Shown here: one piece after another, positions 1-64,000 of the stretch
How the letters are laid out: each line of letters begins with the position of its first letter
Position numbering within the stretch: position 1 is the first letter of the stretch
Origin: Amoebophrya sp. A120
Taxonomy: Eukaryota > Protista > Dinoflagellata
Direction of reading: 5' to 3'
DNA length: 64,000 nt
Assembly: GCA_905178155.1 (NCBI GenBank)
Contig: CAJINV010000014.1
Coordinates: 654,116 to 718,115, forward strand
Notes under the pieces: generated by a model
The model's database searches: none
Told to the model about the DNA's origin: nothing
What the model saw: only the letters and a program-made list of their open reading frames with translations
Program-made: the position numbers and the translations under genes

Positions 1-314
1 GTGCCGCGGGTACCTTTCATCACCACAATTTGATGCTTCGCGTTCGTAGCCGGAAGAAGTTGTAACAATTATTTGCATGCTCTTTCACGACATGTCCGTG
101 ATACACTTTGCATGCGTAAGCGTAACGAGATCACCAGCTGCAAGCGAAAAAATAATTATGCGTGCAATCTACACAGAGTGATACTGGTACAGGTTTTTTG
201 CGTGTAGTACGTTCAGTCGCTAAAGTTTTTCTTTTGTTTTACTCGTTCTTTCTACCACAATCACATGCATAGTATTCGTGTTGCTTGACTGTATACAGAA
301 GCATTTCACTCTTG

Positions 315-3300
315 TTATATACTTTCGCCTCCTCCTGGTGTCAGCGTCCTGCTGCTGACCAACGCTGCGTTGCTCTCCGAGCTGGCTTCCGACCTGGCGC
401 TGGCAAACGTGCGCTTTCGCCACTGCGGATTCGTGGACCGCATAAAGAGGATTTGCAGGCTCTGCGTGGTCTTCCTGATGGACGAAGACGATGTTCCTCC
501 AGTCGTTGTATTGGCTCCAACCCGTCCCGACGAGGACGGCGTACTGGGGCCCCCACACGACCCGCGGGCAGATGCTGTTCCACCTCCACTGCGACCTGGC
601 GTCGTGATGGTTTGCCCACCTCGCCCGGGCGTCGACGCGGCACTAGTACCTCCACCTGTAGTTGTTGCACCACCAGGAGGAGCTCCACCAACAGCAGCAG
701 CAGAGTCGCCGATCGTGCTGGTGCTGCACTCGTGCTCTTTCCAACCGTTCACACAAATCAGAAACCCACTGGTCTGGATCTCGAAAAGGGTGTCAATGGC
801 CTGCATGGGCCGGTCCACGTATGCACTGCAGCGGACCAAGTCGCGGAGAAACCTATGCATTGCAAAAGTATCGGACTTAGTATAAATTGCATGACAAATT
901 TTGGCAAGAAGGAAAGTCACATTTGTAATGCTGTTTTGCCGTAGGAAAAATATTTGTCATGCTTATTTGCGATTCCGATTCGTACGAGTACGATACTTTT
1001 GCACAGGATAAAACCCCTCCAACTGGGATTTCCAAGAACTGATCAGCTTCTTCAAGTGCTCGAACGCCAGCCAGTTGCTCGTCTGAACCTCAAAAGGGTA
1101 GTGTCGGCCGCGGGAATTATGGCCGCCCGAAGCGGCAGTCGCCCCGCCAGAGCCACCACGCCCGCCGCCACGGGACGATGACGAGCCGGTAGCACCACTA
1201 GGCTAGTACTGTGCAAAAGTCTCGTATTCTTAGGAATGTTGGCAAATCAGGTGTGTTTGGTTTTAATCAGGCAACTATTCGACAGCAACAGCATAAACAA
1301 ATTCCCTTCCTTGTCATGCTCAAACCTGTTGTATACGCGATTTGAGATTTTCTACCACTATTCTAGATACGATCACTGCTTTATTTGCAATGCATAGCCA
1401 ACCGGTTGGTGCAAGACCTGCAAGGGCAGCGCTGCGTCCGTGAGCGGTGTCACTTCGACCCGCTGGAAGAGCCTAATGCCGTATCCAATGCAAATTTGTC
1501 TGGGTGTGATGCGCAGTAATTGAATTCAACTTTATGCACGGCGGACACAAAAAGTTGTTTCGTCATGCAGCTCAGGCAAAAATGCCAAACCTTCTTCCAA
1601 ACCGTGACGCTAGGGGGCCTTGCAAGAAGCCAGACCTTCTGGGTCATACTGCAGGAGCAGCATGACATGACAACCATCAGCAGTCTTCCAGACCTGACCC
1701 AGACATATTTGATGCAGTGGATATGCCGATACAGGGAACAAAACGTGGGTGGTTTTGCGTGGAGCCCGCACTGCTACCGCTTCGACCTGGCAGTTGATAG
1801 AAGTACATCGATAGATTTGATTTGCGCTAGCCGTGCAAAAACTTCAAAAAAGCTGCGCAAAAACTACAGCAACAGCAAAGACAAAAAAGCGCACGACAGG
1901 TACTAGCTCAACCAAGACCAACCCCGTCGAAAACAAATTATCTATCAGTACGATATTAGAGGTACATGCATAAGATGATGAACAAGGCACGATACATCAT
2001 TAAAGATGAATTCAATGTTGATCGTAGGGCAGGTTTCATGCACATGGACATGATGCCCTTCATTTTTCAAAACACAGCCTTTTCATCGCTATCGCACGCA
2101 TTGAAGTTGCTGATGTCCTCCTGCTACCTAGGCTCGCGGCGAAGGAACGTTTTGTAGTCACTGGAGGTTGTGCGTGCGACTCCGCCCCTGTTGCTTGGTG
2201 CTTGCCCTGATCGACGACATGATGCACCGACGCGCGGGGATTCAGAAACACTTTCACATAGCCCCTGCTCTTGTCGCCCGGCAGCCGGAGAAGGAGCTCG
2301 CGCATTTTCTGCACGAGGCAGGCCTCGATCACGATCGATTCCGTCTTGCATCGAATGCACACCCTCCCCGTGGGGAGTTCCCGCTGGTAGGAGGAGTTGT
2401 TGCGGGCCGACAACATGATTTTAATTTTTCCTGGAATAAATTCAAATCATCTTCTCGTGTAGTTGTTAGATGACAAGGAGGACGAACTGCAACTGCTCCT
2501 GCTGCGTCCTCTGCGTGCTATGTCAACACTCATGAGGTATACTGGAGTTCTTGGCTTCCTTCTCATTGAGTGGTGTGTACCGCCAACAAGCACATAAACC
2601 AAATAAACTTTCGCTTGCCTGTGTTTGTAGATCCAAATAACTACTCCCAGGCCACCAGGGATCACAAAATATTACCCCTCCAGGGGACTAACACTAAGAC
2701 AAAGACGTAGCAGGAGCGCATTACTTCATCTTGTATTCTCCACCAATTGATATTGACGATCATGAACCAAGAGACGCGGGTTGACTTCAAGAAAAAATCT
2801 ACGTAGCAGCACAGACAGGTGCGGGCGACAAATACATCGCGCAAAGGTGGTTCGTTCTTGATCTTCATTTTCTCTTGCTGGTCTCATATGATGTAGATTT
2901 ATTTGTACTTATTTACAATCTCACAGGTCGTGGACATCGTCATCACAGCACATCGCCATCACATCTTCAACAGCATCTTTTCTTCCGTCCTCCCTTCAAC
3001 ATCCATGTACTGATACCACAGCAGAAACAACAAGCCCAACAGGCTCAGGTGGACGTGGAGTTGACAGCAAAGAAAAAGATAAACAAGAAATGTGGGAGAC
3101 GGTGTAAGTAAGTAGTTTCTTGTTATTCTTCCTGGTCTGAGAAAGTGAGCGGGAGCCAGGCCGGAGGTACAACTAGTACTAGCGGCCCCACCAGATCCTG
3201 TTCTTGATCCTCTACTACATCTTCAAGAAAACGCGTATCATCTTCCACAGGAACAAACATTCATGAAACGTCGGCAATTCGTCCGCCGTCAAAAGCTCAG

Positions 3301-4660
3301 AACAAAAGGCAGCTCCACTAGTCATACTCTTTCCCCACGAGGAAAATAAATCTTCACGTAGCATTTTCCTTTTCGGGGTTCTACTTCTCCCGAGTTTGAT
3401 TTCTTTCAAAGGATTCGTGTTTCTTTGTAGCCAAACCTCAGAAGAAAGGTAAGGGGAGCCAATTATATCCACTTACGTCAGAAAAAGAAGTGTTGGAGAA
3501 GTGCGAAACGGAGATACTAGGTCATCCTCCTCCTCCTGCCCGTAGTATCAGATGATATTAGTGGTGCGAAAATTCAGAATCCTACTACGGCGCACCACGA
3601 TATCCAAAATTATTAGAAACAGAAACATTAATCGTGAGCAAACGTCTTTAATTTTTTAAAAGATTTACAGCAAAACAAATAAAGCTCTGCAAAATATTTT
3701 TGATCTTGACCATCTTGGTGAAGGTCCTGTATTCCGATGCTCTTCCCTCCATCAGAAAAGGCAGAAGGAGCATCCATTTTTGGCAGAGTTCTTGGAATTA
3801 TCTGTAGTTGTAAAATCATGATCACCATCTTGCTCCTTCGAGTTCGACGGAGTTCATCTTAGACGATGAGGCCAGCGGTATAATCAAAACTTATGTTCGA
3901 GCATAACGTATGTAGAACAACTTTTTTTCGTCGTACAACCTGCAGGCACTCTTACCTACTTCAAAGGTCCATTTCCTCAAGTAGTTCCCGGCACAAAAAG
4001 GTGTGGTAGCAACTGTGCCGTGGCAGCCGGCTGGTGATGTCAAAATTTTCCACGCCCGGAACCTTGTAAAGACCCTCCCTACCGATAAAAAAGTTCCCCG
4101 CCAAGGTATGCAAAAATACAAATCGACTTATATTCTACCCGAACATGTACAGAATTCTGCTTGTGCGGCCTCACTTTCTTGACAAGAACCGTTGCTGTTC
4201 TTATGATCTTCTTCATCTTCTTGAAAAAGCACTTACAAAACACAAAAATGCAGAAGTACTGGTGATCGTCTTTGTCATGCAAGGACGGGCTCAGCATAAT
4301 TCGTACGTGTACTATGGGCAACAATCAAATTTGTAAGTGCATACACGGCCTCGGAGTCGTACAGCAGCTGGTCCCGGAGACTGTAGAAATTCAGAAACCG
4401 CCCGGTGATCAGATGCCTCTTGACTTCGTACCATTTCTGCAGCGCGGCCTTTTTCTGAAAATTCGAACTATGGAGTGGTGCAAAAGTAGGTACAATAACC
4501 GAAAGCGAATGGCACAGCAGGACCGTAGAGGGAGAACTTGTACTTGAAGACAAGACCTTCATTGAAATTCTAAAACGAAAAACATATTGACAACGAACTG
4601 GAACGCTGTCCTTTCTCAACCTCGGGCTCCGCGTGAGCCTGAGGTCTTTCGTGGCTCCAT
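315..4660 (-). CDS. Multi-exon uncharacterised protein; possibly the 3' part of the giant gene at 4700-14960
   Basis: Removing the elements at 854 and 1482 gives continuous frames (...SSWKSQLEG/FLRDLVRCSAYVDRP..., ...RFVPCIG/IRLFQRVEV...). Protein-like ORF pieces at 2060-2416, 3215-3472 and 4275-4619; their introns are not resolved. Confidence 0.55.
854..1010. mobile_element. Introner family B (TIR TATNNNNTGCAAAAGTATCG)
   Basis: TIR, TSD AAACC, frame restored. This copy can be drawn as GT...AG. Confidence 0.9.
1204..1396. mobile_element. Degenerate introner family B
   Basis: tgtgcaaaagtctcg...tttgcaatgcata; TSD eroded; interrupts an open frame. Confidence 0.55.
1482..1723. mobile_element. 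Introner family A (TIR TATCAAATGCAAAAATGTCTGGGTCTGGAAG), diverged
   Basis: TSD TGCCG, frame restored. Confidence 0.85.
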
Positions 4661-4699
4661 ATAGAAATTTTGTATTTCTTTCATTTGTCTTTTATGCAT

Positions 4700-7600
4700 T
4701 TCCGTTGTATGCATCTTGCGGAGTGAACGCGTTTCAATTGCAAATTCATTCGATATGCTACTTTTGCATTTTTTCGTGCATACTGACTTTCGTGCTGCAG
4801 ATCTTGGATCACTTCCTCCTCAATGTCGGCTCCCAGTTCGATCGCCCGCGCAGCCGCGTGTCGAGGGGCGCTTGCTCCCAATCGTCCGCGGTTGGGCTTC
4901 TGCTCCTGATTTTCATCCTGCAACCCAGAAGTAGTTGTCCTCGTCTTCACTGGTGCGCCCTCTTGTAGAGATGCTGCATCATGCTCGTCTACAAGAACTT
5001 GTCGCGCACCAGTACTTCTACCCAGTGAGGATACAGCCGGCGGCGCAGAAGCGGAGGACGATGATCCAGAAGTGGGGGCGGTCGTCTTTCTACTTGCAAC
5101 AGTAGAACTCCTACTCGTGGTACTCCCGCCGCCACGTCGACCTCCCGCCGCGGACGACCCAGCTGCACCAGCAGAAGTACTTGAGGTTTTCTTTGCGCTG
5201 TCCAAATGCAGGAAAAACACGTCCAGCAGGCGCACGTGGGCCCCCATGAAAACCACGTTCTCGATCACACTCGTCAACTTGGGAGGGGGACGAGGACGAC
5301 GACCTTGTTGCGCAGCACCACGAGCAGAGGACGAACTACGGGCACAATCTGGAAGATCTCGTCCGAACAAGTTCTCATCTTCTACCTCGCCTTCTTGTTC
5401 TATGCGGTCGTTGTGCTGCTTCATCAGCATATGGAGTTCCAGCAGCGCCGTCAGCACGACCTTGCAACCGAAAGAGTAGGAGATCAGGGAGAACTTCTTG
5501 CTCCGGGATGATGTTGTAACGAGAGCGAGCGCTGCGTTCTTAGTACTTCTACCGTTGTTGTTGGCACTACGTCCACCATTTATTTCCTCTCCCGCTTCAA
5601 GTAGACCACCACGGTGCCCACCAGGAGAAGGAGATGAATGTGAGTCAGTGTGGTCAAACTCATCTTCGTCGGCTGGTGCACCTTCCAGATTTATTTTCGT
5701 CCGATCCGTTTGACGTTGTCTTTCCGTCTGCCTCGTCGACGCCGATCCTCCCGCAAGAAGATGATCCTCCATTTCGTGATCTGCTTGGGCTTGTGCGACG
5801 GTCATCTGGAAGAGAAACCTCCCGAGCTCGATATGGCGTTCTCAACTGTTACATTCTCAACTGTTACATGGGTTTGTGATGCAAGAATGGCAAAAGTGAA
5901 AGGGGTCAGCTTGCGCGTCTTGCATGACAGATCTAGCAAAGATCTTCGGCCTGTTTGGCTCTTCGCGAATTTGTCATGCGAAGCAGCTTGATCGTGTCGA
6001 TTCTGATTATGATTTTGCATTACAAATCATGTAACAGTTGAGAATGTAACATTTGAGAACGCCATACTCGACCCCGACCTGTTTGAACCGGTGAATCGAG
6101 ATCTGTTCGACGTTATCCAGTGCAAAAGTATCGCACTCGTAGTAAAAATCGCAGCTATGCATTACAAATCTAGTTGGTTAGGTAAATCCGCATTACAAAT
6201 TCAATTTGTAATGCTGAGCCAATTTGCATTGCGAGTTATACTAGTGCGATGCTTTTGCAGTACATAGACGTCGTTCAGCATCTCCTGCACCCGCTGCACC
6301 CCCAGGTACGCCAAATTTGGCGGATTCAGCAAGGAAGTGAGCACCTGCAGGTAGAAAAACCGATTGCTAATCGCGTAGAAGTCTTCGGACCGATACTCGA
6401 GCTCCTGGTGCATGCGGTACATCTGTTGCGTTTCGTACCGGAGAAGCAAAATGCTGTCTGGACAAGAATTATCTCCGTTATGATACTGTTGAACTGTAGT
6501 GGCAGATGAATTCCGGACTGTGTGTTCTCGATCTCGTCTTCCACTTTTTACAAATGCCAACCCCTTCGTAAAGGTGTCGTAGTGTTCGTGTCTCGTTTGG
6601 ATCAGGCCGCCCGGTACGCAAACGAAGAAGTGGCGCTGCGGTCGTTTGCCGCTCATATTAGAGGACATACTAGATGACCACGGCTGCACGATCGTGTTCA
6701 TCTTTCTCGTCGAGATATAACTGCCGCGCTGCTCCTGCTGTCGCTGTGAAGATGATCGCAAGGCATGTTCATCTTTTGATGCGCTCTTCCGCTCTTGAAG
6801 ATGACTATGTTCTTGTGCTGGGTTGGTGTCCTCGTGCTCATGAACTACAACGGTCTTGTCGTCCCCACTAGTGCCGATAGTGACACCGTATCTTTCATCA
6901 TCCTCATCAAGACCCCCACCGATGAGACCACCTCCACCTACGACATAATCGCCCCCAAAACTGCTGCCCTTCGGACAAGAGCTGCGCATCATCTGCACAA
7001 TATCCAAGGCGATTTCCCGCACCTCGCCCCAGCGGATGGTCAGAGACTGGCTCGCCTGGTTGTAATTCATGAGCCCATACAGCACAAACAGCACCACATA
7101 CAGCTCGCCACTGCCGACAAAGTCCAGCAACTTCTCAACGCGCAGCGCTCTGGCCGTGTTGCACAAAACTGTTTTGAACAGAAACCGCACGGGGACCGCG
7201 AAGAGGTAATGAAACAGGTAGCTCTGCAATTTATTCGTCGTTTGCAGCATCAGGTTAGTCCCGGGGGGTAAGGCCTGCGCAACATCGGAAACCGTGCTTG
7301 CAATCTTGTTGGTAGTGGTACTTGCAGCGGCCCCCCCAAGATCAGTCGCAGAGGTAGATGCGAGTTCGTACCAGGCATGGTCTTTGCAAATCACGTTTTC
7401 CAACACCAAATGCAGCATCTGTGCCGTCCCGGCCACGGACGTCGCCAGGGCGAACCCGTATCAAATGTAAAAATGTCTGGGTCTGGAAGAGTGGGACTTG
7501 TAATGCTGTCTGCGGATTCTAAAAGTATCTGTGTTGCGTGAGCAGTAAGAGGAGTCAGTTCTTGGCACGCGGAGAGGGCATTTGTCGTGCGTAATTAGCA

Positions 7601-10600
7601 TCAAGAAGCTCTCAAAAAATCTGTGATGCTAGCACCAGCATCACAGACCTGATGGGTCATGCAAAATGTGCATGACAAGCCCCGACTCTTCAAGACCCAG
7701 ACATATTTGCAGTTCATAACCCGGCGAAGAGACCGATGCCCACGGTGATTGCGTAGTACTTCCACGGCTTCGTGTATGACAGGAAAAAAGTGTTACAGTT
7801 ACACATTGTGTTGCAAGACCGGCAACGCAGACAACCTTTCTCATGCAGGAAATGCTTGGGAGCCTCGTTTCCTTCCTGTTTTCCCGTATGATCTTCGCAT
7901 TACAAGTTTTCTCTGCCACACAGAGAAAATTTGTGATGCAGAAACTCAAACAAATGTGTAACTGTATACACTTTTTTCTCGTCATATCGTGTCCAGCGTC
8001 GCGAGCCGCTCGGGCTTCAACACAGAGAATGCGCTTGAAGATTCCGGGAGCTGAATCAACGAGGTCGGGTCGAAATACAACTTCACCTGGTCGCGGAGAG
8101 TAAGGTAGTGCAAGTTGTCCTGGGCGGCATCTACAACTTCGGGAGGACCTGGCGTTCCTTCGTGTTCCGCGGCGGCCGTGTTGATGTGATGATCCTCCTC
8201 CTCGTCACCGGCAGAGGAACCAGGAGAAGAAGCGCCTCCGAAGAACCTAGCAGTACTGCCAGCCTCGTCATCCTTATTTCGCAGTGCTGCTGGTGGTGGT
8301 TTCGAGCCCAACCGAACCGACTTCGTCTTGAACAGCGTGGACAGGGAAGCGGAGGGGAAATAATTCTCGAAAACTGTCCTGTCAGAAACATCTTCCCTAT
8401 GGCGCTCCTCCACAACATCACCGATTGTCGCCACCAGGTCCCTCAAATCGTCTCCGGTGATAGAATGAAAGTCGGAAAAACTCGTGGGCGGATTTCGATT
8501 TTCAGCGGCAGCGTTAGCATCTCCTCGCAGCTGCGATAATAAACTAAAGAGCAAACTCAACGTCCCCGCCATCCCCTCGAAGTCGACAAGTTTTGTTCCG
8601 GCGACAGAAGTAGAGATGGTGGGACTCGACGACACTTTGATCAATTTCTTGGGTCCACTACGTCGGGAATTGCTCCGGCTTCTTCGGGTTCCGCCAGCGA
8701 GAGCGAGCTGCAAAATCGCGGCGAGAGAGAGGAGCACGAGGGCGGCGGGGGTTGTTGCTTGAAAAGCAGCTTCTCTGTGCTGGTCCTCGACCACTAAGTT
8801 TCTTGAATTCGAAGACACGTCGCTGTCCTTTTCTTCAACACCAACTGTGGGACGAGGATGACCTTGACCAGCATTAGGCTGCTCCTGCAGCTCACCGGAC
8901 GATGTCGCACTCGCTTTTTCAACATCACCGCGGCCTCCTTTATCAGCCACGTTCTTGTACAAGAACACTGTCGTCAAAGTATCCGAATACGCCTCCATGA
9001 GACTTACCAACCTCTGCGCACAACTCGCCGACGTAAAAGGCAACAGGAGCAGCCCGGGATTTGCCTGCAATGCGGCCGGGGTATTGGCGATCTTCCGGAG
9101 CACTGCCAGGCCAGGATCATCGTCGGCGAGGACGTGATCAACATCTTGGAACAATCCCCGACCGGGAGCTGTGCTTCTTGGGAGCAGCTCCAGGGCCATC
9201 TTCCTAGTAGACGAGGACGCTTTGTTCGCATCTGTATTGTCCGTTCGTAAGTGAAGTTCTTGCCCTGCTCGCCGTTCACTATGAACATGGTCCTGCCCTT
9301 GCTCGGATAGAAGTAGTTCCTGTCCCACTTGCTCCGGCTCGTCCAATTCCAAACCCAGGAACAGACTTCTGCACAGCAAACCCAAACTCTTCCTACTTTC
9401 CACTGGCAGATCGGACTCGTGCGCCACGTTCCGCAAAAATTTTTCGACCGCACTCGCAAAAACGAACTTCGCAAAAACGACGCGAAGGTGGTAGGACAGG
9501 AGCGGGGAAGAAATGGTGCGACCTTGGGCTTGCAGGGGCGGAAAGGTACTATTTTTTCTACCGTTCTTGTAGAACAAAGAACCTCCAAGCGATTTTTCCA
9601 CAAGCGCGTCCCGCTTTTTCCGAATCACCTTGACGGCTTCTGGCCCGCCGGTCACCGTGTTATCCCCCTCCCCGCCCGTGCCGGAGCCGAGGACAAATTC
9701 CTCGCCGCAGACCAGACACGCCTGAAAATCTTCGATGCAGGAGAGACACAGAAGAGAGGGGGAGAAGCTGCTGCCTTGCGCGTCCTTTTCCTTACCAGCA
9801 CGACCAGCACACGCAGCCACCACGCCAGGATGAAATATTTCTCCTTCGCAATTCGCACAGCGAAAAGGTGCTTTGTTTCTGCTACCGCTGCGGCCTCTCG
9901 ACGAGGAAGCTGTGGATGTTGCACGATAAAAATACCTTCGTGCGAGTTCCTGCCTGTGTTCATCGCAACACGCGTGCATCGTTAAACTCTCCACATTCAA
10001 CCGGTCCCAGTCCTGCCACGCTGTGAGAAGGTCTTGGGGTATAGGTGTTACAACCGAGTGTGCTAGCGCGGTCGCTTCTTCTAGCGCGGAGGTCCTCTGA
10101 TGCTCCTTATAGAAGACTGCGTTTACTTCATTTCCCATAACTACATCATCCCGCGACCACGCGCGTTCTTCTGCAGACGCCCTGTAGAAGTCCATCTTCA
10201 CGGGAGCTCCTCCTGCTGCACTACTGGAACTAGAAATCAAGCCGCCTCCCGCCCGCAGCCTTTTCCGCCCGTCGCCCTCTTTCTCCCGCGCCTTCAATTC
10301 CCGATGGTAGGAAAACTTCTCCGGGGGCACAAAGGTCTCCGGCCGTACGTGCGTCACGTGCAGCACTGCTTTCCCGACTTTCTTTTGCACGTTGAACGCG
10401 GAATACAGGGGAATCTCCACATTGGGAAGGTCGAAAGCTCGGCTGAGCAGCTTCGATATTTTGTCTTCTACTTGATGTCTTCGGGCCTGGTGGTGCTCGT
10501 CGTGTTCAGCAGCTGCAGTTTTTATGATCTCGTCTGCGGCCGCCGACGATGAGGATGCTGTTGCTGCCGCAGCAGCAGTCTCCATAATTTGGATTTCATC

Positions 10601-13600
10601 TCCGCAATACAGAAGTTGCGACCAGAGACTCTCCAACTCTTCCAGCTGGCGTTCTTGTTCGTCCCGGTGCCCGGTAGTGATCATAGCCCCTGCCTTGTCC
10701 TGTCGTGTTTGACTTTGCTCTACTGGCGCTCTTCGTTCACGTTCTCCTCGTTGTCGCGTCGGAAGGGTCGTGTTCTGCAGCTTTCGTGTTGGCAGTTGCT
10801 GCAAGTGCAACGTCAAAACACAGTCTGCCAAGAACTCATCGACGTCCAAAAAGCCGAAAGCGATCTCCGCGGGCTCTCCGATAATCATTTTGTCGTGGTA
10901 AACGGACACCCTCACCTTGTAACAGGAAGAGTCGCTACTCCTCGTTCCACGAAGAGGACTCAGCAGGTGGTCGTGACCATCGCCGAAAGAACCGCCTCCT
11001 GCTTGTCCTCGGAGAAAAAACGTGGAGCGGCAGTGCTTAAATTGCAACACCAGGTCGCTCTCCTGCGTGAACCACTTGCGGTACAGCAATTTCGCGAAAA
11101 ACCCCTCGTGCGAGCTGCGCGTGACCTGTAGTATCAAATGCAAAAATGTCTGGGTCTGGAAGGATGCGAACTTGTGATGCTGGATTTGGATGCTATAAAA
11201 ATCTGTATTGCATGAACAGCAAAAGCGGTCCAGTTTTTGCCCCGGCGAGAGGGCATTTCTCATGCGGCATAGGCATCAGAAAGCCCTCACAAAATCTGTC
11301 TCTGTGATGCTAGGGCATCCATCACAGACGTCAGGAGTCATCGTCATGCAACATATGCATGACAAACCTGGCAACATTCCAGACCCAGATATTTTTGCAT
11401 TTGATATGTAGTGTAGACTCTTTTTGGCCCTCGTTCAGCTCGGTGATCGCTTTTTTTTTGTCCTTCCCGAACCCGAGCCCCGTAGCGAAAACCTGCTTGA
11501 CTTCGAAGGCAGTGGAGAGCTCGGTAAAAATGTCGTACGCGTTCACGTATCAAATGCAAATATGTCTGGATCTGAAAAAGTGCAACGTTTGTCATGCACG
11601 TTTTGCATGACGCGTGAGGTCTGTGATGCATGTCCTAGCATCCCAGATTCTGTGAGATCTTTACCATGCCGCCCCCGCATGAGAAACTGCCTCTCGGCCT
11701 TCTCAAAAGTGAACAGCTGTATTGCTAATCATGCAACGCAGATTTTCGTATGATTCAGATTTAGCATGACAAGTTGTACTCTTCCAGACCCAGACATATT
11801 TGCAATGCATATCACGGTCGCGCGGTTCAGCAAACTATCCGTGCCGTACGACTGGTTCGCGGAGAGAAACTGGCTATCCTGTGCAAAAGTATCGTTCTCG
11901 TACTAATCGAAGATATGCATGACAAATCCAACTTTCTACCTGAAATAGCATGACAAATTGCATTTTTGTTCTTGAGAAAATTTGTAATGCAATTTATACT
12001 AGTACGATAATTTTGCAGTGCATACTGGTCGAGCCGCAGCAATTCGGTGGAGGCCCGGTGTGTACACAGTGGCGTGGTGAAGGACTGCAGACTCGAGGTG
12101 GGCAGGTGCTGGTTGCTTGCAGCTCCAACTACTACGCCACCAGTTACCGTCCTTGCGCTGGTGGTGCCTCCAGCGGGAGGAGCTCCTGTAGTTGCTGCTC
12201 CGGAACTCATATCCTGTGCAAAAGCATCGCACTCGTAGTAATCGCAGTCATGCATTACAAATCTCCATCCGCATCCCAAGGTAGAACAGCATGACAAATT
12301 GCATTTGTCATGCTAAGCCAATTTGTATTGCAATTCATACTAATACGATACTTTTGCATATGCATAACTCACTAGAGACACGAAGCAGAACGGGCGCAGT
12401 GTGTTTTTCAGCTGCATCTCCGTGGTGTACATCCGTTCAAACTGCTTCTCGGCCGTGTAAACCGCATGGAGTTTATGGAATACAATCATGATATCAGTGG
12501 TCCCCACCTCGGTCGTTCAGGAATTCCAAAGTTGTATTGCACAAAACTAAAAGGAACTACTTACATAGAGAGAATCATATCAACCACTGCTGCACTGCTG
12601 GCAAAACAAGCGCCAGCTGGGCAAGATGAGCCGCACTGCTTGCAGCTTCGACAAGGATGACAAGAGGAAGTTGGCACTTCCACTTCTCGAGAAGGCTTTG
12701 CCTTATTTGTGCGATGGTCATGGTGCTGCTCCTGTATCATGACAAACTCAAACTTCGATCTCTGTGCAGAGGCGGGGCACCAAATTCATCAAAGATTGCA
12801 ATTTGCGTATGGCTGCTCTGCAATGAAGACCGCAGGGAAAAGTCTTTGGAGAAGAGAAGGCGCAGCAGGTGTATTTCTACGAGAGGAACCTCCGGCAGCA
12901 GATGAAGCTGAGCTCGCATTTGTGGGGGGGAAAACCAAATTCCCAAAACCGCGGCCATCCTGTTGTTCGTTTTCTTCATCGTCCTCTTGGATCGGAATTT
13001 CGGAAATACGCTGAGTATTTGAGGTAGATTCGTCGCCCTCGTAGAAGTCGCTTCCCTCTTCGCCATTCACGTCAACATTTGCCGTGTTCGTTCCGCCTTG
13101 TTGTTTCTTCTTTTTACCGCTATAATTTCTTGCGCTCCTACTTCTTCTCCTGTGTTCCTTTTCATCCGCTTCCTCCTGCCAGCTCGCCTCCGCCCGCCGG
13201 TGGCGGACTTCCTTCAGCTCCACGCGCAACTGCCTCACGTCTAGCAACTGGCGTATCCTCCTGCCAACCAGACGCTTCAACGCTTTGATTCGCACAGTTC
13301 TTTTTGTCATTTCCCGGCTGGAAGTCGAAGTTCTACTTGTGCTCGTGCGGCGTACTTCAGAAAAAGCACTTGTTCTTTCATCTGTGCTGCTGAAGAACTC
13401 CCAGGACAGCAACAGTTTCCCTACCTCCAACCCTTCGACCGGGTCAATGATGGGCAACGTGCCGTAGAAATTGTTCAACGACGTTCTCGTAGTTCTTTCC
13501 TCTTGATCTTCTACCCTGTTCATCCCGCCGAAGAACGTGTTCCTCCCGCGGCTCCCGCCGAAAAGCGGGACGATGCAGCTGCCGACTTCCTTTACCTCCG

Positions 13601-14960
13601 TGTCTTCGACCACTAAAAGGTACTCGGCGCAGGAGACTTGCACCGTCACTACCGCGGGAAGAGGCTCGTGGATGGTGCACCGAAGCGGGTCGACGCGGTT
13701 GTTCTTTTTGCCTTTCAGCTGCAGCTTGTTAATCGCGACCGCGCGAATGGGCTTCGCCTGCCCGAAAAAAACCTGCACGGAAACGGGCTGTTTCTCCAAG
13801 TCGATGGGAGTCCCCGAACCGTCTTTCAACTCGACCACATCGTGCACCTGGAAGTCAACCAGGGTTGTCGCGTGATCGTCGGGGACTGCTGCTTCGGTTT
13901 CTTGACCACGGTACTGCAATTGATTATAGGAGCTTCTTCTGCTCTTCTTGGCGGCTTCGGTTTCTTGACCCCGTGGTTGTTTGTTTTCAGTACCTCGAAC
14001 TACCTTTATTCCATCCTCGTCTTGATGTTCTCTCTCCGTGTCCATAATTCGCTGCTGTTCCATCTCGGCGTGTTCCTGTAGAATCCTCAGTGCGGATAAT
14101 TTGCGTTGTTCCGTACGTCGATCCCTATTTTCACTCGATGTTGCTGCAGCTCCTGAAGAAACCCGTGCGCGAGGGATACCAGCAGGAGCAGCTTTTTTTC
14201 CTGTTTCTTCAACGCCATTCGTTCTGATCTTTTTCGCACTTCTGTCGTCGTTGTCGTCGCGGTTCCTACTCGTGGTCCCACCTGCTGTGTTATTTTCCCT
14301 TTCGTGCCGCATTGCATTTTGCTCTACAGCTTCATCTTCAGCCCCCGACGAAAAGTGGTCGTGGTCTACGTGTTTGACAGAATGGTGGTGAAAGGGCTCC
14401 ACGTGTTCGTAGTCGCCGACGGATGACGAATCTTCGTCTTGAAGATCTTCTTGGTTTTTATTTCCGTCGAGGTTCGGGTCGGCCTCGGCGTCAGCGTTGT
14501 CGTGGATTTCATCGCCTTCACGATCTTCAACGTTTTCGTTTTCCTGGTCGATCTCCGCTTGTTCTTTTTCCACGGCCTCGTCGTCCATGTCATGGTCTTC
14601 CGGTGCCTCCTCTCCGTCTTCGTCAAAATCATCCTGCAGAAGCAAGGGCTCCTGTAGTTGGTCGCCCTGTTCCTCCTCGTCTTCTTGATGATGAAATACT
14701 TGAACTTCTTCTAGAGCGGTCTCAGCTTGAAGTTCTCCTTCCTCACCAGGGTTGTCCTCCACATCGTTGTCTTGCGCTTGGTCCTCAGCATCCTCCTCCT
14801 CTGGGTCCGCTGGCTGAATCACGTCAGCAACTGCAAAACCTTCATCAACCGCAAGGAATTCATCTTCACCGTCTTCAGCAACACCGCCTGGCTCTGCTTC
14901 AGCCGCTGTCGCATCACCAGTCTCGCCCGCTGCAGTCGTAGCTGTCGCATTCGCCGACAT
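4700..14960 (-). CDS. Giant protein: acidic N-terminus, two C2-like beta-sandwich segments, Cys-rich (RING-like) Zn-finger, hydrophobic/TM region
   Basis: ORFs 7982-11263, 6201-7436 and 4681-5805 plus small exons join in frame after removing 8 elements (e.g. ERLATLD/TKPWKYYAITVGIGLFA/GFALATSV; EMLND/VEQISIHRFKQVG/VELGRFLFQM). ORF 12789-14960 is the presumed first exon; the junction at about 12520-12800 is unresolved. Domain calls are by eye. Confidence 0.7.
5832..6066. mobile_element. Introner family D (TIR TATGGCGTTCTCAA..GTTACATTCTCAACTGTTAC)
   Basis: TSD CTCGA, frame restored. Confidence 0.9.
6114..6266. mobile_element. Introner family B
   Basis: TSD GACGT, frame restored. Confidence 0.9.
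7459..7718. mobile_element. Introner family A
   Basis: TSD ACCCG, frame restored. Confidence 0.9.
7775..7986. mobile_element. Introner family E (TIR TATSNNAGGAAAAAAGTGT)
   Basis: TSD TCGTG, frame restored. Confidence 0.9.
11132..11406. mobile_element. Introner family A
   Basis: TSD TGTAG, frame restored (KEST/LQVTRSS). Confidence 0.9.
11548..11811. mobile_element. Introner family A
   Basis: TSD TCACG, frame restored. Confidence 0.9.
11875..12024. mobile_element. Introner family B
   Basis: TSD CTGGC/CTGGT, frame restored. Confidence 0.88.
12210..12366. mobile_element. Introner family B
   Basis: TSD ACTCA, frame restored. Confidence 0.9.
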
Positions 14961-16029
14961 ACTTCTGTTTTCTTTCCTCGGGCGGCAGGAGCTTATGACT
15001 TATGATGTTCGTGATTTCGACGACTTTATGACCAGCACGTCGGCGCTTTGATCTGTCCCAGATGAGCGAGACGCCCCCGACATTATATCTTCTTCACAAC
15101 GAAGGGCGCAAAAAAGCGTATTTGTATCTATTGAGATTTTTGACTGTACGCACAACTAAGATAATTTGGTGAAAGTCAAACGAAGAAGAGTCGCTCGGCG
15201 ACTTGATAAAACTAGGCCCACATTTGCGTTTCTCTGTTCGCACATGTAAGTAGTTCTTCATCATGCGTCTTTGCCCTCTCGTCCGATCATGCAGCGACCT
15301 CGTCCAAGCAACTTCTCACATCACGACTAGGACAAGCACTACGCATACGACTTTACGAAAAAGAAAAACGCTGCGATCAAAATGTCGTTCCAAAAACAAC
15401 ATCTTCATAGAGATAGATACGAGTGCGCTTGCCACCTCCTCAACATAATGTTTGCACCCACAGCTTGTTTTGGCTTCGCGCTTGTTCCATCCACATTGAA
15501 CAGACAGTCTGGCGCCAGCATACAGACACAACTCAACAGGATCACTCTCCCTGCTGAGGCCGCCCACGTAGAGCAGCGAGGTCCTTCTCATAGACTCAAT
15601 ACATATCCGGACATCTGTGCCGATCGAAACTCGTAGTGGCAAAGCAACACTTCGCAGATGAAGTAAGCAAACTTTACTTTCACTTTAGCTTTACGTTTGC
15701 TCCACCTTCGCGGGAAAAAAAAGATTCTCGTTCTTGCGGAAAAAAAGAAGTTGTTCGTGGAACCGCAACTGTCTTCCAGTGGGGAGATAGAAACTTGTTC
15801 CGGCGAAACCTAAAAATGTTCGGTCGATATGATCGTCGTGGACGTAGCTTCTGATTCTGTTCTCGTACAACTGAGCAGTGAATGTTCGAATAAATCCTAC
15901 ATGGAAGTCCTCGTGGCTGTATCTTGTATCGTGCAGCACCGGCTCCTTGCCCACTACTACACCTTGTATGTCAACCTGTACCGCCTCGAAGAATGATCCC
16001 GATCGTACGTATAGTCGTTTTGAATTCGT

Positions 16030-17220
16030 TTACGCCGCGCGCCGGCTGGCCACGAACTTGACGATTCCCGCCACAGCCAGCACGATGAACACGCCGCAGG
16101 AGATCCTATTAAGCGAAAATGTTTGTTCGAATCTTATAGCGTATAAAATCTTATCAAAATGTGATGATCCACCACGCATCGTAACAAGTCGACACCTGAA
16201 GAACCTGATATTACCCCGAAACAGAAACACATCATGACAAAAAAGAAAAAACAGCTGTACGTCATACCACCAGAACCAGCTGTTAAAGAACAGGGCCCGC
16301 TCCACCGCCGGCTTCACATGGGTGCCGTAGTCCTCGTGGTGCTCCTTACCCTTGGCTTCGTCGGGGTAGGGTCCTATCCAGGAAAAAAAGTGTGTAAGTG
16401 TAACTTTGTAGGAAGAACAGCATCGCAAAGTCGCTTTGCATTACAGGGAAAACTTGTCATGCGCAGCTAGTACGTGGAAACACATATTACGAAAGTAGCC
16501 TATGACGCAGATCCAGCATGACAAGTGTAGCAGTTTTGCATTTTCTCCATCACAGACTTGTTACACTCACATTGTTTTTTTCTGGCATAGGTCCCTCCTT
16601 GTGCTCTGTACCCCAGTCCGCCTCGTACCCCGCCTTGTCGACTTCCGTAGCCTGGTTTATTGCGTTTGTTTATGTTTTTGATACAGTTACAGTTTCAGTT
16701 ATGAATAGGTACAGTGCAACATGAAGAGCTGCTATTTCACATGATGATAACAACTAATACAGGCAGCACTTTTCATTTAGTGTTCCCTTCATCATGTTAG
16801 CCACGTGATTCTTTTCACTGCCGTATCTGCTGCAACAGCTTCTGCGTACATAGCTAATACTAAAGCCAAAGGCTATTTTCATTCTAGTACCGCTTTCGGC
16901 GGCGCCGCCGGATCCTGCTTGGTCTTTTTCACCACGAGGAGGTTGGCCAAAGTGTTCGTCGAATCCGCCTTGGACTCCAGAAATTCCCCGAGTTTGTGCA
17001 AGGACTTCTGGAAATTTATTTCCGAGGATGCGGAGGCCGCCGATTTATTATTTGCCGCATTTTTCAGTTTTTTCGTTTCCTGCAGCTCCACAAGAGCCCC
17101 CTTCTTGTTCTGCGTCTTTACCGCATCGACGCCCAGCGCGAGGCTGGTGGTCACGCAGGCGAGCAAAGTACTAGCGACAGACGAGCGACGGGCGAAAACG
17201 AAAGAGGACATCTTGGTCAA
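16030..17220 (-). CDS. Small secreted/type-I membrane protein
   Basis: Signal-like N-terminus (STLLACVTTSLALGVDA); exon ATEVDKAGYEADWGTEHKE/GPYPDEAKG joined across an element; C-terminal hydrophobic CGVFIVLAVAGIVKFVASRRAA. Confidence 0.6.
16375..16589. mobile_element. Introner family E
   Basis: TSD GGTCC, frame restored. Confidence 0.9.
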
Positions 17221-18649
17221 AAGAGGTTTCTCGTTGGTGATACAGATCTACTAGAAGCACCTGGATCTGGTGGAGAGAGCACTGACTTGTAGTACGACAC
17301 TTGTAGTTGTACAACTGCTGGCACGACGAACCGGCTCTACTTGTTGCACGAGGACTTACACTTCTAAGTAAAAGCACCAGAGACCTCTAGTTGGAAGTAC
17401 CTACCGCTATCTCCAGGCAAGAAATCAGAATATATAATTGCGGATTCAAATGTTGATGATCAAGTAGTATTTCTCCTTCTTTTGCCTTAACAGGACGACC
17501 AGAACGAACGGCACACAGAGCGGGAACAAATTCAAATAGAAAAGGGAGCATGACGTGTTCTTCCTTCGTCGCGGCCGTCTCCTAGTACTAGTAGGTACAA
17601 TAAAAAATCTTCATGTGGGGACGGACAGGAATCAACAATGCCTAGTAGTACCAATTCTGTACCAGCGTGCAGCTGATTTTTAGCATGAGAAGCAGTAGCT
17701 CCTGCTGCTATAATCGCGACAGGACTCTTTAGTTGTGCTAGTAATGGCGGAACACGACAGGAGCAGGGCGGCAACGGCACGACCAAACGATGCATGTTCA
17801 AAGTGCACCGCAAATTGTATTGTATTTTGGGCAGTTTGCTTGTTCGGGACTTACGGTGAACAATTCTAGTTTTGCCGAGTTGTGGTCTAGAGGGGTTAAT
17901 ACCTTGTGGACGAGAAATGATATTGGGGCTTCATAATTTCTGAGCTTTGGGGGTCGGTGAAGCTGAATGATACGGAGGGGGCGAGAAAAAAAGTGGAAAA
18001 GTCGTCACAGTAAACTAAAGCGAAGTAAAGCGCCTTAGTTTTGAATATGAGAAGCACCAAAAATACTCAGCCTCCAAAACAATGTAAGTACTTATTCTTT
18101 TTTCGTTCGCTGCACTTTTTGTTCTTACTACAAATGCTTAATCGTCACAGCGTTGTTGTACTATAGGGATTTAATAACTGCATGAACATGATGTTTCTGA
18201 AACAAAAATTGATTTCTAGAGAGACAGACTGCAGAAATCTGTCTCTGGCTATGCTTACTTACAAAAAGTACTTTAGTGCTCTGAGAATGAGTGAAACTGG
18301 TGGGGGGTTTAGTGGTCTGAAAAGTGACCCTCATGGATACTGGGTCAAAATGGGAGCACATGCATCGGACTTGTTAGAGATAAGTGTAACATGTGATGCG
18401 TATTGCTATAGATACTGACTCATTCACTTTCATGTTCTTGTAGTCGTACCGTACGTTATTTATGATTATGAAAAACAATCTCATGACAAAATATTGATAT
18501 GGAAATGGAACAAGGTGTCGATCGGAGCTTGTGTTAGAACAAACTCCAAAAAGCGTTTCAAACAATCGAATTTGCTTCATCATCAAATCATAAAGTAAGA
18601 AGTTCCCGCCTTCCTCATGCACTGACGCCTCTTTGTCGGGCTTCTTGCT

Positions 18650-21600
18650 TTATTTCTTCTTTTCCAGCTTGTTGGTCGTTTTCAATCCAGATTTTTGGCT
18701 CTTCGCCTTGTGCAAGATTCTCTTCTTCGCTTTTTGCCTGTCTCCCGGGGAGGCGCAAAAGGATTCAAGCAGCGACATTGGCTGTTTGTCGTTTGCGGCT
18801 TTCTTCTGCAAAACGGTCTGGGATTCCGGGGACAGCTGCCGCTCGAAAAAAGCTGCTTTTTGCGCGACCAGCTCCTCCGTCAAATCGCTCAGGTCGTTCA
18901 CGGTTGCAGGATATGCCTTGCAAAAGTACTATCGTGCTGATCGATGTGCTGCTGCTGGTACTAGAAACTGCAAATAAAATATTTATACACTCACATTTTT
19001 CTTTTTGAATACTGTAGCATTACAAAATAATTTGAGACTTGTTCTCTTGTCATGTATATTATTTTTTCGCACAGCGAAGTAGAAGCACGCACGACCTCTG
19101 TTATCAACATCAAGTGTTTATTTTTTTCCACAAGAAGTCCTAGTACGAGTACTTACACCACGATAGAACATACTTTTGCACAGGACATACATTGTTCAGC
19201 CCTTTGCTCGCGATCTGCCGGTCCTCGGGGGTCATATCCATGTCGTGCGCCACGTGGTCGTCCGCGTGCACGCCCGCGATTTTCCGCGCAAGGTCCCTGG
19301 CTTTGGTTTTGCCGAAGCCCACGTCGAGTAGGGCGAGCTCCGCGTCGTGCATCAGATCGAGTTATCAAATGCAAAAGTGTCTGGGTCTGGAAACTTGTGA
19401 TGCTGGGTGGCGTATCGTGAGGAGGCCACAAGTGCTGGCGCAGCATGACAAGATTCTGAGCTTCTAGGTGTTGCCTATTCTGCATGACAGACTGCGTTTC
19501 TGCATGACAGAAAAATGGCGCTCTTGGGTAACGTGCATGACAGATTTCAGAGTCATGCCAGACAAGCATGACAAACATGCACTCTTCCAGACCCAGACAT
19601 TTTTACATTTGATACGAGTCTCTGCTCCTCCGTCGGTCCTGCTGTGTTCTCGTCGTCCGTGGTCGCAACCGGACTTTTCTTGCTCTTTTTCTTCGTCCCG
19701 CCAACGCCGCGCGTCGAGGACTTTTTCGTCAGTTTTTTCTTCCCCGCGGATGAATGTTGCGCACCTTTCTCACTTCCCCCGCTCGTGCTGGTCTCTGTCC
19801 CTTTGCTGCTCTTGCTGCTTTTCTCGGAAGCAGTAGCGGAGATCGCGCCGACCGCGGCTTTCATCTTGGTTTTCGCTGACCTGCCTGCCGATTTTTTGGA
19901 AGCGGAAGAAAGAGTTGCTTTCGTCGGCGGATTCATAGCAAAAGAAATCTCACTCTCACTAGTGTCCTCCCCCGCCGTAGCGCCGGCGGCCGGTTTTTCC
20001 TCGAATGTCTTTTTCGGCGGCATCATTTGCTGGAAGGCTTGCAGCTGCGTCGCGGTTTCCGTCTCCCCGAACTATCCAGGAAAAAAACTGTGGAAGTGTA
20101 AGTTTGTAGGAGGAGCAGCATAACGAATTCGTTTTGCGTAAATATACAGAAAAAACCTGTCATGTGCAGCTAGTACGTGAAAACACGTATGAGACACGGC
20201 TTTGAGTTTGACGCACTTCCAGCATGACAGGAAGCGTAACTGTTTTGCATTTTCTGCATCACAGATTTACACTTGCAAAGTTTTTTTTCTTGCATACGAA
20301 CCTGACATCATCGTTCACTGCGAGGGCGGTCAAATCGAGCGTCCGGGTGATTTGCCCCAGCGGCGCACCGCCTGCTGCTCCACCTCCCGGAGGAATCGAT
20401 TTGTTGACGGAAGGCAGGACACGCTCGAACAACGCGTTGAGGAGAAACACCTTCTCCACGTTGCTGTCTTCCCCGCCCGACTTGTTCGTTCCGGTTGTCC
20501 GCAGCTGCGACGACCGCGCCCGGGTGCTGGTCTGCTCGGCCTGCAGCATGATTTTCTGCCGGTCCGACTCCTCGCAGTACTGCTCAAAGTCCTGCCACTC
20601 CTGCAGATCGTTCAGCCCCAGCTGCACAAAATACGGGTGGGACCGGTTGATCGACTTCGGGGGGCCCGCCGAAGACGTGTCCGAGGCGCCGGCGCCAGTA
20701 GGTTTCACGTTCTGCCCCGCGACGTACTCGTTGACCGCAACGGTGTACTCTCCCGTGTCCACCAAGTTCTCGGCTTTTTTCACCAACTTCGCCGCCACGA
20801 AACCGGCCATCTTCTCCGAAAACCCGGCCGTTTGTAGCCGCATCATTGCCTCGTCCAGGGTGAAGTTGGCCAAATCGAAGTTGACTTCCGGCACGGGCTT
20901 CTTGTGCTTCGTCTTGCCCCTCTATGACAGCGCACAACGAACTCCCTGGGAGGACCCTCATTTGTATATTTATTTTTAGCATGAACGGCAACACAAGCAT
21001 CAGCAAGAATGCCGATTTTGCATGACAGATTTGCACTGGAGTGTAGTGCTATTTGGACTAGTGCCAGAACTTGTGACGCAAACAGTGCCAAGAGGCAAGA
21101 AAGGCTGGATTAGGTATTTTGCATGACAAATGAGGGTCGTGAGGGGGACGTCGAGATGCGCACGGTCATACCTTCTGGTCAAAGAATTTCGCGGTTTTCA
21201 TCTTTTCCATTTCCGCAATGGAATTTCCAAACGCCCGGAGCTTGAGCTCGTCGGTCTCCCCGTCCATGTGCTCCGCCAAGTCCCCCGCCATGGCTTGCCA
21301 CTCGTCGACGGTGACCAGCTGCGCAATCTGGTTCATCGCCGTTTCTTCCGCCTTCCGGACCAGTTTGGGGGCTAGGTAGTTTGCGAACTTCTCCGAGTAC
21401 CCGACCTTCAAAAGCTTTATTACAGTGAAAAATGCCCCGACCCCGGAATTTGCAGAAGTTTGTCATGCAAAGTTTCCAAATGAAAGCTTTTTGTCTTCTT
21501 GCATAAAAGGATTACGAGCGTTTCTGCTGCAGAGTCTGGCTCTAGGTGCGCAAGCGCAAGGCGCCTTGTGCATAACAGATCCAGCTGCTGTTGGGCTAGT

Positions 21601-24600
21601 ACTTCGCAACACAAATTTGACCTATTCAGCATGGACAATGTGCGATGCTGAGATATGCGAGACGGGGAATGTTTCTGTTAAAAAGGTTTGCAATACAAAT
21701 GCTGCCAAGCTGGGAGGTCGTGGGGGTATTTTTCATTGTAATAAGCTTCTTCGTCGCCTCCTCCGTCGTCCACCCCGGTTTGTCTTTGTTCTTCTCCGCG
21801 TAGTAGGCCGCGGCTTTCTGCACGTATCCTGAGTAAAAACGTCCCCACAGCAGAGTCAAGATGGGAAATCTGCTAGACAAGTCTACAAGTTTTGGCTGTT
21901 TTGCATGACAAATTTGGACTCGTAGTGTTGTGCTGTTTGAGCTACCTCAAAAGCATCACAGTTCTAGTATATCATGCTGATTGGAGCATGACAAATTCCA
22001 AAACACCACTAGAAAATGCTTCTTATGGGGTTCCGCATGAGAAACATTTTCAGCATGCAGATTTGCATTACAACTATGGCGTGGGGGCGTTTTTCAATAC
22101 GATAGCACGGACCTTTGGTTCAACGCCACTGCTTTCAAAAATCCGCGGAACCGCCCGACCCGTTCGGGATCACCGGAGTCCACGAAAGACAACCCGAGCC
22201 GGCCGAGAATCTGCAGATCGGTGTCGTTTTCCGGTTCCACTATGGCGTTCTCAAACGTTACATTCTCAACTGTTAATGCAAGAATGGCAAAAGTTAAAGG
22301 AGGCAGATTGCGCCTCTTTCATGATACAAGTTTGGCGCAGATTAAAGTGCAGCTATCTAGCGCGTCGAGAACTTGTCATACGAAGCAGCTTGACTATGTA
22401 GATAACTATGGCAAGTCTGCATTACAAATTCATGTAACAGTTGAGAATGTAGCGTTTGAGAATGCCATATGCACCAAAGCATCATTGTTCTTCACCACCT
22501 CGACGTCGCACACCTGTCGCGCCAGTTTCTTCGCGTACGCTTCCGTCAACCCCGCGTCCTTCAGGGCTTGTATCCTGTGCAAAAGTATCGCACTCGTAGT
22601 AATTGCAATCATGCTGCATTACAAATTTTTGTCTTAAAGGTAAATCCGCATTACAAATTTGATTTGCAATGCTGGGCGAATCTGTAATGTAATTTAGACT
22701 ACTAGTACGATGCTTTTGCATTGCATAGCTTGCTCCACCACCCCAAAGTCCAGCGTTTTCCGCTGCAAGGCTTCCAAAACTGGGTCGTACGCACCGGCGC
22801 TCGTTGGCGCGCTGCTCTTCGGAAGATCCTGATCTTCTTTGGCTTTCTTCCGACAGCAGAAAAGGACGAACACGATCAGCGCGAGCAGGGCCACCGCGAG
22901 CACGACCACCAGGATGAGGCAGCAGTTGTTCTCATCTCCGGCTGGTTCCTCGTCAGTTCCCCCGGGAGGAGAGGACGTGTCGGGCGGCAGCACCGTGGTC
23001 GGTTCCGCCCCGGTCGTTGGAGCTTCTGTCACGATCTCATGCCCCGTCCCGTTCGTTGGTACAGTGGTGGTCGAGGTCGTCGTCGTGGCAACTACGACCG
23101 TGGTTGTGGTCGTGGTTGAAGAGGCCGTAGTCGTGGTGGTTGTCGTTGTGGTGGTTGTCGTGGTGGTGGTGGAAGTCGTGGGGGCGACACACGAACGGTT
23201 TCCGCTCCCATCCACCTGCTCGTCAAACCCAAAGTCGCAGCTTTTGCAAATGTTGGCATTGTGCGCAGTGCAATCGGCTCCAGTCGCTGCGGTTCCGTTC
23301 AGGCAACCGCAATTGTTGGGAACGCATAAGCGTTCATTAGAAGCTGTGGCTCCGCTTTGGGCACCAGAAGAGGATGTTGCTGGGTGAAAGCCGGCATCGC
23401 AGGAATCACAATAGGTCGCTTCGTATCAAATGCAAAAATGTCTGGGTCTGGAAGATTCCGGGACTTGTGATGCATAGTTTGCATTATCCATGACGCATGT
23501 AATGCATGATCTAGCACCACAGAATTTTAGAGGGCTTCCTGATGCCTATTTCGCATGAGAAATGCCCTCTCCGCGTAACACAAACTGGACTCCTGTTGTT
23601 GGTCACGCAATACAGATTTTTTTGGAATCCAAAGACAGCATGACAAGTTGCAATCTTCCAGACCCAGACATTTTTGCAATCCATACTTCGTGGTGCGCCG
23701 GGCAGCCAGGTCCCGTCACGGCGCTCCCGTTCTCGCACCGGCACTGATTCGGATTACACGATCCGTTCCCGAGGTAAAAGCCCTCGTTACAGCCTTCGCA
23801 AGCAACACTGCTGTGGCCCACTTCCTGACACTTCGTGCCCGTCGAAGGAATTCCGTTGTCGCAGCGACAGGTGAACTGAAACGCCTGGTGTTATTCTGAG
23901 TAAAAACGTCCCCACCGCAGAGTTGTCATGCTACAAGATGTTTCTAATGTGGAGCTCCATGGCAAGCATTTTCTAGTCGTGTTTTGGAATTTGTCATGCT
24001 CCAATCAGCATGATGCGCTAGGTCTGTGATGCTGGTGCACTAGCTAAACAGAACTACACTACGCGGAAAGACTTGTGATGCGAAACAAGCAAAGCTGGTT
24101 GACTTGTCTAGCAGATTTCCCATCTTGACTCTGGTGTGGGGACGTTTATTTTTACTCGGGATAGGTGCAGCGGAATTTTCATGCAGGCCATCACCGTGAC
24201 GCAAACAATGCCCACGTTGTCGCCCACCTGGCCCTCTACCTTGTTCCAATTCTCCCCTTGCTGCAGTTCGTAATTTGTATCGGGCTTAAACGTGAACGGA
24301 GTCCCGTCCGCGGCCTCCGCAGGCTCCCCGGCCCCGCTCTCCGCACGCCAATGCAGGTGCGTGCCCCACATCCCACTGCTGTTGCGCGCTAGCACCGCGT
24401 AGTTCCGGTTCCCGGCGTCCTCGGGAGACGGGAGGTCGCGAAAGCTCGACAAGGGGCGGTAATAGGATTCACCGTCATCAACTGCAAAAATGTCTGGGTC
24501 TGGAAGGTTGTAACTTGTCATGCTGTCTTCGGATTCAAAAAAAATCTGTATTGCATGACCAGCAAGAGAAGTCCAGTTTGGTCTACACGGAAAAGGCTGT

Positions 24601-26177
24601 TCTCATGCAGAATAGGCATCAGGACGCCCTCTAGAAATACGTGATGCTAAGCCATGCATTACAGCCATCAGGGGCCATGCAAAATATGCATGACAAGTCT
24701 GGCAATCTTCCAGACCCAGACATTTTTACATTTGATAACCGTTCCAGCTGTACCAGAACTGCTTCGACTTCTCCGTCTCGTTGGTGTTGAGCAGAAAAGT
24801 ATCGTAGGGAAAAATCTCCCCTCCCCATACTGAGAAGGCATGCTGCTAAAAATTTGTGATGCTGATTTGTGACCACAAATCCTGTCTCTCTTGCAGGGGG
24901 GCAAAAGCAAAGAGTCCGCCGCTTTATTGTTCCGGCGATTTGTAATGCTGTTACGCCTACATCGAAGGCCTCTGCTATGCTACGCACCTATACAAAAACA
25001 GCCCTACGCAGCCTGAGGTTTTGCCTGCAGTGCCTCGTTCTTGCAAGACAGAGCTGATTTGTGTACACAAATCCAGCAACAGAAATTTACGTTTCAATAT
25101 GGGGAGGGGGGATTTTTCATTCTGATAAAAAGTGCCGATGCGTCTGTCGGACGAGGTGGCCCACTGGTCTACGCGACAGCCGCAGCCCCCTTCTTTGACC
25201 TCGAATGAACCGTCCTCACTGACAGCAGTTCGCTCGTATTCGCACTGCGAGCAGCAGCCAATTCGCCCCACTTCGTACTTGGCCGTTATCTGCGACACCT
25301 CGCCCACTGACGCCGGGATTCGGAAATGCCCGACCAGGTCCTCGTTCGGCATCCCGAAGCCCCCGAAACAGATTTGGTTCGCCGGGTTCTCCGGGTCCTC
25401 GGACCTTGGGCCCGGGTTGGTCCGGCTGGGAAAATTTTCGAGTTCCCACCACTCGCGGTCGATGAGTCTGCTGGTAAAGTCGTCGGGGTTTTCTACGGTA
25501 CCATTGAGCACCTCCGTGTAGCCGGGTAAGATCACCGCCACTTCGACGTGCTGCGTCACGTCGGAGATATCCACGGTGCCCCACTTCCCGTATTCGTCCC
25601 AGCCGTACCGGCACGGATCCGGCTCGGTTTCTGGGAGAGGAACCACCTCCTTCGGATTCCCGAACGCGCCCGCGGTGGCAATTGCGTCGATCCAGTCGCT
25701 GCGCGGCTTTCTGTGCGGGTGGGTGTTGATCGGGTAGCAGGCGTTGTGTTCGAGAAAAAACTCCGTGGCGTTCTGACAAGAAACGCAGATGTTCGCTCCG
25801 TGCTCTGTGCAAGCGGGGCCGGTGGCTTGCTGCCCATTTTCGCAACTGCACTCGTTTGCCACGCACTGATCCTCGTAGCAGGCGGGGACCTCGTCGCAAG
25901 GGTCCTCGAGCTCCGGGGTCGTGTCACAGGGGCGGTCGCATTTCATGTGATACCCGGGCGCGCACCCCTTGTAGCAGTAGTTTTCCGGGGTGATCACGAA
26001 ACCGTCGTTGCAGGAAGCGCAAATGTGCGCGCCCGGGGCCGTGCAGGCCGTGCCCGTTGCCGCCGTGCCGTTGCTGCACCCGCACTGGTATGAATCCACG
26101 GTAGTGTCTTCGCCGTCGAGCAGGGTCCGATTTATCTTTAGTCCGTGGTATCTTCGCCGAACAGTGTCGTCGTCGAG
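18650..26177 (-). CDS. Type-I surface protein: Cys-rich CxCxNG..TG..C repeats, Thr-rich mucin stalk, TM helix, long cytoplasmic tail
   Basis: 13 exons join in frame after removing 12 elements. Repeats such as CGCSNGTAATGTACTAPGAHICASCNDGF; poly-Thr run at about 23060-23190; TM CCLILVVVLAVALLALIVFVLFCC. The 5' end probably continues into 27034-27983. Confidence 0.8.
18912..19180. mobile_element. Degenerate introner family B
   Basis: TSD CAGGA; right TIR end merged with the TSD; frame restored (NNVCP/ATVNDL). Confidence 0.7.
19363..19614. mobile_element. Introner family A
   Basis: TSD CGAGT, frame restored. Confidence 0.9.
20073..20296. mobile_element. Introner family E
   Basis: TSD CGAAC, frame restored. 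Confidence 0.9.
20923..21170. mobile_element. Introner family G (TATGAC..GCGCA...GACCCTCATTTG)
   Basis: Imperfect TIR, TSD CCCTC/CCTTC, frame restored. Confidence 0.8.
21418..21743. mobile_element. Introner family F (TIR TATTACARTGAAAAATRCCCC)
   Basis: TSD AGCTT, frame restored. Confidence 0.9.
21825..22104. mobile_element. Introner family C (TIR TATCCTGAGTAAAAACGTCCCCAC)
   Basis: TSD GCACG, frame restored. Confidence 0.9.
22241..22469. mobile_element. Introner family D
   Basis: TSD TCCAC/TGCAC, frame restored. Confidence 0.88.
22571..22727. mobile_element. Introner family B
   Basis: TSD GCTTG, frame restored. Confidence 0.9.
23424..23685. mobile_element. Introner family A
   Basis: TSD CTTCG, frame restored inside a Cys repeat. 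Confidence 0.9.
23892..24163. mobile_element. Introner family C (opposite orientation to 21825)
   Basis: TSD GGTGT/GGTGC, frame restored. Confidence 0.88.
24476..24737. mobile_element. Introner family A (opposite orientation to 23424)
   Basis: TSD ACCGT; left end CAT; frame restored (FWYSWN/GESYY). Confidence 0.9.
24800..25127. mobile_element. Introner family F-like
   Basis: TIR tatcgtagggaaaaatctcccctcccca / tggggaggggggatttttcattctgata; TSD AAAAG; frame restored. Confidence 0.85.
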
Positions 26178-26939
26178 CTATTTATCACAAGAAAAAGTGT
26201 ACACGTACACGGTTTCGCGTTTTTCCGAAAAAAATTTTTTGTTGCCTCCCACAAGAAGATCGCTTGTATCATTGAAAGCACTCGCTACGAAGCTAGCGAG
26301 GCTGGGAATCTGCCAGAGCTCGAGCATCTAGATCACACGCCCAAAGGGCCGCAAGCAAGGCCCAGGATAGCCGGGAAAGATAGACTCACTTAGCTTGCCG
26401 CCGTTCTTGGCCTCATCTCATAACTGCGACAACAGGGTCGAGATGGCCACCAGCTCTCGCTCTGGTATCTAGAGGCGGGCCGGCGGCGGCTCCTACACCC
26501 AACGGGCCAGGTTCTCCTGGCACCGGCGACGAAAGGCGCCCAGCAACGCGCCGCAACCATCAAAACCAGACCGGGGCCTCCTTTTGGAGAGGTAAATCGT
26601 CCATACCATGCAGTCTGGAGATGATGTACACGGTTTTTCTTGAGGGCAAGAAAATCCCCAGGAAAAGAGGCAAATTTTTCTGAATTTTGAGTGCGAAAAT
26701 CGCGCAACACCAAAAAACCGTGTGCATCGCATCTAGCCTGCATGGTATGATGGATGTACACGGTCCGCAAAGTGGTCAGGCCCGGGGACAAGCATTCTGA
26801 ACCGTGTACATCAACCATACCGCGCGGTCTGGATGCGATGTACACGGTTTTTTTGGGCTCGTTATAAATTTTGTTGCAATTTTGCCACTTTTGCTACTAG
26901 TCCGTGGTATCTTCGCCGAACAGTGTCGTCGTCGAGCTA
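26139..26939. repeat. Exact 42-bp direct repeat flanking a 717-bp insert with GATGTACACGG sub-repeats and a fold-back
   Basis: TAGTCCGTGGTATCTTCGCCGAACAGTGTCGTCGTCGAGCTA at 26139-26180 and 26898-26939; imperfect inverted repeat at about 26712-26764 vs 26801-26854. Confidence 0.85.
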
Positions 26940-27033
26940 GTATTTTTTGGGCGATCATGTTCGTTATCTCCGACGGTGGGGAGCAGATTCATACATAATA
27001 ATAGATGATTACCTCAGAAGAAACTTTGAATCT

Positions 27034-27983
27034 CTATTTTATAAAAGTAGCATTCATATTATCAAACACAGAACTAGCAAGTTTTTCTGAAAAAAATACA
27101 ACTCCTGGCCCGTGCTTGAAGGAAACGGCCTGCGCTATCCTGAGTAAAAACGTCCCCACTCCAGAGTTGTCATGCAAATGTGCAATGACAGGAACATTTG
27201 TAATGCACAGCTCCATGGGAGGAATTTCTCGTGGTGTTTTGGAAAAATTTGTAATGCTGTAGTAAGCAGAATGTGAAAATGGCTTTCTCATGCGGCTTCT
27301 CTTGCCAATTAGCACTACTACACTGCAGAGGAAAGCTTGTCATGCACAGCTTCCAAAACTTGGAGATTTGTGTTGCTAGATTCCACCCAACTTGACTATG
27401 GGGTGGGGACGTTTTTGCTTAGGATATGCGCTCTGTCATCCTGGACGATGTCCTGGACGATTTGCTGTTTTTGTTTCTGCTCCACCTGCTGCCGCGCAGC
27501 GGCCGATGAAGCAGCAGCTGCAACTTGAAGGGTCGACGTTGCAGCTGGTGCGCCCGCTTCTACGTGCTGGTCCACAACTACGTCTTCTTGAAATGCTGAT
27601 GCTGCGTCTCCAGGAGAGGCAACATGATTCTCGAAATCTTCTTCCATGATCTTATTTACAGGAACAACAACTTCTTCTTGCAGGAACTTCTGGGCTGCAA
27701 CTGTCCTTCTTTTACTGTGAAGAGCAGCATGCTGACCCCCGGCACCGCCTCCACCCGTAGTTGTCATGCTGGTGATGGCAATCTTCCGCCTCTTGGTCGC
27801 ACTTTTTCCTTCGCGCTTCTCCTTGTTGCGGGTTTTCTGTGCCGTGAAAGACAGGGCGTTCGCGAAAATTGTGCTGTTGTCAAGGTCTTGGCCGTTGATA
27901 TTAATACAACTACTTCCTAGAAATAGAAAGCGACAGTAGGAAGAACAGCAGGCTGAAAAAGACAATACCAAGAAGGTCAACAT
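27034..27983 (-). CDS. Signal-peptide-bearing exons, probable N-terminus of the Cys-rich surface protein
   Basis: MLTFLVLSFSACCSSYCRFLFLG...; QDDRA/QAVSFKHGPG joined across the 27136 element. Confidence 0.5.
27136..27426. mobile_element. Introner family C
   Basis: TSD TGCGC, frame restored. Confidence 0.9.
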
Positions 27984-30030
27984 CTTGTTTTCCAACAAAT
28001 TGAACTTACTCGCTCCCCGCCGCGCGGCTTGGTTCATGACCACCAACTCCGGCGGGAAACGAGAAAAGAAGAATTTCTTGTGGATAAACATCAATTTCTA
28101 ATTTTTCGAGGGGTCGTGGTAAAAAGAACAACCTTAACCTTTCGGGAACAAGATGGCGCTGGGGGTTTTTGTTGTTGGACGGAGGCGTACGATAGAAAAG
28201 TGATTTCTATTGATTTCCTCCGACGAAAGGACGACGACGAAACAATCAACGTGAGTTCTTTGTTCAGTGACGCGGCCTGCAAAACCGAAAAACTTCATGC
28301 TCATGACAACTTCTATTTGAACGACGCAGTAGTTTAGGAACGTACGACGTGCCATACTGGCTGTTCCGAGACCACTTAAGAGAACGAGAAGGACGAATAA
28401 ACAGAATCTGAGCGGCCGACGCCGGAAAGAACGCAAAATGAAAATTTGGTACATCAGTGACACTTATAATATTAGTTCTCAAAATGAATCGGACGACCAT
28501 GACAAATAACCGAAGACAGGAGCTGCACGAGTGACATGCACGTACTTGAGTAAGCACCTTCACGCAAATCTGCTGCTGCATAGCATAAGCATTTCTAGGT
28601 CGGTTTTCTTTTTCAAGCCGAGTAGAAAGCGAAGAAGAGGCCACACGACCAACGCCACGGTACGCAACACCGACGAGAATAAAGTGGAAATCTCTGTCTC
28701 ACGAATATAAAAGAGTCCTAGCATTCGTAAAAGTGCTTTTTTTTGACATGTACAAGCATGTTTCAACAACTACGCTCGAACAAGTTCAGCGGTTAGGAGG
28801 CGGCATACCATATTTTGCAGCGCCATCGCCTGTCGATGTGGTCTGATATTAAATCACGCCAAATAATTACAGACGAGAAGAGGCTTGCCAACTGGGCGGG
28901 TCAGCGCACTATTTTTATTAGAACCAGAACTGCAGGATCATCTACTCCAAGATTGCTTGTTATCTTCATCTTGTTCGCACATCTTTCATTATCTTTTCAC
29001 TTCGCTTACTTATCGTTTATTTCGTTAGTTTTAGTTTTACTGAAATATATGCCAATCAGTTCTTCTAAACGCTGCTCAACGCGAGAAGCAAATAGAAATT
29101 GATGACGCGCAGATGATCTTCACGACACAATCTGATTGGGAAATGCAAATTAGACTTTGGCTTTGCCATTGTTGGGGTTTTGTGTATTCTGGGAAAAACC
29201 AAATAATCTTCGCACGAAGTGCAAGAGCACCTTCTAGCTCGTCTCTGTGTCCAAGGGACAAGGCGTTCTGGGGTGGCCTTGTTGCAGCTGCGAGCTGCCG
29301 GGCGGGGGGCACTGCCACTGCAATACCAACACAACAGAGGCGCCGATAACTAATCTTTGGTCTTGTATCTTATCGTACGTATCGTCCGAAGCGGAATGCT
29401 GTGGACGCGGATTGTCGCTAGGTGTGGGCGGCTTTTTTTAAGACCGGCTAAGTACTCAGATGTATCATCGACGAGAGGCGCTAATGCTATAATTCGTTGT
29501 TCTTTTACTTTTGTTCACGACCTTACTATTCGTTTTTTACTTTTATGCTTTTGCTTATCCCACTTATTTTCAATAAGTTCTGGGAGCAGTCGTAGCAAGA
29601 AGGAGCTACTTCCTTTTCATTCTTTTACGCCGAGATGAACGGCGCCGCTTCAGTTTCCAGATATCCTTTCTTTCAACAAATAGATACGAAGCCAGAGTCT
29701 TACGAAGTACGTCCTCCATGATGTTACCCAAAAACTTTGAGCACCGCCAGTTTTTTTTTTTCTTTTTGTTTTTTCATCATGCTAGGAAATATAACTACTT
29801 GCAGTAGAAGCGACCACTGCGACGACGACCGTAGTTCCATGCATCTGAAATCGGCACTACCAGAAGGTCAAGGAAGCGGCTTGAATGATGTTGGTCCGCT
29901 GGCCTGCTGGTGTTGCACAGAGCTGCACGAACAACAGCTTCGATGAACTTCAGGATTCTAGTCATCGATCTTGCATATTCGAACTTTACCGTTCGCATCG
30001 GCATCTTCCTCGATCGCTGTTTATAATATT

Positions 30031-33000
30031 TTACAAAAGTAAAATATCCTTCATGTCATCCGGTAACACGCCGTCCGGCCCCTTCATCTCATCGGGTAAC
30101 ACGCCATCCGGGCCCTTCTCCTCTTGATCCATCATATGCTGGTCGTGAAGAACTTCTTGGTGGCCAGCATAATTGCAGGTTGTACTAGGCATATTAGGCT
30201 GCTGGTCGTGTTGCTGCTGCTGATGTGCTCCACCGCCGCCACCGTCGTGGTGCATGTGTTGGTCTACATCTTGGTGCTGCTGCCCGCCTGGTGCAGCCGC
30301 TCCGGAGGAAGATGGCGAAAAGGATTGCAGGTGTTTCTCCTCGATTCTGATATCCACGTGATCGTCGACAAAGACCAAGTGCATCCTGAGCAAAAACGTC
30401 CCCACCCCATAGTCAAGATGGGAAACCTGCTAGAGAAATCAGCCAGCTTTGGTTGTTGTGCATGACAGGTTTGGCCTCGTAGTGCAATCCTGTTTAGCTT
30501 GTTCAGCGGCATCACAGATCTAGCCTATTATGCTGATTGGAGCATCACAAATCCCAAAGAACGACTAGAAAATACTTCTCATGGGACTCCGCATGAGAAA
30601 CATGATTTTTCTCAGCATGCAGAGTTGCATTACAACTATGGCGTGGGGACGTTTTTACATAGGATAAAGTGCTCCAACACGTCCGTGAACAGAACTAACT
30701 GCTTCTTCAACGTGTCAAGACTCGGCTTCACGATAAACTTCACGTTTTTCTGTCGACTATGCACTGCAAAAAGTAGTACCGTACCCATAGTCGTACCTAC
30801 TAGTTGCGAATTAATAGAGAAATCTATTTTCTCTAGCTAAATCCAGGATGACACATAGATTTTCTCATGCTGAACATATACTCCCAGTGTACGATACAAC
30901 TTTTGTACAATTGCATATCGGCACCCTTCTGACAACCGTTCCTCCGTGACCCGGTGCAGCGCCTCGCGATCCGCGCGGCCGTCCCCCAGCGCAAGCACAT
31001 TTTTCCACCGCTGATTCGGATACCGGGAGTAGAACGCCTCGATTACCTTTTATTGAAAAATTGTTGAACAACAATATTTCTCAAGAAGAAAATAAAGAAC
31101 AACCGACAGCTGCGCAGTTCCAGTTGCATCGAGGTCTTTTTATCGCCGCGAAGCGAATTAGAACCACAGGAGTTCTTGTATAAATCAACAGCAGAATGTC
31201 GGCGCCCTAAACTAACCCTGAAATCTCAAAAGTGAAAGTACTATACCTCCTTAAACGCGTGGGTTTTCCACCCCGCGGGGCTTTCCACACCTTTCGGCTC
31301 AAAAGTGCTCCTTGCCGATATCACGGTCATCGAAGACAGCAGCGGCAGCAACGTGGGGAGCCACTTTCGGCAGGACACCTGGGTCCACCCGGTTTCCGCG
31401 TTGGTGATGATGACCACGCGGCCGAACCGCAGCGCGGTGCGGATGCAGTTCTCGCCGATCTTGGCCAGCTCGTACAGGTTATCCTGTGCAAAAGTATCGT
31501 ACTCGTACTGATTGCGTTTATGCATTACAAATATTTTTGCTAAGGCAAATCGGCATTACAGATTCAATTTGTAATGCCAAGTCAATTTGTAATGCAACTT
31601 ATACTAGTACGATACTTTTGCAGTTCATACAGGTTTTCCTGCATCTCCTCCCCAACCGACTTCTCCTTCACGTGCCCCGTTTTCGGGTCGATCTCCCGGT
31701 GGGGGAACCGGGCCGCGAGCTTGTCGAAGTCCGCGTTGGGGTCGTTCACCAGCAGGCCGCATGACTTAACATAGTAGCTGGGACACAGGGTATCGTCCCA
31801 GTCAAAGATGATAATCGTCTGGTCGGGATTGCTGTACTCCGCCTGCGACCCGGTGGTCATCTCGGAGTAGGTCCGCGTATTCCTCGTGGTCGCGTGGGAG
31901 CCCACGGTCACCTCCGAGAACGTGCGGGTGGTTCGCTGGTTCGCGGAGTGGATGGTCTGCGAGAACATGTTCTGCGAAATGGAAGCGGTTGTTGTTCCCC
32001 CACCTCCAGGGTAGAAGTTGCTGCTGGTTGCACTTCCCATGTTCAAGAACGAGGACGCGCCACCTGCTCCACCAGCACTGTGCGAGCTGTTCGGGTAGGA
32101 GATACTATGCGCCGGCCCCAAATGGCCGCCCGAGTTCGACGAAAGCGCGCTGCTCTGCGAGAGCGTGCGGTCGCGGGACGAGAGCGGCAGGTTGGCATTC
32201 ATCGGGTAATTGTGAAACTGCGACTGCAGTTGTTCCTGCTGCTGATTACTAAGATTTTCATTTCCCGGCTTGTTCGCTGTTGTCGTCCCGTTCGAAGTCG
32301 GGACCGTACCAGCTCCAGGAACTCCTTCTACCAGCTGTCCGGTGTAGCTACTGTCAGCAGAAAGTTCCTCTGCCATCATTGCAGCTGCGGTGTTGATGTT
32401 ACAGTTATTTGTGCCAGCATGGTGTTGGCCAAGAACATTATTGATATTGCCCTTGATTATTTCTGCTGTAGGTGTCGCCCCCGGGTCGTCGTGCTTCTGA
32501 AAGTCATTGCGGCCTCCTGCTGCCGCGCTCATTGGCTGTTGCTGCTGCGCAACACCTCCTGCCTGATTGTTGCTTATTGCGGTATTGTTCGTCGAGCCAT
32601 TTATTTGCCTTTGCGGTTGTTCACCACCGTGCTGATGGTGCGCGGCCCCGGAAGGTGGTGATGGCGCCCCTCCCACTCCGCTGCTGTTGCTGTGATATCC
32701 CCTGCAAAAGTACTATCGTAGCCGTATCGAAATAAATTGCAATTTCGCATGACCGAAGAAGAAGAACATCCTGGTCTATTTCTTTGCAACTCCATGGCGA
32801 TTCGCGTTCGTATCACAAAAACTATACTACTGCGATAAACTTTTGCATTGCGTATGCTGCTCATCCAGTTGATAGGGGGTACTGGAACAGAGGTATGCAA
32901 TGGGTACTCGAAATTTTCAGCCAGCGCACCGTCGAGCATGGAATCTATGTCGGCCGGGGGTAGCTGGACGAGGGATTTTGTTGTACCGGTATCGCAGCAA

Positions 33001-36000
33001 AAAACTGCAACAGTCTTTACTTCAACGGCAACGCCATCTTGTATTAACATTAAGCACTTACAATTCCGAAACAAGTACTGCAGTTTCTTCATACGTAAAC
33101 TTTCTTTTTCTACTGCCATCATGCTCTGTATGTGGAGAACGAGGTCGGCAGTAAAATTATGCATTGGTTTTCCATTTCCTATTCAGCGCACCATGACAAG
33201 TACCGTGTGGCGTCCCATGCAAACTTTCTCTGTTGCAGCTGCGTTGAAGTTCGACTGTCACGATACGGCTTCACTTGATACGGAGAGAAAGCTGTTGGTG
33301 GAGATGTTGGTGCTCCACCGGACGTTTTGGTTGCATCTGCTCCGTCGTGTCTATTCTCGGGCAAGGCGCCGGTATTCATTGCAGTGTTCCCAGCCTGCTG
33401 CGGAAGCTCCTGGGATGACGCGATTGATTGCGTCGTGACCCGCAGTCCCTCGGTCGTCACGCTCAGAAAACCTGTTTTGCAAAATGACCGGTGATGGCTG
33501 TCTTTCCCTTAGTTCGAACCATAGGAATAGTACCTCAAAAACGCAAAAAAATAGACTCAAAAGCTTGTTTCTTATATACGTGTGCAGCTATCAGATGATG
33601 CAGAAGCAGAACTAGTAGAAAATTATCATCGCTACGTGGCGCCCCGTCTTGCTGAAGCTGGTTCAGGCCGAACATATTGGCGCTGTAAGGTGAAGAGGGA
33701 CCACCAGGACCACCGGTCGTACTACTTGTCGCGCCGGCGGCCGTCGCGCCAACGTCAACGGTCGTGTGCATGGTGTGGCTGTAGGAGTGCTGCACGACCG
33801 GTGGGGCAGTGCCACCACCACCAGGAGCTCGAAAGTTTTGGACGTCGGACGTGTAGTTGATGCTCATATCCTTATGCCCAGCGCCGTCGCCCATAGAGGT
33901 GGTGTATGAACTGCAAAAGTTAAAGTATCGTATTCGTATAAATGCATTACAAATTTCCTCAGCATGAGAAATAAAATTTGTAATGCGAATTTACCTTAAG
34001 AAAAAGATTTGTAATGCATGATTGCAATACGAGTACGATGCTTTTGCACAGGATATGGTGGTTTCGAGCACCATTTGGATTTCGACCTTTTCCTTGAACC
34101 GCTGTTTGTCGTAATATCCTGTGTAAAAACGTCCCCACACCAGAGTCAAGATGAGGATCTCGCAACACAAATCGAGAAGTTTTGGGGGTCCAGCATGACA
34201 AGTTCGTCTAGGTATTGTAGTGCAGTTTAGCAAGCACAGCCGCAACACAAATCCATCTGCTCATCCTGTCGACAGCATTGCAAAGCGCAAAACGTGAGAT
34301 TGGAAATGCCTCTCATGTGTATGCGCATTACAAATCTTCCTGTAGCTGCAAATCTGCATGACAACTCTGGGGTGGGTACATTTTTGCTCAGGATACGTAG
34401 TTTGCGTCGTTCATCGCTTCATCCGCCCACGGGTTGCCGTCCACCGAAAGCTATGCATAGCAAAAAAATCATGGTACTAGTACTGGCGCCTCATGCGGAA
34501 ATTGCAAATGTAATCACATCACATCACTGATCTCTGTACTTATAACGCTTTCCTTTTCTCCTGAAGAAGCGAGAATTTTTGTCAACATGCTCCAGCACAG
34601 CTGCAAGAACATCAATCGCTAGTACCAGTAGGATCGTCATGCTTTTGCCGTGGATAAAAACGCGCGGCGGTGGGACCGGGACCGTCGGGGCTGTATCTCG
34701 TCGTCGCTCATCAGCTGCATCCTCTCCGGCATGGGGAGTCGGTTGGGGTGCTGTGCCTGACCGGAGGTGGACTGGTTGCTCACAAGACTCCCGAGCGAAA
34801 GCCTGGCGTCTGAAGAGTTCATGGAATCGATCGACATCGTCCTGTCACCATCGAAGGAGGTTATCAACATCTCCCGATCAAGTTGTTGATGCTCATGTAG
34901 GGGGCTTGTTATTATATCACGACCTTGTTGGCTATGATAATCTAGTAGTACTTCCCTCCGTTTACTACTTTCATCTTCGCCAGCATGTAGTTCTACTTGC
35001 ACGCCCTGGCCCATCTCCTTCTGCACGTTACTCCTACTTGGCCTGGCCGGCGGCGAAAATAAGGAGGATGCGTTGCTGGTCGCGGGGGCACAGTTACTAG
35101 TATTATTGCCCGAGGACATGTTGACATTCGACGAAAAGAGTGCGCTGCTGTTGTTCTGTGGTATTGGTAAAAATCCTTCTTCTCGATGATCGAGGACAAC
35201 ATGCTGTTGATTTCTCGCGTCTGTCTCTTCATCCTGTATGTTGCCAAACCGACTCGCCGTGCGGGGCGTAAACCGGTCGGGCGCGTCTGGAAAGGGGGAA
35301 AGGTCGGTGCCTAAATTCAACTGAAGGTGAGAGCTATCAACTGTAAAAATGTCTGGGTCTGGAAGAGTTCATGTTTGTCATGCTTGTCTGGCATGACTCT
35401 TAAATCTGTCATGCACGTTACCCAAAAGCTCCGCTTTTCTGTGATGCAGAAACGCACTTTGTCATGCAGAATAGGCAAGAACACCTAGGAGCTCAGAAAC
35501 TTGTCATGCTGAGCCAGCATTTGTAGCGTCATCATGAGACGCCACCCAGCATCACAAGTTTCCAAACCCAGACATTTTTACTTTTGATAAGAGCGACCCT
35601 GTTGTTGGTACTGTTGCTCCAGTATGCAGGACAAGAGCGATTATATCGCATTGGTGATGCAGAAAATGAATGACGTGTGCGCTTCTTAAGGTGAGCGGGA
35701 AAAATCCTCTCGCATACTATTGAGCAATCCTGAAGGTAAGAATATCTGCAAACAAGATGAATCTCATCTGCACACCGGGTGACGTTTCACCGCCCGTTTT
35801 AGCAGTGACCGGCCACCTAGTGGGAGTTTGCCTTTGGCGCCTCCTCTTGCCGCAAGCATTCAAGGACTAGTGCCACTACCTCCTCATCCGTGGCTCATGT
35901 CCTAACCTCCGACCAACCACCTGGCCACCCCTTCTCCTCCGGTGGTCGCCAGGTGTCGAACAGGACTACCTAATAACCGGCCTAAGCCTGGCCGCTGTAC

Positions 36001-37350
36001 CCAAGGGCACTGCAGGTATACGAGATCCTCCAAGCGCCGTGATGCAGAAAATGAAAAAGTAACACGCGATCTGAATTTTTCTGTGAGTACAACATTCAGG
36101 TTGTAACCAAGATTTTTGCAATTTTTCAATTTTCATACTTACCACTGCGATACAATACAACCATTGCGCAGCATATCGAGCAGCATCATATTCTCCTGGT
36201 GCGCGTCCGCGTTCTCCTCTTGGATAGGGGTCATCATGATGTGGTCGGTATGCAGCCGCGGAGTGGAGCCACTGGAGTGGATTTGCAAGGAAGCTGTGTG
36301 CTGCAACATCGCCGGGCTTGTTGCATTGGTTGATGTTGTAAAGTTCGCATTGTGATGCAACACCGGGCTCACTTCTTGGCTAAACAGCGGCAGCTGCTGT
36401 CCTAATTCGTTTGTTGTGATTTTTGGCACGACCATAGCAGACGAAGTACTAGACGCGGAGGTTGGTATTTGAGGATTCCGGCCCGCAGCGTGGTCTGCGG
36501 CTGTGTCAGTTATTTCGATTTCCACGCTCATATCGTCTCCCGGAGATACTGCAGCTGTATTGCCTCCCGCGGTAGTCACGACGGCTACTCTCTGTGCAGC
36601 GGGTACTTCTATATTCCCAACAGGCCCAGGTGGTCCTCCGAAGCTGCCAGAATTCATCTGGTGGACTACATTAGTCTTGCTATTGCTAGCTTGGCTGAGC
36701 GCAGTACAAATGCTGGCTCCATCTTCATTTCCGTCGCTCATTCTTCCTGCTCCACTCGTGGTTCCGGTCTGTTGTCCTTGCTGCTGCTGCGTCGGGAGTC
36801 CGCCTCCTCCAGCAACATTGTAACTCGTCCCTGAAGCTGCAAAAAGCGCACCCCCTCCACCGCCAAAAATGCCTGGGTGCGGCGCCGGGAGGTGCTCCCC
36901 CCAGTGAATACTGATCACCCCGTCGATCGCGCGGCCCAGGTCGCCCCGGGAGGTGTGGTCTTCAACGACGGTACTGGTGTTCATCTGTCGTGGTCTGGTC
37001 TCTTGTTCGTGCCCAGCAGGTAAAACGGAGGCTTGATCATGCACAACTTGATCACTGCTCCGGCCTACAGCTACAGGAGCACCCATACTGATACTGTTGT
37101 TCATGTGCGAGGCGAGTCTTTGGTCCGCAACGTGGGTCAACATCGCAGCATTGCCGTTATTCATACGGCTCCCGAAGTGCGACGCCAGATTTGCCGCGGC
37201 CGACGGCGCGTTAGCCCCTGCTGATTTGGGAACTTTCTTGTCCTCTACTATTCCGCTGATCGACATTCCAGCCGACTGCTGCTCCGCCCCAAGTAGAATA
37301 GCCTGGTGCTCCCGGCCAAGTGTTTGAATGGGCACTGGGCCTACACTCAT
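30031..37350 (-). CDS. HAD-superfamily (DWDDT-type) hydrolase-like protein with a very long low-complexity N-terminus
   Basis: Spliced motifs IIIFDWDDTLCPS (motif I), VVIITNAETGW (motif II), WKTHAF (Lys) and KNVLALGDGRADREA (motif IV). Junctions at about 33470-33570 and 35620-36140 are unresolved. Confidence 0.8.
30382..30666. mobile_element. Introner family C
   Basis: TSD AAGTG, frame restored. Confidence 0.9.
30758..30917. mobile_element. Introner family B, diverged
   Basis: TSD TCGAC/TCGGC, frame restored. Confidence 0.8.
31047..31246 (-). other. Canonical GT-AG intron
   Basis: GAG/gtatag...taaaag/GTA joins WKTHAFKE to VIEAFYSRYPNQRWKN. Confidence 0.85.
31480..31629. mobile_element. Introner family B
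   Basis: TSD CAGGT, frame restored. Confidence 0.9.
32696..32854. mobile_element. Introner family B, diverged
   Basis: TIR visible, TSD eroded; removing element + 5 nt keeps frame. Confidence 0.7.
32990..33265. mobile_element. Highly degenerate introner
   Basis: tatcg...ctgcaacag / ctgttgcag...cgata; removing element + 5 nt keeps frame. Confidence 0.4.
33905..34055. mobile_element. Introner family B
   Basis: TSD TGGTG, frame restored. Confidence 0.9.
34115..34395. mobile_element. Introner family C
   Basis: TSD CGTAA/CGTAG, frame restored. Confidence 0.88.
34452..34656. mobile_element. Introner family B, diverged
   Basis: TSD AAAGC/AAAAC, frame restored (HRRAF/SVDGNPW). Confidence 0.75.
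35335..35589. mobile_element. Introner family A (reverse complement of the 19363 copy)
   Basis: TSD AGAGC, frame restored. Confidence 0.9.
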
Positions 37351-39227
37351 CGACGGCGACGGAAACCAAGGCGTTTCTTTGTTTAAAAATTATGTGCAAC
37401 TTACAACAGGAGCAGGAACACGCGGCACTAGCTTGAGGCACACAAATCGAAGTCGTGAGTCGTGCTCGGGGTGTCGTGTCGTGGCTCGTCTCTGATACTG
37501 TATGTGACGAAGAAACTAGTTGCACTGCCCAGCTTCGCAGCTCGAGTGGTGCCGCCTTCGCGTCATGCACGCTACCTCGTCCCACCTCTATCAAGGTGAC
37601 GATTTTGCTTTTGGTTTTGGTCGTCCTCGCGGCATAGTGCTCGCCGATCAGCGATCAACTACCGGCATGTGAGCGGGCTTGACCTTCTATCTTGTTGCCA
37701 CTGCTACGTAGACCCGAAACAAGCAACCCACCCGCTATGCTATCGCGTCATTTCTCGTCGCTCGGCAGCGGACAGCGCATCTTTGTCCTACAAGAAAATG
37801 AAAAACACAAAACTGACCGAGTCCTCTTGAAATAAGGAGCCTACCACGGAAAGGGGTGATCCCTTAAGTAGATGTTTAAATATTGCTTTGTTGGTTGCAG
37901 CTACAAACTGGAAAAACAGACATAACAATCACACGAGCGGTTAGTGGGTACTATCGATATGATGAATTCTATCTAAAGATACACATACATGTGGGGGTGC
38001 TGGGAAATCTATGTTTAGGAGCAAGTTCGGGGAGAAAATACGCGATTTGCTGATAAAAATCCGATTTGCTGATGAAAATCATAGCTCACTCCAGCGACAC
38101 TACTTGTGACAGAATGGCACAACGTGGGAGTTTTGACTGATGCGAATAATGCTAATGAGACACATATGACAAAAGCATTGGAGGGTGGTCCTGAAAAGGG
38201 ATAGTGAATGACTCACCGCGACATCCTGATCTGTGCTTGGTCTTGGCTGCTTTTGTTATCCATCTTCAACTTCTACTTGCTTCTAAGGAGCCCGCCGTCT
38301 CTACTAGCTTTTTTGCGCTTGTGTTGCACTAAGATCGATGGATCTGTTCTCGCCAAGTAGCCCAAGAACTGGTGTCCCGAGTACAGCTAGACAGCCACAT
38401 CTTCATCTGGTCCGATCTCTCCTTCAGTTTGTGCGCTGAAACAAATAAGTAAATGCTGCCGAGCGTAGTTTACTCTTGCTGACAGTGGAAGAACCGATGA
38501 TCTTTTGGCTCACTTTTGTAAAGACCATCCGAGTGTCAGTTTGCAGTGAGGCGGTACAACCTAGAGATTGGGCTATCGGTGGAACTGGATGAACCTCATT
38601 GCTCGCATAGGGACAACAACGAGTACGAGAATAGCTTTTCTATTTTTGTTAAGCCTAGGAATGGCAGACATAGCTGTGACCCGCACATACGACAGCACTT
38701 GTCCATCAGAAAGGTTATTCAGGACAATACTATCTTGATCTTTTCAATCGGTGTATGCCTATCTCCTGGTCGCCCAACAATACCGTGACGACAGGACGAT
38801 CTCACTCATGATGTTCTATCTTCTAGGTACATGGAAATGCTTGTTCTGAAGATCCACTACTCTTCATGAAAATTCTATGTCGTTCACGAAGATGCTTAAA
38901 AAACAAAAAGCCACCAGAAGATCCATGTGATCGCGTCGTGCGACAGTAAGCCATGCAATATTTCACTGTCCGACGTTTAATGGGCTAGCCAACAATTTTG
39001 CGATCGTACAAACGACCACTACGATCAGATCCTGAGTCTGTCTGGTACCAACCTTCAGTCGGGCGGTATACGCTCGTAAATCCAATTTCGAACTCTTGAT
39101 GGTGCAAAATAAATTCGGAAATGAAACAAAACGGGGCGATCTTTGCGTAGCGCGCAGCTCATGCTCTTCGTTCAGACAACAAGCCCTTCACACCAGCACC
39201 ATTCTTGGTTCCTTAGCGTGCATGATG

Positions 39228-39374
39228 TGCTTGAAATACGAATTTACTAAAAGGGATCTGTGCTTGAAATACGAATTTACTAAAGAGTTGCTTGAAAAGT
39301 AATTACCATATAGAACTGTCTTTGCTTGATAAATCGATCTAAAAACGTTTTGCTTGAAATACGAATTTACTAAA
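39228..39374. repeat. Intergenic minisatellite, 5 units of 28-34 bp
   Basis: TGCTTGAAATACGAATTTACTAAA exact at 39228, 39261 and 39351; degenerate at 39289 and 39323. Confidence 0.85.
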
Positions 39375-39599
39375 GTGTGCTACACGAGAAACCAAGACGA
39401 GAAAAGGACGCAGCTGTGAAAACTCAGACGCAGTGTGGAAGAGGTACATTGGTGACATAACCTAACGATTTCTGGTATTTAGATAACTGCTGTAATTGTC
39501 CGAAAGGTGAACGCTGCTGCTACAACTGCTACAGTCGCTCTCAATTTTTTTCCATCTTAATTTTGTGTTCGAGCCTTACTATTGTACATTACAAACAAA

Positions 39600-42500
39600 C
39601 TACTTGGCCCCGCTTAAGATCGCCTTGGCCTTCTGCGCGGCCTCGACCTCGGAGGCCATGGCTTCCTGTCGTTATTATAATGAAAAATGCCCCCACCCCC
39701 GAACTTGGGAGCAATTGTATTGCAAGCCTTCCCAAATGAAACACTCGCCCTCTTGCATCTATCAGCATCACAGGTGTTCAATCGTGAAAAGCAGTAATTT
39801 GTATTGCAAAAGACCCCAGCAAGAGCGGCGCCTGTCATGCAAGCGATGCTCTATACGACTAGACCCTGCATCAGAAAGATTCATAGTCCTTTCATGCATG
39901 ACAAAAAGTTTTCATTTGGGAACCTCGCATCACAAATTTTTGTAACTTTGGGGGTGGGGGCATTTTTCGCTGTAGTAGTCGTGCGGTGAAAAACTTGAGC
40001 AGGAAGTCGCAGTCATTGTGCAAAGCGGTGTTGTATCCTGTGCAAAAGTATCGTATTCGTATAAATGCAAGACTTGCATTACAAATCTTGTTCTTAAGGT
40101 AAATCCGCATTGCAAGTTTTATTTCTCATGCTGGGGGAATTTGTAATGCATTTATACGAATACGATACTTTTGCAAGGCATATGTTGACCTTGCTCAATC
40201 CCTCGATCTCTGCCTTGGTGTTCTCCACGGCTTTCTCAGTGTCCGCTTTCTCCTGCACCTGTTTTCATTTTATGCTCTTGATATCATGGCCATACAAGAA
40301 GCAGCCATAACAGAGATGCTCGGGACGAGCGAGCGACCAAAATAACATCATATAGAAGTTGTCAGTGCCGCGCACAAGGATTCAAAAATGTACGAAAAGA
40401 GTCAAAACGTTGGAAATCCAAGTTGAAGTTGTACCTTGTCAGCCCGCTCTTCTTCCAGACTGGCGACCGTTCCATAGCTAGCTTCTAACGCGGCCACGGA
40501 ATCAGCGATGTACTTCTCGTAGTCCTTTTGGGCGGAAGACTCCGGTTATGCCAGTGGACAACTACCATTCTTCCCCTTGCTTCTCTCATTTGAAGAGCAG
40601 GTGGCGTCGCAACAGAAACAGCCTAAAATACAATTACCTACTCCCCCCGTAGCAGGTGGAGCCCGGTCCGTCTAAATACCTTCTAGGCATGATCGCGCAT
40701 GATCCTGCATCACACAAATTATGAAGGCAGGCACAGTAAGTACTACTACAATTGTCCACTGTCATACCGTCACGAGCGCTTCCTTTTCTAGGTCCTTCGA
40801 GTCCGTCATGATTTTGTCCATCATGGCCAACACGCCCGTGGAAGCGTCCTGCTTCTTGTAGCCGGACAGTGACCCCGGCATCGGCGTTTGCTTGTGGTGA
40901 GACAGGGACTTTGCACTCGCTTTCAACTGCAACAAAGAGGCCTTTTCGTAGTGGTCTTTCAAAACCTTCAGCGCTTTCGACAGCACCTTCTGCATCTCCC
41001 GCTGCTCTATGACATTCGCAAACGCTACACTCTCAACTGTTACACGGATTTGTATAATCAGTGCAAGAATAGCACAGGCGAGAGGGAGAACTTCCTTGCG
41101 CGTCTTGCATTACCGATTTGGTGCGGATTCTAGTTCTATTTACGCTCGCGTCGAAAATTTGTCATGCGAAGTAGCTTGATCGTGGCGGTATTGATAGTGA
41201 TTGTGATCCTGCATGGCAAATCATAGTAGTAGTTGAGAACAATGTAACGTTTGCGAATCCCATACGCTCGGTGACGGTCTTTTGGAATTCCGCGTTTTCC
41301 GCCTCCCGGTCCTGCTCTGCCTTGGTCATGTCTTTCTTGGTTTCTGCGATCGACTCTTTTTCGGCAACCACGTCGGTGTATACATTGCAAATGTGTCAGC
41401 GTATCATGGAAGGACGCAAGGTTTGCTATGCACATTTTGCATGAGTCCTGATGTCTGTGACGCATGCCCCAGCATCACAGATCTTGTGAGGGATATCTGA
41501 TGCCTTTACCGCATGAGAAATGCCCTCTCGCGATGGCAAAAGCTGGACCATCTCTTTTGCTGTTCATGCAATGCAGATTTTTGGAATCCAAACGCAGCAT
41601 CACAAGTTGCATTCTTCCAGGCCTAGACATATTTGCACTTGATACGGCGTCGATCTTCGCGATGTCCTCCACCAGCGCGGCAATCTTCTCTTCCGCCAGC
41701 TGCAGCGCACGCTTCGCTTCCGTGCTCTCCTTCTCGTTTTTCTTGATGTTGTATACATTGCAAAAGTGTCTGGGTCGTCTGGAAGATTGCTGACGTTTGT
41801 GATGCTGTGTCTGCTTCTTGACGCAGAAGGTGTGCCATGCAAGGCCTAGCATCACAGGTTTTGAGGCGGTTTCCTAATGCTTAATCCGCATGACAAAGAA
41901 CGCCTTCCTTCGGCGACAGGGAAAGGAGGCACCTTTGCTGTCTAAGCATGACAGATTTTTGCGTGATCCAAGTATGCATCACAAGTTCGCATCCTTCCTT
42001 CCAGACCCAGACACAACTTTTGCATTTGATATGTTGGCCCCGCACTCGTCCTTCGTCTTCACATCCAGGGCCATCTGCTCCTATGAGACAGCACAACCGA
42101 CTCGTCCTTTCTCTTGCAGTTCTTCTTTTTTTGTCATGCAAAACACCAACTCCACGCTTTTGGTTTTTCCTTTGCCAGCCCTATGCATGACAGATTCAAC
42201 ATCCGGATGAACACCGAAACTGCACTAGAGACGGTCTTCAATAATTTGTCATGCAAAAGCTGCGACTTCAACTCTGCTTGTGTTGCTGTGGACCATGCCA
42301 TGATCAAAGGGGGACGAGGGGGAGATGTATGCGCTCTGATAGCTCCTTGATGTCCGCCACGAGTTCGTCGATCATTTTCTTTACTTTCTCGAACGCGTCT
42401 AGTGTGCATCCTGTGCAAAAAAACCGCACTTGTATGAGTTGCACTCATCTTCCTGCATCAGATTATATCTCACTCCCTTTCTACATGTACATTCATCAGC

Positions 42501-45500
42501 GCTGCAAGCTGCGTGCTTCGATGAACAAGTTGAAAATAAAGTTCGTGATGCGATAATGCAAACTACGTGCGATGCTTTTGCAAAAATGCATAGTCTGACA
42601 CTCTCGGCAATCAAAGCCAGTTTCTGCTTTTGCGTCTGCATCTGGTTCTGAAGCTTCGCGTTTTGCAAGTCCAGGTTCACTTCATTCCATGACGGCAGAG
42701 AGTCCAGCGTGTGTTGGAGCACCTTCGGTTTTTTTAAGACAACAGGGGAAGTGACAATAGAAATGCGATCGACAAACAGAAAAGCTTCAACTGAACGGAA
42801 AATAGATTTGACAAAACGGAGCTCAACAAAAATCGGCTGGATAAAGAATAGCGCACTGAATTTTCATTTAAGTACCTTTTGCGCCAACTTTTTGCTCCTG
42901 CTCAGGCTTGACTGCGCCTGCGTTTGCACAAAGAGGCCGAACTCGCTGGGCTGCAGCGCGCCGCGCGTCTCGTCCGAGGTCATGATTTCGATGGCCTTGG
43001 CGACAGCGGCGATTTCGGCGTCACGCGCCTCGGTGCGGAGCTTCCAGTCAATGTCAATGTTGGTGCACTGGTCTTTATGCATGGCAAAAGTAGCTGATGG
43101 TGACATATCAGTGCAAAGCACATGACAGACTTTTGGAGAAATGCTATGTAGTAGTAGAGTTCGGCTAGAAAGGAGATGGATCTGCCAACATGCGCGATTG
43201 CGATTAGCATTAGTAGGAGTGCACTATAACTTTTGCAATACATAGTCTTTGACTTCGAGCAGCACCGTTGTGTCGGCGTCCACCTGCGTTATCCTGTGTA
43301 AAGACAAACCCACGCCACAGAGCTCCTTAATACTATCGCGCTGACTTATATAGTCAGCATGTGCAGCAAGTGTCCTTCTCGTAGTACTATTACGCGACCT
43401 GTATGTTCCCGACAAGAAACATTCAGAAGCATGGTTTATTTTCGTGAGACTTGATTCACGCCGAATCTGCAATGTCGAGACACACCTATGACATGCGTGC
43501 ATGAAAAAATGAGTCCCGTCGTGGCTATGGGGTCCTTCTCGTGGGGAATGTGTTTTTACACAGGATATGCGCGCGAATCTTCTTCAGCTCTTCCTTGCCC
43601 TCGGTCCCCAGGAATTTCGCCTTCCCTGCCAGTGCCGCGTTATGAAAGGCGAGTGTGTCTTAGATCATGTGGAAAGCTGTTTTGCAAATCTGTGACTTTT
43701 AATACATGCTCACTGCGATACGTCGTGGTCGAACAGGACACGTTCCTGAGTTGTTGCGTGTTGAGTATTCCGCACGGCAAGATGCGTCTTCGAATTCGAG
43801 CGTAGAGGATCTTTTGCCGCACAAGCATCTCCACAGAGCTCAAAGTCATGTCAGGCAGGCTCAGGCATGACAAGTCTTGCAATTTTCCAAACCGAGTTTA
43901 GTACTACTACACATTTGCATGTGATACGTGTTTTCCTCGAACGACTTTCGTGCGGCTTCCAACTGCTCCGTAGTCGACTTCTTGAGCTCCTTGTACGCTT
44001 TTTCCTCCGTGGCAATTTTGGTATGAAGGTGAGCAACTCATTCTATTCGATGAACTTGAACGCCTGCTGTTGCAACACTTGAATCTGATGCAGGGTGCTC
44101 ATCATCAGCATTTATCCTGCACTTGAGGGGGACGTGCGCAAATAAAATTCTACTACTTGTTCTGTCATACCCGAGAGACGACAAGACCTGCATCTTCTAA
44201 AAACAAACTATGGCGCTGTACCGGTTGGTCATCTTCTTCAACCGGAGAAGGTGGAGAGCCTGCGAGAGATTTAATGAGTTGTTCCCTATCATACTTTTCT
44301 TCCAGTTCCTTCAAATCGGCGGAAAACTCGTCCTTCATGCTGTTCAGGATGCCAAAAATTTGCCCGGACCCAGACTGATACTTCCCGAGGTGTTCGGCTT
44401 TCGCGTGCCTATGCTGTGCAAATGTACTAACGCAGCCGTATCTACAGAAATTCGTACTAAAATTCTTTTTTTGCTGCATAAATATTGACCCAAGTTCCAC
44501 TTTTTTTTCGGTAAATCAAAATTTTCCCTTCATCAACCTGCAATACTGACCCGATATTACGTTTGCACTTCATAGCTTTTCGTCTGCAGCAACACCGTCT
44601 GCAGAATTTGCGCGGCAGACTGCTCGTCAAGGGAAGGACGAAAGTCGGCTGTTTATTTAAAAGTTTAATTGCAGCTGAGAAGACATAAACTACAGACCCT
44701 TCGTTCAAAATCAAGCAAAAATATTCGATTCTCCATCTCAATTATCTGCCTACTACCGACATTCACATTCTTTAGACGGAGCGAGAAAATAAGTACATTT
44801 CAAAGACATTCTGTTGCACGACATCAACCTGTTTCCAAGACTGTGCAAGCTTCCGATTAACTAAGTAATACCTTCCAATGCTCTAGCGAGCTTCATGCTG
44901 GCGCCCGTGCCGGTGTTGGCCTGCAAAAAGGACTTCTGAAGGGGCTTCTGGTTATTGAAAGCGAAACACTGAAATTTTCGAATTCGTCGAAATGTCAGGG
45001 ATTTCCATTTTAAAATCTACCTTCCGCTTGCCAAACACAATCTGCTCGGCTCCAAAAGTCTTAGATTGTCCCGCGACCAGTGTTGGCAGCTCTATTCAAC
45101 TTTACTTCCTGCCCAATACTTGGGGTCTCTCAATTGGTTTGGTAGTATGCAAAGCGCTAGCCGTTATTGTGATTCTAAAATTTCAGTTTCTTCATCGTCT
45201 TATCCGCATGCGAGTATATCTTTCCTTTGTCCTATCGACGCACAAAATCCTGAGCGCCGACTGAAGCTGCTCGTGTGGTCTTTTTGTCGTTGTGGGCTAT
45301 CGGACCACTCTTTTTGTCATTCTGAATACCAATACGGCTTCTTGATAAAGTTATGCGTTCGCAGTTTTTGTTTCATCTGCAAAAAAATCAAAACGATCTA
45401 TACTACTCGTTTTCACACATCATGACAAATGCCGAAAAAACATGTTCGGAAGAACCATGACAACAGGTCGTGCCGCTCGAGATTTATATATTCCTCTAGG

Positions 45501-46418
45501 ATACTTCTCTGCTCATGTACATGACTGTCTGCAGTGCGTTTACCACCTCTGGCCGAGTCTCCAGGAGTCCTTGGTGCTTTCCGAGAATCTGGAGCGCGTT
45601 TTCCAAGGCGGATATGGTGCTGACGGTTTCTGCTTCCTCGTCCTATCCACAGTAAATTTCCTGCACACGTGCAAATGCGGTCTCTGCATGACAAAACTTG
45701 GCTTCGATCCTAGTTTAGCCTGACAAGTCTCACACTCCAAAGTGGGGACATTTGTGATGCAGTTTGTACATGTACGGGAAATTTACTGTGGATACGTCCC
45801 GCATGTCCTTCATCGCGGCTTCGTATTGCTCTTCCGCGTCCTGCAGCGCCCCTATGACAGAGAAAAACTCCCCATCTCCCTCATTTGTAATTAACAGCGC
45901 CAACTTTTGGTTGATGTCATGAACAGCACCAACTTTGATTGTTTGGATGACAATTTTCATCAGATGAATACCTGAACGTGCCGCGCAAGGAAGCTTGCAA
46001 TTCTTCCGCTTCTTGTGGTGCTGTTCCGATCACAGAAGTGAGAAAAGGGGTTCTTCTTGTGCACTCTCATAGCCCCCTCCAGCTTGGCGACCTTTTTCTC
46101 CGCGTTCTTGGCGTTGGTTTTGTACTCACCCAGCTTGCCCGCGTGCTCGAAGATCTCCGCCTCGAGCGATTTTGCCGCGGCTTTCCCGTCCGCAATCTTT
46201 TTCGTGAAGTCCTTGGTGTTGGTCTTGCACCAGCACTGCAGGTTGGAGTACAGCTCCTTGTCCTTCGACTTTTCTTCCTCCAAATTCGTTGCCATCTGTT
46301 GGAGCAGGCCGACCACTTTTTGGATCGGGGTGAGCGAGGAAGCGGTTGCAGACGAGGAAGGGACGGTGACGAGCAAGGTCGCCGAAGTGAGGGCGACAGC
46401 CCCCCGTCTGCCACGCAT
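39600..46418 (-). CDS. Secreted long coiled-coil protein resembling a multicopy uncharacterised dinoflagellate family
   Basis: Signal peptide, TPIQKVVGLLQQM...LQCWC, SGQIFGILNSMKDEF, STGVLAMMDKI, and C-terminus LHNDCDFLLKFFTA/RQEAMASEVEAAQKAKAILSGAK*. About 15 elements plus canonical introns removed. Confidence 0.85.
39673..39977. mobile_element. Introner family F
   Basis: TSD GTCGT, frame restored. Confidence 0.9.
40034..40182. mobile_element. Introner family B
   Basis: TSD TGTTG, frame restored. Confidence 0.9.
40259..40434 (-). other. Canonical GT-AG intron
   Basis: AAG/gtacaa...aaacag/GTG joins ERADK to VQEKAD. Confidence 0.85.
40547..40766. mobile_element. Introner family H (TIR TATGMCAGTGGACAA)
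   Basis: 15-bp TIR, partial TSD CCG, frame restored. Confidence 0.8.
41008..41264. mobile_element. Introner family D
   Basis: TSD TGCTC/CGCTC, frame restored. Confidence 0.85.
41379..41644. mobile_element. Introner family A
   Basis: TSD CGGTG/CGGCG, frame restored. Confidence 0.85.
41752..42031. mobile_element. Introner family A
   Basis: TSD TGTTG, frame restored. Confidence 0.88.
42082..42341. mobile_element. Introner family G-like
   Basis: TSD GCTCC, frame restored. Confidence 0.8.
42407..42592. mobile_element. Introner family B, diverged
   Basis: TSD GTGTG/GTCTG, frame restored (ESVR/LDAFEKV). Confidence 0.8.
42723..42875 (-). other. Canonical GT-AG intron
   Basis: AAG/gtactt...ccgaag/GTG joins KLAQK to VLQHTL. 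Confidence 0.8.
43076..43244. mobile_element. Introner family B, diverged
   Basis: TSD GTCTT, frame restored. Confidence 0.85.
43290..43567. mobile_element. Introner family C-like
   Basis: TSD TGCGT/TGCGC, frame restored. Confidence 0.85.
43641..43926. mobile_element. Degenerate introner (A-like)
   Basis: TSD CGCGT/CGTGT, frame restored. Confidence 0.7.
44022..44293. mobile_element. Introner family I (TIR TATGA...RCAACTCATT)
   Basis: TIR about 21 bp, TSD eroded; removing element + 5 nt gives KELEEK/IATEEK. Confidence 0.75.
44410..44574. mobile_element. Degenerate introner family B
   Basis: tatgctgtgcaaa...tttgcacttcata between coding exons. Confidence 0.55.
45644..45794. mobile_element. 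Introner family J (TIR TATCCACAGTAAATTTCC)
   Basis: 18-bp perfect TIR, TSD CGTCC, frame restored. Confidence 0.92.
45853..46071. mobile_element. Introner family K
   Basis: TSD GCCCC, frame restored; right end ttcttgtgcactctcata shared with the 56976 copy. Confidence 0.8.
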
Positions 46419-46448
46419 CTTTTGTCAGTTATATAATACGGTAGGCCT

Positions 46449-48412
46449 AGTACGTACTTCTCCCGCCTTTGGAGGACCACGTGGTGATTCAATTTCAGTA
46501 ATTGATAAATGTAATGAGTGGATTCGCGAGGAAAGAAACTTGTAACTGCGCATATGTCGCAGGTCGAGCAACACAGAACAAAATGATGACACGACAACCG
46601 TCATGGATCTTCCCTTTAGCGGGTGCGCTATCATGATCCGGATGATCCCTGTCGTGAGTGCCGAAAGAAACGAAGGAAGAAAGAACACGAGACAACTCGG
46701 GCACCAAAGATGACTCGAAAAAAAGTGCATAGGATAATCCGGATCGGCGCGGGTTTAAGAACACGGCGGGCAGGTGCGAGCACCATATCGCTGATGCTGA
46801 CTGCGACGACATTATACAGGGTAATACTGTAATTACTCTTTTGGCTTTGGGATGAGTAGAGCAACATGAAAAACAAACTCAGTTGCCACCACAAGTCGTC
46901 CTCCACCAGCAAAATATCACTCTTCTTGTTACAATTTGCCATGTTCAAATTTTTGCAACAACGTATGGAATCTCGCTTCTTCTTGCTTATTGCGATGCCC
47001 AACCCGATGGGCCAATTTAAACAAGTCGTCTGTGATGAAAATAAAGCCCTTCTGCCTTGCCAACCCCACCGCCTCCTTTATTGTGCCGAGACTTTTGCTT
47101 TTCAGCATGTCCGCGATCGCTTTTCTCTCAGGGTCGATTTTGTGGCCCCTTTGGCGGGGTCGATTTGCGTGGGCGTTGTGGGTATTACCCGCGACGAGCG
47201 TAGAACCACCGTACGTAGTTCTGCTTCTGCCGTAGAAGTCCGGCTCATAATCCCCGTCCGGTGCTCTCGGTGCTGTATTAGCGCTCGCGGGGCTTTGGAT
47301 ACCGCTCTCGACCGTAGGCTGCACGCCATCCTGCCATTCGCATTCCGTGTGTTCTTCCTCTTCGTGAACCACCTGCGAGTCCGCGTCCTTCGTGTTCCTA
47401 GTGTTCCCGTGTTTTTGATGTTCGTGTATGATGTGTGTGATCTTGGTCTTTATCTTCTCCTTTAGATTTTCGATTTCCGTGAAGAATTCGCGCTGCAGTT
47501 TGTGCATTTCCTTTTTAAACGTATCATGTCCCCATCCTACCTGGACAAACGAGGTGTCCGGCACGGCATTCGCGTCTCCCTCGTTGTCCTCCTCCTTCCG
47601 GGGGTACAACTGCTTGTTCGCCGCGCCGCGCAGCTCGTATTTCTGTGAGAAATTCAGGCGATCCTTTCTTATGTGTATGCCAGGTTTACTCAATTACGGG
47701 ACGTAATAAATTATATTGCACCTCAGAAGACAGGAAGCCTGCCAAGTAAAGAACATCAGGACTATCAAGCCATTGATACAGATAAAAGAGAAAAAAAACG
47801 AAAAACATGTCTAACAGCTGAGCATCATCAAGTACCGCAGCCCTCGCAGTATCTTCCGAAATCGCGGTGTTTTCACCATCGACTTTGGTCTCGAACGCCT
47901 TCTCACCGTTCGTCAAAGCCGATGCGCCTGGCGCACCGCCCCCCCATGGAAATAGGGCGGAAGTGAGAAGAGCTTTCTTTAGCAAAGCAGACGAACTCGT
48001 CTTTCTGGTTTCTCCATGTAGCTTTGTTGCGATTGCGCCAAATGACGGCTCAATCGTGGAACTATTAAGTACGCGCTTCTCCCGCCTTTGGACAACGTTT
48101 TGGCTCAAAAATTGACACTGTGCCTTGCGGACGAACAAGGAAAGAAAGTCCTTACTATACTTAATGCTCCGATGTCGCAGGTCGAGCAACAACGAACACA
48201 AAGATGACACAACCATCATGGATCTTCCTTTATTTCGCGGGTGCGCAATCGTGATCAATCCGGTTGATCCGTCTCGTGAGTGCCGAGAGAAAAGAAGGAA
48301 GAGAGAACATAAGACAACTCGGGAAACTTGAAATGACCATCCGACTCGAAAGAAAGTGTATAAGAGAGATGTAGATGATCCGGGGTTGTGTTGTGAAGAT
48401 GAACACGGCGGG
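46449..48412. repeat. Diverged ~330-bp direct duplication (46449-46770 and 48068-48412)
   Basis: Shared blocks in the same order: cttctcccgcctttgga, atgtcgcaggtcgagcaac, tcatggatcttcc, cgtgagtgccga, agacaactcggg, gaacacggcggg. Confidence 0.85.
46929..48050 (-). CDS. Uncharacterised, probably secreted protein
   Basis: 254-aa ORF 46929-47693 plus a likely upstream exon at about 47820-48050 (ALLTSALFPWGGGAPGASAL); start codon unresolved. Confidence 0.5.
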
Positions 48413-48543
48413 TTGAGACGACCACCACGGAAGTTATGGTGACTGCACCATACTGCTAATCCACACTGCAATGAAAACATTTAACATCTTGTTGATGAGA
48501 TTAACGTTAAACAACATCTTTGAAAAAAATACGAGGAGTTCAC

Positions 48544-51500
48544 TCATGCGACAAAAAACAATCGTCGCACCCAAGCAGTCTTTGGAAGTGTATCTTCCCC
48601 TCGGACTGAAGTACAGCACACATTTTTGAGGAAACCAAGCGATTTTCTCATAAAGTACTCGTGGTCTTTGTTCTTTCGGTAGTCCTCGGGATTGTCGTGA
48701 TACACACTTTCGGCTCCGTATCGTGTGCTGCCATACTTTACCACCTGCTCAGAAATCCACAACTTCAGATGTGGATTCTACACGCTTTAGACAAAAACGT
48801 CCCATGAAACTACACTCTTGACTCTTTCGTTCCTCCATAACATTCCAGATGAATACCAACTAATACGTAAGACTATTTGTTCACAAATTCACGCCACCAA
48901 CCGCTGCGGTTACCTTGGTCGCCTCCCACGCGTTTCCCTTGGTCGCCTCCCACCCGTCTCCAAACGCGTTTCCCGAGGCGAATAGGGTCTCCCCAACGCC
49001 GGTTTGCAGCTGCACGAAACTCCGATTCCGTTTGAAGGCGACGCGGTCGTCAATGTTTCTGATGTGGTTCAACCGCCATTGGCTCTGTTTGGCAAACAGC
49101 GTCTGCTGCAGCTCTTCCACTTTTTTCTCGTACTGCAAAAACTCCGCGTTTTTCTTCTGGTGCACCTCCTGCAAGTTGCGCAACTGTTCGAACATCTGTT
49201 GCTTCGCGTCGGTCCTGCTGCTCGCGAGGTCCTGCAACTGCACAAATTTCATCTCCGTCTGCTTCCAGTTTTGCGGTTGGTGGTTCGATGTCCCATTACC
49301 AACGCCCCCCTTTGGTGCAGTGCTCGTCTTCATCCCGTGGTCGCCGAGCAGTATCAAATAATGCAAACAAGTATGTCAGAGTCCTCTGGAAGAAAATGTC
49401 CTCGTCATGCATGGTTCTCAAAAGACAAAAGAAACTGTCACGCGTGTTTGTTTCTCTAGACCGCCGTTTGTTTCGCTTCCTACAGAAATGCGACGCTGCA
49501 GGCGGTTAGTGCTTGACGTAGTCGCAGAAAAAAAGACACTTGTCATGCGTGCTGGCGAAGAAATGCATGGGGGCTGCAACTCGGCATGCAATTGAAAATT
49601 TTCCAGACCCCGACATAATAGTATCTGTGATGCATATCATGCGCATTAGAACTCGTGTTCGTCGTGAACTCTTCGATTTGGCGGAGGATCACTTCGCGCT
49701 GGCACATCAACGCCCTCTCTTCCTTATCCTGTGCAAAAGTATCGCACTCGTACTAATTGCAAATATGCATGACAAATGTTTTCCCTAGGGCAAAACAGCA
49801 TTACAAATTCCCCTCTCCTTCTTGCCAAAATCTGTGATGCAATTCATACTAGTACGATACTTTTGCAATGCATATTCCTGCATCACAAGCTCCATTTTCT
49901 TGCCGAACTTCAGCCTCTCCAGCGTCATCGTCTTCTGCTTGTCTGCCCACGCCGCTTCGAGCAACTTCAGTTTTTCTATGGCCGCGCCAGGTTGAGAATT
50001 TCCTCAAAACTTGTCATGCTTATATGTGGTAAGTTCACCCATATCACAAAAAACATAACTGTGTAGTTAGATACCATGCAAATAAGCACGAGCTTACAAA
50101 TCTTACTCAAGCATCTTGTGGCTGTGGCTCAACAAAAAAAGTTCTCGATCGGCATGACAGGGCGCACTATTATACTCACAGATATATCGCGCTCAGGGGC
50201 AATCGAAAATAGTAGATGCGTCCACTGGATCAGGGAAAAAAAGAAGTGTCGTCATGATGCGCTACTTCTTTTAGTTCCTTGGCGAATCCAAATGGAATCC
50301 AATCTATCACACCGTGAAAATACTTAAATCGTCCCCATGTTGTCGATTTCCAACCTGACGCTACTTCCATATTTTCCCGCTCCTTCGTGATGTCCTGTTG
50401 CAACTTTTCCCGCACCATAATACCGTCGCACAGGCTATCCCGTGCAAAAACGTCTACGGCGCGGCCCCATACCTGTCTTGCTAAGCTAGAAGAGAGCCGA
50501 AAAAATTATGATGCGCGGCCCGATGAGGAGTATTCTCTCTTCACGCTATCTGGGAACTTGTCATGCTGGAACCTGGATGAGGTACCCGCAACTTAACCAT
50601 AGAAGTGCGAAGATGCTGCTGTGTTAGCAGCTTCTAAACCGGATTTTTACACTTCGAGCCCGAAGCTGTCATGCGCAGCAGCCGAAATTTGTAGTGCATT
50701 TGCGCAGCACGACATTTGTTCCCATCTTGACTTTGGGGTGCTGACGCTGACGTCGTTTTTTGCACAGGATACAGGCCGGACTCCAGGGAGATTTTGCGCC
50801 GTTCATCCAAGTCCTTTTCTGATTCGAGACTCTGCTTCTTGTAGAGAAACTCTTCCGTCTGCTTGGTTTCGGAGATCTCCGCGTCAGGCTCGGTCTTCTG
50901 CTTCCACCTGTAGTTGATCCTCGAAATTGTTATACAACGTTCTGTTACACGCGTAGTTTTTGATGTCGAGGGACTACTTCCAGTACGTCTTGTTCTTTAT
51001 TGATTTTTTTCTTATGTCTTTTATTAACACCTGACTAGTTCTGGTACGTCTTTTTCTTTGTTTCTGAGTTTGAACAGCTTCGATGGTGCTACTACGAACA
51101 TAATGCTTGTTCCGTAAACGTAGTACTTACGTGGTACTGGTACTGCCAACACAATATTAATTCGCAATCATTTCTATACTTCTCCGAGCTCCGCTGCAAA
51201 TTCAAGCAGTCCGCTATCAACTGCAAACGTGTGGTCTGGGTCTGAAAGGTTGCAAGGCTTGTCATGCTTGTCTGATACGACTCTGAGCCACTGAGTACTT
51301 ACGCAGAGATGCTCATGCATGTCATGCAAATAAATCGCAGTCTGCCATGCTCCGGAAGATCCCAATTTTCTTCATGTTCTCGTTGTTCACAATCACACCA
51401 GACTACCAGCTACAACTTTCCTGACCCACACATGCTTGCGGTTGATATCCCTTTCCAAATTGCGACACTCCGCCTGGACTTTTTCGATCTCCATCGCAGT

Positions 51501-53497
51501 GTATGGCTTGCAAAAACAAAAATACCGTAGAGTCGTGACAGCACCAGACCACGTCGAGCAAGAGCGAAGCGGAAAAGAATAGAGGTATATGGCTCCGCTG
51601 CAGTTACACCTCCTAGCCGAAACTACTACAAGCGGTGCCATCGCTTCAGGAGCGCGGCCCTAGGTGTAGCCTGTAGTTGATCTGCAAATCGCGGTCGCGA
51701 TCGTCACCGTGATCTGTGGATACGACCGAGCATTTTGAATTTACTAAACTACGACTGATTTAAGAATGTATCTGCTGCTCCACGTGCTCTACGGTACTTT
51801 TCGTCCAACAGGATAGATTTCGATCGTACTCCGCGCGCTTGATCGCCCGCTCCCGAGTCACGTCGCTCAGTATGGATTGCAAAAATGTCTGGGTCTGGAA
51901 GATTGTCAGGTTTGTCATGCAGGTTTTCCATAACTCATGAGGTCTGGTATGTAGGACATAGCATGACAGATTCTGCGAAGCCTTTCCAATGCCTATCCTG
52001 CGTGAGAAACTGCCTCTCGATTAGGTCAAAAGTGCACAACCTTTGGCAATCATGCAACACAGCTTTTTGCCTGATTCAGATTTAGCATGACAAGTTGCAT
52101 TCTTCCAGACCCAGACATTTTTACATTTGATACTCAGCTCTTTTTTCTTATTCAGATTCGTCGTCGTTGGAGCGGGTTCTAGTTCTTGCTTGTTGGAGGT
52201 TCCACCTTGGAGGTGTTGCGCAGCAGTAGAACCAGCTCCGGCTCCTGCTTTTCCATCGCGGTCCGCTGGAGGTTCTTGGATTTTTATATTTCCACTTCCT
52301 ACGATCACGCCAGCCGCTCCTGCTCCGTCGGACGATGATGTGCCTGCTCCAGGATGAAGAGTATGCTGTGCAAAAGTATCGTACTCGTATTGCGGTCATG
52401 CATTAGCATTACAAATCTTTTTCTTGAGGTAGATCAGCATTACAAATTTTCTCTCTCATGCTGGGGAAATTTGTAATGCATTTATACGAGTACGATATTA
52501 CCTTTGCAATGCATAAGGAGTGCCCATGTGTGGTCCGACCGTTCGCATTTTCGCCGCAATCGCCTCCAGTTCCTTTATCCAAGAAGAAAACGCTGCTAAT
52601 GTAAATCTGTGATGCGCAACATGCAAGATGATTCCGCCTGTCATGCTTGGCATGCGTCGCAGGGTCCATTAAAGGTCTTTTCACGTACTTACTATCTGCG
52701 CATGACAGGTTTTTGCTGTCATGCCAGACAAATTTGCTGTAATGCTGTTCCACCAAAAAAGTTACACCTACAATGTTTTTTTCTTGGATATCCTTCTTCC
52801 TTTCCGCAATAAACAAGTTGATTTGATCGCGTTTTTTGTGCAGCGCATTGACGCGCTCATAGCACCATCTCTGCCGCGCGGCCTGGCGTCGCGGACTGCT
52901 GGTACTACTCCCGGACGCGGTAGAAGAAATGGGGCCGAGGGACTTGCTAGTTATAGAAACAACTGCAGAAGTGCCTGCTTTTGAAGTCGAACCTTGTTCA
53001 CCACCACGTTGGAGAAGATCGACTACATTACTTTGCTTGTTTCCAGTTGGAACAACAGCAGCTCCCCCGGCTACACGTCGACCCTCAACCGCGGCTCTTG
53101 AAGATACTTCTACGCCAGTTCTCGCCGACGGATTAAACTTATTCTCACCTCGGCTCCGGCAGGTACTGGTACTACGTTGTGCACCACGGTTCGTCTGTTT
53201 GTTTGCCAGCACGGATTCTCTGACGAGTTTTTCCGGAGTTTTGCTTCGCCGCGCCGCGAGGGGGCCGACGGTTCCGGGCGATTTTGAAGCGGGTAATTGT
53301 ACAACTCCACCTGGTGGCTTGTAGTTTTTCGTCTTCTGGTGCTGCGAACCAATGGGCGTGGAAGCAGGTAGTTTATTCACCGAGGTCGTCGTTTCCTGGC
53401 CTTGCGTACCAATTACATCGCGAGACGTTGGAGTTGCTCCCGCGGCACCAGACTCGGGACTGCTGCCAGTATTGTTCTTGTTCACCGGGACACCCAT
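48544..53497 (-). CDS. Uncharacterised coiled-coil protein with low-complexity N-terminus
   Basis: In-frame joins across elements: AERKK/ELEAIAAKM, KKEL/SDVTRERAIK, SLESG/LCDGIMVREKLQ, LVMQ/EERALMCQ. Some junctions unresolved; may be more than one gene. Confidence 0.6.
49352..49636. mobile_element. Degenerate introner family A
   Basis: tatcaaat...ctggaag / ttccagaccccgaca...gcata; ends uncertain. Confidence 0.5.
49725..49874. mobile_element. Introner family B
   Basis: TSD TTCCT, frame restored. Confidence 0.9.
50436..50771. mobile_element. Introner family C
   Basis: TSD CAGGC, frame restored. Confidence 0.85.
51215..51447. mobile_element. Introner family A, diverged
   Basis: TIR tatcaactgcaa / ttgcggttgata; partial TSD TCC. 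Confidence 0.75.
51871..52132. mobile_element. Introner family A (reverse complement of the 61968 copy)
   Basis: TSD CTCAG, frame restored. Confidence 0.9.
52362..52515. mobile_element. Introner family B
   Basis: TSD AAGAG/AGGAG, frame restored. Confidence 0.85.
52576..52790. mobile_element. Introner family E
   Basis: TSD TCCTT, frame restored. Confidence 0.88.
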
Positions 53498-53934
53498 TGT
53501 AGCTATAGCTACACGACCGAGACAAGGTCTGCGTTTGTCGTCTTGTCTCGTCTAAAAAACCAGAGACAGAGTCGCCCAACACAGTAACATAAGACCCACA
53601 AATAACTTCTGGGAGAAGAACGATTCCATTTGACATCACTTCTATGTATATTGCTCCTGCCACAAAAGATCTATCGTAGTACTTACCACAGGCTCCTCAC
53701 ACATCATGGACGCAGCTCATTATGGTACAACTCGTAGAAGTTTACAACTTTGAATTGTTGTGTTCCCTCGTCCTCGTTCACAACTCAGACCAACTGCAGC
53801 ACGTCGTGCAGGAAAAAACGAAGAACGGACGAAACAGCTTCCACTATATCAAAATAGGCAATCACACCAACAGGACACCAATTATTTTTCCTGAACGTCA
53901 AAACAACATAACTTCCCTGCCAAAAGGAAGATAT

Positions 53935-54040
53935 AGATAACAGACTTAGAACGTCGATCGTGATCGACATGGTGCGTTTCTTCGCACTTCTGTGCTACCA
54001 CAGATAACAGACTTAGAACGTCGATCGTGATCGACATGGT
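53935..54040. repeat. Exact 39-bp direct repeat containing a small hairpin
   Basis: AGATAACAGACTTAGAACGTCGATCGTGATCGACATGGT at 53935-53973 and 54002-54040. Confidence 0.85.
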
Positions 54041-54146
54041 CCGTCCTTGGGTTGAAGCATTAACCCCCCAGGCGGATGCAGCTATCTTCGTGCTTCTGCT
54101 TGTTGCTCTGTCTTGTGCTAATGCGGTTTGTTGTTCTGCGCACTAC

Positions 54147-57100
54147 TTACACTTCGGCGACAAAATCAATGGCGTTTCGATTGTACCACTCTGCGAGCAG
54201 ATCAGCCGGAATCCACTCCTTCGTCTTGTCACGGTTCTCAAATAGTTTGAGATCTTTGTCGGCCTCCGCGAGCGTCATTACGACCAGCTTCAACGGGTCA
54301 GAGACAGAGTCCTCTTGTACAAAAGATTGAGACCACGCCGACTGTTTCCGTTCCTCTGATGAGTCGAAAAGCTGCTGGCTTCCTGCTACAGCTTCCCTTG
54401 CGGTTTTTTCTTGATGCGCCGAAAACGATGACTCCTCGCCCAAACCGGAAAATGGGCAACCTGCGGCGCTGCTGGTGCTGGTTCCGCCACTGCTGGACAT
54501 CGGTGCTTTCTTACTGTTCGCCACCAAGCGAATCGCAGCCCGGACGGCGTTTCGAATCTGGTCCACGTCTTTTTCCTCGACTGCCAAGATGGCGCGAATG
54601 TTCACCCGGTCAGCCCACTTTTCGCATCGCATCATCAGGTGCATCTCCGGGCGCGAAAAGCGGCGCCACCAGCCCCTCCAGGAGTCGAGGGCAAACCGTT
54701 TTCGGAATTGTTTTTGCTGCCAGTGTGCCTGTCCCGTTACGTCCACCACATCCCCCAAGACCAACACTGGTAGGGTGCCCGGCCCCATGTAGGTCCGCAG
54801 CTTCTCGGTGGCGTCCGCTATGCTGTGTAAAAACGTAGGTATGACTCTCCACCCCCAGTGTCGAATTCGATTTGTCATGCGAATTTGCATAATACCCAGA
54901 AAAAAATCTACCGCGGAATGCATCTCCCGCGCGGCTCTTTTCAGCATGGATCTGCGATCGTGGCGAACGTGCAGAGGGAAGTGGGAGGCTAGGTCTTGAT
55001 CTTCCAGCCGCAGATATTTATATTTATTTTCATGCTGGGTATGGGCTGTGAAAGACGTTTTTCCTCATGATATCGGCGCTTTCCTCCCTGGTCAACCACC
55101 AGAATCGACCAGCGTAGGCATGGGGCTTGAGACCCGCGTGTCTGAGAGTGCACAACCCGACCCCCCGACACCCTTCTACCTCATATGTGGTCACGTTGGA
55201 CGCAAATACCGAAGTCGAATAGAAGAAACGGAAGACATTCTCTGCGCCACTTATGTTATTTGAGTACATAAAGTCATCCCTTTATTTCTTGGCGCTCTGC
55301 ATCTTTAATTTTACAGCATGATAAGTTTCGAAACCCCCGACGATGCTTCTAGTGGAGGCAGCAACGCGCTCGAGTTCTTGTCCTTGTTGTGCACTCGGAT
55401 AGCGTTCTTGTTTGCGTACTCTTTCGCCATATCCCACAGACGCACGCTTTCGTCTCCGCTGCATTCATGCATCCGAAAGGACACGGGGGCAGACACTGCA
55501 ACGAACTTCCGCTGGAGCTCAGCGTAATTCGTTTTTTCATCATTGCGGAGGGACGTCGTGGTCGACTGGATGTCGGTCCCCACCGTTTCATTCGCCATCT
55601 GTGCCCGCTCCCCTCCGGTTAACTCGATCCCCTTCCGGGTCAGGAAATTCACGCCAGCCAGCTGCGCGTTCGTGAAGAGAATCGCCGAGACCACATGGTA
55701 AATCGCCACACCGGTGAGCGACCAGGGTGTTGGAAAACCCAGGTCATCGCTTGGAGGTCTCGCCAGCTCCAGTGCGCGTTGGGAAACTGAGGGCGAATGG
55801 CAGAGGAAGAGCTGACCGATGTACGCGTTCAATAAGACAGTGGCTCTACGCACGAAAGGGCCAAGCCATTGCTCAAAGATATGGCTATCGTCCGACCACG
55901 ATCTTCCGCAATGCCGCGTTTTTATTTGGTCGGGCGAAGCTGTGGAGTTGTCGTGGTGGAACCAATATGCCGCGCAAAAGTATCGCACTCGTGCAATTTT
56001 GTGCAGTCAGTCTGGCGTGATAAGTCTGATTATTTCATATTAGGTAACTCGTCAGCACTTGCTGCAAACGCCACCTCTAAACCTCCAGATGCATCTAAGG
56101 AGCCCAAGCCCAACATACATAAAGAACTACAACTCTACTGCAGTGTAAATTTTAGCTTTACTTCTAAAAGTGTAAGTGTCGCGATACTTTTACCGAGCAT
56201 AGCCAAGACTGCAGCGAGGAGTTCTCCATCGCGTAATACCTCTCCTTCTCATACGGCGGATCGTACTTGTATTCATGTCGTGGACGTTCCCAGATCAGGC
56301 CATTGAAGGAAGACCACGAAGCGGGAGCCTTTGCGAGCACATCTTTGGCGAATGGCGTGCGCTTGATCGCTCGCAAGTACTTTCTTGCCACTATCTGCGC
56401 CTCCTGCTCGTCCACGGCGACAAAAAACTGCTCTCCCTGTATGGAAGTGTCTGGTTTGAAATGGGCGACACAGTAAACAATTTGCAATGCACAAAATTAT
56501 GCGGGGCACGGGCACACAGTAGAAAGGGTGCCTTTCTTGAAGAGCACGAGCAGGCAAATCAGGAAGATTCTGCGATAAGCCTGTTTGAGGTTGTGTGATG
56601 ATGTTGCAGATAGAGCTGCTACAAGAGTACGACAAAAAAAGCATTTTTTGCCCAAACAGCAAGCATCAAACAGCAACACTCCTTTTCCTTTTTTTGCACT
56701 TCGCTACTGGCAAATAAATCTTCATTTGTCATCATGCGCCATCAGCTAGAGCTTGCGGGTTCTTCGACTACTGGTCGTGTCGCTACAATATCAAATACTA
56801 TACGCTGCAAACTCTTTCAACCTTGTCGATTTCGAACCCGACACTGCCATACCCTTTCCGATTCTGTTAATCAGAGCATCCCGATCCCGATCGTAGAGGC
56901 CCGCGGAGAGGCACCTCGGTCGCAGGTCAGGCTGGTCGCCGCGAAGAACTGCGAGTGAGGCAGAGCCTGCGCCGTTATGAGAGTGCATAACCAACCCTTC
57001 CCCTCTTTTGAAGGCCATGATCAGGAGCAACACAAGCAACGGCAGATGAAATTTGGGCTCCGTGTAAAAAATCGTCTGCACATCACCAATTGCAGTAGTA

Positions 57101-58555
57101 CTGCAATCGCTGAAGAGCGCGGCACTCCGCGTGAAGTGAGTGTGAGTCCTCTGAAATTGTTCTGTACAATTTAAGACTCACACTCACTTCACGCAGAGGC
57201 AGACAATTCCTCTTCCACCTAACAATAAACAATCAATGGATTTGGAATTTATAATTTTTACACATGCTGCGGAAGCAGGGAAGCTGTCGTTCTTGTGCAC
57301 TCTCATAGCTGGCGCGAAGACCTCCGTCATCGCCATCGTCATCCTGTCGAGAGCCACCCACTCGGTTCGTGGAGAAGACGCTGGCAATCTTGAACGTCTC
57401 GAGGAATTCAGGCCGGCAAAACGCGTCCGATCGGGAGGAAGTTCCCTGCTCATCATGGCGGTCCGCTTCGCGGGTCAAATTTTGACCATTCATCGCACTG
57501 CGTCCATTAGTAGTACTCCCACTCGACATTGTTCCGTCTGTAGCGGCAACGACGTCCGCTGCGTCGCCCGACACCTGCGAGGACGGCCAGGCATAGGCTG
57601 TCGCGTCATTTTGATTTTCCTCGTCCCGCCTTTCGAGCTCGCAGGGGCAATCGAGGCGCCAATTTAGCAGCTGCAGACTGATCTTTTTCGACGATGCCGA
57701 CGGGCCATTTGCACCATTTGCGTATGTATGCGGCCGAGCAAGAAGCTGTGCGTTGGCGCGCCGCAGCCGCTCCGCCAGTGGATTCGCACGAATCACAGCA
57801 TCGCAGATCTCGTCGCTGCACGTCGATGGAGCTTTGATCCGCTTGTTGGGTGTTTGAAGAAAAGCATCGGGCTCCTGATATCCTCCCTTCGTTATAATTT
57901 GCTTGATGTGATGTTCGTCTTCATTTTCTATCTCCACCCAAGAAGCTCCTTTTTGTTGTTGGCGTTGTTCGGTACTACTGCTGGCCCCTTTGTGGTCAAC
58001 GGTAACCACACGCGCGAAGCTTTGTGGAGTAGAACTGAACCCAGCGAAAGGTGGAGGGCCAACGGATGAACGAGGAGTATCGCTGGTATGCAAGAATTCC
58101 ACTGCTGATTCTTCTTGAAGGGCAGAACCGTTCTCGTCGCTGTCTCGTCCTCGTGAATTTGTATTTATCATTTCGCCGTCAACATCATCGTCTCCCTGTC
58201 GGTCATTTTTCCTCGAAGAGGGGCGAGATGGCGCCGCGGAAAAGCGAGTAGTCGTGCTTTTTGCTCGTCCGCCACGACCACCTCCGGGCCCGTCGACTTC
58301 CTGTGGTTGTTCTTCTTCTTGTTTACCCTTATCCAGAAGTCCCACAGAAGTTGAAGTTGATGCTGCGGCTACTTCTCCGGCCGCGAAGCATTTCAACCTC
58401 TCCAGCAGGAGGAGGAGCAGTGGAAGTGATATTAGACCGCCGCGTAGTAGTGCCTGTCGGGAAATGAGACAAACGAAAGCAAAGCTGCGGCAAGAAGATG
58501 AGGCAAAGCTACTTCTCGAGCAGTTTGTCTGTCGTTTGGACGTCGAAGCCTCCAT
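54147..58555 (-). CDS. Large uncharacterised protein with N-terminal signal/anchor
   Basis: Hydrophobic GGLISLPLLLLLL near the start; joins GLRAS/AGSASLAV, SLQSW/FHHDNS and TREES/ADATEKLR across three elements; other junctions unresolved. Confidence 0.6.
54819..55072. mobile_element. Introner family C, diverged
   Basis: TSD TCCGC/TCGGC, frame restored. Confidence 0.8.
55966..56201. mobile_element. Introner family B, expanded
   Basis: TSD ACCAA/GCCAA, frame restored. Confidence 0.8.
56976..57307. mobile_element. Introner family K (TIR TATGAGAGTGCA)
   Basis: 12-bp perfect TIR; removing element + 5 nt keeps frame. Confidence 0.8.
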
Positions 58556-60883
58556 TTTGCTCAGCTAGGAGTAGGACTAGGAGAAGGTGACCACCCTTGG
58601 AGGGACAAATAAAACTATGGAGCGACGTCGCTGTCCGCGGGGCGCAGGTTGTCGCGAACAAGTTGTCGCATGTCACCAAGCTTCATCTTCTGACTCATTT
58701 TTTGTGTTTTTGGTGCGGTTCTGTTCACGGAACGTTCGGAGTGTCCTTCTTGGCGCGAACACGACGCCCCAGGAAAGGAAGGAGAAGTCTTGAACTGACA
58801 TCACAACCAAACGAGTTGAGTAGAGTGCGAGGGGGGTGGAGATGGATCAACAAACAAGGACCCACAACTGTGTTGCTACTTCGCCGTTGCTTGCTCGCCT
58901 CCTTCCGCTCCGCTCCTCGTTATAGACATCTTCAAAAGAGATCAAGCGCTCGACTTCCCTCGTTTTGTGCTCTTTTCGGTTCTTCCAGATAGAAGATGAG
59001 CTCCAAGTCCTTTGGAGGTTATTCTTACACCATCGTCGTTCAAGAAGTCTATAGTCATTTTCAGTACAGTTGTATTTCCTCCTTTCTACAACGCCTGGAC
59101 GACTTCTTCAAGCCAGTCCCTAGTACAATCAACCTCTGCCGTCCGACGGAACTGTTGAATCCGTTATCTTTGTGCCCTGTACTTGATAGCTCAATGCGCC
59201 CTATCAAACGCGCATACACAAGTAGGGTAAAAACGGTTGTGAGACCAGCACCGTGCACAGTAGTTTTTCTGTGATTCAGGTCTGTTCTTCACGACCTGTA
59301 AAGTTGCTTTGTTAGGAGCTACCTTTTTATTTCGATGATAGAAGACGATTCTGAAGTTAGTAGTGCAGAAAGAGACTGTAGAGACAACAACAAGAACAAA
59401 CTACAAATGGACAGCAAAAAAAGTTCTCCAATGTGTATATTTTCGTATCTAAATAGTATTTCCAAATGCACTGCTTTGTACAGGTCACGAGAGAAAAATG
59501 TTGAAAAAAATTTCTCCTCAAGGAAAGGAAAGAAGATAAAAAGAAAAACCTATATTGAAATTGTGGAGCAACTTTCTTAGTTGCGACCCTCTTGCGGTCA
59601 ATATTTAAGAACATTCTTTAGAAGTATAGACTGCTCCACCTGCACTGGTGTTGCTGAAGCTTTGAGTGATCGATAAATCGATGCACGATCCTGAAGACCA
59701 TGCACTTGCTATCGTCTTTCGCTGGGCGCATTCTTTTTAGAAACGCCACAACCATCCACATCAAGAACTTAACATTTTTCCTAATGGGTCCATAGGTAGC
59801 ATATTACCGCTCGCAGATGAGACTGTTATATATCATGCGATGACCGTTTGCCTGTGCCACCTTGCTGAGTTACACAATCGCAGCTGCAAAATTTTTGCCG
59901 GTACTTGGTTCTTTTCAACTCGTCATAGCTTTTTTGACAACTTCATCCGAGTACAAACCAGCACAACAAAAACAACGCAGCTACAAAAGCTAAATAAAGC
60001 ACGTGCTCTAGTAATCGTGGGCCATAATTCATCTTCCGTGCGGGGAGAGGGGGAATGACATAGTCCCCCCGATGATGAAAACGTAGTACCTATCTTGTCC
60101 AGCGCTACAGAATCGAAGTAGCAAAGCAACTTCCATTTGCCTTCTACTTCAAAAGTACATGAAATCAAGACTGACGGCACCAACGGCACTGGAGCCCGTG
60201 CGCAGATCGTTGTTTGTTAATGTTATTGTTATTGCTTGCATCTTGTTTCTTGGAAATAAAAATAAATGCCAGTGCTGGTCGTATTGGGTCTCAGTACCAT
60301 CTGCAGCCCGCGACGCAGCATAGTGGGGTCCCACGCCAACACCGCATAGCACCTGATCCGAAAAAGTATCTTGGACCTCCTGTAGTTGTCTGGAAAGATC
60401 ACGAGTTCAATCGATTTGTGCCACTTCTAGTGACGGGCGATTGACATCTCCCTTTTAATACATTTTCATTTATATCATAATCATATACAATTCTGGCATT
60501 CTCTTCTATTTGCATAGACATCCTTCTGTTTCTTAACATCATGACCTACTGTTCCTACACCTATAAACTCAAGTTCCTCTAAATCTGAAGAGCAAGAATA
60601 CCGCCTTGCTCGAAAAAATAGCAATAGCAGCCTGTTGCGTTTGCATTTTAAAATTAAAACATCATCCTCGTTCGTCTATTATTATTGAGAAGACCCGATA
60701 CTTCTTGTGGCTGCCACGTCAAGTGGTGCTCGTCCTAGAAGCCTATTTTTTGTAGTTGTTTCTGAATGAAATTATAACAGCACAAGAGCAGAAAAGCCGA
60801 ACAACAAAAAAAAAGTTCCATTATCAAAAGTCATACACCAGATACACATGAAATCAAAATCTAGTACCTAGGATGCCTCATAA

Positions 60884-63800
60884 TTATTTGATTTCTTGTA
60901 AATAGCCCCACAATTGGTTCAGCCTCTGTTTTGCTTCCTCGTAGTCCGTCAGCTCGTTTCTGCAGATTTCCCGTGCCAGCTGAATCAACTCAAACATCTG
61001 TTTGGCGTCGGCGGATTTGTTTCGGTCCGGGTGGGTGTACCGTGCCAGGGTGCGGTAACGCGTGTTCAGCAGCTGCTCGTCAAATTGCTGGGGCAGACCC
61101 AGCGTCACGATGGCTAGCTTCCGTAGTTTCTTGCACAAAATCAGGGTGGATTCCTCGCGCCAACATTCGTAGGTGTAGGCCGCCACCCCCGAGCCGACGA
61201 AACAGCCCAGGATCGCGCACAGCGCCGGGCTCCACCCCAGACTGGCCCCGAGAATACACGCGGCCGCGCCCATGCCATTGCTGTACCCGCTGAACACTGC
61301 GTCCGCGAGAAACTGCTCCTGCGTAAGGTGCTTCTGGGTGTACATCAAATACCGAAGCGCAATCCTATCCTGTGCAGAAGTATCGCACTTGTATTGCAAT
61401 CATGCAGTTTCTTCTTAAAGGTAAATCAGTACCAGCATTTACAAATTTTATTTCTCATGCTGAGGAGATTTCTAATGCATTCATACGAGTACGATACTTT
61501 TGCAGTTGATAAATCCACCCGGAGCCCAGAATGCCCAGCAGCGCCGGCGTCGGGTTCAGGGCAAGGTAGTTAGCAGCAAACTGCATGGTGGGCTGATATA
61601 AAATTCATTTCGCATGTAGATGAAAGTGGTAGGCGTAGTACTTCTAGCGTGGTCCTTCAGATGTTGTTGGGTCAAGATGCAGAAGGCGATTCAGATTTCA
61701 ACTACTTGGCGAGCCGCAGGAAAAGTATGAGGAAGATTTTTACAAGTATTAACAACGACCGCAAGTCGGAAATGGATTTTCAACTACGAGGAGTACTATC
61801 TCACTCTTCTGAATCAAAGAAACACACCCCGTTTTTCTTGTACTTATGAATGTATAGAGACAGAGATTATTTAGTTCTTTTTCTTACCATCGAGGCACAT
61901 CCTTGCGCGGCATTAATCAACTGTAGGACACTCCAGTAGCTAGCGCCAACACAGGCTCCCTTCCCCGTATCAAATGTAAAAGTGTCTGGGTCTGGAAGAA
62001 TGCAACTTGTCATGCTAAATCTGAAGCATTGAAAAATCTGTGTTGCATGATTACCAAAAGTGGTCCAGTTTTGACCAAGTCGGGAGGGAGTTTCTCATGC
62101 AGGGTAGGCATGAGAGAGATCGCGCAGAATCTGTCATGCTAGGTCCTGCATTCCAGACCTCGTGTGTCATGGAAAAGCTGCATGACAAATCTGACAATCT
62201 TCCAGACCCAGACATTTTTACAATCCATACCCCGCGTCGACAGCCAGCTCCTTGCCGATGTCGGACATTTTGGTGTCTTCCTTGGCCAGCCACAGGGACC
62301 GGACCAAACCCAGCACGGACTGCACCCCTATGGACACAGACATCGACATGGCCAGACTCGTGGGCGCGAGCATGTAATCCTTTCCGGCCACCGCAGAGGA
62401 AGCATTCGCGAAGCTGGGGCCCGCCGCAGGGTGCTGCCGAATCACGTGCAGGCCGCCACGCATCTGAGTTTATTTTTGCTAGTTGTTCGGTATAGTTACT
62501 TGGAACTGCGTATGCCTACTATTAATCAGCTTTAGAAAAAATTTTCCATGGTGGTCTGTCACGCAGATGGATCACAACAACTACAACATCCAACGGGCCC
62601 TGCTCTATTAAATGAACGAATAGAAGCGTAGGAGTAGTACCGGGTCCACTTTGAAGGTGTAGTGTTTTAGCGGCAAGAAATTCTCTCCGATCGCGTTGAT
62701 ACCACCTGCCAGGGACGAGGAGGCCCCTCCTGCGGACGCCGCGCTGGTCGCGCCCACAGAAGTTGCACCAGTGCTTGAGGCCGCAACCGCGTGGGCAACG
62801 GCCTGGGATGAAGCTGCGCCCGCTCCTCCAGTGACACCTCCACTCCCCGCGGCCACCAACGCAGCGTTGACTTGCCCGGCGTTGTTTGCAATGAACAAAT
62901 TGCCCCCGGCGGTGGAGGCAGTGGAGACGTATCCTGTGCAAAAACGTCGGGGGCCCCAAACCGCATGTTAATTGGAGGTCATGCAAATCTGCATGCAGCT
63001 GCCCCAGAAGTCTCTCATCATGATTCCCAATGAGCAGCACTTTCCATATGACGTGTTGGACCAGCCTTCCGAAAAAATCATGCTCTTGCTAGCAGGACCA
63101 CAACATGGCCAATTACAATTTCAATTCGTCGTGATGCGGCTATTTATAGCCAAGCACGACCACAGAGACAGACACATACACACTGCATGTCATCAAAAGC
63201 ATGCGGAGTCGACAATGTGCTTCTCGAACAAGAAGATCTGTCTAACCAGATTTCTGATCTCGCCTCCGGAAAGGGGTGAACGACGTTTTTACATAGAATA
63301 AGATGACGCGCTGGATGAGCCAGGTGTCCGCGACGTTTTTGATGGCGTTGGTGGTACTGGAGCCGGTCGCGCCGAGAACGTAGGCGGGCGTGATCACGTT
63401 GGGCGTGGCCCGGTAGTGCGTTATAACGCGCTCAGGTGTTACAATCTCAAACGTTACAATAGAGTTTGGAAATCTGTGATCCAAAAAGTGCATGACCTAG
63501 CCTTCATCTCCCACAGGTCTGCGCATGACAAGTTCCGGAGTCCCAAACCGCACTAGAATCATCATCTGGCGAGATTTGTATTGCAGAAAGTGGACCAAGT
63601 CTGTGTCTGTCATGCTCATCATGCAACACAAAATCCAGACTCTATTGCCACATTGAAGATTGCAACATCTGAGCAAGCCATATGCGTGATCCGCGTCTCC
63701 TGTTCTATGGGCTGCTTCATCTCGGCCTCCCAACGGTTCGACAGGTTGTTCTGCTCCAGGTTGGGGTGGTGCGACAGGGCGGCCCGGTTGATCCGTGTTC

Positions 63801-64000
63801 GCGCGGTGGTGGTGCAAGAGAGTTTCTTCGCTCGTGCACAGGTCGTCGTCTCTACTTCGGACGTAGTCTTCAGCTTGTCGCTCAACCTGATCGCCGGGGT
63901 CTCCTGTGCCGTTCCAACACCGCCTGCTTCGTCGGGCGAGACCGAGAGTGTAGCTGCCGTTCCAGCTTCTGCATGACAAAGTTCATGGTCTGATTCCGTG
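60884..64000 (-). CDS. Membrane protein with Gly/Ala-rich hydrophobic helices and a C-terminal J-domain (5' end outside the window)
   Basis: TLGLPQQFDEQLLNTRYRTLARYTHPDRNKSADAKQMFELIQLAREI (HPD motif); upstream GMGAAACILGASLGWSPALCAILGCFVGSGVA; four elements removed in frame. Confidence 0.75.
61366..61511. mobile_element. Introner family B
   Basis: TSD AATCC, frame restored. Confidence 0.9.
61968..62229. mobile_element. Introner family A
   Basis: TSD CCCCG, frame restored. Confidence 0.9.
62930..63300. mobile_element. Introner family C, diverged
   Basis: TSD AGACG/AGATG, frame restored. Confidence 0.8.
63422..63682. mobile_element. Introner family D, diverged
   Basis: TSD TGCGT, frame restored. 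Confidence 0.82.

Follow-up and report, generated by a model that had tools for sequence, protein, structure and literature searches.

How exons so densely interrupted by inverted repeats can still yield a continuous message, and by what machinery, is the question raised by the window analysed here (64,000 nt in full). A protein annotated in Amoebophrya sp. A120 matches one exon at 100% identity, which identifies the host, and annotated A120 protein P0001 aligns across 30034-37350. Because of this exon match, the inverted-repeat elements of the window are the A120 introners of Farhat et al. 2021 (PMC7789003), and the elements themselves are thus already known, as a sequence-only reading of this DNA had correctly noted for inverted-repeat introners with non-canonical ends in Amoebophrya. 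A120 introners are defined there as inverted repeats starting with TAT, 7 nt and AAA between direct repeats of 3-5 nt, with non-canonical borders, removal visible in RNA-seq, and splice sites whose place with respect to the hairpin is called variable or unknown. Our elements share both organism and structure with that set. Specifically, by position counts the inverted repeat opens with TAT, seven looser bases and at least three A; the direct repeat at the border measures 5 bp in the window and in 98 of the 141 family copies examined outside it, in a second assembly where any other length from 2 to 8 bp was perfect in at most 13; there are repeated families, six of them multi-copy in the window; and the elements are absent from transcript contigs at 21 of 21 joints. 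What is new relative to the published account is a single polar register (1+4) and a single repeat length (5 bp).

A strict screen, which required TAT...ATA ends, a direct repeat perfect over 5 bp and at least 13/20 inverted-repeat matches, returned 29 hits in the window versus 0.03 in block shuffles. Adding relaxed screens, RNA joints and the annotated protein gave a curated set of 68 elements, 146-553 nt each (Table 1), all interrupting minus-strand exons, with ends of the TAT...ATA type and direct repeats of 5 bp; all genes tested lie on the minus strand. The sequence-only observation of such elements is confirmed, and its estimate of a fifth of the window was slightly low, the total being 16,798 nt, or 26%. 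The direct repeat matches at 5/5 positions in 38 elements, 4/5 in 20, 3/5 in three and at most 2/5 in seven, while the sense 5' end is TAT in 66 and TAC in two, and the sense 3' end ATA in 64, ATG in three and AGA in one. Excision of the element plus 5 nt opens stop-free minus-strand frames of 2029 aa (over 8 elements), 1449 aa (over 12), 965 aa and 794 aa (over 5 each), as had been claimed for removal of the element with one repeat copy, a test that by itself is blind between +5, +2 and +8 and for which the RNA joints discriminate. Of the motifs said to be rebuilt, a HAD-like DxDxT motif can be seen, as can Cys repeats; Pfam gave no name to the four proteins or pieces tested.

Table 1. Elements interrupting exons of the window, and two control introns. 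DR, direct-repeat match; frame, stop-free frame after excision; P0001, taken out as +5 in the annotated protein; register, values of k allowed.
Feature	Position	Strand	Evidence
element, family A	854..1010	-	DR 5/5, TIR, frame
element, family B-like	1482..1723	-	DR 5/5, weak TIR
element, singleton (weak)	4107..4343	-	DR 4/5, frame
element	5832..6066	-	DR 5/5, 2029-aa frame
element, family A	6114..6266	-	DR 5/5, 2029-aa frame
element, family B	7459..7718	-	DR 5/5, 2029-aa frame
element	7775..7986	-	DR 5/5, 2029-aa frame
element, family B	11132..11406	-	DR 5/5, 2029-aa frame
element, family B (opposite orientation)	11548..11811	-	DR 5/5, 2029-aa frame
element, family A	11875..12024	-	DR 4/5, 2029-aa frame
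element, family A	12210..12366	-	DR 5/5, 2029-aa frame
element	16375..16589	-	DR 5/5, frame
old element, decayed DR	18912..19189	-	DR 2/5; frame fixes end
element, family B	19363..19614	-	DR 5/5, 1449-aa frame
element	20073..20296	-	DR 5/5, 1449-aa frame
element	20923..21170	-	DR 4/5, 1449-aa frame
element	21418..21743	-	DR 5/5, 1449-aa frame
element	21825..22104	-	DR 5/5, 1449-aa frame
element	22241..22469	-	DR 4/5, 1449-aa frame
element, family A	22571..22727	-	DR 5/5, 1449-aa frame
element, family B	23424..23685	-	DR 5/5, 1449-aa frame
element	23892..24163	-	DR 4/5, 1449-aa frame
element, family B, sense 3' end ATG	24476..24737	-	DR 5/5, 1449-aa frame
element	24800..25127	-	DR 5/5, 1449-aa frame
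element	27136..27426	-	DR 5/5, frame
element, sense 3' end ATG	30382..30666	-	P0001
element	30758..30917	-	P0001; ortholog identical over joint
element, family A	31480..31629	-	P0001
old element, sense 5' end TAC	32696..32854	-	DR 2/5; P0001, register 0-2
old element	32990..33280	-	DR 1/5; detected via P0001, register 0-1
element, family A (opposite orientation)	33905..34055	-	P0001
element	34115..34395	-	P0001
element	34452..34656	-	P0001, register 0-3
element, family B	35335..35589	-	P0001
long element, 553 nt	35623..36175	-	P0001 skips 558 nt
element, sense 5' end TAC	39673..39977	-	DR 5/5, TIR
element, family A	40034..40182	-	RNA joint, skip 154
element	40547..40766	-	RNA joint, register 0-3
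element	41008..41264	-	RNA joint, register 1-5
element, family B	41379..41644	-	RNA joint, register 0-3
element, family B	41752..42031	-	RNA joint
element	42082..42341	-	RNA joint
element, sense 3' end ATG	42407..42592	-	DR 4/5, frame
element	43076..43244	-	DR 5/5, frame
element	43290..43567	-	DR 4/5, frame
element	43641..43926	-	RNA joint, register 0-2
old element	44022..44293	-	DR 2/5; TIR, frame
old element	44410..44574	-	DR 1/5; TIR, frame
element	45644..45794	-	DR 5/5, frame
element	45853..46071	-	DR 5/5; X4 contig piece begins at 46072
old element, pins register alone	49352..49636	-	DR 1/5; RNA joint 49347>49638, unambiguous
element, family A	49725..49874	-	RNA joint
element, partly retained in run X1	49977..50371	-	RNA joint + unspliced contig
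element	50436..50771	-	RNA joint
element	51215..51447	-	RNA joint, register 0-3
old element, detected from RNA	51502..51815	-	DR 2/5; RNA joint, register 1-2
element, family B	51871..52132	-	RNA joint
element, family A	52362..52515	-	RNA joint, register 0-1
element	52576..52790	-	RNA joint
element	54819..55072	-	RNA joint, register 0-2
element, sense 3' end AGA	55141..55401	-	RNA joint, register 0-4
element	55966..56201	-	RNA joint, register 1-5
element	56440..56851	-	RNA joint, register 0-4
element	56976..57307	-	RNA joint, register 0-2
element, family A	61366..61511	-	DR 5/5, frame
element, family B	61968..62229	-	DR 5/5, TIR
element	62930..63300	-	DR 4/5, frame
element	63422..63682	-	DR 5/5, frame
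canonical GT-AG intron, control, donor GTAC	40259..40434	-	RNA joint
canonical GT-AG intron, control, donor GTAT	50908..51179	-	RNA joint

All joints derive from contigs assembled in a single study, in runs whose RNA status is a tool's guess, and 21/21 skip exactly the element plus 5 nt: seven in run X4, and a further 14 that X4 and X1 both show, one for each of the 14 elements between 49150 and 57450. Contigs with element joints also lack two GT-AG introns, and one such contig ends in poly-T. Defining the register k as the number of nucleotides between the intron start and the sense TAT end, k=1 is the only value that all 21 joints allow, given their mismatched repeats. Element 49352 permits k=1 alone, 52362 sets a ceiling of 1, and 41008, 51502 and 55966 set a floor of 1; it is these five joints, combined, that fix the register to one base. 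On the sense strand, the intron is N-UAU...AUA-NNNN, cut 1 nt before TAT and 4 nt after ATA, in agreement with every joint. The 10 elements crossed by P0001 are likewise all removable as +5 with k=1, and the register holds even where the direct repeat or the predicted hairpin has decayed. None of 66 elements has GT-AG at k=1, and sliding within the repeats could bring 3/21 joints to GA-AG and none to GT-AG; of the two outcomes set against each other beforehand, element-plus-5 junctions rather than nearby GT-AG sites were found.

That only the 5-nt total is fixed, the cuts sliding inside the repeat while contigs display the majority form, is in our judgment very improbable. Farhat et al. (PMC7789003) do describe the sites as variable, contigs report majority paths and would hide minor registers, and 16 of the 21 joints narrow the register only loosely when taken singly; yet no joint contradicts k=1, X4 and X1 agree at 14/14, and no alternative joint or other letter appears among those listed at these junctions. 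Further, the mirror register k=4 is excluded by nine joints and k=1 by none (p=0.004 if register tracked element orientation). The register thus tracks the gene strand rather than the orientation of the element, and family A is found in both orientations in genes (51 versus 43 of 129 copies). As the cut offsets (1+4) equal the 5-bp duplication, the codons are unchanged by an insertion, whichever way round it lies.

These joints support scarless removal of the element plus 5 nt at the RNA level, as the sequence-only reading had preferred. Its alternative was excision from DNA. Ciliate internal eliminated sequences are short, transposon-derived inserts in coding DNA that are precisely removed from DNA, and A120 elements resemble them in origin, size and precision of removal. 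For A120 to do likewise, in some stage or in the copies transcribed, seems to us highly unlikely. The elements resemble DNA transposons and their internal motif has DNA-type phasing, and X5 is a single DNA-like run, maybe the assembly source, whose contigs would drop rare forms. However, contiguous X5 contigs span elements without gaps, and in that one sample depth is 0 at all seven element joints among those listed, with no element-free alleles there. In the RNA-like run X1, one element (49977..50371) is partly retained, unspliced at depth 6.2 beside the spliced form at 21.5-23.5, while a neighbouring one lacks such unspliced coverage; this partial retention also speaks against excision from DNA. 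Finally, because the register is polar to the gene strand (9/9), a two-fold symmetric DNA excision is disfavoured.

The elements have TIRs, a target duplication of fixed length and no coding capacity, as expected of non-autonomous transposons, and the multi-copy families include families A and B. They would have inserted into exons with 5-bp target duplications, spread by a trans-acting, integrase-like (Ginger-like) transposase that may bind the terminal repeats and a strand-symmetric internal motif spaced at 31-33 bp. This motif, of which we found no mention in the parts of PMC7789003 consulted, suggests putative transposase binding sites. No cognate transposase was recognised in the window or in 562 kb of loci (ORFs inspected by eye, 5/10 long candidates). 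In the portions of Gozashti et al. 2025 (PMC12130899) considered here, A120 introner families are mostly classed as TIR DNA transposons, and one of them, family 38, has integrase-like homology, is annotated as Ginger and is listed in the supplement with a 5-bp TSD and TA/TA termini. In 38/58 of its A120 rows, automated TSD calls vary between 2 and 6 bp, and the mechanism given is in some rows "co-opt both", in others "co-opt 5', carry 3'" or its reverse, and in others again "direct insertion", whereas the window data give 5 bp and suggest a single rule that places both sites within the duplication.

As to what makes the cuts, we lean modestly towards a relaxed, U1-independent spliceosome of U2 type as the candidate, acting on non-autonomous TIR transposons cut 1 and 4 nt outside their ends, and favour it over a dedicated enzyme like that of Euglena, which we hold possible but the less probable of the two. 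The preference derives from polar end variants, in which donor U+2/A+3 and acceptor A-7 are kept. In 323 oriented elements, the donor arm carries 2 changes at triplet positions 1-2 and the acceptor arm 14 (p=0.004), and the order is reversed at position 3, 6 versus 1 (Fisher p=0.002), over 23 variant sites with two one-base-shift cases dropped and strands called by a codon model (58 right, 3 wrong and 5 uncalled of 66 in calibration). T stands at +2 in 68/68 elements, and 4/4 supported canonical donors begin GTA; in Table S4 of PMC7789003, whose classes may reflect aligner choices, each of the 9 most frequent non-canonical classes begins with NT in A120 and with TT in A25. Since U+2 pairs with U6, while G+1 and AG pair with each other and with the branch A (10.1101/212811), joint loss of G+1 and AG with U+2 kept is coherent. 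A120 keeps most spliceosome parts, with U1 not detected (PMC7789003), and a precedent exists in Giardia, where donors are [G|C]TATGT and branch and acceptor are fused into one motif (PMC10711314). A relaxed spliceosome would take N-UAU for the GUA(Y) donor native to this genome, +1 being released from constraint, and would locate the acceptor by distance rather than as AG, probably measuring from a branch at the A that lies seven bases ahead of the cut; the inverted repeat may help to bring the ends together, lasting pairing not being needed. For such a candidate branch, 7 nt is a short distance to the cut, and no lariat, branch point or pairing with snRNA was seen, the data being assembled contigs, in which lariats do not show, and raw-read runs that gave 15 and 3 reads. 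The 66 elements at k=1 do not have the GT/GC donor and AG acceptor of U2-type introns; they show no trace of a G+1 or AG preference, with +1, -1 and -2 unconstrained, their 3' end carries no clear motif for pairing with U2, and at none of positions 4-16 is there a significant difference between arms. Introns of Fritillaria borealis (PMC11282704, PMC13326754) are likewise derived from transposons with TIRs and TSDs and use an adapted U2 spliceosome, but have preferred AG-AC/AG-AT ends and a conserved U1, where A120 has free terminal bases and no detected U1.

The competing proposal, a real if lesser prospect, is a non-spliceosomal cut-and-ligate system convergent with the nonconventional introns of Euglena, which leave as circles (PMC11282704). 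It would grip paired UAU/AUA at the stem base, cut 1 and 4 nt outside, ligate the exons and likely release a full-length circle. On this proposal, to which we give something like one chance in three, A120 would run a second non-spliceosomal splicing machine, independent of Euglena's, whose code, N|UAU...AUA-NNNN|, would have come to match the 5-bp footprint of a transposase. The tested Euglena code, 5'-N3 CDG...CH'G N5-6, likewise keeps a paired triplet at a fixed distance from each cut and leaves the terminal bases free (PMC12501133), and Euglena introns share with A120 a MITE-like origin and slidable borders resolved by non-slidable cases. A120 indeed has a triplet at fixed spacers from both cuts, +1, -1 and -2 are free, both orientations work, U1 goes undetected (PMC7789003), and 49/66 elements have at least 6 of 12 predicted terminal pairs. 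Sequence and spacers differ, however: not CDG/CH'G at 3 and 5-6 nt (PMC12501133), but UAU/AUA at 1 and 4 nt, in unrelated lineages. Moreover, pairing matters in Euglena (PMC12501133), whereas in A120 the paired ends show no sense-strand G-U excess (45 G-U versus 55 A-C), end transitions no wobble excess (7 compatible versus 9 incompatible), and for three elements that are precisely spliced, about 0-1 terminal pairs are predicted; the polar constraint on the triplets also matches the canonical GTA donor. The sequence-only proposal of a dedicated removal system defined by paired ends thus survives in part: removal is precise and the cut is set from the terminal triplets, but the pairing results lend no support to a need for paired ends and the polar variants favour the relaxed spliceosome.

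The elements were published with their splicing mechanism open and their borders reported as variable (PMC7789003); a single polar rule turns thousands of seemingly random borders into one code, tells where to seek a branch or circle junction, and enables correction of A120 gene models. Either outcome would be notable, as a spliceosome without need of G+1, AG or U1, or as a second origin of Euglena-like splicing. If a second machine exists, every exonic insertion would be silent, and tens of thousands of introns, including "singleton" non-canonical ones, would be its aged products. Against the relaxed spliceosome, however, stands the close likeness of the A120 cut geometry to the code of Euglena, whose system is regarded as non-spliceosomal.

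In contigs treated as RNA, all 21 joints (contigs skipping a stretch of the window) skip the element plus exactly 5 nt, which bears out the removal at the RNA level that the sequence-only reading had preferred. Further, wherever the two copies of the flanking direct repeat (DR) differ, the joint reveals the source copy of each base, and thereby how many upstream DR bases lie inside the intron (k). A value of k = 1 is permitted by 21 of 21 joints, k = 2 by 19, k = 0 by 17, and k = 4 by 12; the mirror value, k = 4, is ruled out by nine joints and k = 1 by none. Element 49352 (elements are named by their window start), with its DR decayed to one match in five, permits k = 1 alone. At k = 1, the sense-strand intron reads N-UAU...AUA-NNNN. 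This register follows the gene strand, the genes tested all being on the minus strand, and that dependence points to an RNA step. Specifically, family A, a multi-copy element family, occurs in genes both ways (51 versus 43 of 129 copies at a calibrated threshold in the second assembly, JACKZZ01), so that, if the register went with element orientation, nine of nine would arise with p = 0.004. In JACKZZ01, the family A DR is exactly 5 bp in 98 of 141 copies. An orientation bias of family A within the window (9 of 11) was gone in the larger outside set.

The RNA status of X1 and X4, two transcript-like contig runs, is taken from contig behavior, as none of the 11 runs matched is recorded as RNA; the raw-read RNA runs X9 and X10, with 15 and 3 reads only, were uninformative. 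X4 is read as mature mRNA because canonical introns are missing from it, its depth is gene-specific, and it carries a poly-T loose end. Over 40001-60000, among the joints listed (15 of 489, all runs together), X4 gave seven element joints and one GT-AG intron. Over the same interval, the DNA-like run X5, possibly the source of the assembly itself, has a flat depth of ~43 and keeps the elements in contiguous contigs, with depth 0 at those seven listed joints, part of the X5 joints being uncounted. These observations speak against excision from DNA, which had been proposed as the less likely route. Seven X5 joints connect the end of one copy to that of another, which is attributed to cross-mapping from other family members. 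Over 49150-57450, X4 and X1 are concordant on 14 element joints and one GT-AG intron (all 15 joints shown), both runs deriving from a single study and their contigs reporting majority forms only. Element 51502 was detected solely through its RNA joint, and in X1 the element at 49977-50371 also appears unspliced, at a depth of 6.2 versus 21.5-23.5 for the spliced form.

The inverted-repeat elements in coding sequence are real, as had been claimed from the sequence. A strict screen (perfect 5-bp DR, TAT...ATA ends, and at least 13/20 inverted-repeat matches) returned 29 elements, versus 0.03 in 30 block shuffles; the loosest relaxed screen returned 84 pairs, versus 6-13 in shuffles. Together, the strict and relaxed screens, RNA joints, and the annotated protein define a curated list with 68 elements (146-553 nt) that sums to 16,798 nt, 26% of the window; three candidates (see table) and several low-score relaxed-screen matches were excluded from it. 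Hairpin, border-base, and in-window motif counts use a 66-element list with slightly different ends for two elements (42407 and 19189). Six multi-copy families take in 35 of the 63 elements on a 63-element list, with copies at most 90% alike and in both orientations. Once each element plus 5 nt is taken out, the minus strand has stop-free frames of 2029, 1449, 965, and 794 aa across 8, 12, 5, and 5 elements, respectively. Frames 120 aa or longer contain 64 of the 68 elements and make up 70.5% of the DNA that is left (p = 1.4e-6). The earlier claim of frame restoration stands as far as the long frames go; the reading frame by itself cannot tell +5 from +2 or +8. No strong target-site consensus emerged in the window or outside copies, and an Rfam search of the window gave no match. 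Between adjacent elements, the shortest exon measures 40 nt, and of 39 short exons 13 cluster at 49-63 nt, which may reflect a lower limit on exon size or an insertion spacing.

One window exon is 100% identical to P0001, an annotated protein named Amoebophrya sp. A120, which maps over 30034-37350, where 10 of 10 elements are removable as element plus 5 nt. Two further Amoebophrya-like proteins align without gaps across joints in their conserved parts; protein searches for further annotated gene models yielded no A120 entry. The available portions of PMC7789003 describe A120 introners with inverted repeats of a TAT start, seven looser bases, and AAA, and with DRs of 3-5 nt. The window elements match these, so the suspected link to reported Amoebophrya introners is upheld and the elements are already known; it is the splicing rule that is newly resolved, and it is directly testable. 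In PMC7789003, Farhat et al. 2021 also comment on four DR bases upstream of the 5′ end, which foreshadows the 1+4 register in part. Literature searches, with subscription papers, theses, and figure contents outside their scope, returned no paper with a fixed 1+4 register or a phased motif.

As to what is read at the borders, bases +1, -2, and -1 are free across 66 elements; +1 and -1 are weakly associated (p = 0.04), tentatively put down to the dinucleotide content of exons, and the donor arm has no +5 G preference (15 versus 10). The DR is dispensable (49352, 51502, and 32990). Structure predictions suggest that a stable closing stem also seems dispensable, with 49352, 43641, and 51502 spliced despite 0-1.2 predicted terminal pairs. 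No sense-strand hairpin signal was found in the 66 elements (G-U versus A-C mismatches, 45 versus 55; sense and antisense folds alike). Hence, of the proposal that paired ends define removal, the ends are retained, as cuts fall at a fixed distance from the terminal triplets (TAT on the donor arm, ATA on the acceptor arm), but stable pairing seems not to be needed, given the absent hairpin signal and the splicing of elements with almost no predicted terminal pairs. Both triplets are intact in 309 of 331 outside elements in a screen leaving one end free, with 0 matches in 99 kb of shuffles. Among 255 oriented outside elements and the 68 in the window, two one-base-shift cases dropped, the donor arm has 1, 1, and 6 variants at triplet positions 1, 2, and 3, and the acceptor arm 8, 6, and 1, a polarity indicating, on small numbers, that the donor preserves U+2 and A+3 and the acceptor A-7. 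The constancy of the triplet in young family A copies does not exceed that of inner repeat positions, which were themselves the copy-selection criterion. All four supported canonical donors start GTA. The nine commonest non-canonical classes of Table S4, as available in PMC7789003, all begin with NT in A120 and with TT in A25, starts that aligner choices may have shaped.

In the yeast P complex, according to the available text of 10.1101/212811, U+2 is paired to U6, G+1 to G-1, and A-2 to the branch A. If a spliceosome retained the U6 contact but measured a distance in place of the end-to-end check, N-UAU...A(-7) would be acceptable to it, and we lean slightly toward such an adapted spliceosome as the putative catalyst. 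Precedents, each from partial text, are Giardia, with [G|C]TATGT donors and a fused branch/acceptor motif (PMC10711314), and Fritillaria, where the U2 spliceosome has adapted to transposon introns (PMC11282704, PMC13326754). The consulted portions of PMC7789003 report U1 as undetected in A120 and A25, and those of PMC12005148 report it as present in a GT-AG strain. The main rival, rated somewhat less likely, is a putative dedicated cut-and-ligate system of the kind put forward for Euglena; there, too, the tested code consists of a paired triplet at fixed spacers (PMC12501133, in part), and the options are set out in the accessible part of PMC12621601. The adapted spliceosome would be favored if the element at 1198-1397, whose frame is recovered either at the measured position or at a YAG close by, were a hybrid intron, as its sequence suggests it may be.

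Inside the elements, GCAT[G/T/C]ACA occurs in 138 copies (8.65/kb) on both strands and in 50 of 66 elements, versus six copies (0.12/kb) elsewhere in the window. Copies pointing the same way are spaced 31-33 bp apart in 23 of 91 window pairs, versus a null mean of 2.4, and in five families; the outside loci show this spacing in 151 of 445 pairs, a count driven largely by related copies. The strand symmetry and a spacing of three helical turns point to putative transposase DNA-binding sites. In the part of PMC12130899 available (38 of the 58 A120 rows in one supplement), an introner family is listed with integrase-like homology, 5-bp TSD, and TA/TA termini. No autonomous copy was found in the window or in 562 kb of outside loci, and long terminal-repeat pairs of 0.5-6.2 kb held no recognizable transposase. 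In the 6.2-kb pair, inner repeats from two separate copies match by chance. A pattern scan of viral contigs gave no match. In the part of JACKZZ01 scanned, 152 matches were found, without overlap with the window, and its loci L001-L150 carry the same element families at up to 96% identity; all metagenome matches listed come from this assembly.

Table. Individual features of the window and of two outside loci
Position	Feature	Reading
1198-1397	Family A-like element; sense 5′ TAT kept, 3′ ATA lost	
26140-26940	~40-bp direct repeat at 26140 and 26899, upstream of Cys-rich gene	Not a TAT...ATA element
26592-26853	Three related palindromic units between the ~40-bp repeats	
39229-39375	Short intergenic tandem duplication, three copies	
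46554-46734 and 48172-48365	Upstream regions of two adjacent genes, 78% alike over ~197 nt	
46852	Poly-T loose end in X4	Likely poly(A) site, minus-strand transcript
49977-50371	Element partly retained in X1, not in X4, unlike neighbor 50436-50771	
53643-53910, 58921-59053, 60683-60882	Candidate elements	Excluded from the 68
53933-54040	Short intergenic tandem duplication, two copies	
54600-58500	Second alleles in X5 (substitutions, 3-4 nt indels), partly common to X4	Heterozygosity or mixed culture
L022:6184-6998, L033:715-1210	Element copies with internal insertions

Follow-up and report, generated by a model that had tools for sequence, protein, structure and literature searches.

The closest described elements are the introners of Amoebophrya A120. 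Approximately ~30,000 repeated non-canonical introns have been reported for this genome, and its introners carry inverted repeats made of TAT, seven variable bases and a run of A, are flanked by direct repeats of 3-5 nt, measure ~240 nt and lie in co-oriented genes (Farhat et al. 2021, PMC7789003). The accessible text of that paper reports no transposase in A120, argues against general mobilization by transposases, and proposes a novel recognition factor, U1 snRNA not having been found. A120 introner family 38 has a 5-bp target-site duplication (TSD), TA/TA termini and homology to an integrase-like ORF (Gozashti et al. 2025, PMC12130899). Figures aside, the accessible text of these two papers treats only termini and direct repeats; an internal motif, a rule for spacing and an analysis by strand are absent from it.

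We analyzed a window of 64 kb of the A120 genome and annotated 61 elements (~14.5 kb) with TAT...ATA ends and 5-bp TSDs. The TSD was exact in 39/61 elements and had one mismatch in 17/61. The profile of 78 ends was TAT-N7-AAAA (TAT, seven variable bases and an A run), with A as the second base at 78/78 ends, which had been selected as TAT-like. Thirty-nine elements, holding 101 matches to the motif described below, were called blind to it. The other 22 were added through terminal-profile and TSD scans and inspection of regions with leftover motif matches, and are not motif-blind because such regions guided part of the calling. An automatic motif-blind caller recovered 49/61 elements and made zero calls on the reversed window. 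The pattern used to locate family A copies in the assembly loci itself includes the motif.

The elements have the inverted repeats described for A120 introners, a TSD within the published range of direct repeats, and a similar length and placement in co-oriented genes (PMC7789003). Family lengths (109, 150, 209, 236, 263, 279, 305 and 312-325) agree with those in the published A120 rows (107, 149, 208-209, 234, 256-261, 273-278, 305 and 310-321). The elements resemble non-autonomous, MITE-like DNA transposons: short, non-coding, present in many copies, and bounded by terminal inverted repeats (TIRs) and a TSD of fixed length. Excising an element with 5 bp reopened long minus-strand reading frames, leaving an open frame of at least 300 nt on both flanks at 35/61 junctions, compared with 3-11 at other offsets. 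A host frame of 2029 codons (4684..12516, minus strand) opens on removing 8 elements with one TSD copy each, and another of 1367 codons (18901..26177, minus strand) is restored across 11 internal elements, a 12th lying at its 3' edge. The elements are thus repeated (13 multi-copy families) and inserted in coding exons, as introners are, and their splicing from the transcript is predicted from the frame restoration. Judged by sequence, they match the published Amoebophrya A120 introners.

The 8-base word GCATNACA had 145 exact matches on the two strands of the window, compared with 9.4 +/- 3.1 (maximum 19) in 100 dinucleotide shuffles. The N position was G in 74 matches, T in 36, C in 34 and A in 1. 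The elements contained 137/145 matches, and the 49.5 kb outside them contained 8 (0.16/kb, the chance level). Within elements, the base 3' of the word was A or G in 133/137 copies, the next A or G in 126/137 and the next T in 99/137, which extends the consensus to GCAT[GTC]ACA[AG][AG]T. A preliminary description had reported the motif as recurrent within families of differing TIRs, often trailed by AA/AAT and rare outside elements, and all three observations were borne out. When 30 or 40 nt were masked at each end, 135 (12.4/kb) or 115 (11.9/kb) matches remained, whereas shuffled element interiors gave a mean of 3.6 and a maximum of 9. Since matches persist after masking, the enrichment is independent of the TIR. 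The word is present in 13/13 multi-copy families and in a 14th family that was held out (384 further copies, one public assembly). Where elements are long, the sites keep to the terminal regions and are not spread into the cargo.

Site numbers agreed with the examples of the preliminary description in all eight elements that it had singled out. Among these, the family A element 19363..19614 contains six sites (19396-, 19443+, 19482+, 19502+, 19535+, 19566+; the sign gives the strand) and the family D element 5832..6066 four (5875-, 5922+, 5972-, 6017+). The others are 22571..22727 of family B (22616+, 22648+), 30382..30666 of family C (30460+, 30509+, 30542+, 30627+), 16375..16589 of family E (16438+, 16455-, 16516+), 21418..21743 of family F (21461-, 21570+, the sole N=A copy in the window), 20923..21170 of family G (21020+, 21121+) and 45644..45794 of family J, a remote relative of B (45686+, 45753-). 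Further family A elements are 7459..7718 (7499-, 7622-, 7638+, 7670+), 11132..11406 (11173-, 11303-, 11357+), 11548..11811 (11590-, 11622-, 11764+), 23424..23685 (23466-, 23498-, 23638+), 24476..24737 (24516-, 24656+, 24688+), 35335..35589 with six sites (35376-, 35407-, 35440-, 35460-, 35502-, 35549+), 41379..41644 (41472+, 41597+), 41752..42031 (41798-, 41849+, 41888+, 41946+, 41976+), 51871..52132 (51913-, 51961+, 52085+) and 61968..62229 (62008-, 62132-, 62180+). Family B is also found at 854..1010 with an exact 5-bp TSD (889+, 924-, 955-), 6114..6266 (6159+, 6190+, 6207-), 11875..12024 (11917+, 11948+, 11983-), 12210..12366 (12252+, 12289+, 12306-), 31480..31629 (31522+, 31553+, 31570-, 31588-), 33905..34055 (33944+, 33979-, 34010-), 40034..40182 (40076+, 40142-), 49725..49874 (49767+, 49798+, 49833-) and 52362..52515 (52406+, 52437+, 52472-). 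Family C occupies 21825..22104 (21903+, 21953+, 21986+, 22065+), 23892..24163 (23924-, 23992-, 24025-, 24074-), 27136..27426 (27168-, 27199-, 27250-, 27338-) and 34115..34395 (34193+, 34325+, 34356+). The remaining elements of this kind belong to family D (22241..22469, 22419+; the older 41008..41264, 41160-), family E (7775..7986, 7897+ and 7932-; 20073..20296, 20222+ and 20256+; 52576..52790, 52608-, 52639-, 52700+, 52717- and 52738-), family F (39673..39977, 39765+, 39833-, 39896+ and 39927+), family F2 (24800..25127, ~325 bp, 24855- and 24941-) and family K, a remote relative of D and G (63422..63682, 63523+ and 63608-), and one is related to G (42082..42341, 42132-, 42185+ and 42247-).

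The motif is eroded in old copies. Those of family A lie at 1482..1723 (1505-, 1660+), 43641..43926 (43865+) and 51215..51447 (51260-, 51320-), and an old C-related element at 50436..50771 (50559-, 50667-). Other old elements with sites are 18912..19187 (19017+), which has lost its TSD (4 mismatches) and has uncertain boundaries, 49410..49636 (exact TSD; 49541- and 49626-, the latter overlapping the terminus), 49977..50371 (395 bp; 50012-, 50152+) and 54819..55072 (54873-). No exact site is present in 13/61 elements of the window, several of which lie inside restored frames. These are a family B copy that has lost every exact site (61366..61511), an old B-like element within a restored 540-codon frame (32696..32854), an old B-related element (42407..42592), an old C-related element (62930..63300), an old G-related element (45853..46071), an old TAT...ATA element (30758..30917), and old elements at 34452..34656 (within a restored 397-codon frame), 43076..43244, 43290..43567, and, with degraded TSDs, 44022..44293 and 44410..44574. 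The remaining two, the old element 55966..56201 and an old, expanded copy of family H with intact termini (56440..56851), lie within a restored 402-codon frame.

The spacing of the sites was also constrained. A same-direction pair 30-33 bp apart was present in 12/13 family consensuses, compared with a mean of 2.7 and a maximum of 7 in 5000 trials of random placement, and the mode of the pair distance was 31-32 bp. At 15 consensus ends, the first outward site lay 33-34 (4 ends), 41-46 (8) or 53-56 (3) bp from the end. The cluster means were 10.4 apart, and a period of 10.5 gave R = 0.79 (p=0.0002), although the phasing p-values are optimistic because the families, forming ~six groups, are non-independent. 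The helical repeat is 10.5 in B-DNA and 11 in A-form RNA; the cluster steps and the pair mode are closer to the former. First inward sites were weakly phased (p=0.10), as were all sites taken together (R ~0.3, p 0.03-0.04), and within the 64-kb window alone p<0.05 was reached in only 3/10 tests. Families D, K and G are related, and their homologous first sites lie 44, 53-54 and 34 bp, respectively, from both ends, with a non-motif identity of 0.47-0.62. In the held-out family H (10 copies), 14/14 site-bearing ends have an outward site at 42-45. Such multiple short conserved sites by both ends, in a constrained arrangement, are characteristic of subterminal repeats.

The motif was better conserved than the neighboring spacers, and its N position was free: in families 0-10, the majority base had a frequency of 0.91-0.98 in the columns of the motif and of 0.63-0.83 at N, and the remaining interior columns gave 0.69-0.87. 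In trees of 8/8 families, the motif/interior substitution ratio was 0.00-0.30 on internal branches and 0.32-0.62 on terminal branches, and the inner TIR showed the same pattern of strong constraint on internal and relaxed constraint on terminal branches. In 23 old copies, divergence was 13.2% in motif columns and 15.2% in the inner TIR (p=0.42), while other invariant interior columns had diverged by 21.0% (p=0.0002). The motif therefore erodes like the inner TIR after insertion, and some host-level constraint may exist, as it has diverged less than the other invariant columns. The preliminary description had called the families otherwise dissimilar; this needs correction, since several of them could be aligned over their full length in profile searches, which place the families in ~six alignable groups. 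Alignable descent with neutral decay of the motif would have spoken against a functional site, and only the first part was found, in part. On these alignments, motif sharing is partly a matter of descent, the families being remote relatives, yet not of neutral descent, because motif evolution is non-neutral along element lineages.

It is very improbable that the motif is a relic without function, left from the internal repeats of a single ancestral element, or that mutation bias produced it as a by-product. Remote homology of the families, with the common TAT-N7-AAAA end and 5-bp TSD, is in keeping with such a relic, but the motif columns, with one free position inside them, stand far above the adjoining spacers in conservation, and spacer lengths are kept where spacer sequence is down to ~50% identity. 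The comparison of internal and terminal branches largely refuted this reading. An RNA signal, that is, a branch point or splicing-factor site placed both ways so that the element splices in either orientation, is also improbable, if less extremely so. The branch-point core UNAC is contained in the motif, the elements are intron-like in that their removal restores reading frames, and an outward site is frequently 33-46 nt from an end. Non-canonical introns make up 60-65% of the introns in these genomes (PMC7789003). However, with respect to the inferred gene strand, sense and antisense sites were equally common (385 vs 390) and decayed equally (6.3% vs 6.7%, p=0.67). An exact sense copy was absent from 75/289 elements with an inferred gene strand, and 31/289 had no sense site even with one mismatch allowed. 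The distance of sense sites to the 3' end ranged from ~20 to ~200 nt, as on the antisense strand. A branch point would be expected on the sense strand only, with one site near each 3' end, and neither was observed; a strand-specific splicing factor is likewise disfavored. Between the two terminal sites, the N base agreed in 5/11 cases (0.46 expected); with no covariation, the two sites do not resemble a paired stem. Non-element DNA, the expected home of canonical introns, was not enriched.

Binding of the DNA by a host chromatin or transcription factor, which would flag the element for removal during transcription or shield it from silencing, is possible but doubtful. It is equally doubtful that elements with phased arrays spread by being tolerated in genes, with redundancy concealing that individual sites have been lost. 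A host factor of this kind would also predict strand symmetry and B-DNA phasing, and the lower divergence of the motif than of other invariant columns in old copies fits it. The novel recognition factor proposed for A120 is in line with it (PMC7789003), and there is a resemblance between the G variant and the ApiAP2 site TGCATGCA, a weak lead only (PMC6631176). Against it stand the elements within restored frames that have no exact site, the constraint, which is strong along internal branches and loosens on terminal ones, the chance-level frequency in non-element DNA of the window, where its other targets would be expected, and phasing relative to the element end, which is the cleavage point. 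We consider it likely that the conserved GCAT[GTC]ACA[AG][AG]T is bound on double-stranded DNA by the complex that mobilizes the TAT...ATA elements. Such a site is favored over an RNA splicing signal because there is no strand bias and old copies erode like the inner TIR. The preliminary description had proposed a binding site for one trans-acting factor, be it a transposase, a chromatin protein or a splicing factor. A binding site for one such factor is supported by survival of TIR masking, conservation above the flanks, the free N and the fixed spacings; no binding protein for the motif was found in this analysis. Among the candidate factors, the mobility side is favored and the strand-specific splicing factor is not.

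For about two thirds of this mobilization hypothesis, the binder would be a single, shared DDE transposase, probably of integrase-like type, that binds through its DNA-binding domain, and for about one third a host cofactor of the transposase. Binders would be spaced by three helical turns and would occupy a face of the helix that is fixed with respect to the cleaved end, and the bound array would help to pair both ends of an element of 110-330 bp. New copies would be spawned only by copies with intact, in-phase arrays. This requirement would preserve site and spacing while leaving TIR positions 15-30 and the spacers free to diverge between families. Once inserted, an element would have little further need of its sites, and its removal from the transcript would rest chiefly with the termini. 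The movement signal (internal array and inner TIR) would then be separate from the likely removal signal (extreme termini), and the many TIR-defined families may form one mobilization system. A more far-reaching proposal, which we regard as unlikely, is that the helically phased lattice of GCATNACA sites is read, in every introner family with TAT...ATA ends, by a single DNA-binding protein, which licenses mobilization and marks the DNA for U1-independent transcript removal. If true, transposition and non-canonical splicing would be coupled through a common cis-code in a host most of whose introns are non-GT-AG. The phased common site could serve as a well-defined pull-down bait, and the autonomous parent could be recognized as a long TAT...ATA element that carries arrays at its ends.

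No autonomous element was found in the ~0.5 Mb examined. Of 88 ORFs in long elements and at unpaired ends, 72 were scanned against Pfam, and none matched a transposase or integrase, including those of hAT and Ginger. The TA...TA termini are shared with the integrase-related DNA transposons IS3EU/GingerRoot (PMC10045372, PMC6839031, PMC12730594), and families D and H start with TATGG where fungal IS3EU starts with TAYGG; however, the TSD of IS3EU/GingerRoot is usually 6 bp, compared with 5 bp here. A 5-bp TSD also occurs in hAT5, and Ginger2/TDD has one of 4-5 bp (PMC10045372), whereas Ginger termini are TG...CA. In Lemi1/Emigrant, Sleeping Beauty, hAT and CACTA, as described in PMC1636448, several short subterminal sites occur in both orientations, as here, and the protein-DNA complex depends on how many there are and how they are arranged. 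Those arrays are protein-bound; the likeness of the putative sites here is one of sequence. The repeat of Emigrant and of Sleeping Beauty corresponds to one half of the TIR of the same family, whereas here the site is outside the TIR and one site is common to at least 14 families with differing inner TIRs. The sites here also fill the whole short element, with 31-32 bp spacing and ~10.5-bp steps from the end. With no description found in the literature searched, the helically spaced shared array would represent a new variant of subterminal binding arrays.

The 8-base motif GCATNACA, which carries one free base (N), matched exactly at 145 places in the window when both strands were counted, compared with 9.4 ± 3.1 expected from 100 dinucleotide shuffles, and the most frequent 8-mer of the window was GCATGACA. 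All example coordinates of the preliminary description were confirmed on re-check. N was G in 74 matches, T in 36, C in 34 and A in one; the longer form of the site was [TA]GCAT[GTC]ACA[AG][AG]T, and variants such as GCATGAGA and GCAA[CGT]ACA were tolerated. A at N was almost absent from further loci as well (23 of 1502 matches), and this scarcity may be a specificity feature of a candidate binding site. Inside 61 short elements with TAT...ATA ends and a 5-bp target-site duplication (TSD) lay 137 of the 145 matches, and the other 49.5 kb of the window held 8. Two more degenerate elements with uncertain boundaries, at 1205-1396 and about 40610-40770, contained one each of these eight (1312 and 40707). 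The enrichment did not depend on the terminal inverted repeats (TIRs), as about 12 matches per kb persisted after masking 30 or 40 nt at each element end.

Of the elements, 39, with 101 matches, were called by a scan that ignored the motif and looked for TAT...ATA ends next to a 5-bp duplication; the other 22 came from the terminal profile, the TSD and inspection of leftover matches, and hence were not blind to the motif. The TSD was exact in 39 of the 61 elements and had one mismatch in 17. After excision of the element plus 5 bp, 35 of 61 junctions had at least 300 nt of open frame on each side, compared with 3-11 junctions for offsets of 0, 3, 4, 6 and 7. Excision of 8 elements opened a minus-strand frame of 2029 codons, and that of 11 internal elements opened one of 1367 codons on the same strand. 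From this frame restoration we infer that the elements are intron-like insertions in exons that would be removed by splicing. For each of the 36 window elements to which a host strand could be assigned, the host frame was on the minus strand, and strands were never mixed within a locus, as expected of co-oriented gene blocks. A cluster of 37-53-bp inverted repeats at 26592-26853 lacked GCATNACA and was not repeated elsewhere in the window or among the loci; it may be a fold-back element or a regulatory array of another kind.

Metagenome contigs were scanned with the family A end and the motif, giving at least 167 loci, all from one assembly, which merged to about 455 kb and had no non-element DNA in common with the window; since the loci were chosen via the motif, their family A sample is biased. 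A motif-blind caller, which recovered 49 of the 61 window elements and called nothing when the window was reversed, found 384 elements in the loci, with 11.8 motifs per kb inside and 0.97 outside. Once missed and truncated copies were covered, 150 matches were left in 321 kb: 95 were clustered, many in the missed family H, and 55 were isolated, against 35 expected. The 439 elements of up to 460 bp formed 13 multi-copy families and 44 singletons. In viral contigs, the family A pattern matched once, in the region of a phage tail gene where the frequency of the motif was at chance level; this match was dropped, and the family B pattern had 0 matches.

The preliminary description had called the motif-bearing families otherwise dissimilar. 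The motif was indeed present in all 13 multi-copy families (an exact copy was absent from 17 of 44 singletons); the dissimilarity was not complete, as profile searches and consensus alignments gave the groups {A,12}, {B,J}, {E,10}, {C,F,F2}, {D,G,K} and {8}. Non-motif identity within groups was 0.47-0.62, and 0.73 for the A-12 pair. With motif and termini masked, cross-family searches, underpowered because masking fragments the targets, returned only A-12 and D-K matches. The shared end and TSD make one common ancestor for every family plausible.

Alignable groups thus existed, as descent from one element would have it, and neutral decay of the motif was contradicted by column conservation. 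In families 0-10, the majority-base frequency was 0.91-0.98 in motif columns, 0.69-0.87 in other interior columns and 0.63-0.83 in the N column, and motif and flanks gave the same picture within the window alone. These values argue that the motif does not evolve neutrally and make it very improbable that it is a relic. Substitutions were assigned to branch classes on FastTree trees by parsimony in 8 families. The motif/interior substitution ratio ranged from 0.00 to 0.30 for internal branches and from 0.32 to 0.62 for terminal ones, a pattern seen in 8/8 families and likewise at TIR positions 15-30. Private changes in the motif (about 0.03 per site) were of the same order as TSD divergence (0.045 per site pair, an underestimate because the caller favours intact TSDs). 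Of the 44 singletons, 23 could be placed in a family. In these, motif columns differed at 67/507 positions and inner TIR at 77/508 (p = 0.42), compared with 193/917 in other invariant interior columns (p = 0.0002 vs motif); terminal trinucleotides differed at 2/135, in part owing to ascertainment. Old copies therefore retained the motif better than other invariant interior columns and no better than the inner TIR. An old family H copy at 56440-56851 had zero exact sites, yet lay within a restored 402-codon frame. The branch ratios, the decay in old copies and this copy point to a sequence needed for spawning new copies and largely dispensable later. That the motif decayed more slowly than other interior columns leaves room for host-level constraint; that a DNA-bound host factor marks the elements for splicing or silencing seems unlikely.

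A role as an RNA splicing signal would concern the sense strand. Restored frames indicated the gene strand in 202 of 445 elements, a number that rose to 293 once the locus majority was added. Sense and antisense sites were near equal, at 271 vs 292 and 385 vs 390, respectively, and no family had a significant orientation bias; the bias hinted at by family B in the window failed to reach significance in the larger sample (17 vs 29, p = 0.10). An exact sense site was missing in 75 of 289 elements, and in 31 even with one mismatch. Mismatch load was also alike (sense 145/2289, antisense 146/2191, p = 0.67), and pairing of two terminal sites in RNA was rejected, as their N bases did not covary. 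Against these counts, we regard a splicing signal in RNA as improbable.

Spacing was analyzed for sites with at most one mismatch in the 13 family consensuses. A same-direction pair 30-33 bp apart occurred in 12 of 13, and in each of the six groups, while random placement gave a mean of 2.7 and a maximum of 7 (5000 trials). The first outward site at 15 consensus ends lay at 33, 33, 34, 34, 41, 43, 44, 44, 44, 44, 45, 46, 53, 54 and 56 bp, with a best period of 10.7 (R = 0.79 at 10.5, p = 0.0002). Phasing was far weaker for first inward sites (p = 0.10) and for all sites taken together, where R was about 0.3 (p 0.03-0.04). In the window alone, p < 0.05 was reached in 3 of 10 tests; general 10.5-bp phasing of all window sites was weak, and only the 30-33-bp pair and the first outward site held. 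In families D, K and G, the homologous first site lies at 44, 53-54 and 34 bp, respectively, measured from either end; this is the most telling case. In family H, outside the 13, 14 of 20 ends had a site, and the first was outward at 42-45 in 14/14. The helix values of B-DNA and A-form RNA are well established, and the 10.4 steps and 31-32 pairs are a better fit to B-DNA than to an A-form RNA stem. Because the families are related and independent shifts number only about five, helical phasing is well supported, short of proof.

Overall, our analyses favor, with some reserve, the motif as a subterminal and internal candidate binding array for a mobilising complex. The ApiAP2 site TGCATGCA, which agrees with the G variant alone, is a weak lead. 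No transposase or integrase family was found in the 72 scanned of 88 candidate ORFs, and the available part of Farhat et al. (PMC7789003) likewise reports none found in A120. Four candidate autonomous elements (L002:4986-6873, L010:8458-9712, L036:632-1465 and L074:3862-4492; metagenome loci) proved to be family A copies with foreign inserts. Two of the inserts were related (70% identical over 249 bp) and bordered by duplications of 13 and about 21 bp that started at the second base of a motif site; a third terminated in an (ATC)n run fused to a partial site. In the fourth, the duplication stopped just before a variant site. These very few cases may reflect a motif-targeted retroelement or a hotspot of breakage. 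A fifth candidate, L027:505-1608 (1104 bp, new TIR, exact TSD), was rejected for lack of a recognisable ORF; its exact sites were confined to the first 250 bp, beyond which lay purine/pyrimidine-skewed simple repeats, and the element gave no Pfam match.

The seven bases after TAT (end positions 4-10) changed faster than the interior (on family A terminal branches, 23 changes per column against 12). Of 201 family A copies, 178 had unlike bases there at the two ends; heptamers also recurred across families, the same one being common in A and B, which suggests that end segments may be exchanged between elements.

The elements themselves and subterminal arrays are already known. Neither motif nor spacing is described in the available parts of PMC7789003, PMC12130899, PMC9860276 and bioRxiv 2020.10.14.339549, and the PMC7789003 supplement text had 0 motif matches; no description was found in the literature searched, and figures, some supplements, subscription papers and theses, outside its scope, may bear on this. 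A120 introners agree with the window elements in termini, repeats and sizes (PMC7789003, in part), and family lengths in the A120 rows compared of PMC12130899 supplement file 8 agree as well. The TA...TA ends point to IS3EU/GingerRoot-like relatives of integrases; membership is not claimed because the usual TSD there is 6 bp, in contrast to 5 bp here (PMC10045372, PMC12730594 and PMC6839031, portions available). One A120 family, about 810 bp long, has a 5-bp TSD, TA/TA termini and integrase-like homology, according to the accessible part of PMC12130899. The subterminal binding arrays known from Lemi1/Emigrant, Sleeping Beauty, hAT and CACTA elements (PMC1636448, in the part available) provide a model for the motif described here.

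Follow-up and report, generated by a model that had tools for sequence, protein, structure and literature searches.

Can one repeated element be removed from RNA as an intron whichever way round it lies, and if so, how are its two ends recognized? The question arises in a 64,000-nt stretch of the genome of Amoebophrya sp. A120, a parasitic marine alga (contig CAJINV010000014.1, positions 654,116 to 718,115; hereafter, the window). A first-pass annotation of this stretch noticed copies of the same elements in opposite orientations, even within one gene, and proposed that their boundaries are read from symmetric information: either a stem formed by the terminal inverted repeats (TIRs) or a protein bound at both ends.

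Inverted-repeat elements occur in both orientations

In the window there are 64 or more inverted-repeat elements, most of them 90-560 nt in size, whose arms follow the consensus TAT-S-N3-TGY-AAAA and which have a 5-nt direct repeat on both flanks (perfect for 37 of 63 elements; tallies of 63 exclude the composite element at 26183). At a score of 33 or above, we found 41 elements in the window and none in either of two Markov-simulated windows. The ORFs that host the elements are on the minus strand. All ten copies singled out by the first-pass annotation lie where it placed them, and its five pairs are reverse complements: their interiors are 0.77-0.90 identical after reverse complementation, against 0.57-0.62 in the forward comparison (21825/23892, 0.77 and 0.59; 23424/24476, 0.82 and 0.62; 19363/35335, 0.90 and 0.59; 51871/61968, 0.85 and 0.57; 33905/40034, 0.86 and 0.62; the means for shuffled controls were 0.53-0.55). 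Copies 21825, 23892, 23424, and 24476 do lie in a single minus-strand gene (gene 1, with 14 introns). The pair 19363/35335 had been placed in family A, and both copies have family A ends, but by their interiors they form a separate cluster (A').

Within the window, the two orientations are represented 5:5 in family A, 3:2 in C, 2:9 in B (after excluding the weakly linked members 7775, 21418, and 39673), and 1:1 in A', followed by 2:1 and 3:0. A motif scan gave a larger sample of 354 elements from 143 loci of one metagenome assembly; these loci are without RNA support, their strands are inferred, and the assembly could invert repeats. A perfect 5-mer repeat flanks 266 of the 354 elements (shuffled expectation, 1.2). 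Of these 354, 350 were scored, 274 were assigned a strand, and a duplication of 3/5 or better was present in 262; 177 of the 274 stranded elements could be assigned to a family. (The strand caller gave the correct sign in 23 of 26 tests on the window and agreed with the ORF call in 146 of 161 cases.) On these inferred strands, the family counts are 41:30, 24:14, 16:16, 15:14, and 4:3, and both orientations are present in 17 of 30 locus-family groups. An orientation tally, which the first-pass annotation had suggested, is thus close to 50:50 in the related contigs. The apparent bias of family B in the window was dropped, as this is the family with 16:16. None of the 143 loci had orthologous flanks.

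Both orientations are missing from transcript contigs

The contigs of runs X3 and X4, which come from one sample, are of RNA type by guess and show presence, neither efficiency nor strand. These contigs miss exactly the element plus 5 nt, with losses of 229 nt, 1,265 nt (five elements), and 1,144 nt (the elements at 23424, 23892, 24476, and 24800). Among the joints listed (15 of 22), there are direct joints at 21825, 22571, 30382, 31480, 33905, 34115, and 35335; those for 23424, 23892, and 24476 are not in this set, and the removal of these three is supported by length bookkeeping (Table 1). The spliced model of gene 1 (17829-28152) is 5,928 nt, which is the whole of an X4 contig, and that of gene 2 is 6,391 nt, the same as the aligned contig. 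X3 and X4 contigs behave like mRNA, in that they also skip ordinary GT-AG introns and lack cover of intronic and intergenic stretches. X4 contigs do not cover 26369-27035 or 38375-39708, their cover of 39709-41699 is about 1 or 0, and we looked for X4 cover of the gene 3 exons and found none. X1 contigs extend from exon into element ends; in a raw RNA run (X8), only 141 partial reads matched, at element ends. We conclude from the transcript contigs that removal in both orientations applies to all four families (A, A', B, and C), and the first-pass annotation was correct that this happens within one gene. It had also stressed that the copies restore the reading frame. This is true of gene 1, as each of its 14 introns, if left in, breaks the ORF of 1,681 aa, but an intact frame is expected after removing the element and one duplication from any coding insertion, so it adds no independent proof that splicing occurs.

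Table 1. Coordinates of the host gene and of selected elements, with their introns and transcript joints.
Feature	Position	Intron	Joint or other basis	Remarks
Host gene 1, coding span	18653..28091			minus strand; 1,681 aa once 14 introns are removed
Family A' element, spliced	19363..19614		bookkeeping	transcript record coordinate 1247 agrees with spliced model
Family C element, orientation 1	21825..22104	inferred, 21821-22105 (CT..TG)	joint 21819->22105	
Element, imperfect duplication	22241..22469		joint 22235->22470	restricts 5' offset to 0-1
Family B element, spliced	22571..22727		joint 22565->22728	opposite way to 33905
Family A element, orientation 1	23424..23685	inferred, 23420-23686 (GT..AA)	length bookkeeping	
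Family C element, orientation 2	23892..24163	inferred, 23888-24164 (CT..AC)	length bookkeeping	duplication 4/5
Family A element, orientation 2	24476..24737	inferred, 24472-24738 (TT..GG)	length bookkeeping	3' arm end is ATG
Element-like GT-AG intron	31051..31245	31047-31246		register as in elements
Degenerate element	32990..33280	32986-33281 (GT..GG)	unique joint 32985->33282	offsets 1 and 4; end stem not above shuffles
Family B element, minority orientation, spliced, gene 2	33905..34055		joint 33899->34056	
Family A' element, spliced, gene 2	35335..35589		joint 35329->35590	reverse of 19363
Family B element, gene 3	40034..40182		model equals annotated protein P0001	without X4 cover
Element, duplication mismatch at position 5, gene 3	41008..41264			offset 0 gives Arg versus Gln in orthologues
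Degenerate element, gene 3	45233..45503			P0001 reproduced by offset 1 only
Family A element (named pair)	51871..52132		ORF continuity alone	
Family A element	61968..62229		ORF continuity alone	reverse of 51871

The cuts probably fall in a fixed register

A perfect duplication hides the cut site, so the cut is revealed where the duplication is imperfect. Across 14 element joints, a 5' offset of 1 nt is the sole common value, and the choice between offsets 1 and 0 is made by a single RNA joint (32985->33282). In gene 3, where our model reproduces the annotated 732-aa protein P0001 exactly, an offset of 1 is permitted by all 16 elements (45233 permits only 1, 41008 at least 1, and 44410 at most 1), and three orthologues of the product have Gln and Lys where an offset of 0 would give Arg and Glu. 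For intron 44950-45203, which was modelled by hand and is also in the annotation, the loss is the element plus 4 nt. An internal duplication leaves the cut of the 922-nt intron 26178-27099 ambiguous. Table S4 of PMC7789003 lists nine predominant types of non-canonical A120 intron, and every one of them is NT-NN, to which aligner preference may contribute. From the few informative junctions, we infer the intron code N·TAT…ATA·NNNN, with the 5' cut 1 nt outside the repeat and the 3' cut 4 nt outside it.

Among the modelled introns of three genes, all 46 have T at +2, which is partly a consequence of the model, and 40 are not GT-AG; the other 6 include some that start with GTAT in the element register. 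GT begins 15 of the 40 non-GT-AG introns. Across the window, GT-AG or GC-AG ends in any register are possible for only 3 of 63 elements. In the larger sample, there was no enrichment of G or AG at the intron ends of 243 perfect duplications: the first intron base is A in 73, G in 70, T in 52, and C in 48, and AG is at the intron end in 17, versus 13 and 15 at other positions. (A GT-AG dynamic-programming gene finder miscalled several gene 3 introns and was used for leads only.) Two patterns from the window were dropped after comparison with the related contigs: a scarcity of mismatches at duplication positions 4-5 (12, 11, 10, 5, and 4, P = 0.017, in the window; 17, 18, 10, 12, and 13 in the related contigs) and a tendency toward G at +1 (3 of 4 and 3 of 13).

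How the ends may be recognized

The idea that boundaries are read from symmetric information is partly supported: the ends are symmetric and the direction of the interior is irrelevant, but the cut is directional, lying 1 nt outside the repeat on the 5' side and 4 nt outside it on the 3' side. Because the two cuts are offset unequally with respect to transcription, the machine is directional. Also, with an inverted repeat each strand carries identical linear motifs, so the symmetry needs neither a stem nor a bridging protein as its reader.

The explanation that we favor, and to which we give an even chance, is that these A120 introners have TAT…ATA at both ends and that either orientation is removed by a modified, directional spliceosome. 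It would read TAT and ATA, cut 1 nt before the one and 4 nt after the other, and probably be assisted by the end stem in introns that do not start with G. As the signal is the same at both ends, either orientation would be removable. Spliceosomal catalysis is suggested by the register that these introns share with GT-AG introns, by their T at +2, and by the retention of spliceosome proteins, nearly all of which are present in A120, where U1 was not detected (PMC7789003). The 5-bp duplication points to a transposon origin. Because one duplication copy is removed with the element, no scar is left by any insertion in coding sequence, so the elements could spread at no protein cost. We hold a bolder proposal with slightly less than even confidence: A120 may have evolved U1-less splicing in which the code is palindromic (N·UAU…AUA·N4), GT and AG are ignored, and the cuts are measured from the inverted repeat. 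Wherever and whichever way round it lands, any insertion would then become a scar-free intron, convergent with Euglena.

Tests of the stem were mixed. For 46 of 62 elements, pairing of the two end arms is predicted, as often on one strand as on the other, and sense folding was no different from antisense folding (P = 0.76). In the three modelled genes, weak end stems are found in 9 of 21 introns that start with G and in 1 of 25 others (P = 0.003), so that 24 of 25 introns that do not start with G retain the stem; with the GT-AG introns removed, the proportions are 3 of 15 and 1 of 25 (P = 0.14, or P = 0.05 in a separate test). This link is absent from the related contigs (0 of 78 versus 5 of 184), where element detection required pairing. 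An asymmetry at arm position 7 (5 versus 19 in the window) had no clear counterpart in the related contigs, so it was dropped. We also looked for a branch motif that is asymmetric with respect to transcription, in the window and in the related elements, and found none.

We considered four alternatives, in descending order of probability. First, the spliceosome could read the ends in a purely linear way, taking U-A-U at +2 to +4 and a T-tract…ATA block plus a 3' ruler of fixed length, for which a branch A near the end is a possibility, so that the stem is a by-product of the transposon. Three GT/non-AG introns whose stems are not above shuffles keep the end 4 nt past ATA (32990, from an RNA joint, and 43641 and 45233, from the annotation). 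The arms have no G-U excess (62 versus 65; 166 versus 201), copies of families A, A', and B do not covary at arm positions 4-10, and the outer stem has little copy-specific covariation. The pair-breaking 5' TAC variant occurs 8 times and the wobble-permitting 3' GTA twice (both GTA cases fall outside the strand filter and were added by hand), and a fixed spacing from branch to 3' end is described for Yarrowia, Trichomonas, and Giardia (PMC2483917). We nevertheless consider this explanation unlikely: the stem is kept by nearly all introns without an initial G, the ratio of 8:2 is not significant, an "invariant A at −7" was rejected on two exceptions, and arm positions 11-20 do covary in A' and C (although subfamily structure could account for this).

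Second, excision might be independent of the spliceosome, with a nuclease and ligase that measure from the base of the end stem and release circles, as proposed for euglenid nonconventional introns. This would fit with the dispensability of GT and AG, with arms predicted to pair equally on both strands, with the failure to detect U1 (PMC7789003), and with staggered cuts like those of the Euglena N3-CDG…CH'G-N5-6 code (PMC12501133). However, GT-AG introns and stemless GT/non-AG introns are in the same register, and T at +2 is a spliceosomal position; we view this explanation as slightly less likely still.

Third, a protein, either transposase-derived or from the host, could bind both ends or the sub-terminal GCAT[G/T/C]ACA repeats and mark the boundaries for a cutter. 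The repeats are symmetrically placed and concentrated in the elements (132 in 15.9 kb, versus 12 in the 48 kb outside). But they are absent from 17 of 63 window elements, including spliced ones, and fit better as a transposase site than as a splicing signal, which makes this explanation improbable.

Finally, DNA-level excision (as for ciliate IESs), or contigs from a strain with empty sites, would do without RNA splicing, and it is true that the RNA nature of X3 and X4 is guessed. But the same contigs skip GT-AG introns and leave the regions noted above uncovered, and X1 contigs run from exon into element ends; we regard this alternative as very improbable.

A fixed register, together with neutrality of orientation and a lack of target preference, leads to precise predictions as to the cut sites, a possible branch location, and the bases to mutate. 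The same three features also explain why transposons are harmless in A120 coding sequence.

Comparison with known introners and nonconventional introns

The elements belong to the A120 introners, and an exon of the window (46074-46418) matches, at 100% identity, a protein that carries the name Amoebophrya sp. A120. In the available text of Farhat et al. 2021 (PMC7789003), A120 introners have inverted ends of TAT, 7 nt, and an A-tract, a border direct repeat of 3-5 nt, and RNA support as non-canonical introns. The window elements have the same inverted repeat (TAT, about 7 variable nt, A-tract) and a border repeat of this kind, and they form repeated families with non-GT-AG ends that are removed from RNA (40 of 46 introns, by our model). 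Their removal is real and RNA-supported; the family was known, and its code is newly specified. How tens of thousands of A120 non-GT-AG introns are removed without detectable U1 is a question posed by Farhat et al. In the text and the supplement text of that paper, "orientation" is used of genes only and the borders are termed variable; its Figures S19-S25 may hold part of the present result. To this we add the orientation tally and the fixed 1/4 register; we found no statement of either for A120 in the literature searched, which did not extend to subscription papers.

Introners of Polarella glacialis and Aureococcus also have TIRs and target duplications and form introns in either orientation (Roy et al., preprint 10.1101/2020.10.14.339549; PMC10228655, citing Huff 2016). 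As either-orientation intron creation was already published for other algal introners, it is less of a surprise than the first-pass annotation took it to be. According to the available portions of these reports, however, those introners carry or co-opt GT/GC/GA and AG sites (that is, GH-AG ends) and their orientation is biased, whereas only 3 of the 63 elements here allow GT/GC-AG, orientation is near 50:50, and we saw no need for a target sequence. The TIR introns of Fritillaria borealis derive from MITEs and are removed by an adapted U2 spliceosome with preferred AG-AC or AG-AT ends (PMC11282704; 10.1101/2025.08.15.670264, as far as these were available), while the only preference here is for T at +2.

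The closest logic is that of the Euglena nonconventional introns, for which the accessible parts of the reports describe a CAG/CTG motif, spacers of 3 and 5-6 nt, a tested code, and rare hybrids (PMC12501133, PMC11170887). Both systems have self-complementary end motifs, fixed unequal spacers, and no GT-AG, so a similar spacer code was known from Euglena. The A120 elements do not have the Euglena motif: they have TAT/ATA with spacers of 1 and 4 nt, they belong to an unrelated lineage, and GT starts 15 of their 40 non-GT-AG introns. What is new here is the explicit A120 code, N·TAT…ATA·NNNN, which needs neither G nor AG.

Arm variation and a shared sub-terminal motif

In family A, the variants at the outer tips of the introners are independent of the orientation of the interior, the sequence between the inverted-repeat arms (elements starting at 23424, 51871, and 61968 in the window). 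Because the tip variants are not linked to interior orientation, this suggests that tips have been exchanged or that the interior has been inverted between the repeats. Across the 143 related metagenomic loci (L001-L143), arm position 15, which is one among many positions tested, has A in the 5' arm and G in the complemented 3' arm 40 times and the opposite 17 times, and this skew is present in both interior orientations.

Unrelated families, indeed all families in the window and in L001-L143, also have in common a sub-terminal GCAT[G/T/C]ACA and its reverse complement. The motif is placed symmetrically within the elements and is possibly a transposase site.

Introns of gene 3 and host gene 1

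In gene 3, the intron at 40543-40767 starts with GT and ends 4 nt past ATA, despite an in-frame AG 3 nt beyond; the Glu that this choice of end retains is conserved in 3 orthologues. At 44950-45203, a degenerate element with ends TAA…ATA, the annotation (P0001) removes the element plus 4 nt. By eye, a GA…AG version that is 3 bases longer would likewise be in frame.

In the 922-nt intron of host gene 1, exon and acceptor sequence has been copied within the intron as an exact 42-nt repeat (26139-26180 and 26898-26939). Because of this duplication, the region can alternatively be read as a 162-nt G·TAT…ATA·CTAG intron plus a 760-nt intron. The host protein (18653-28091, minus strand) has, by eye, cysteine-rich repeats and a threonine run, and its sequence, also judged by eye, likely includes a membrane segment.

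Additional candidate element-like introns and nested repeats in the window
Feature	Position	Remark
Candidate element-like intron, degenerate	1203-1402	one intact arm or 3/5 duplication
Candidate element-like intron, degenerate	56976-57307	one intact arm or 3/5 duplication
Nested inverted repeats	26602-26853	922-nt intron region
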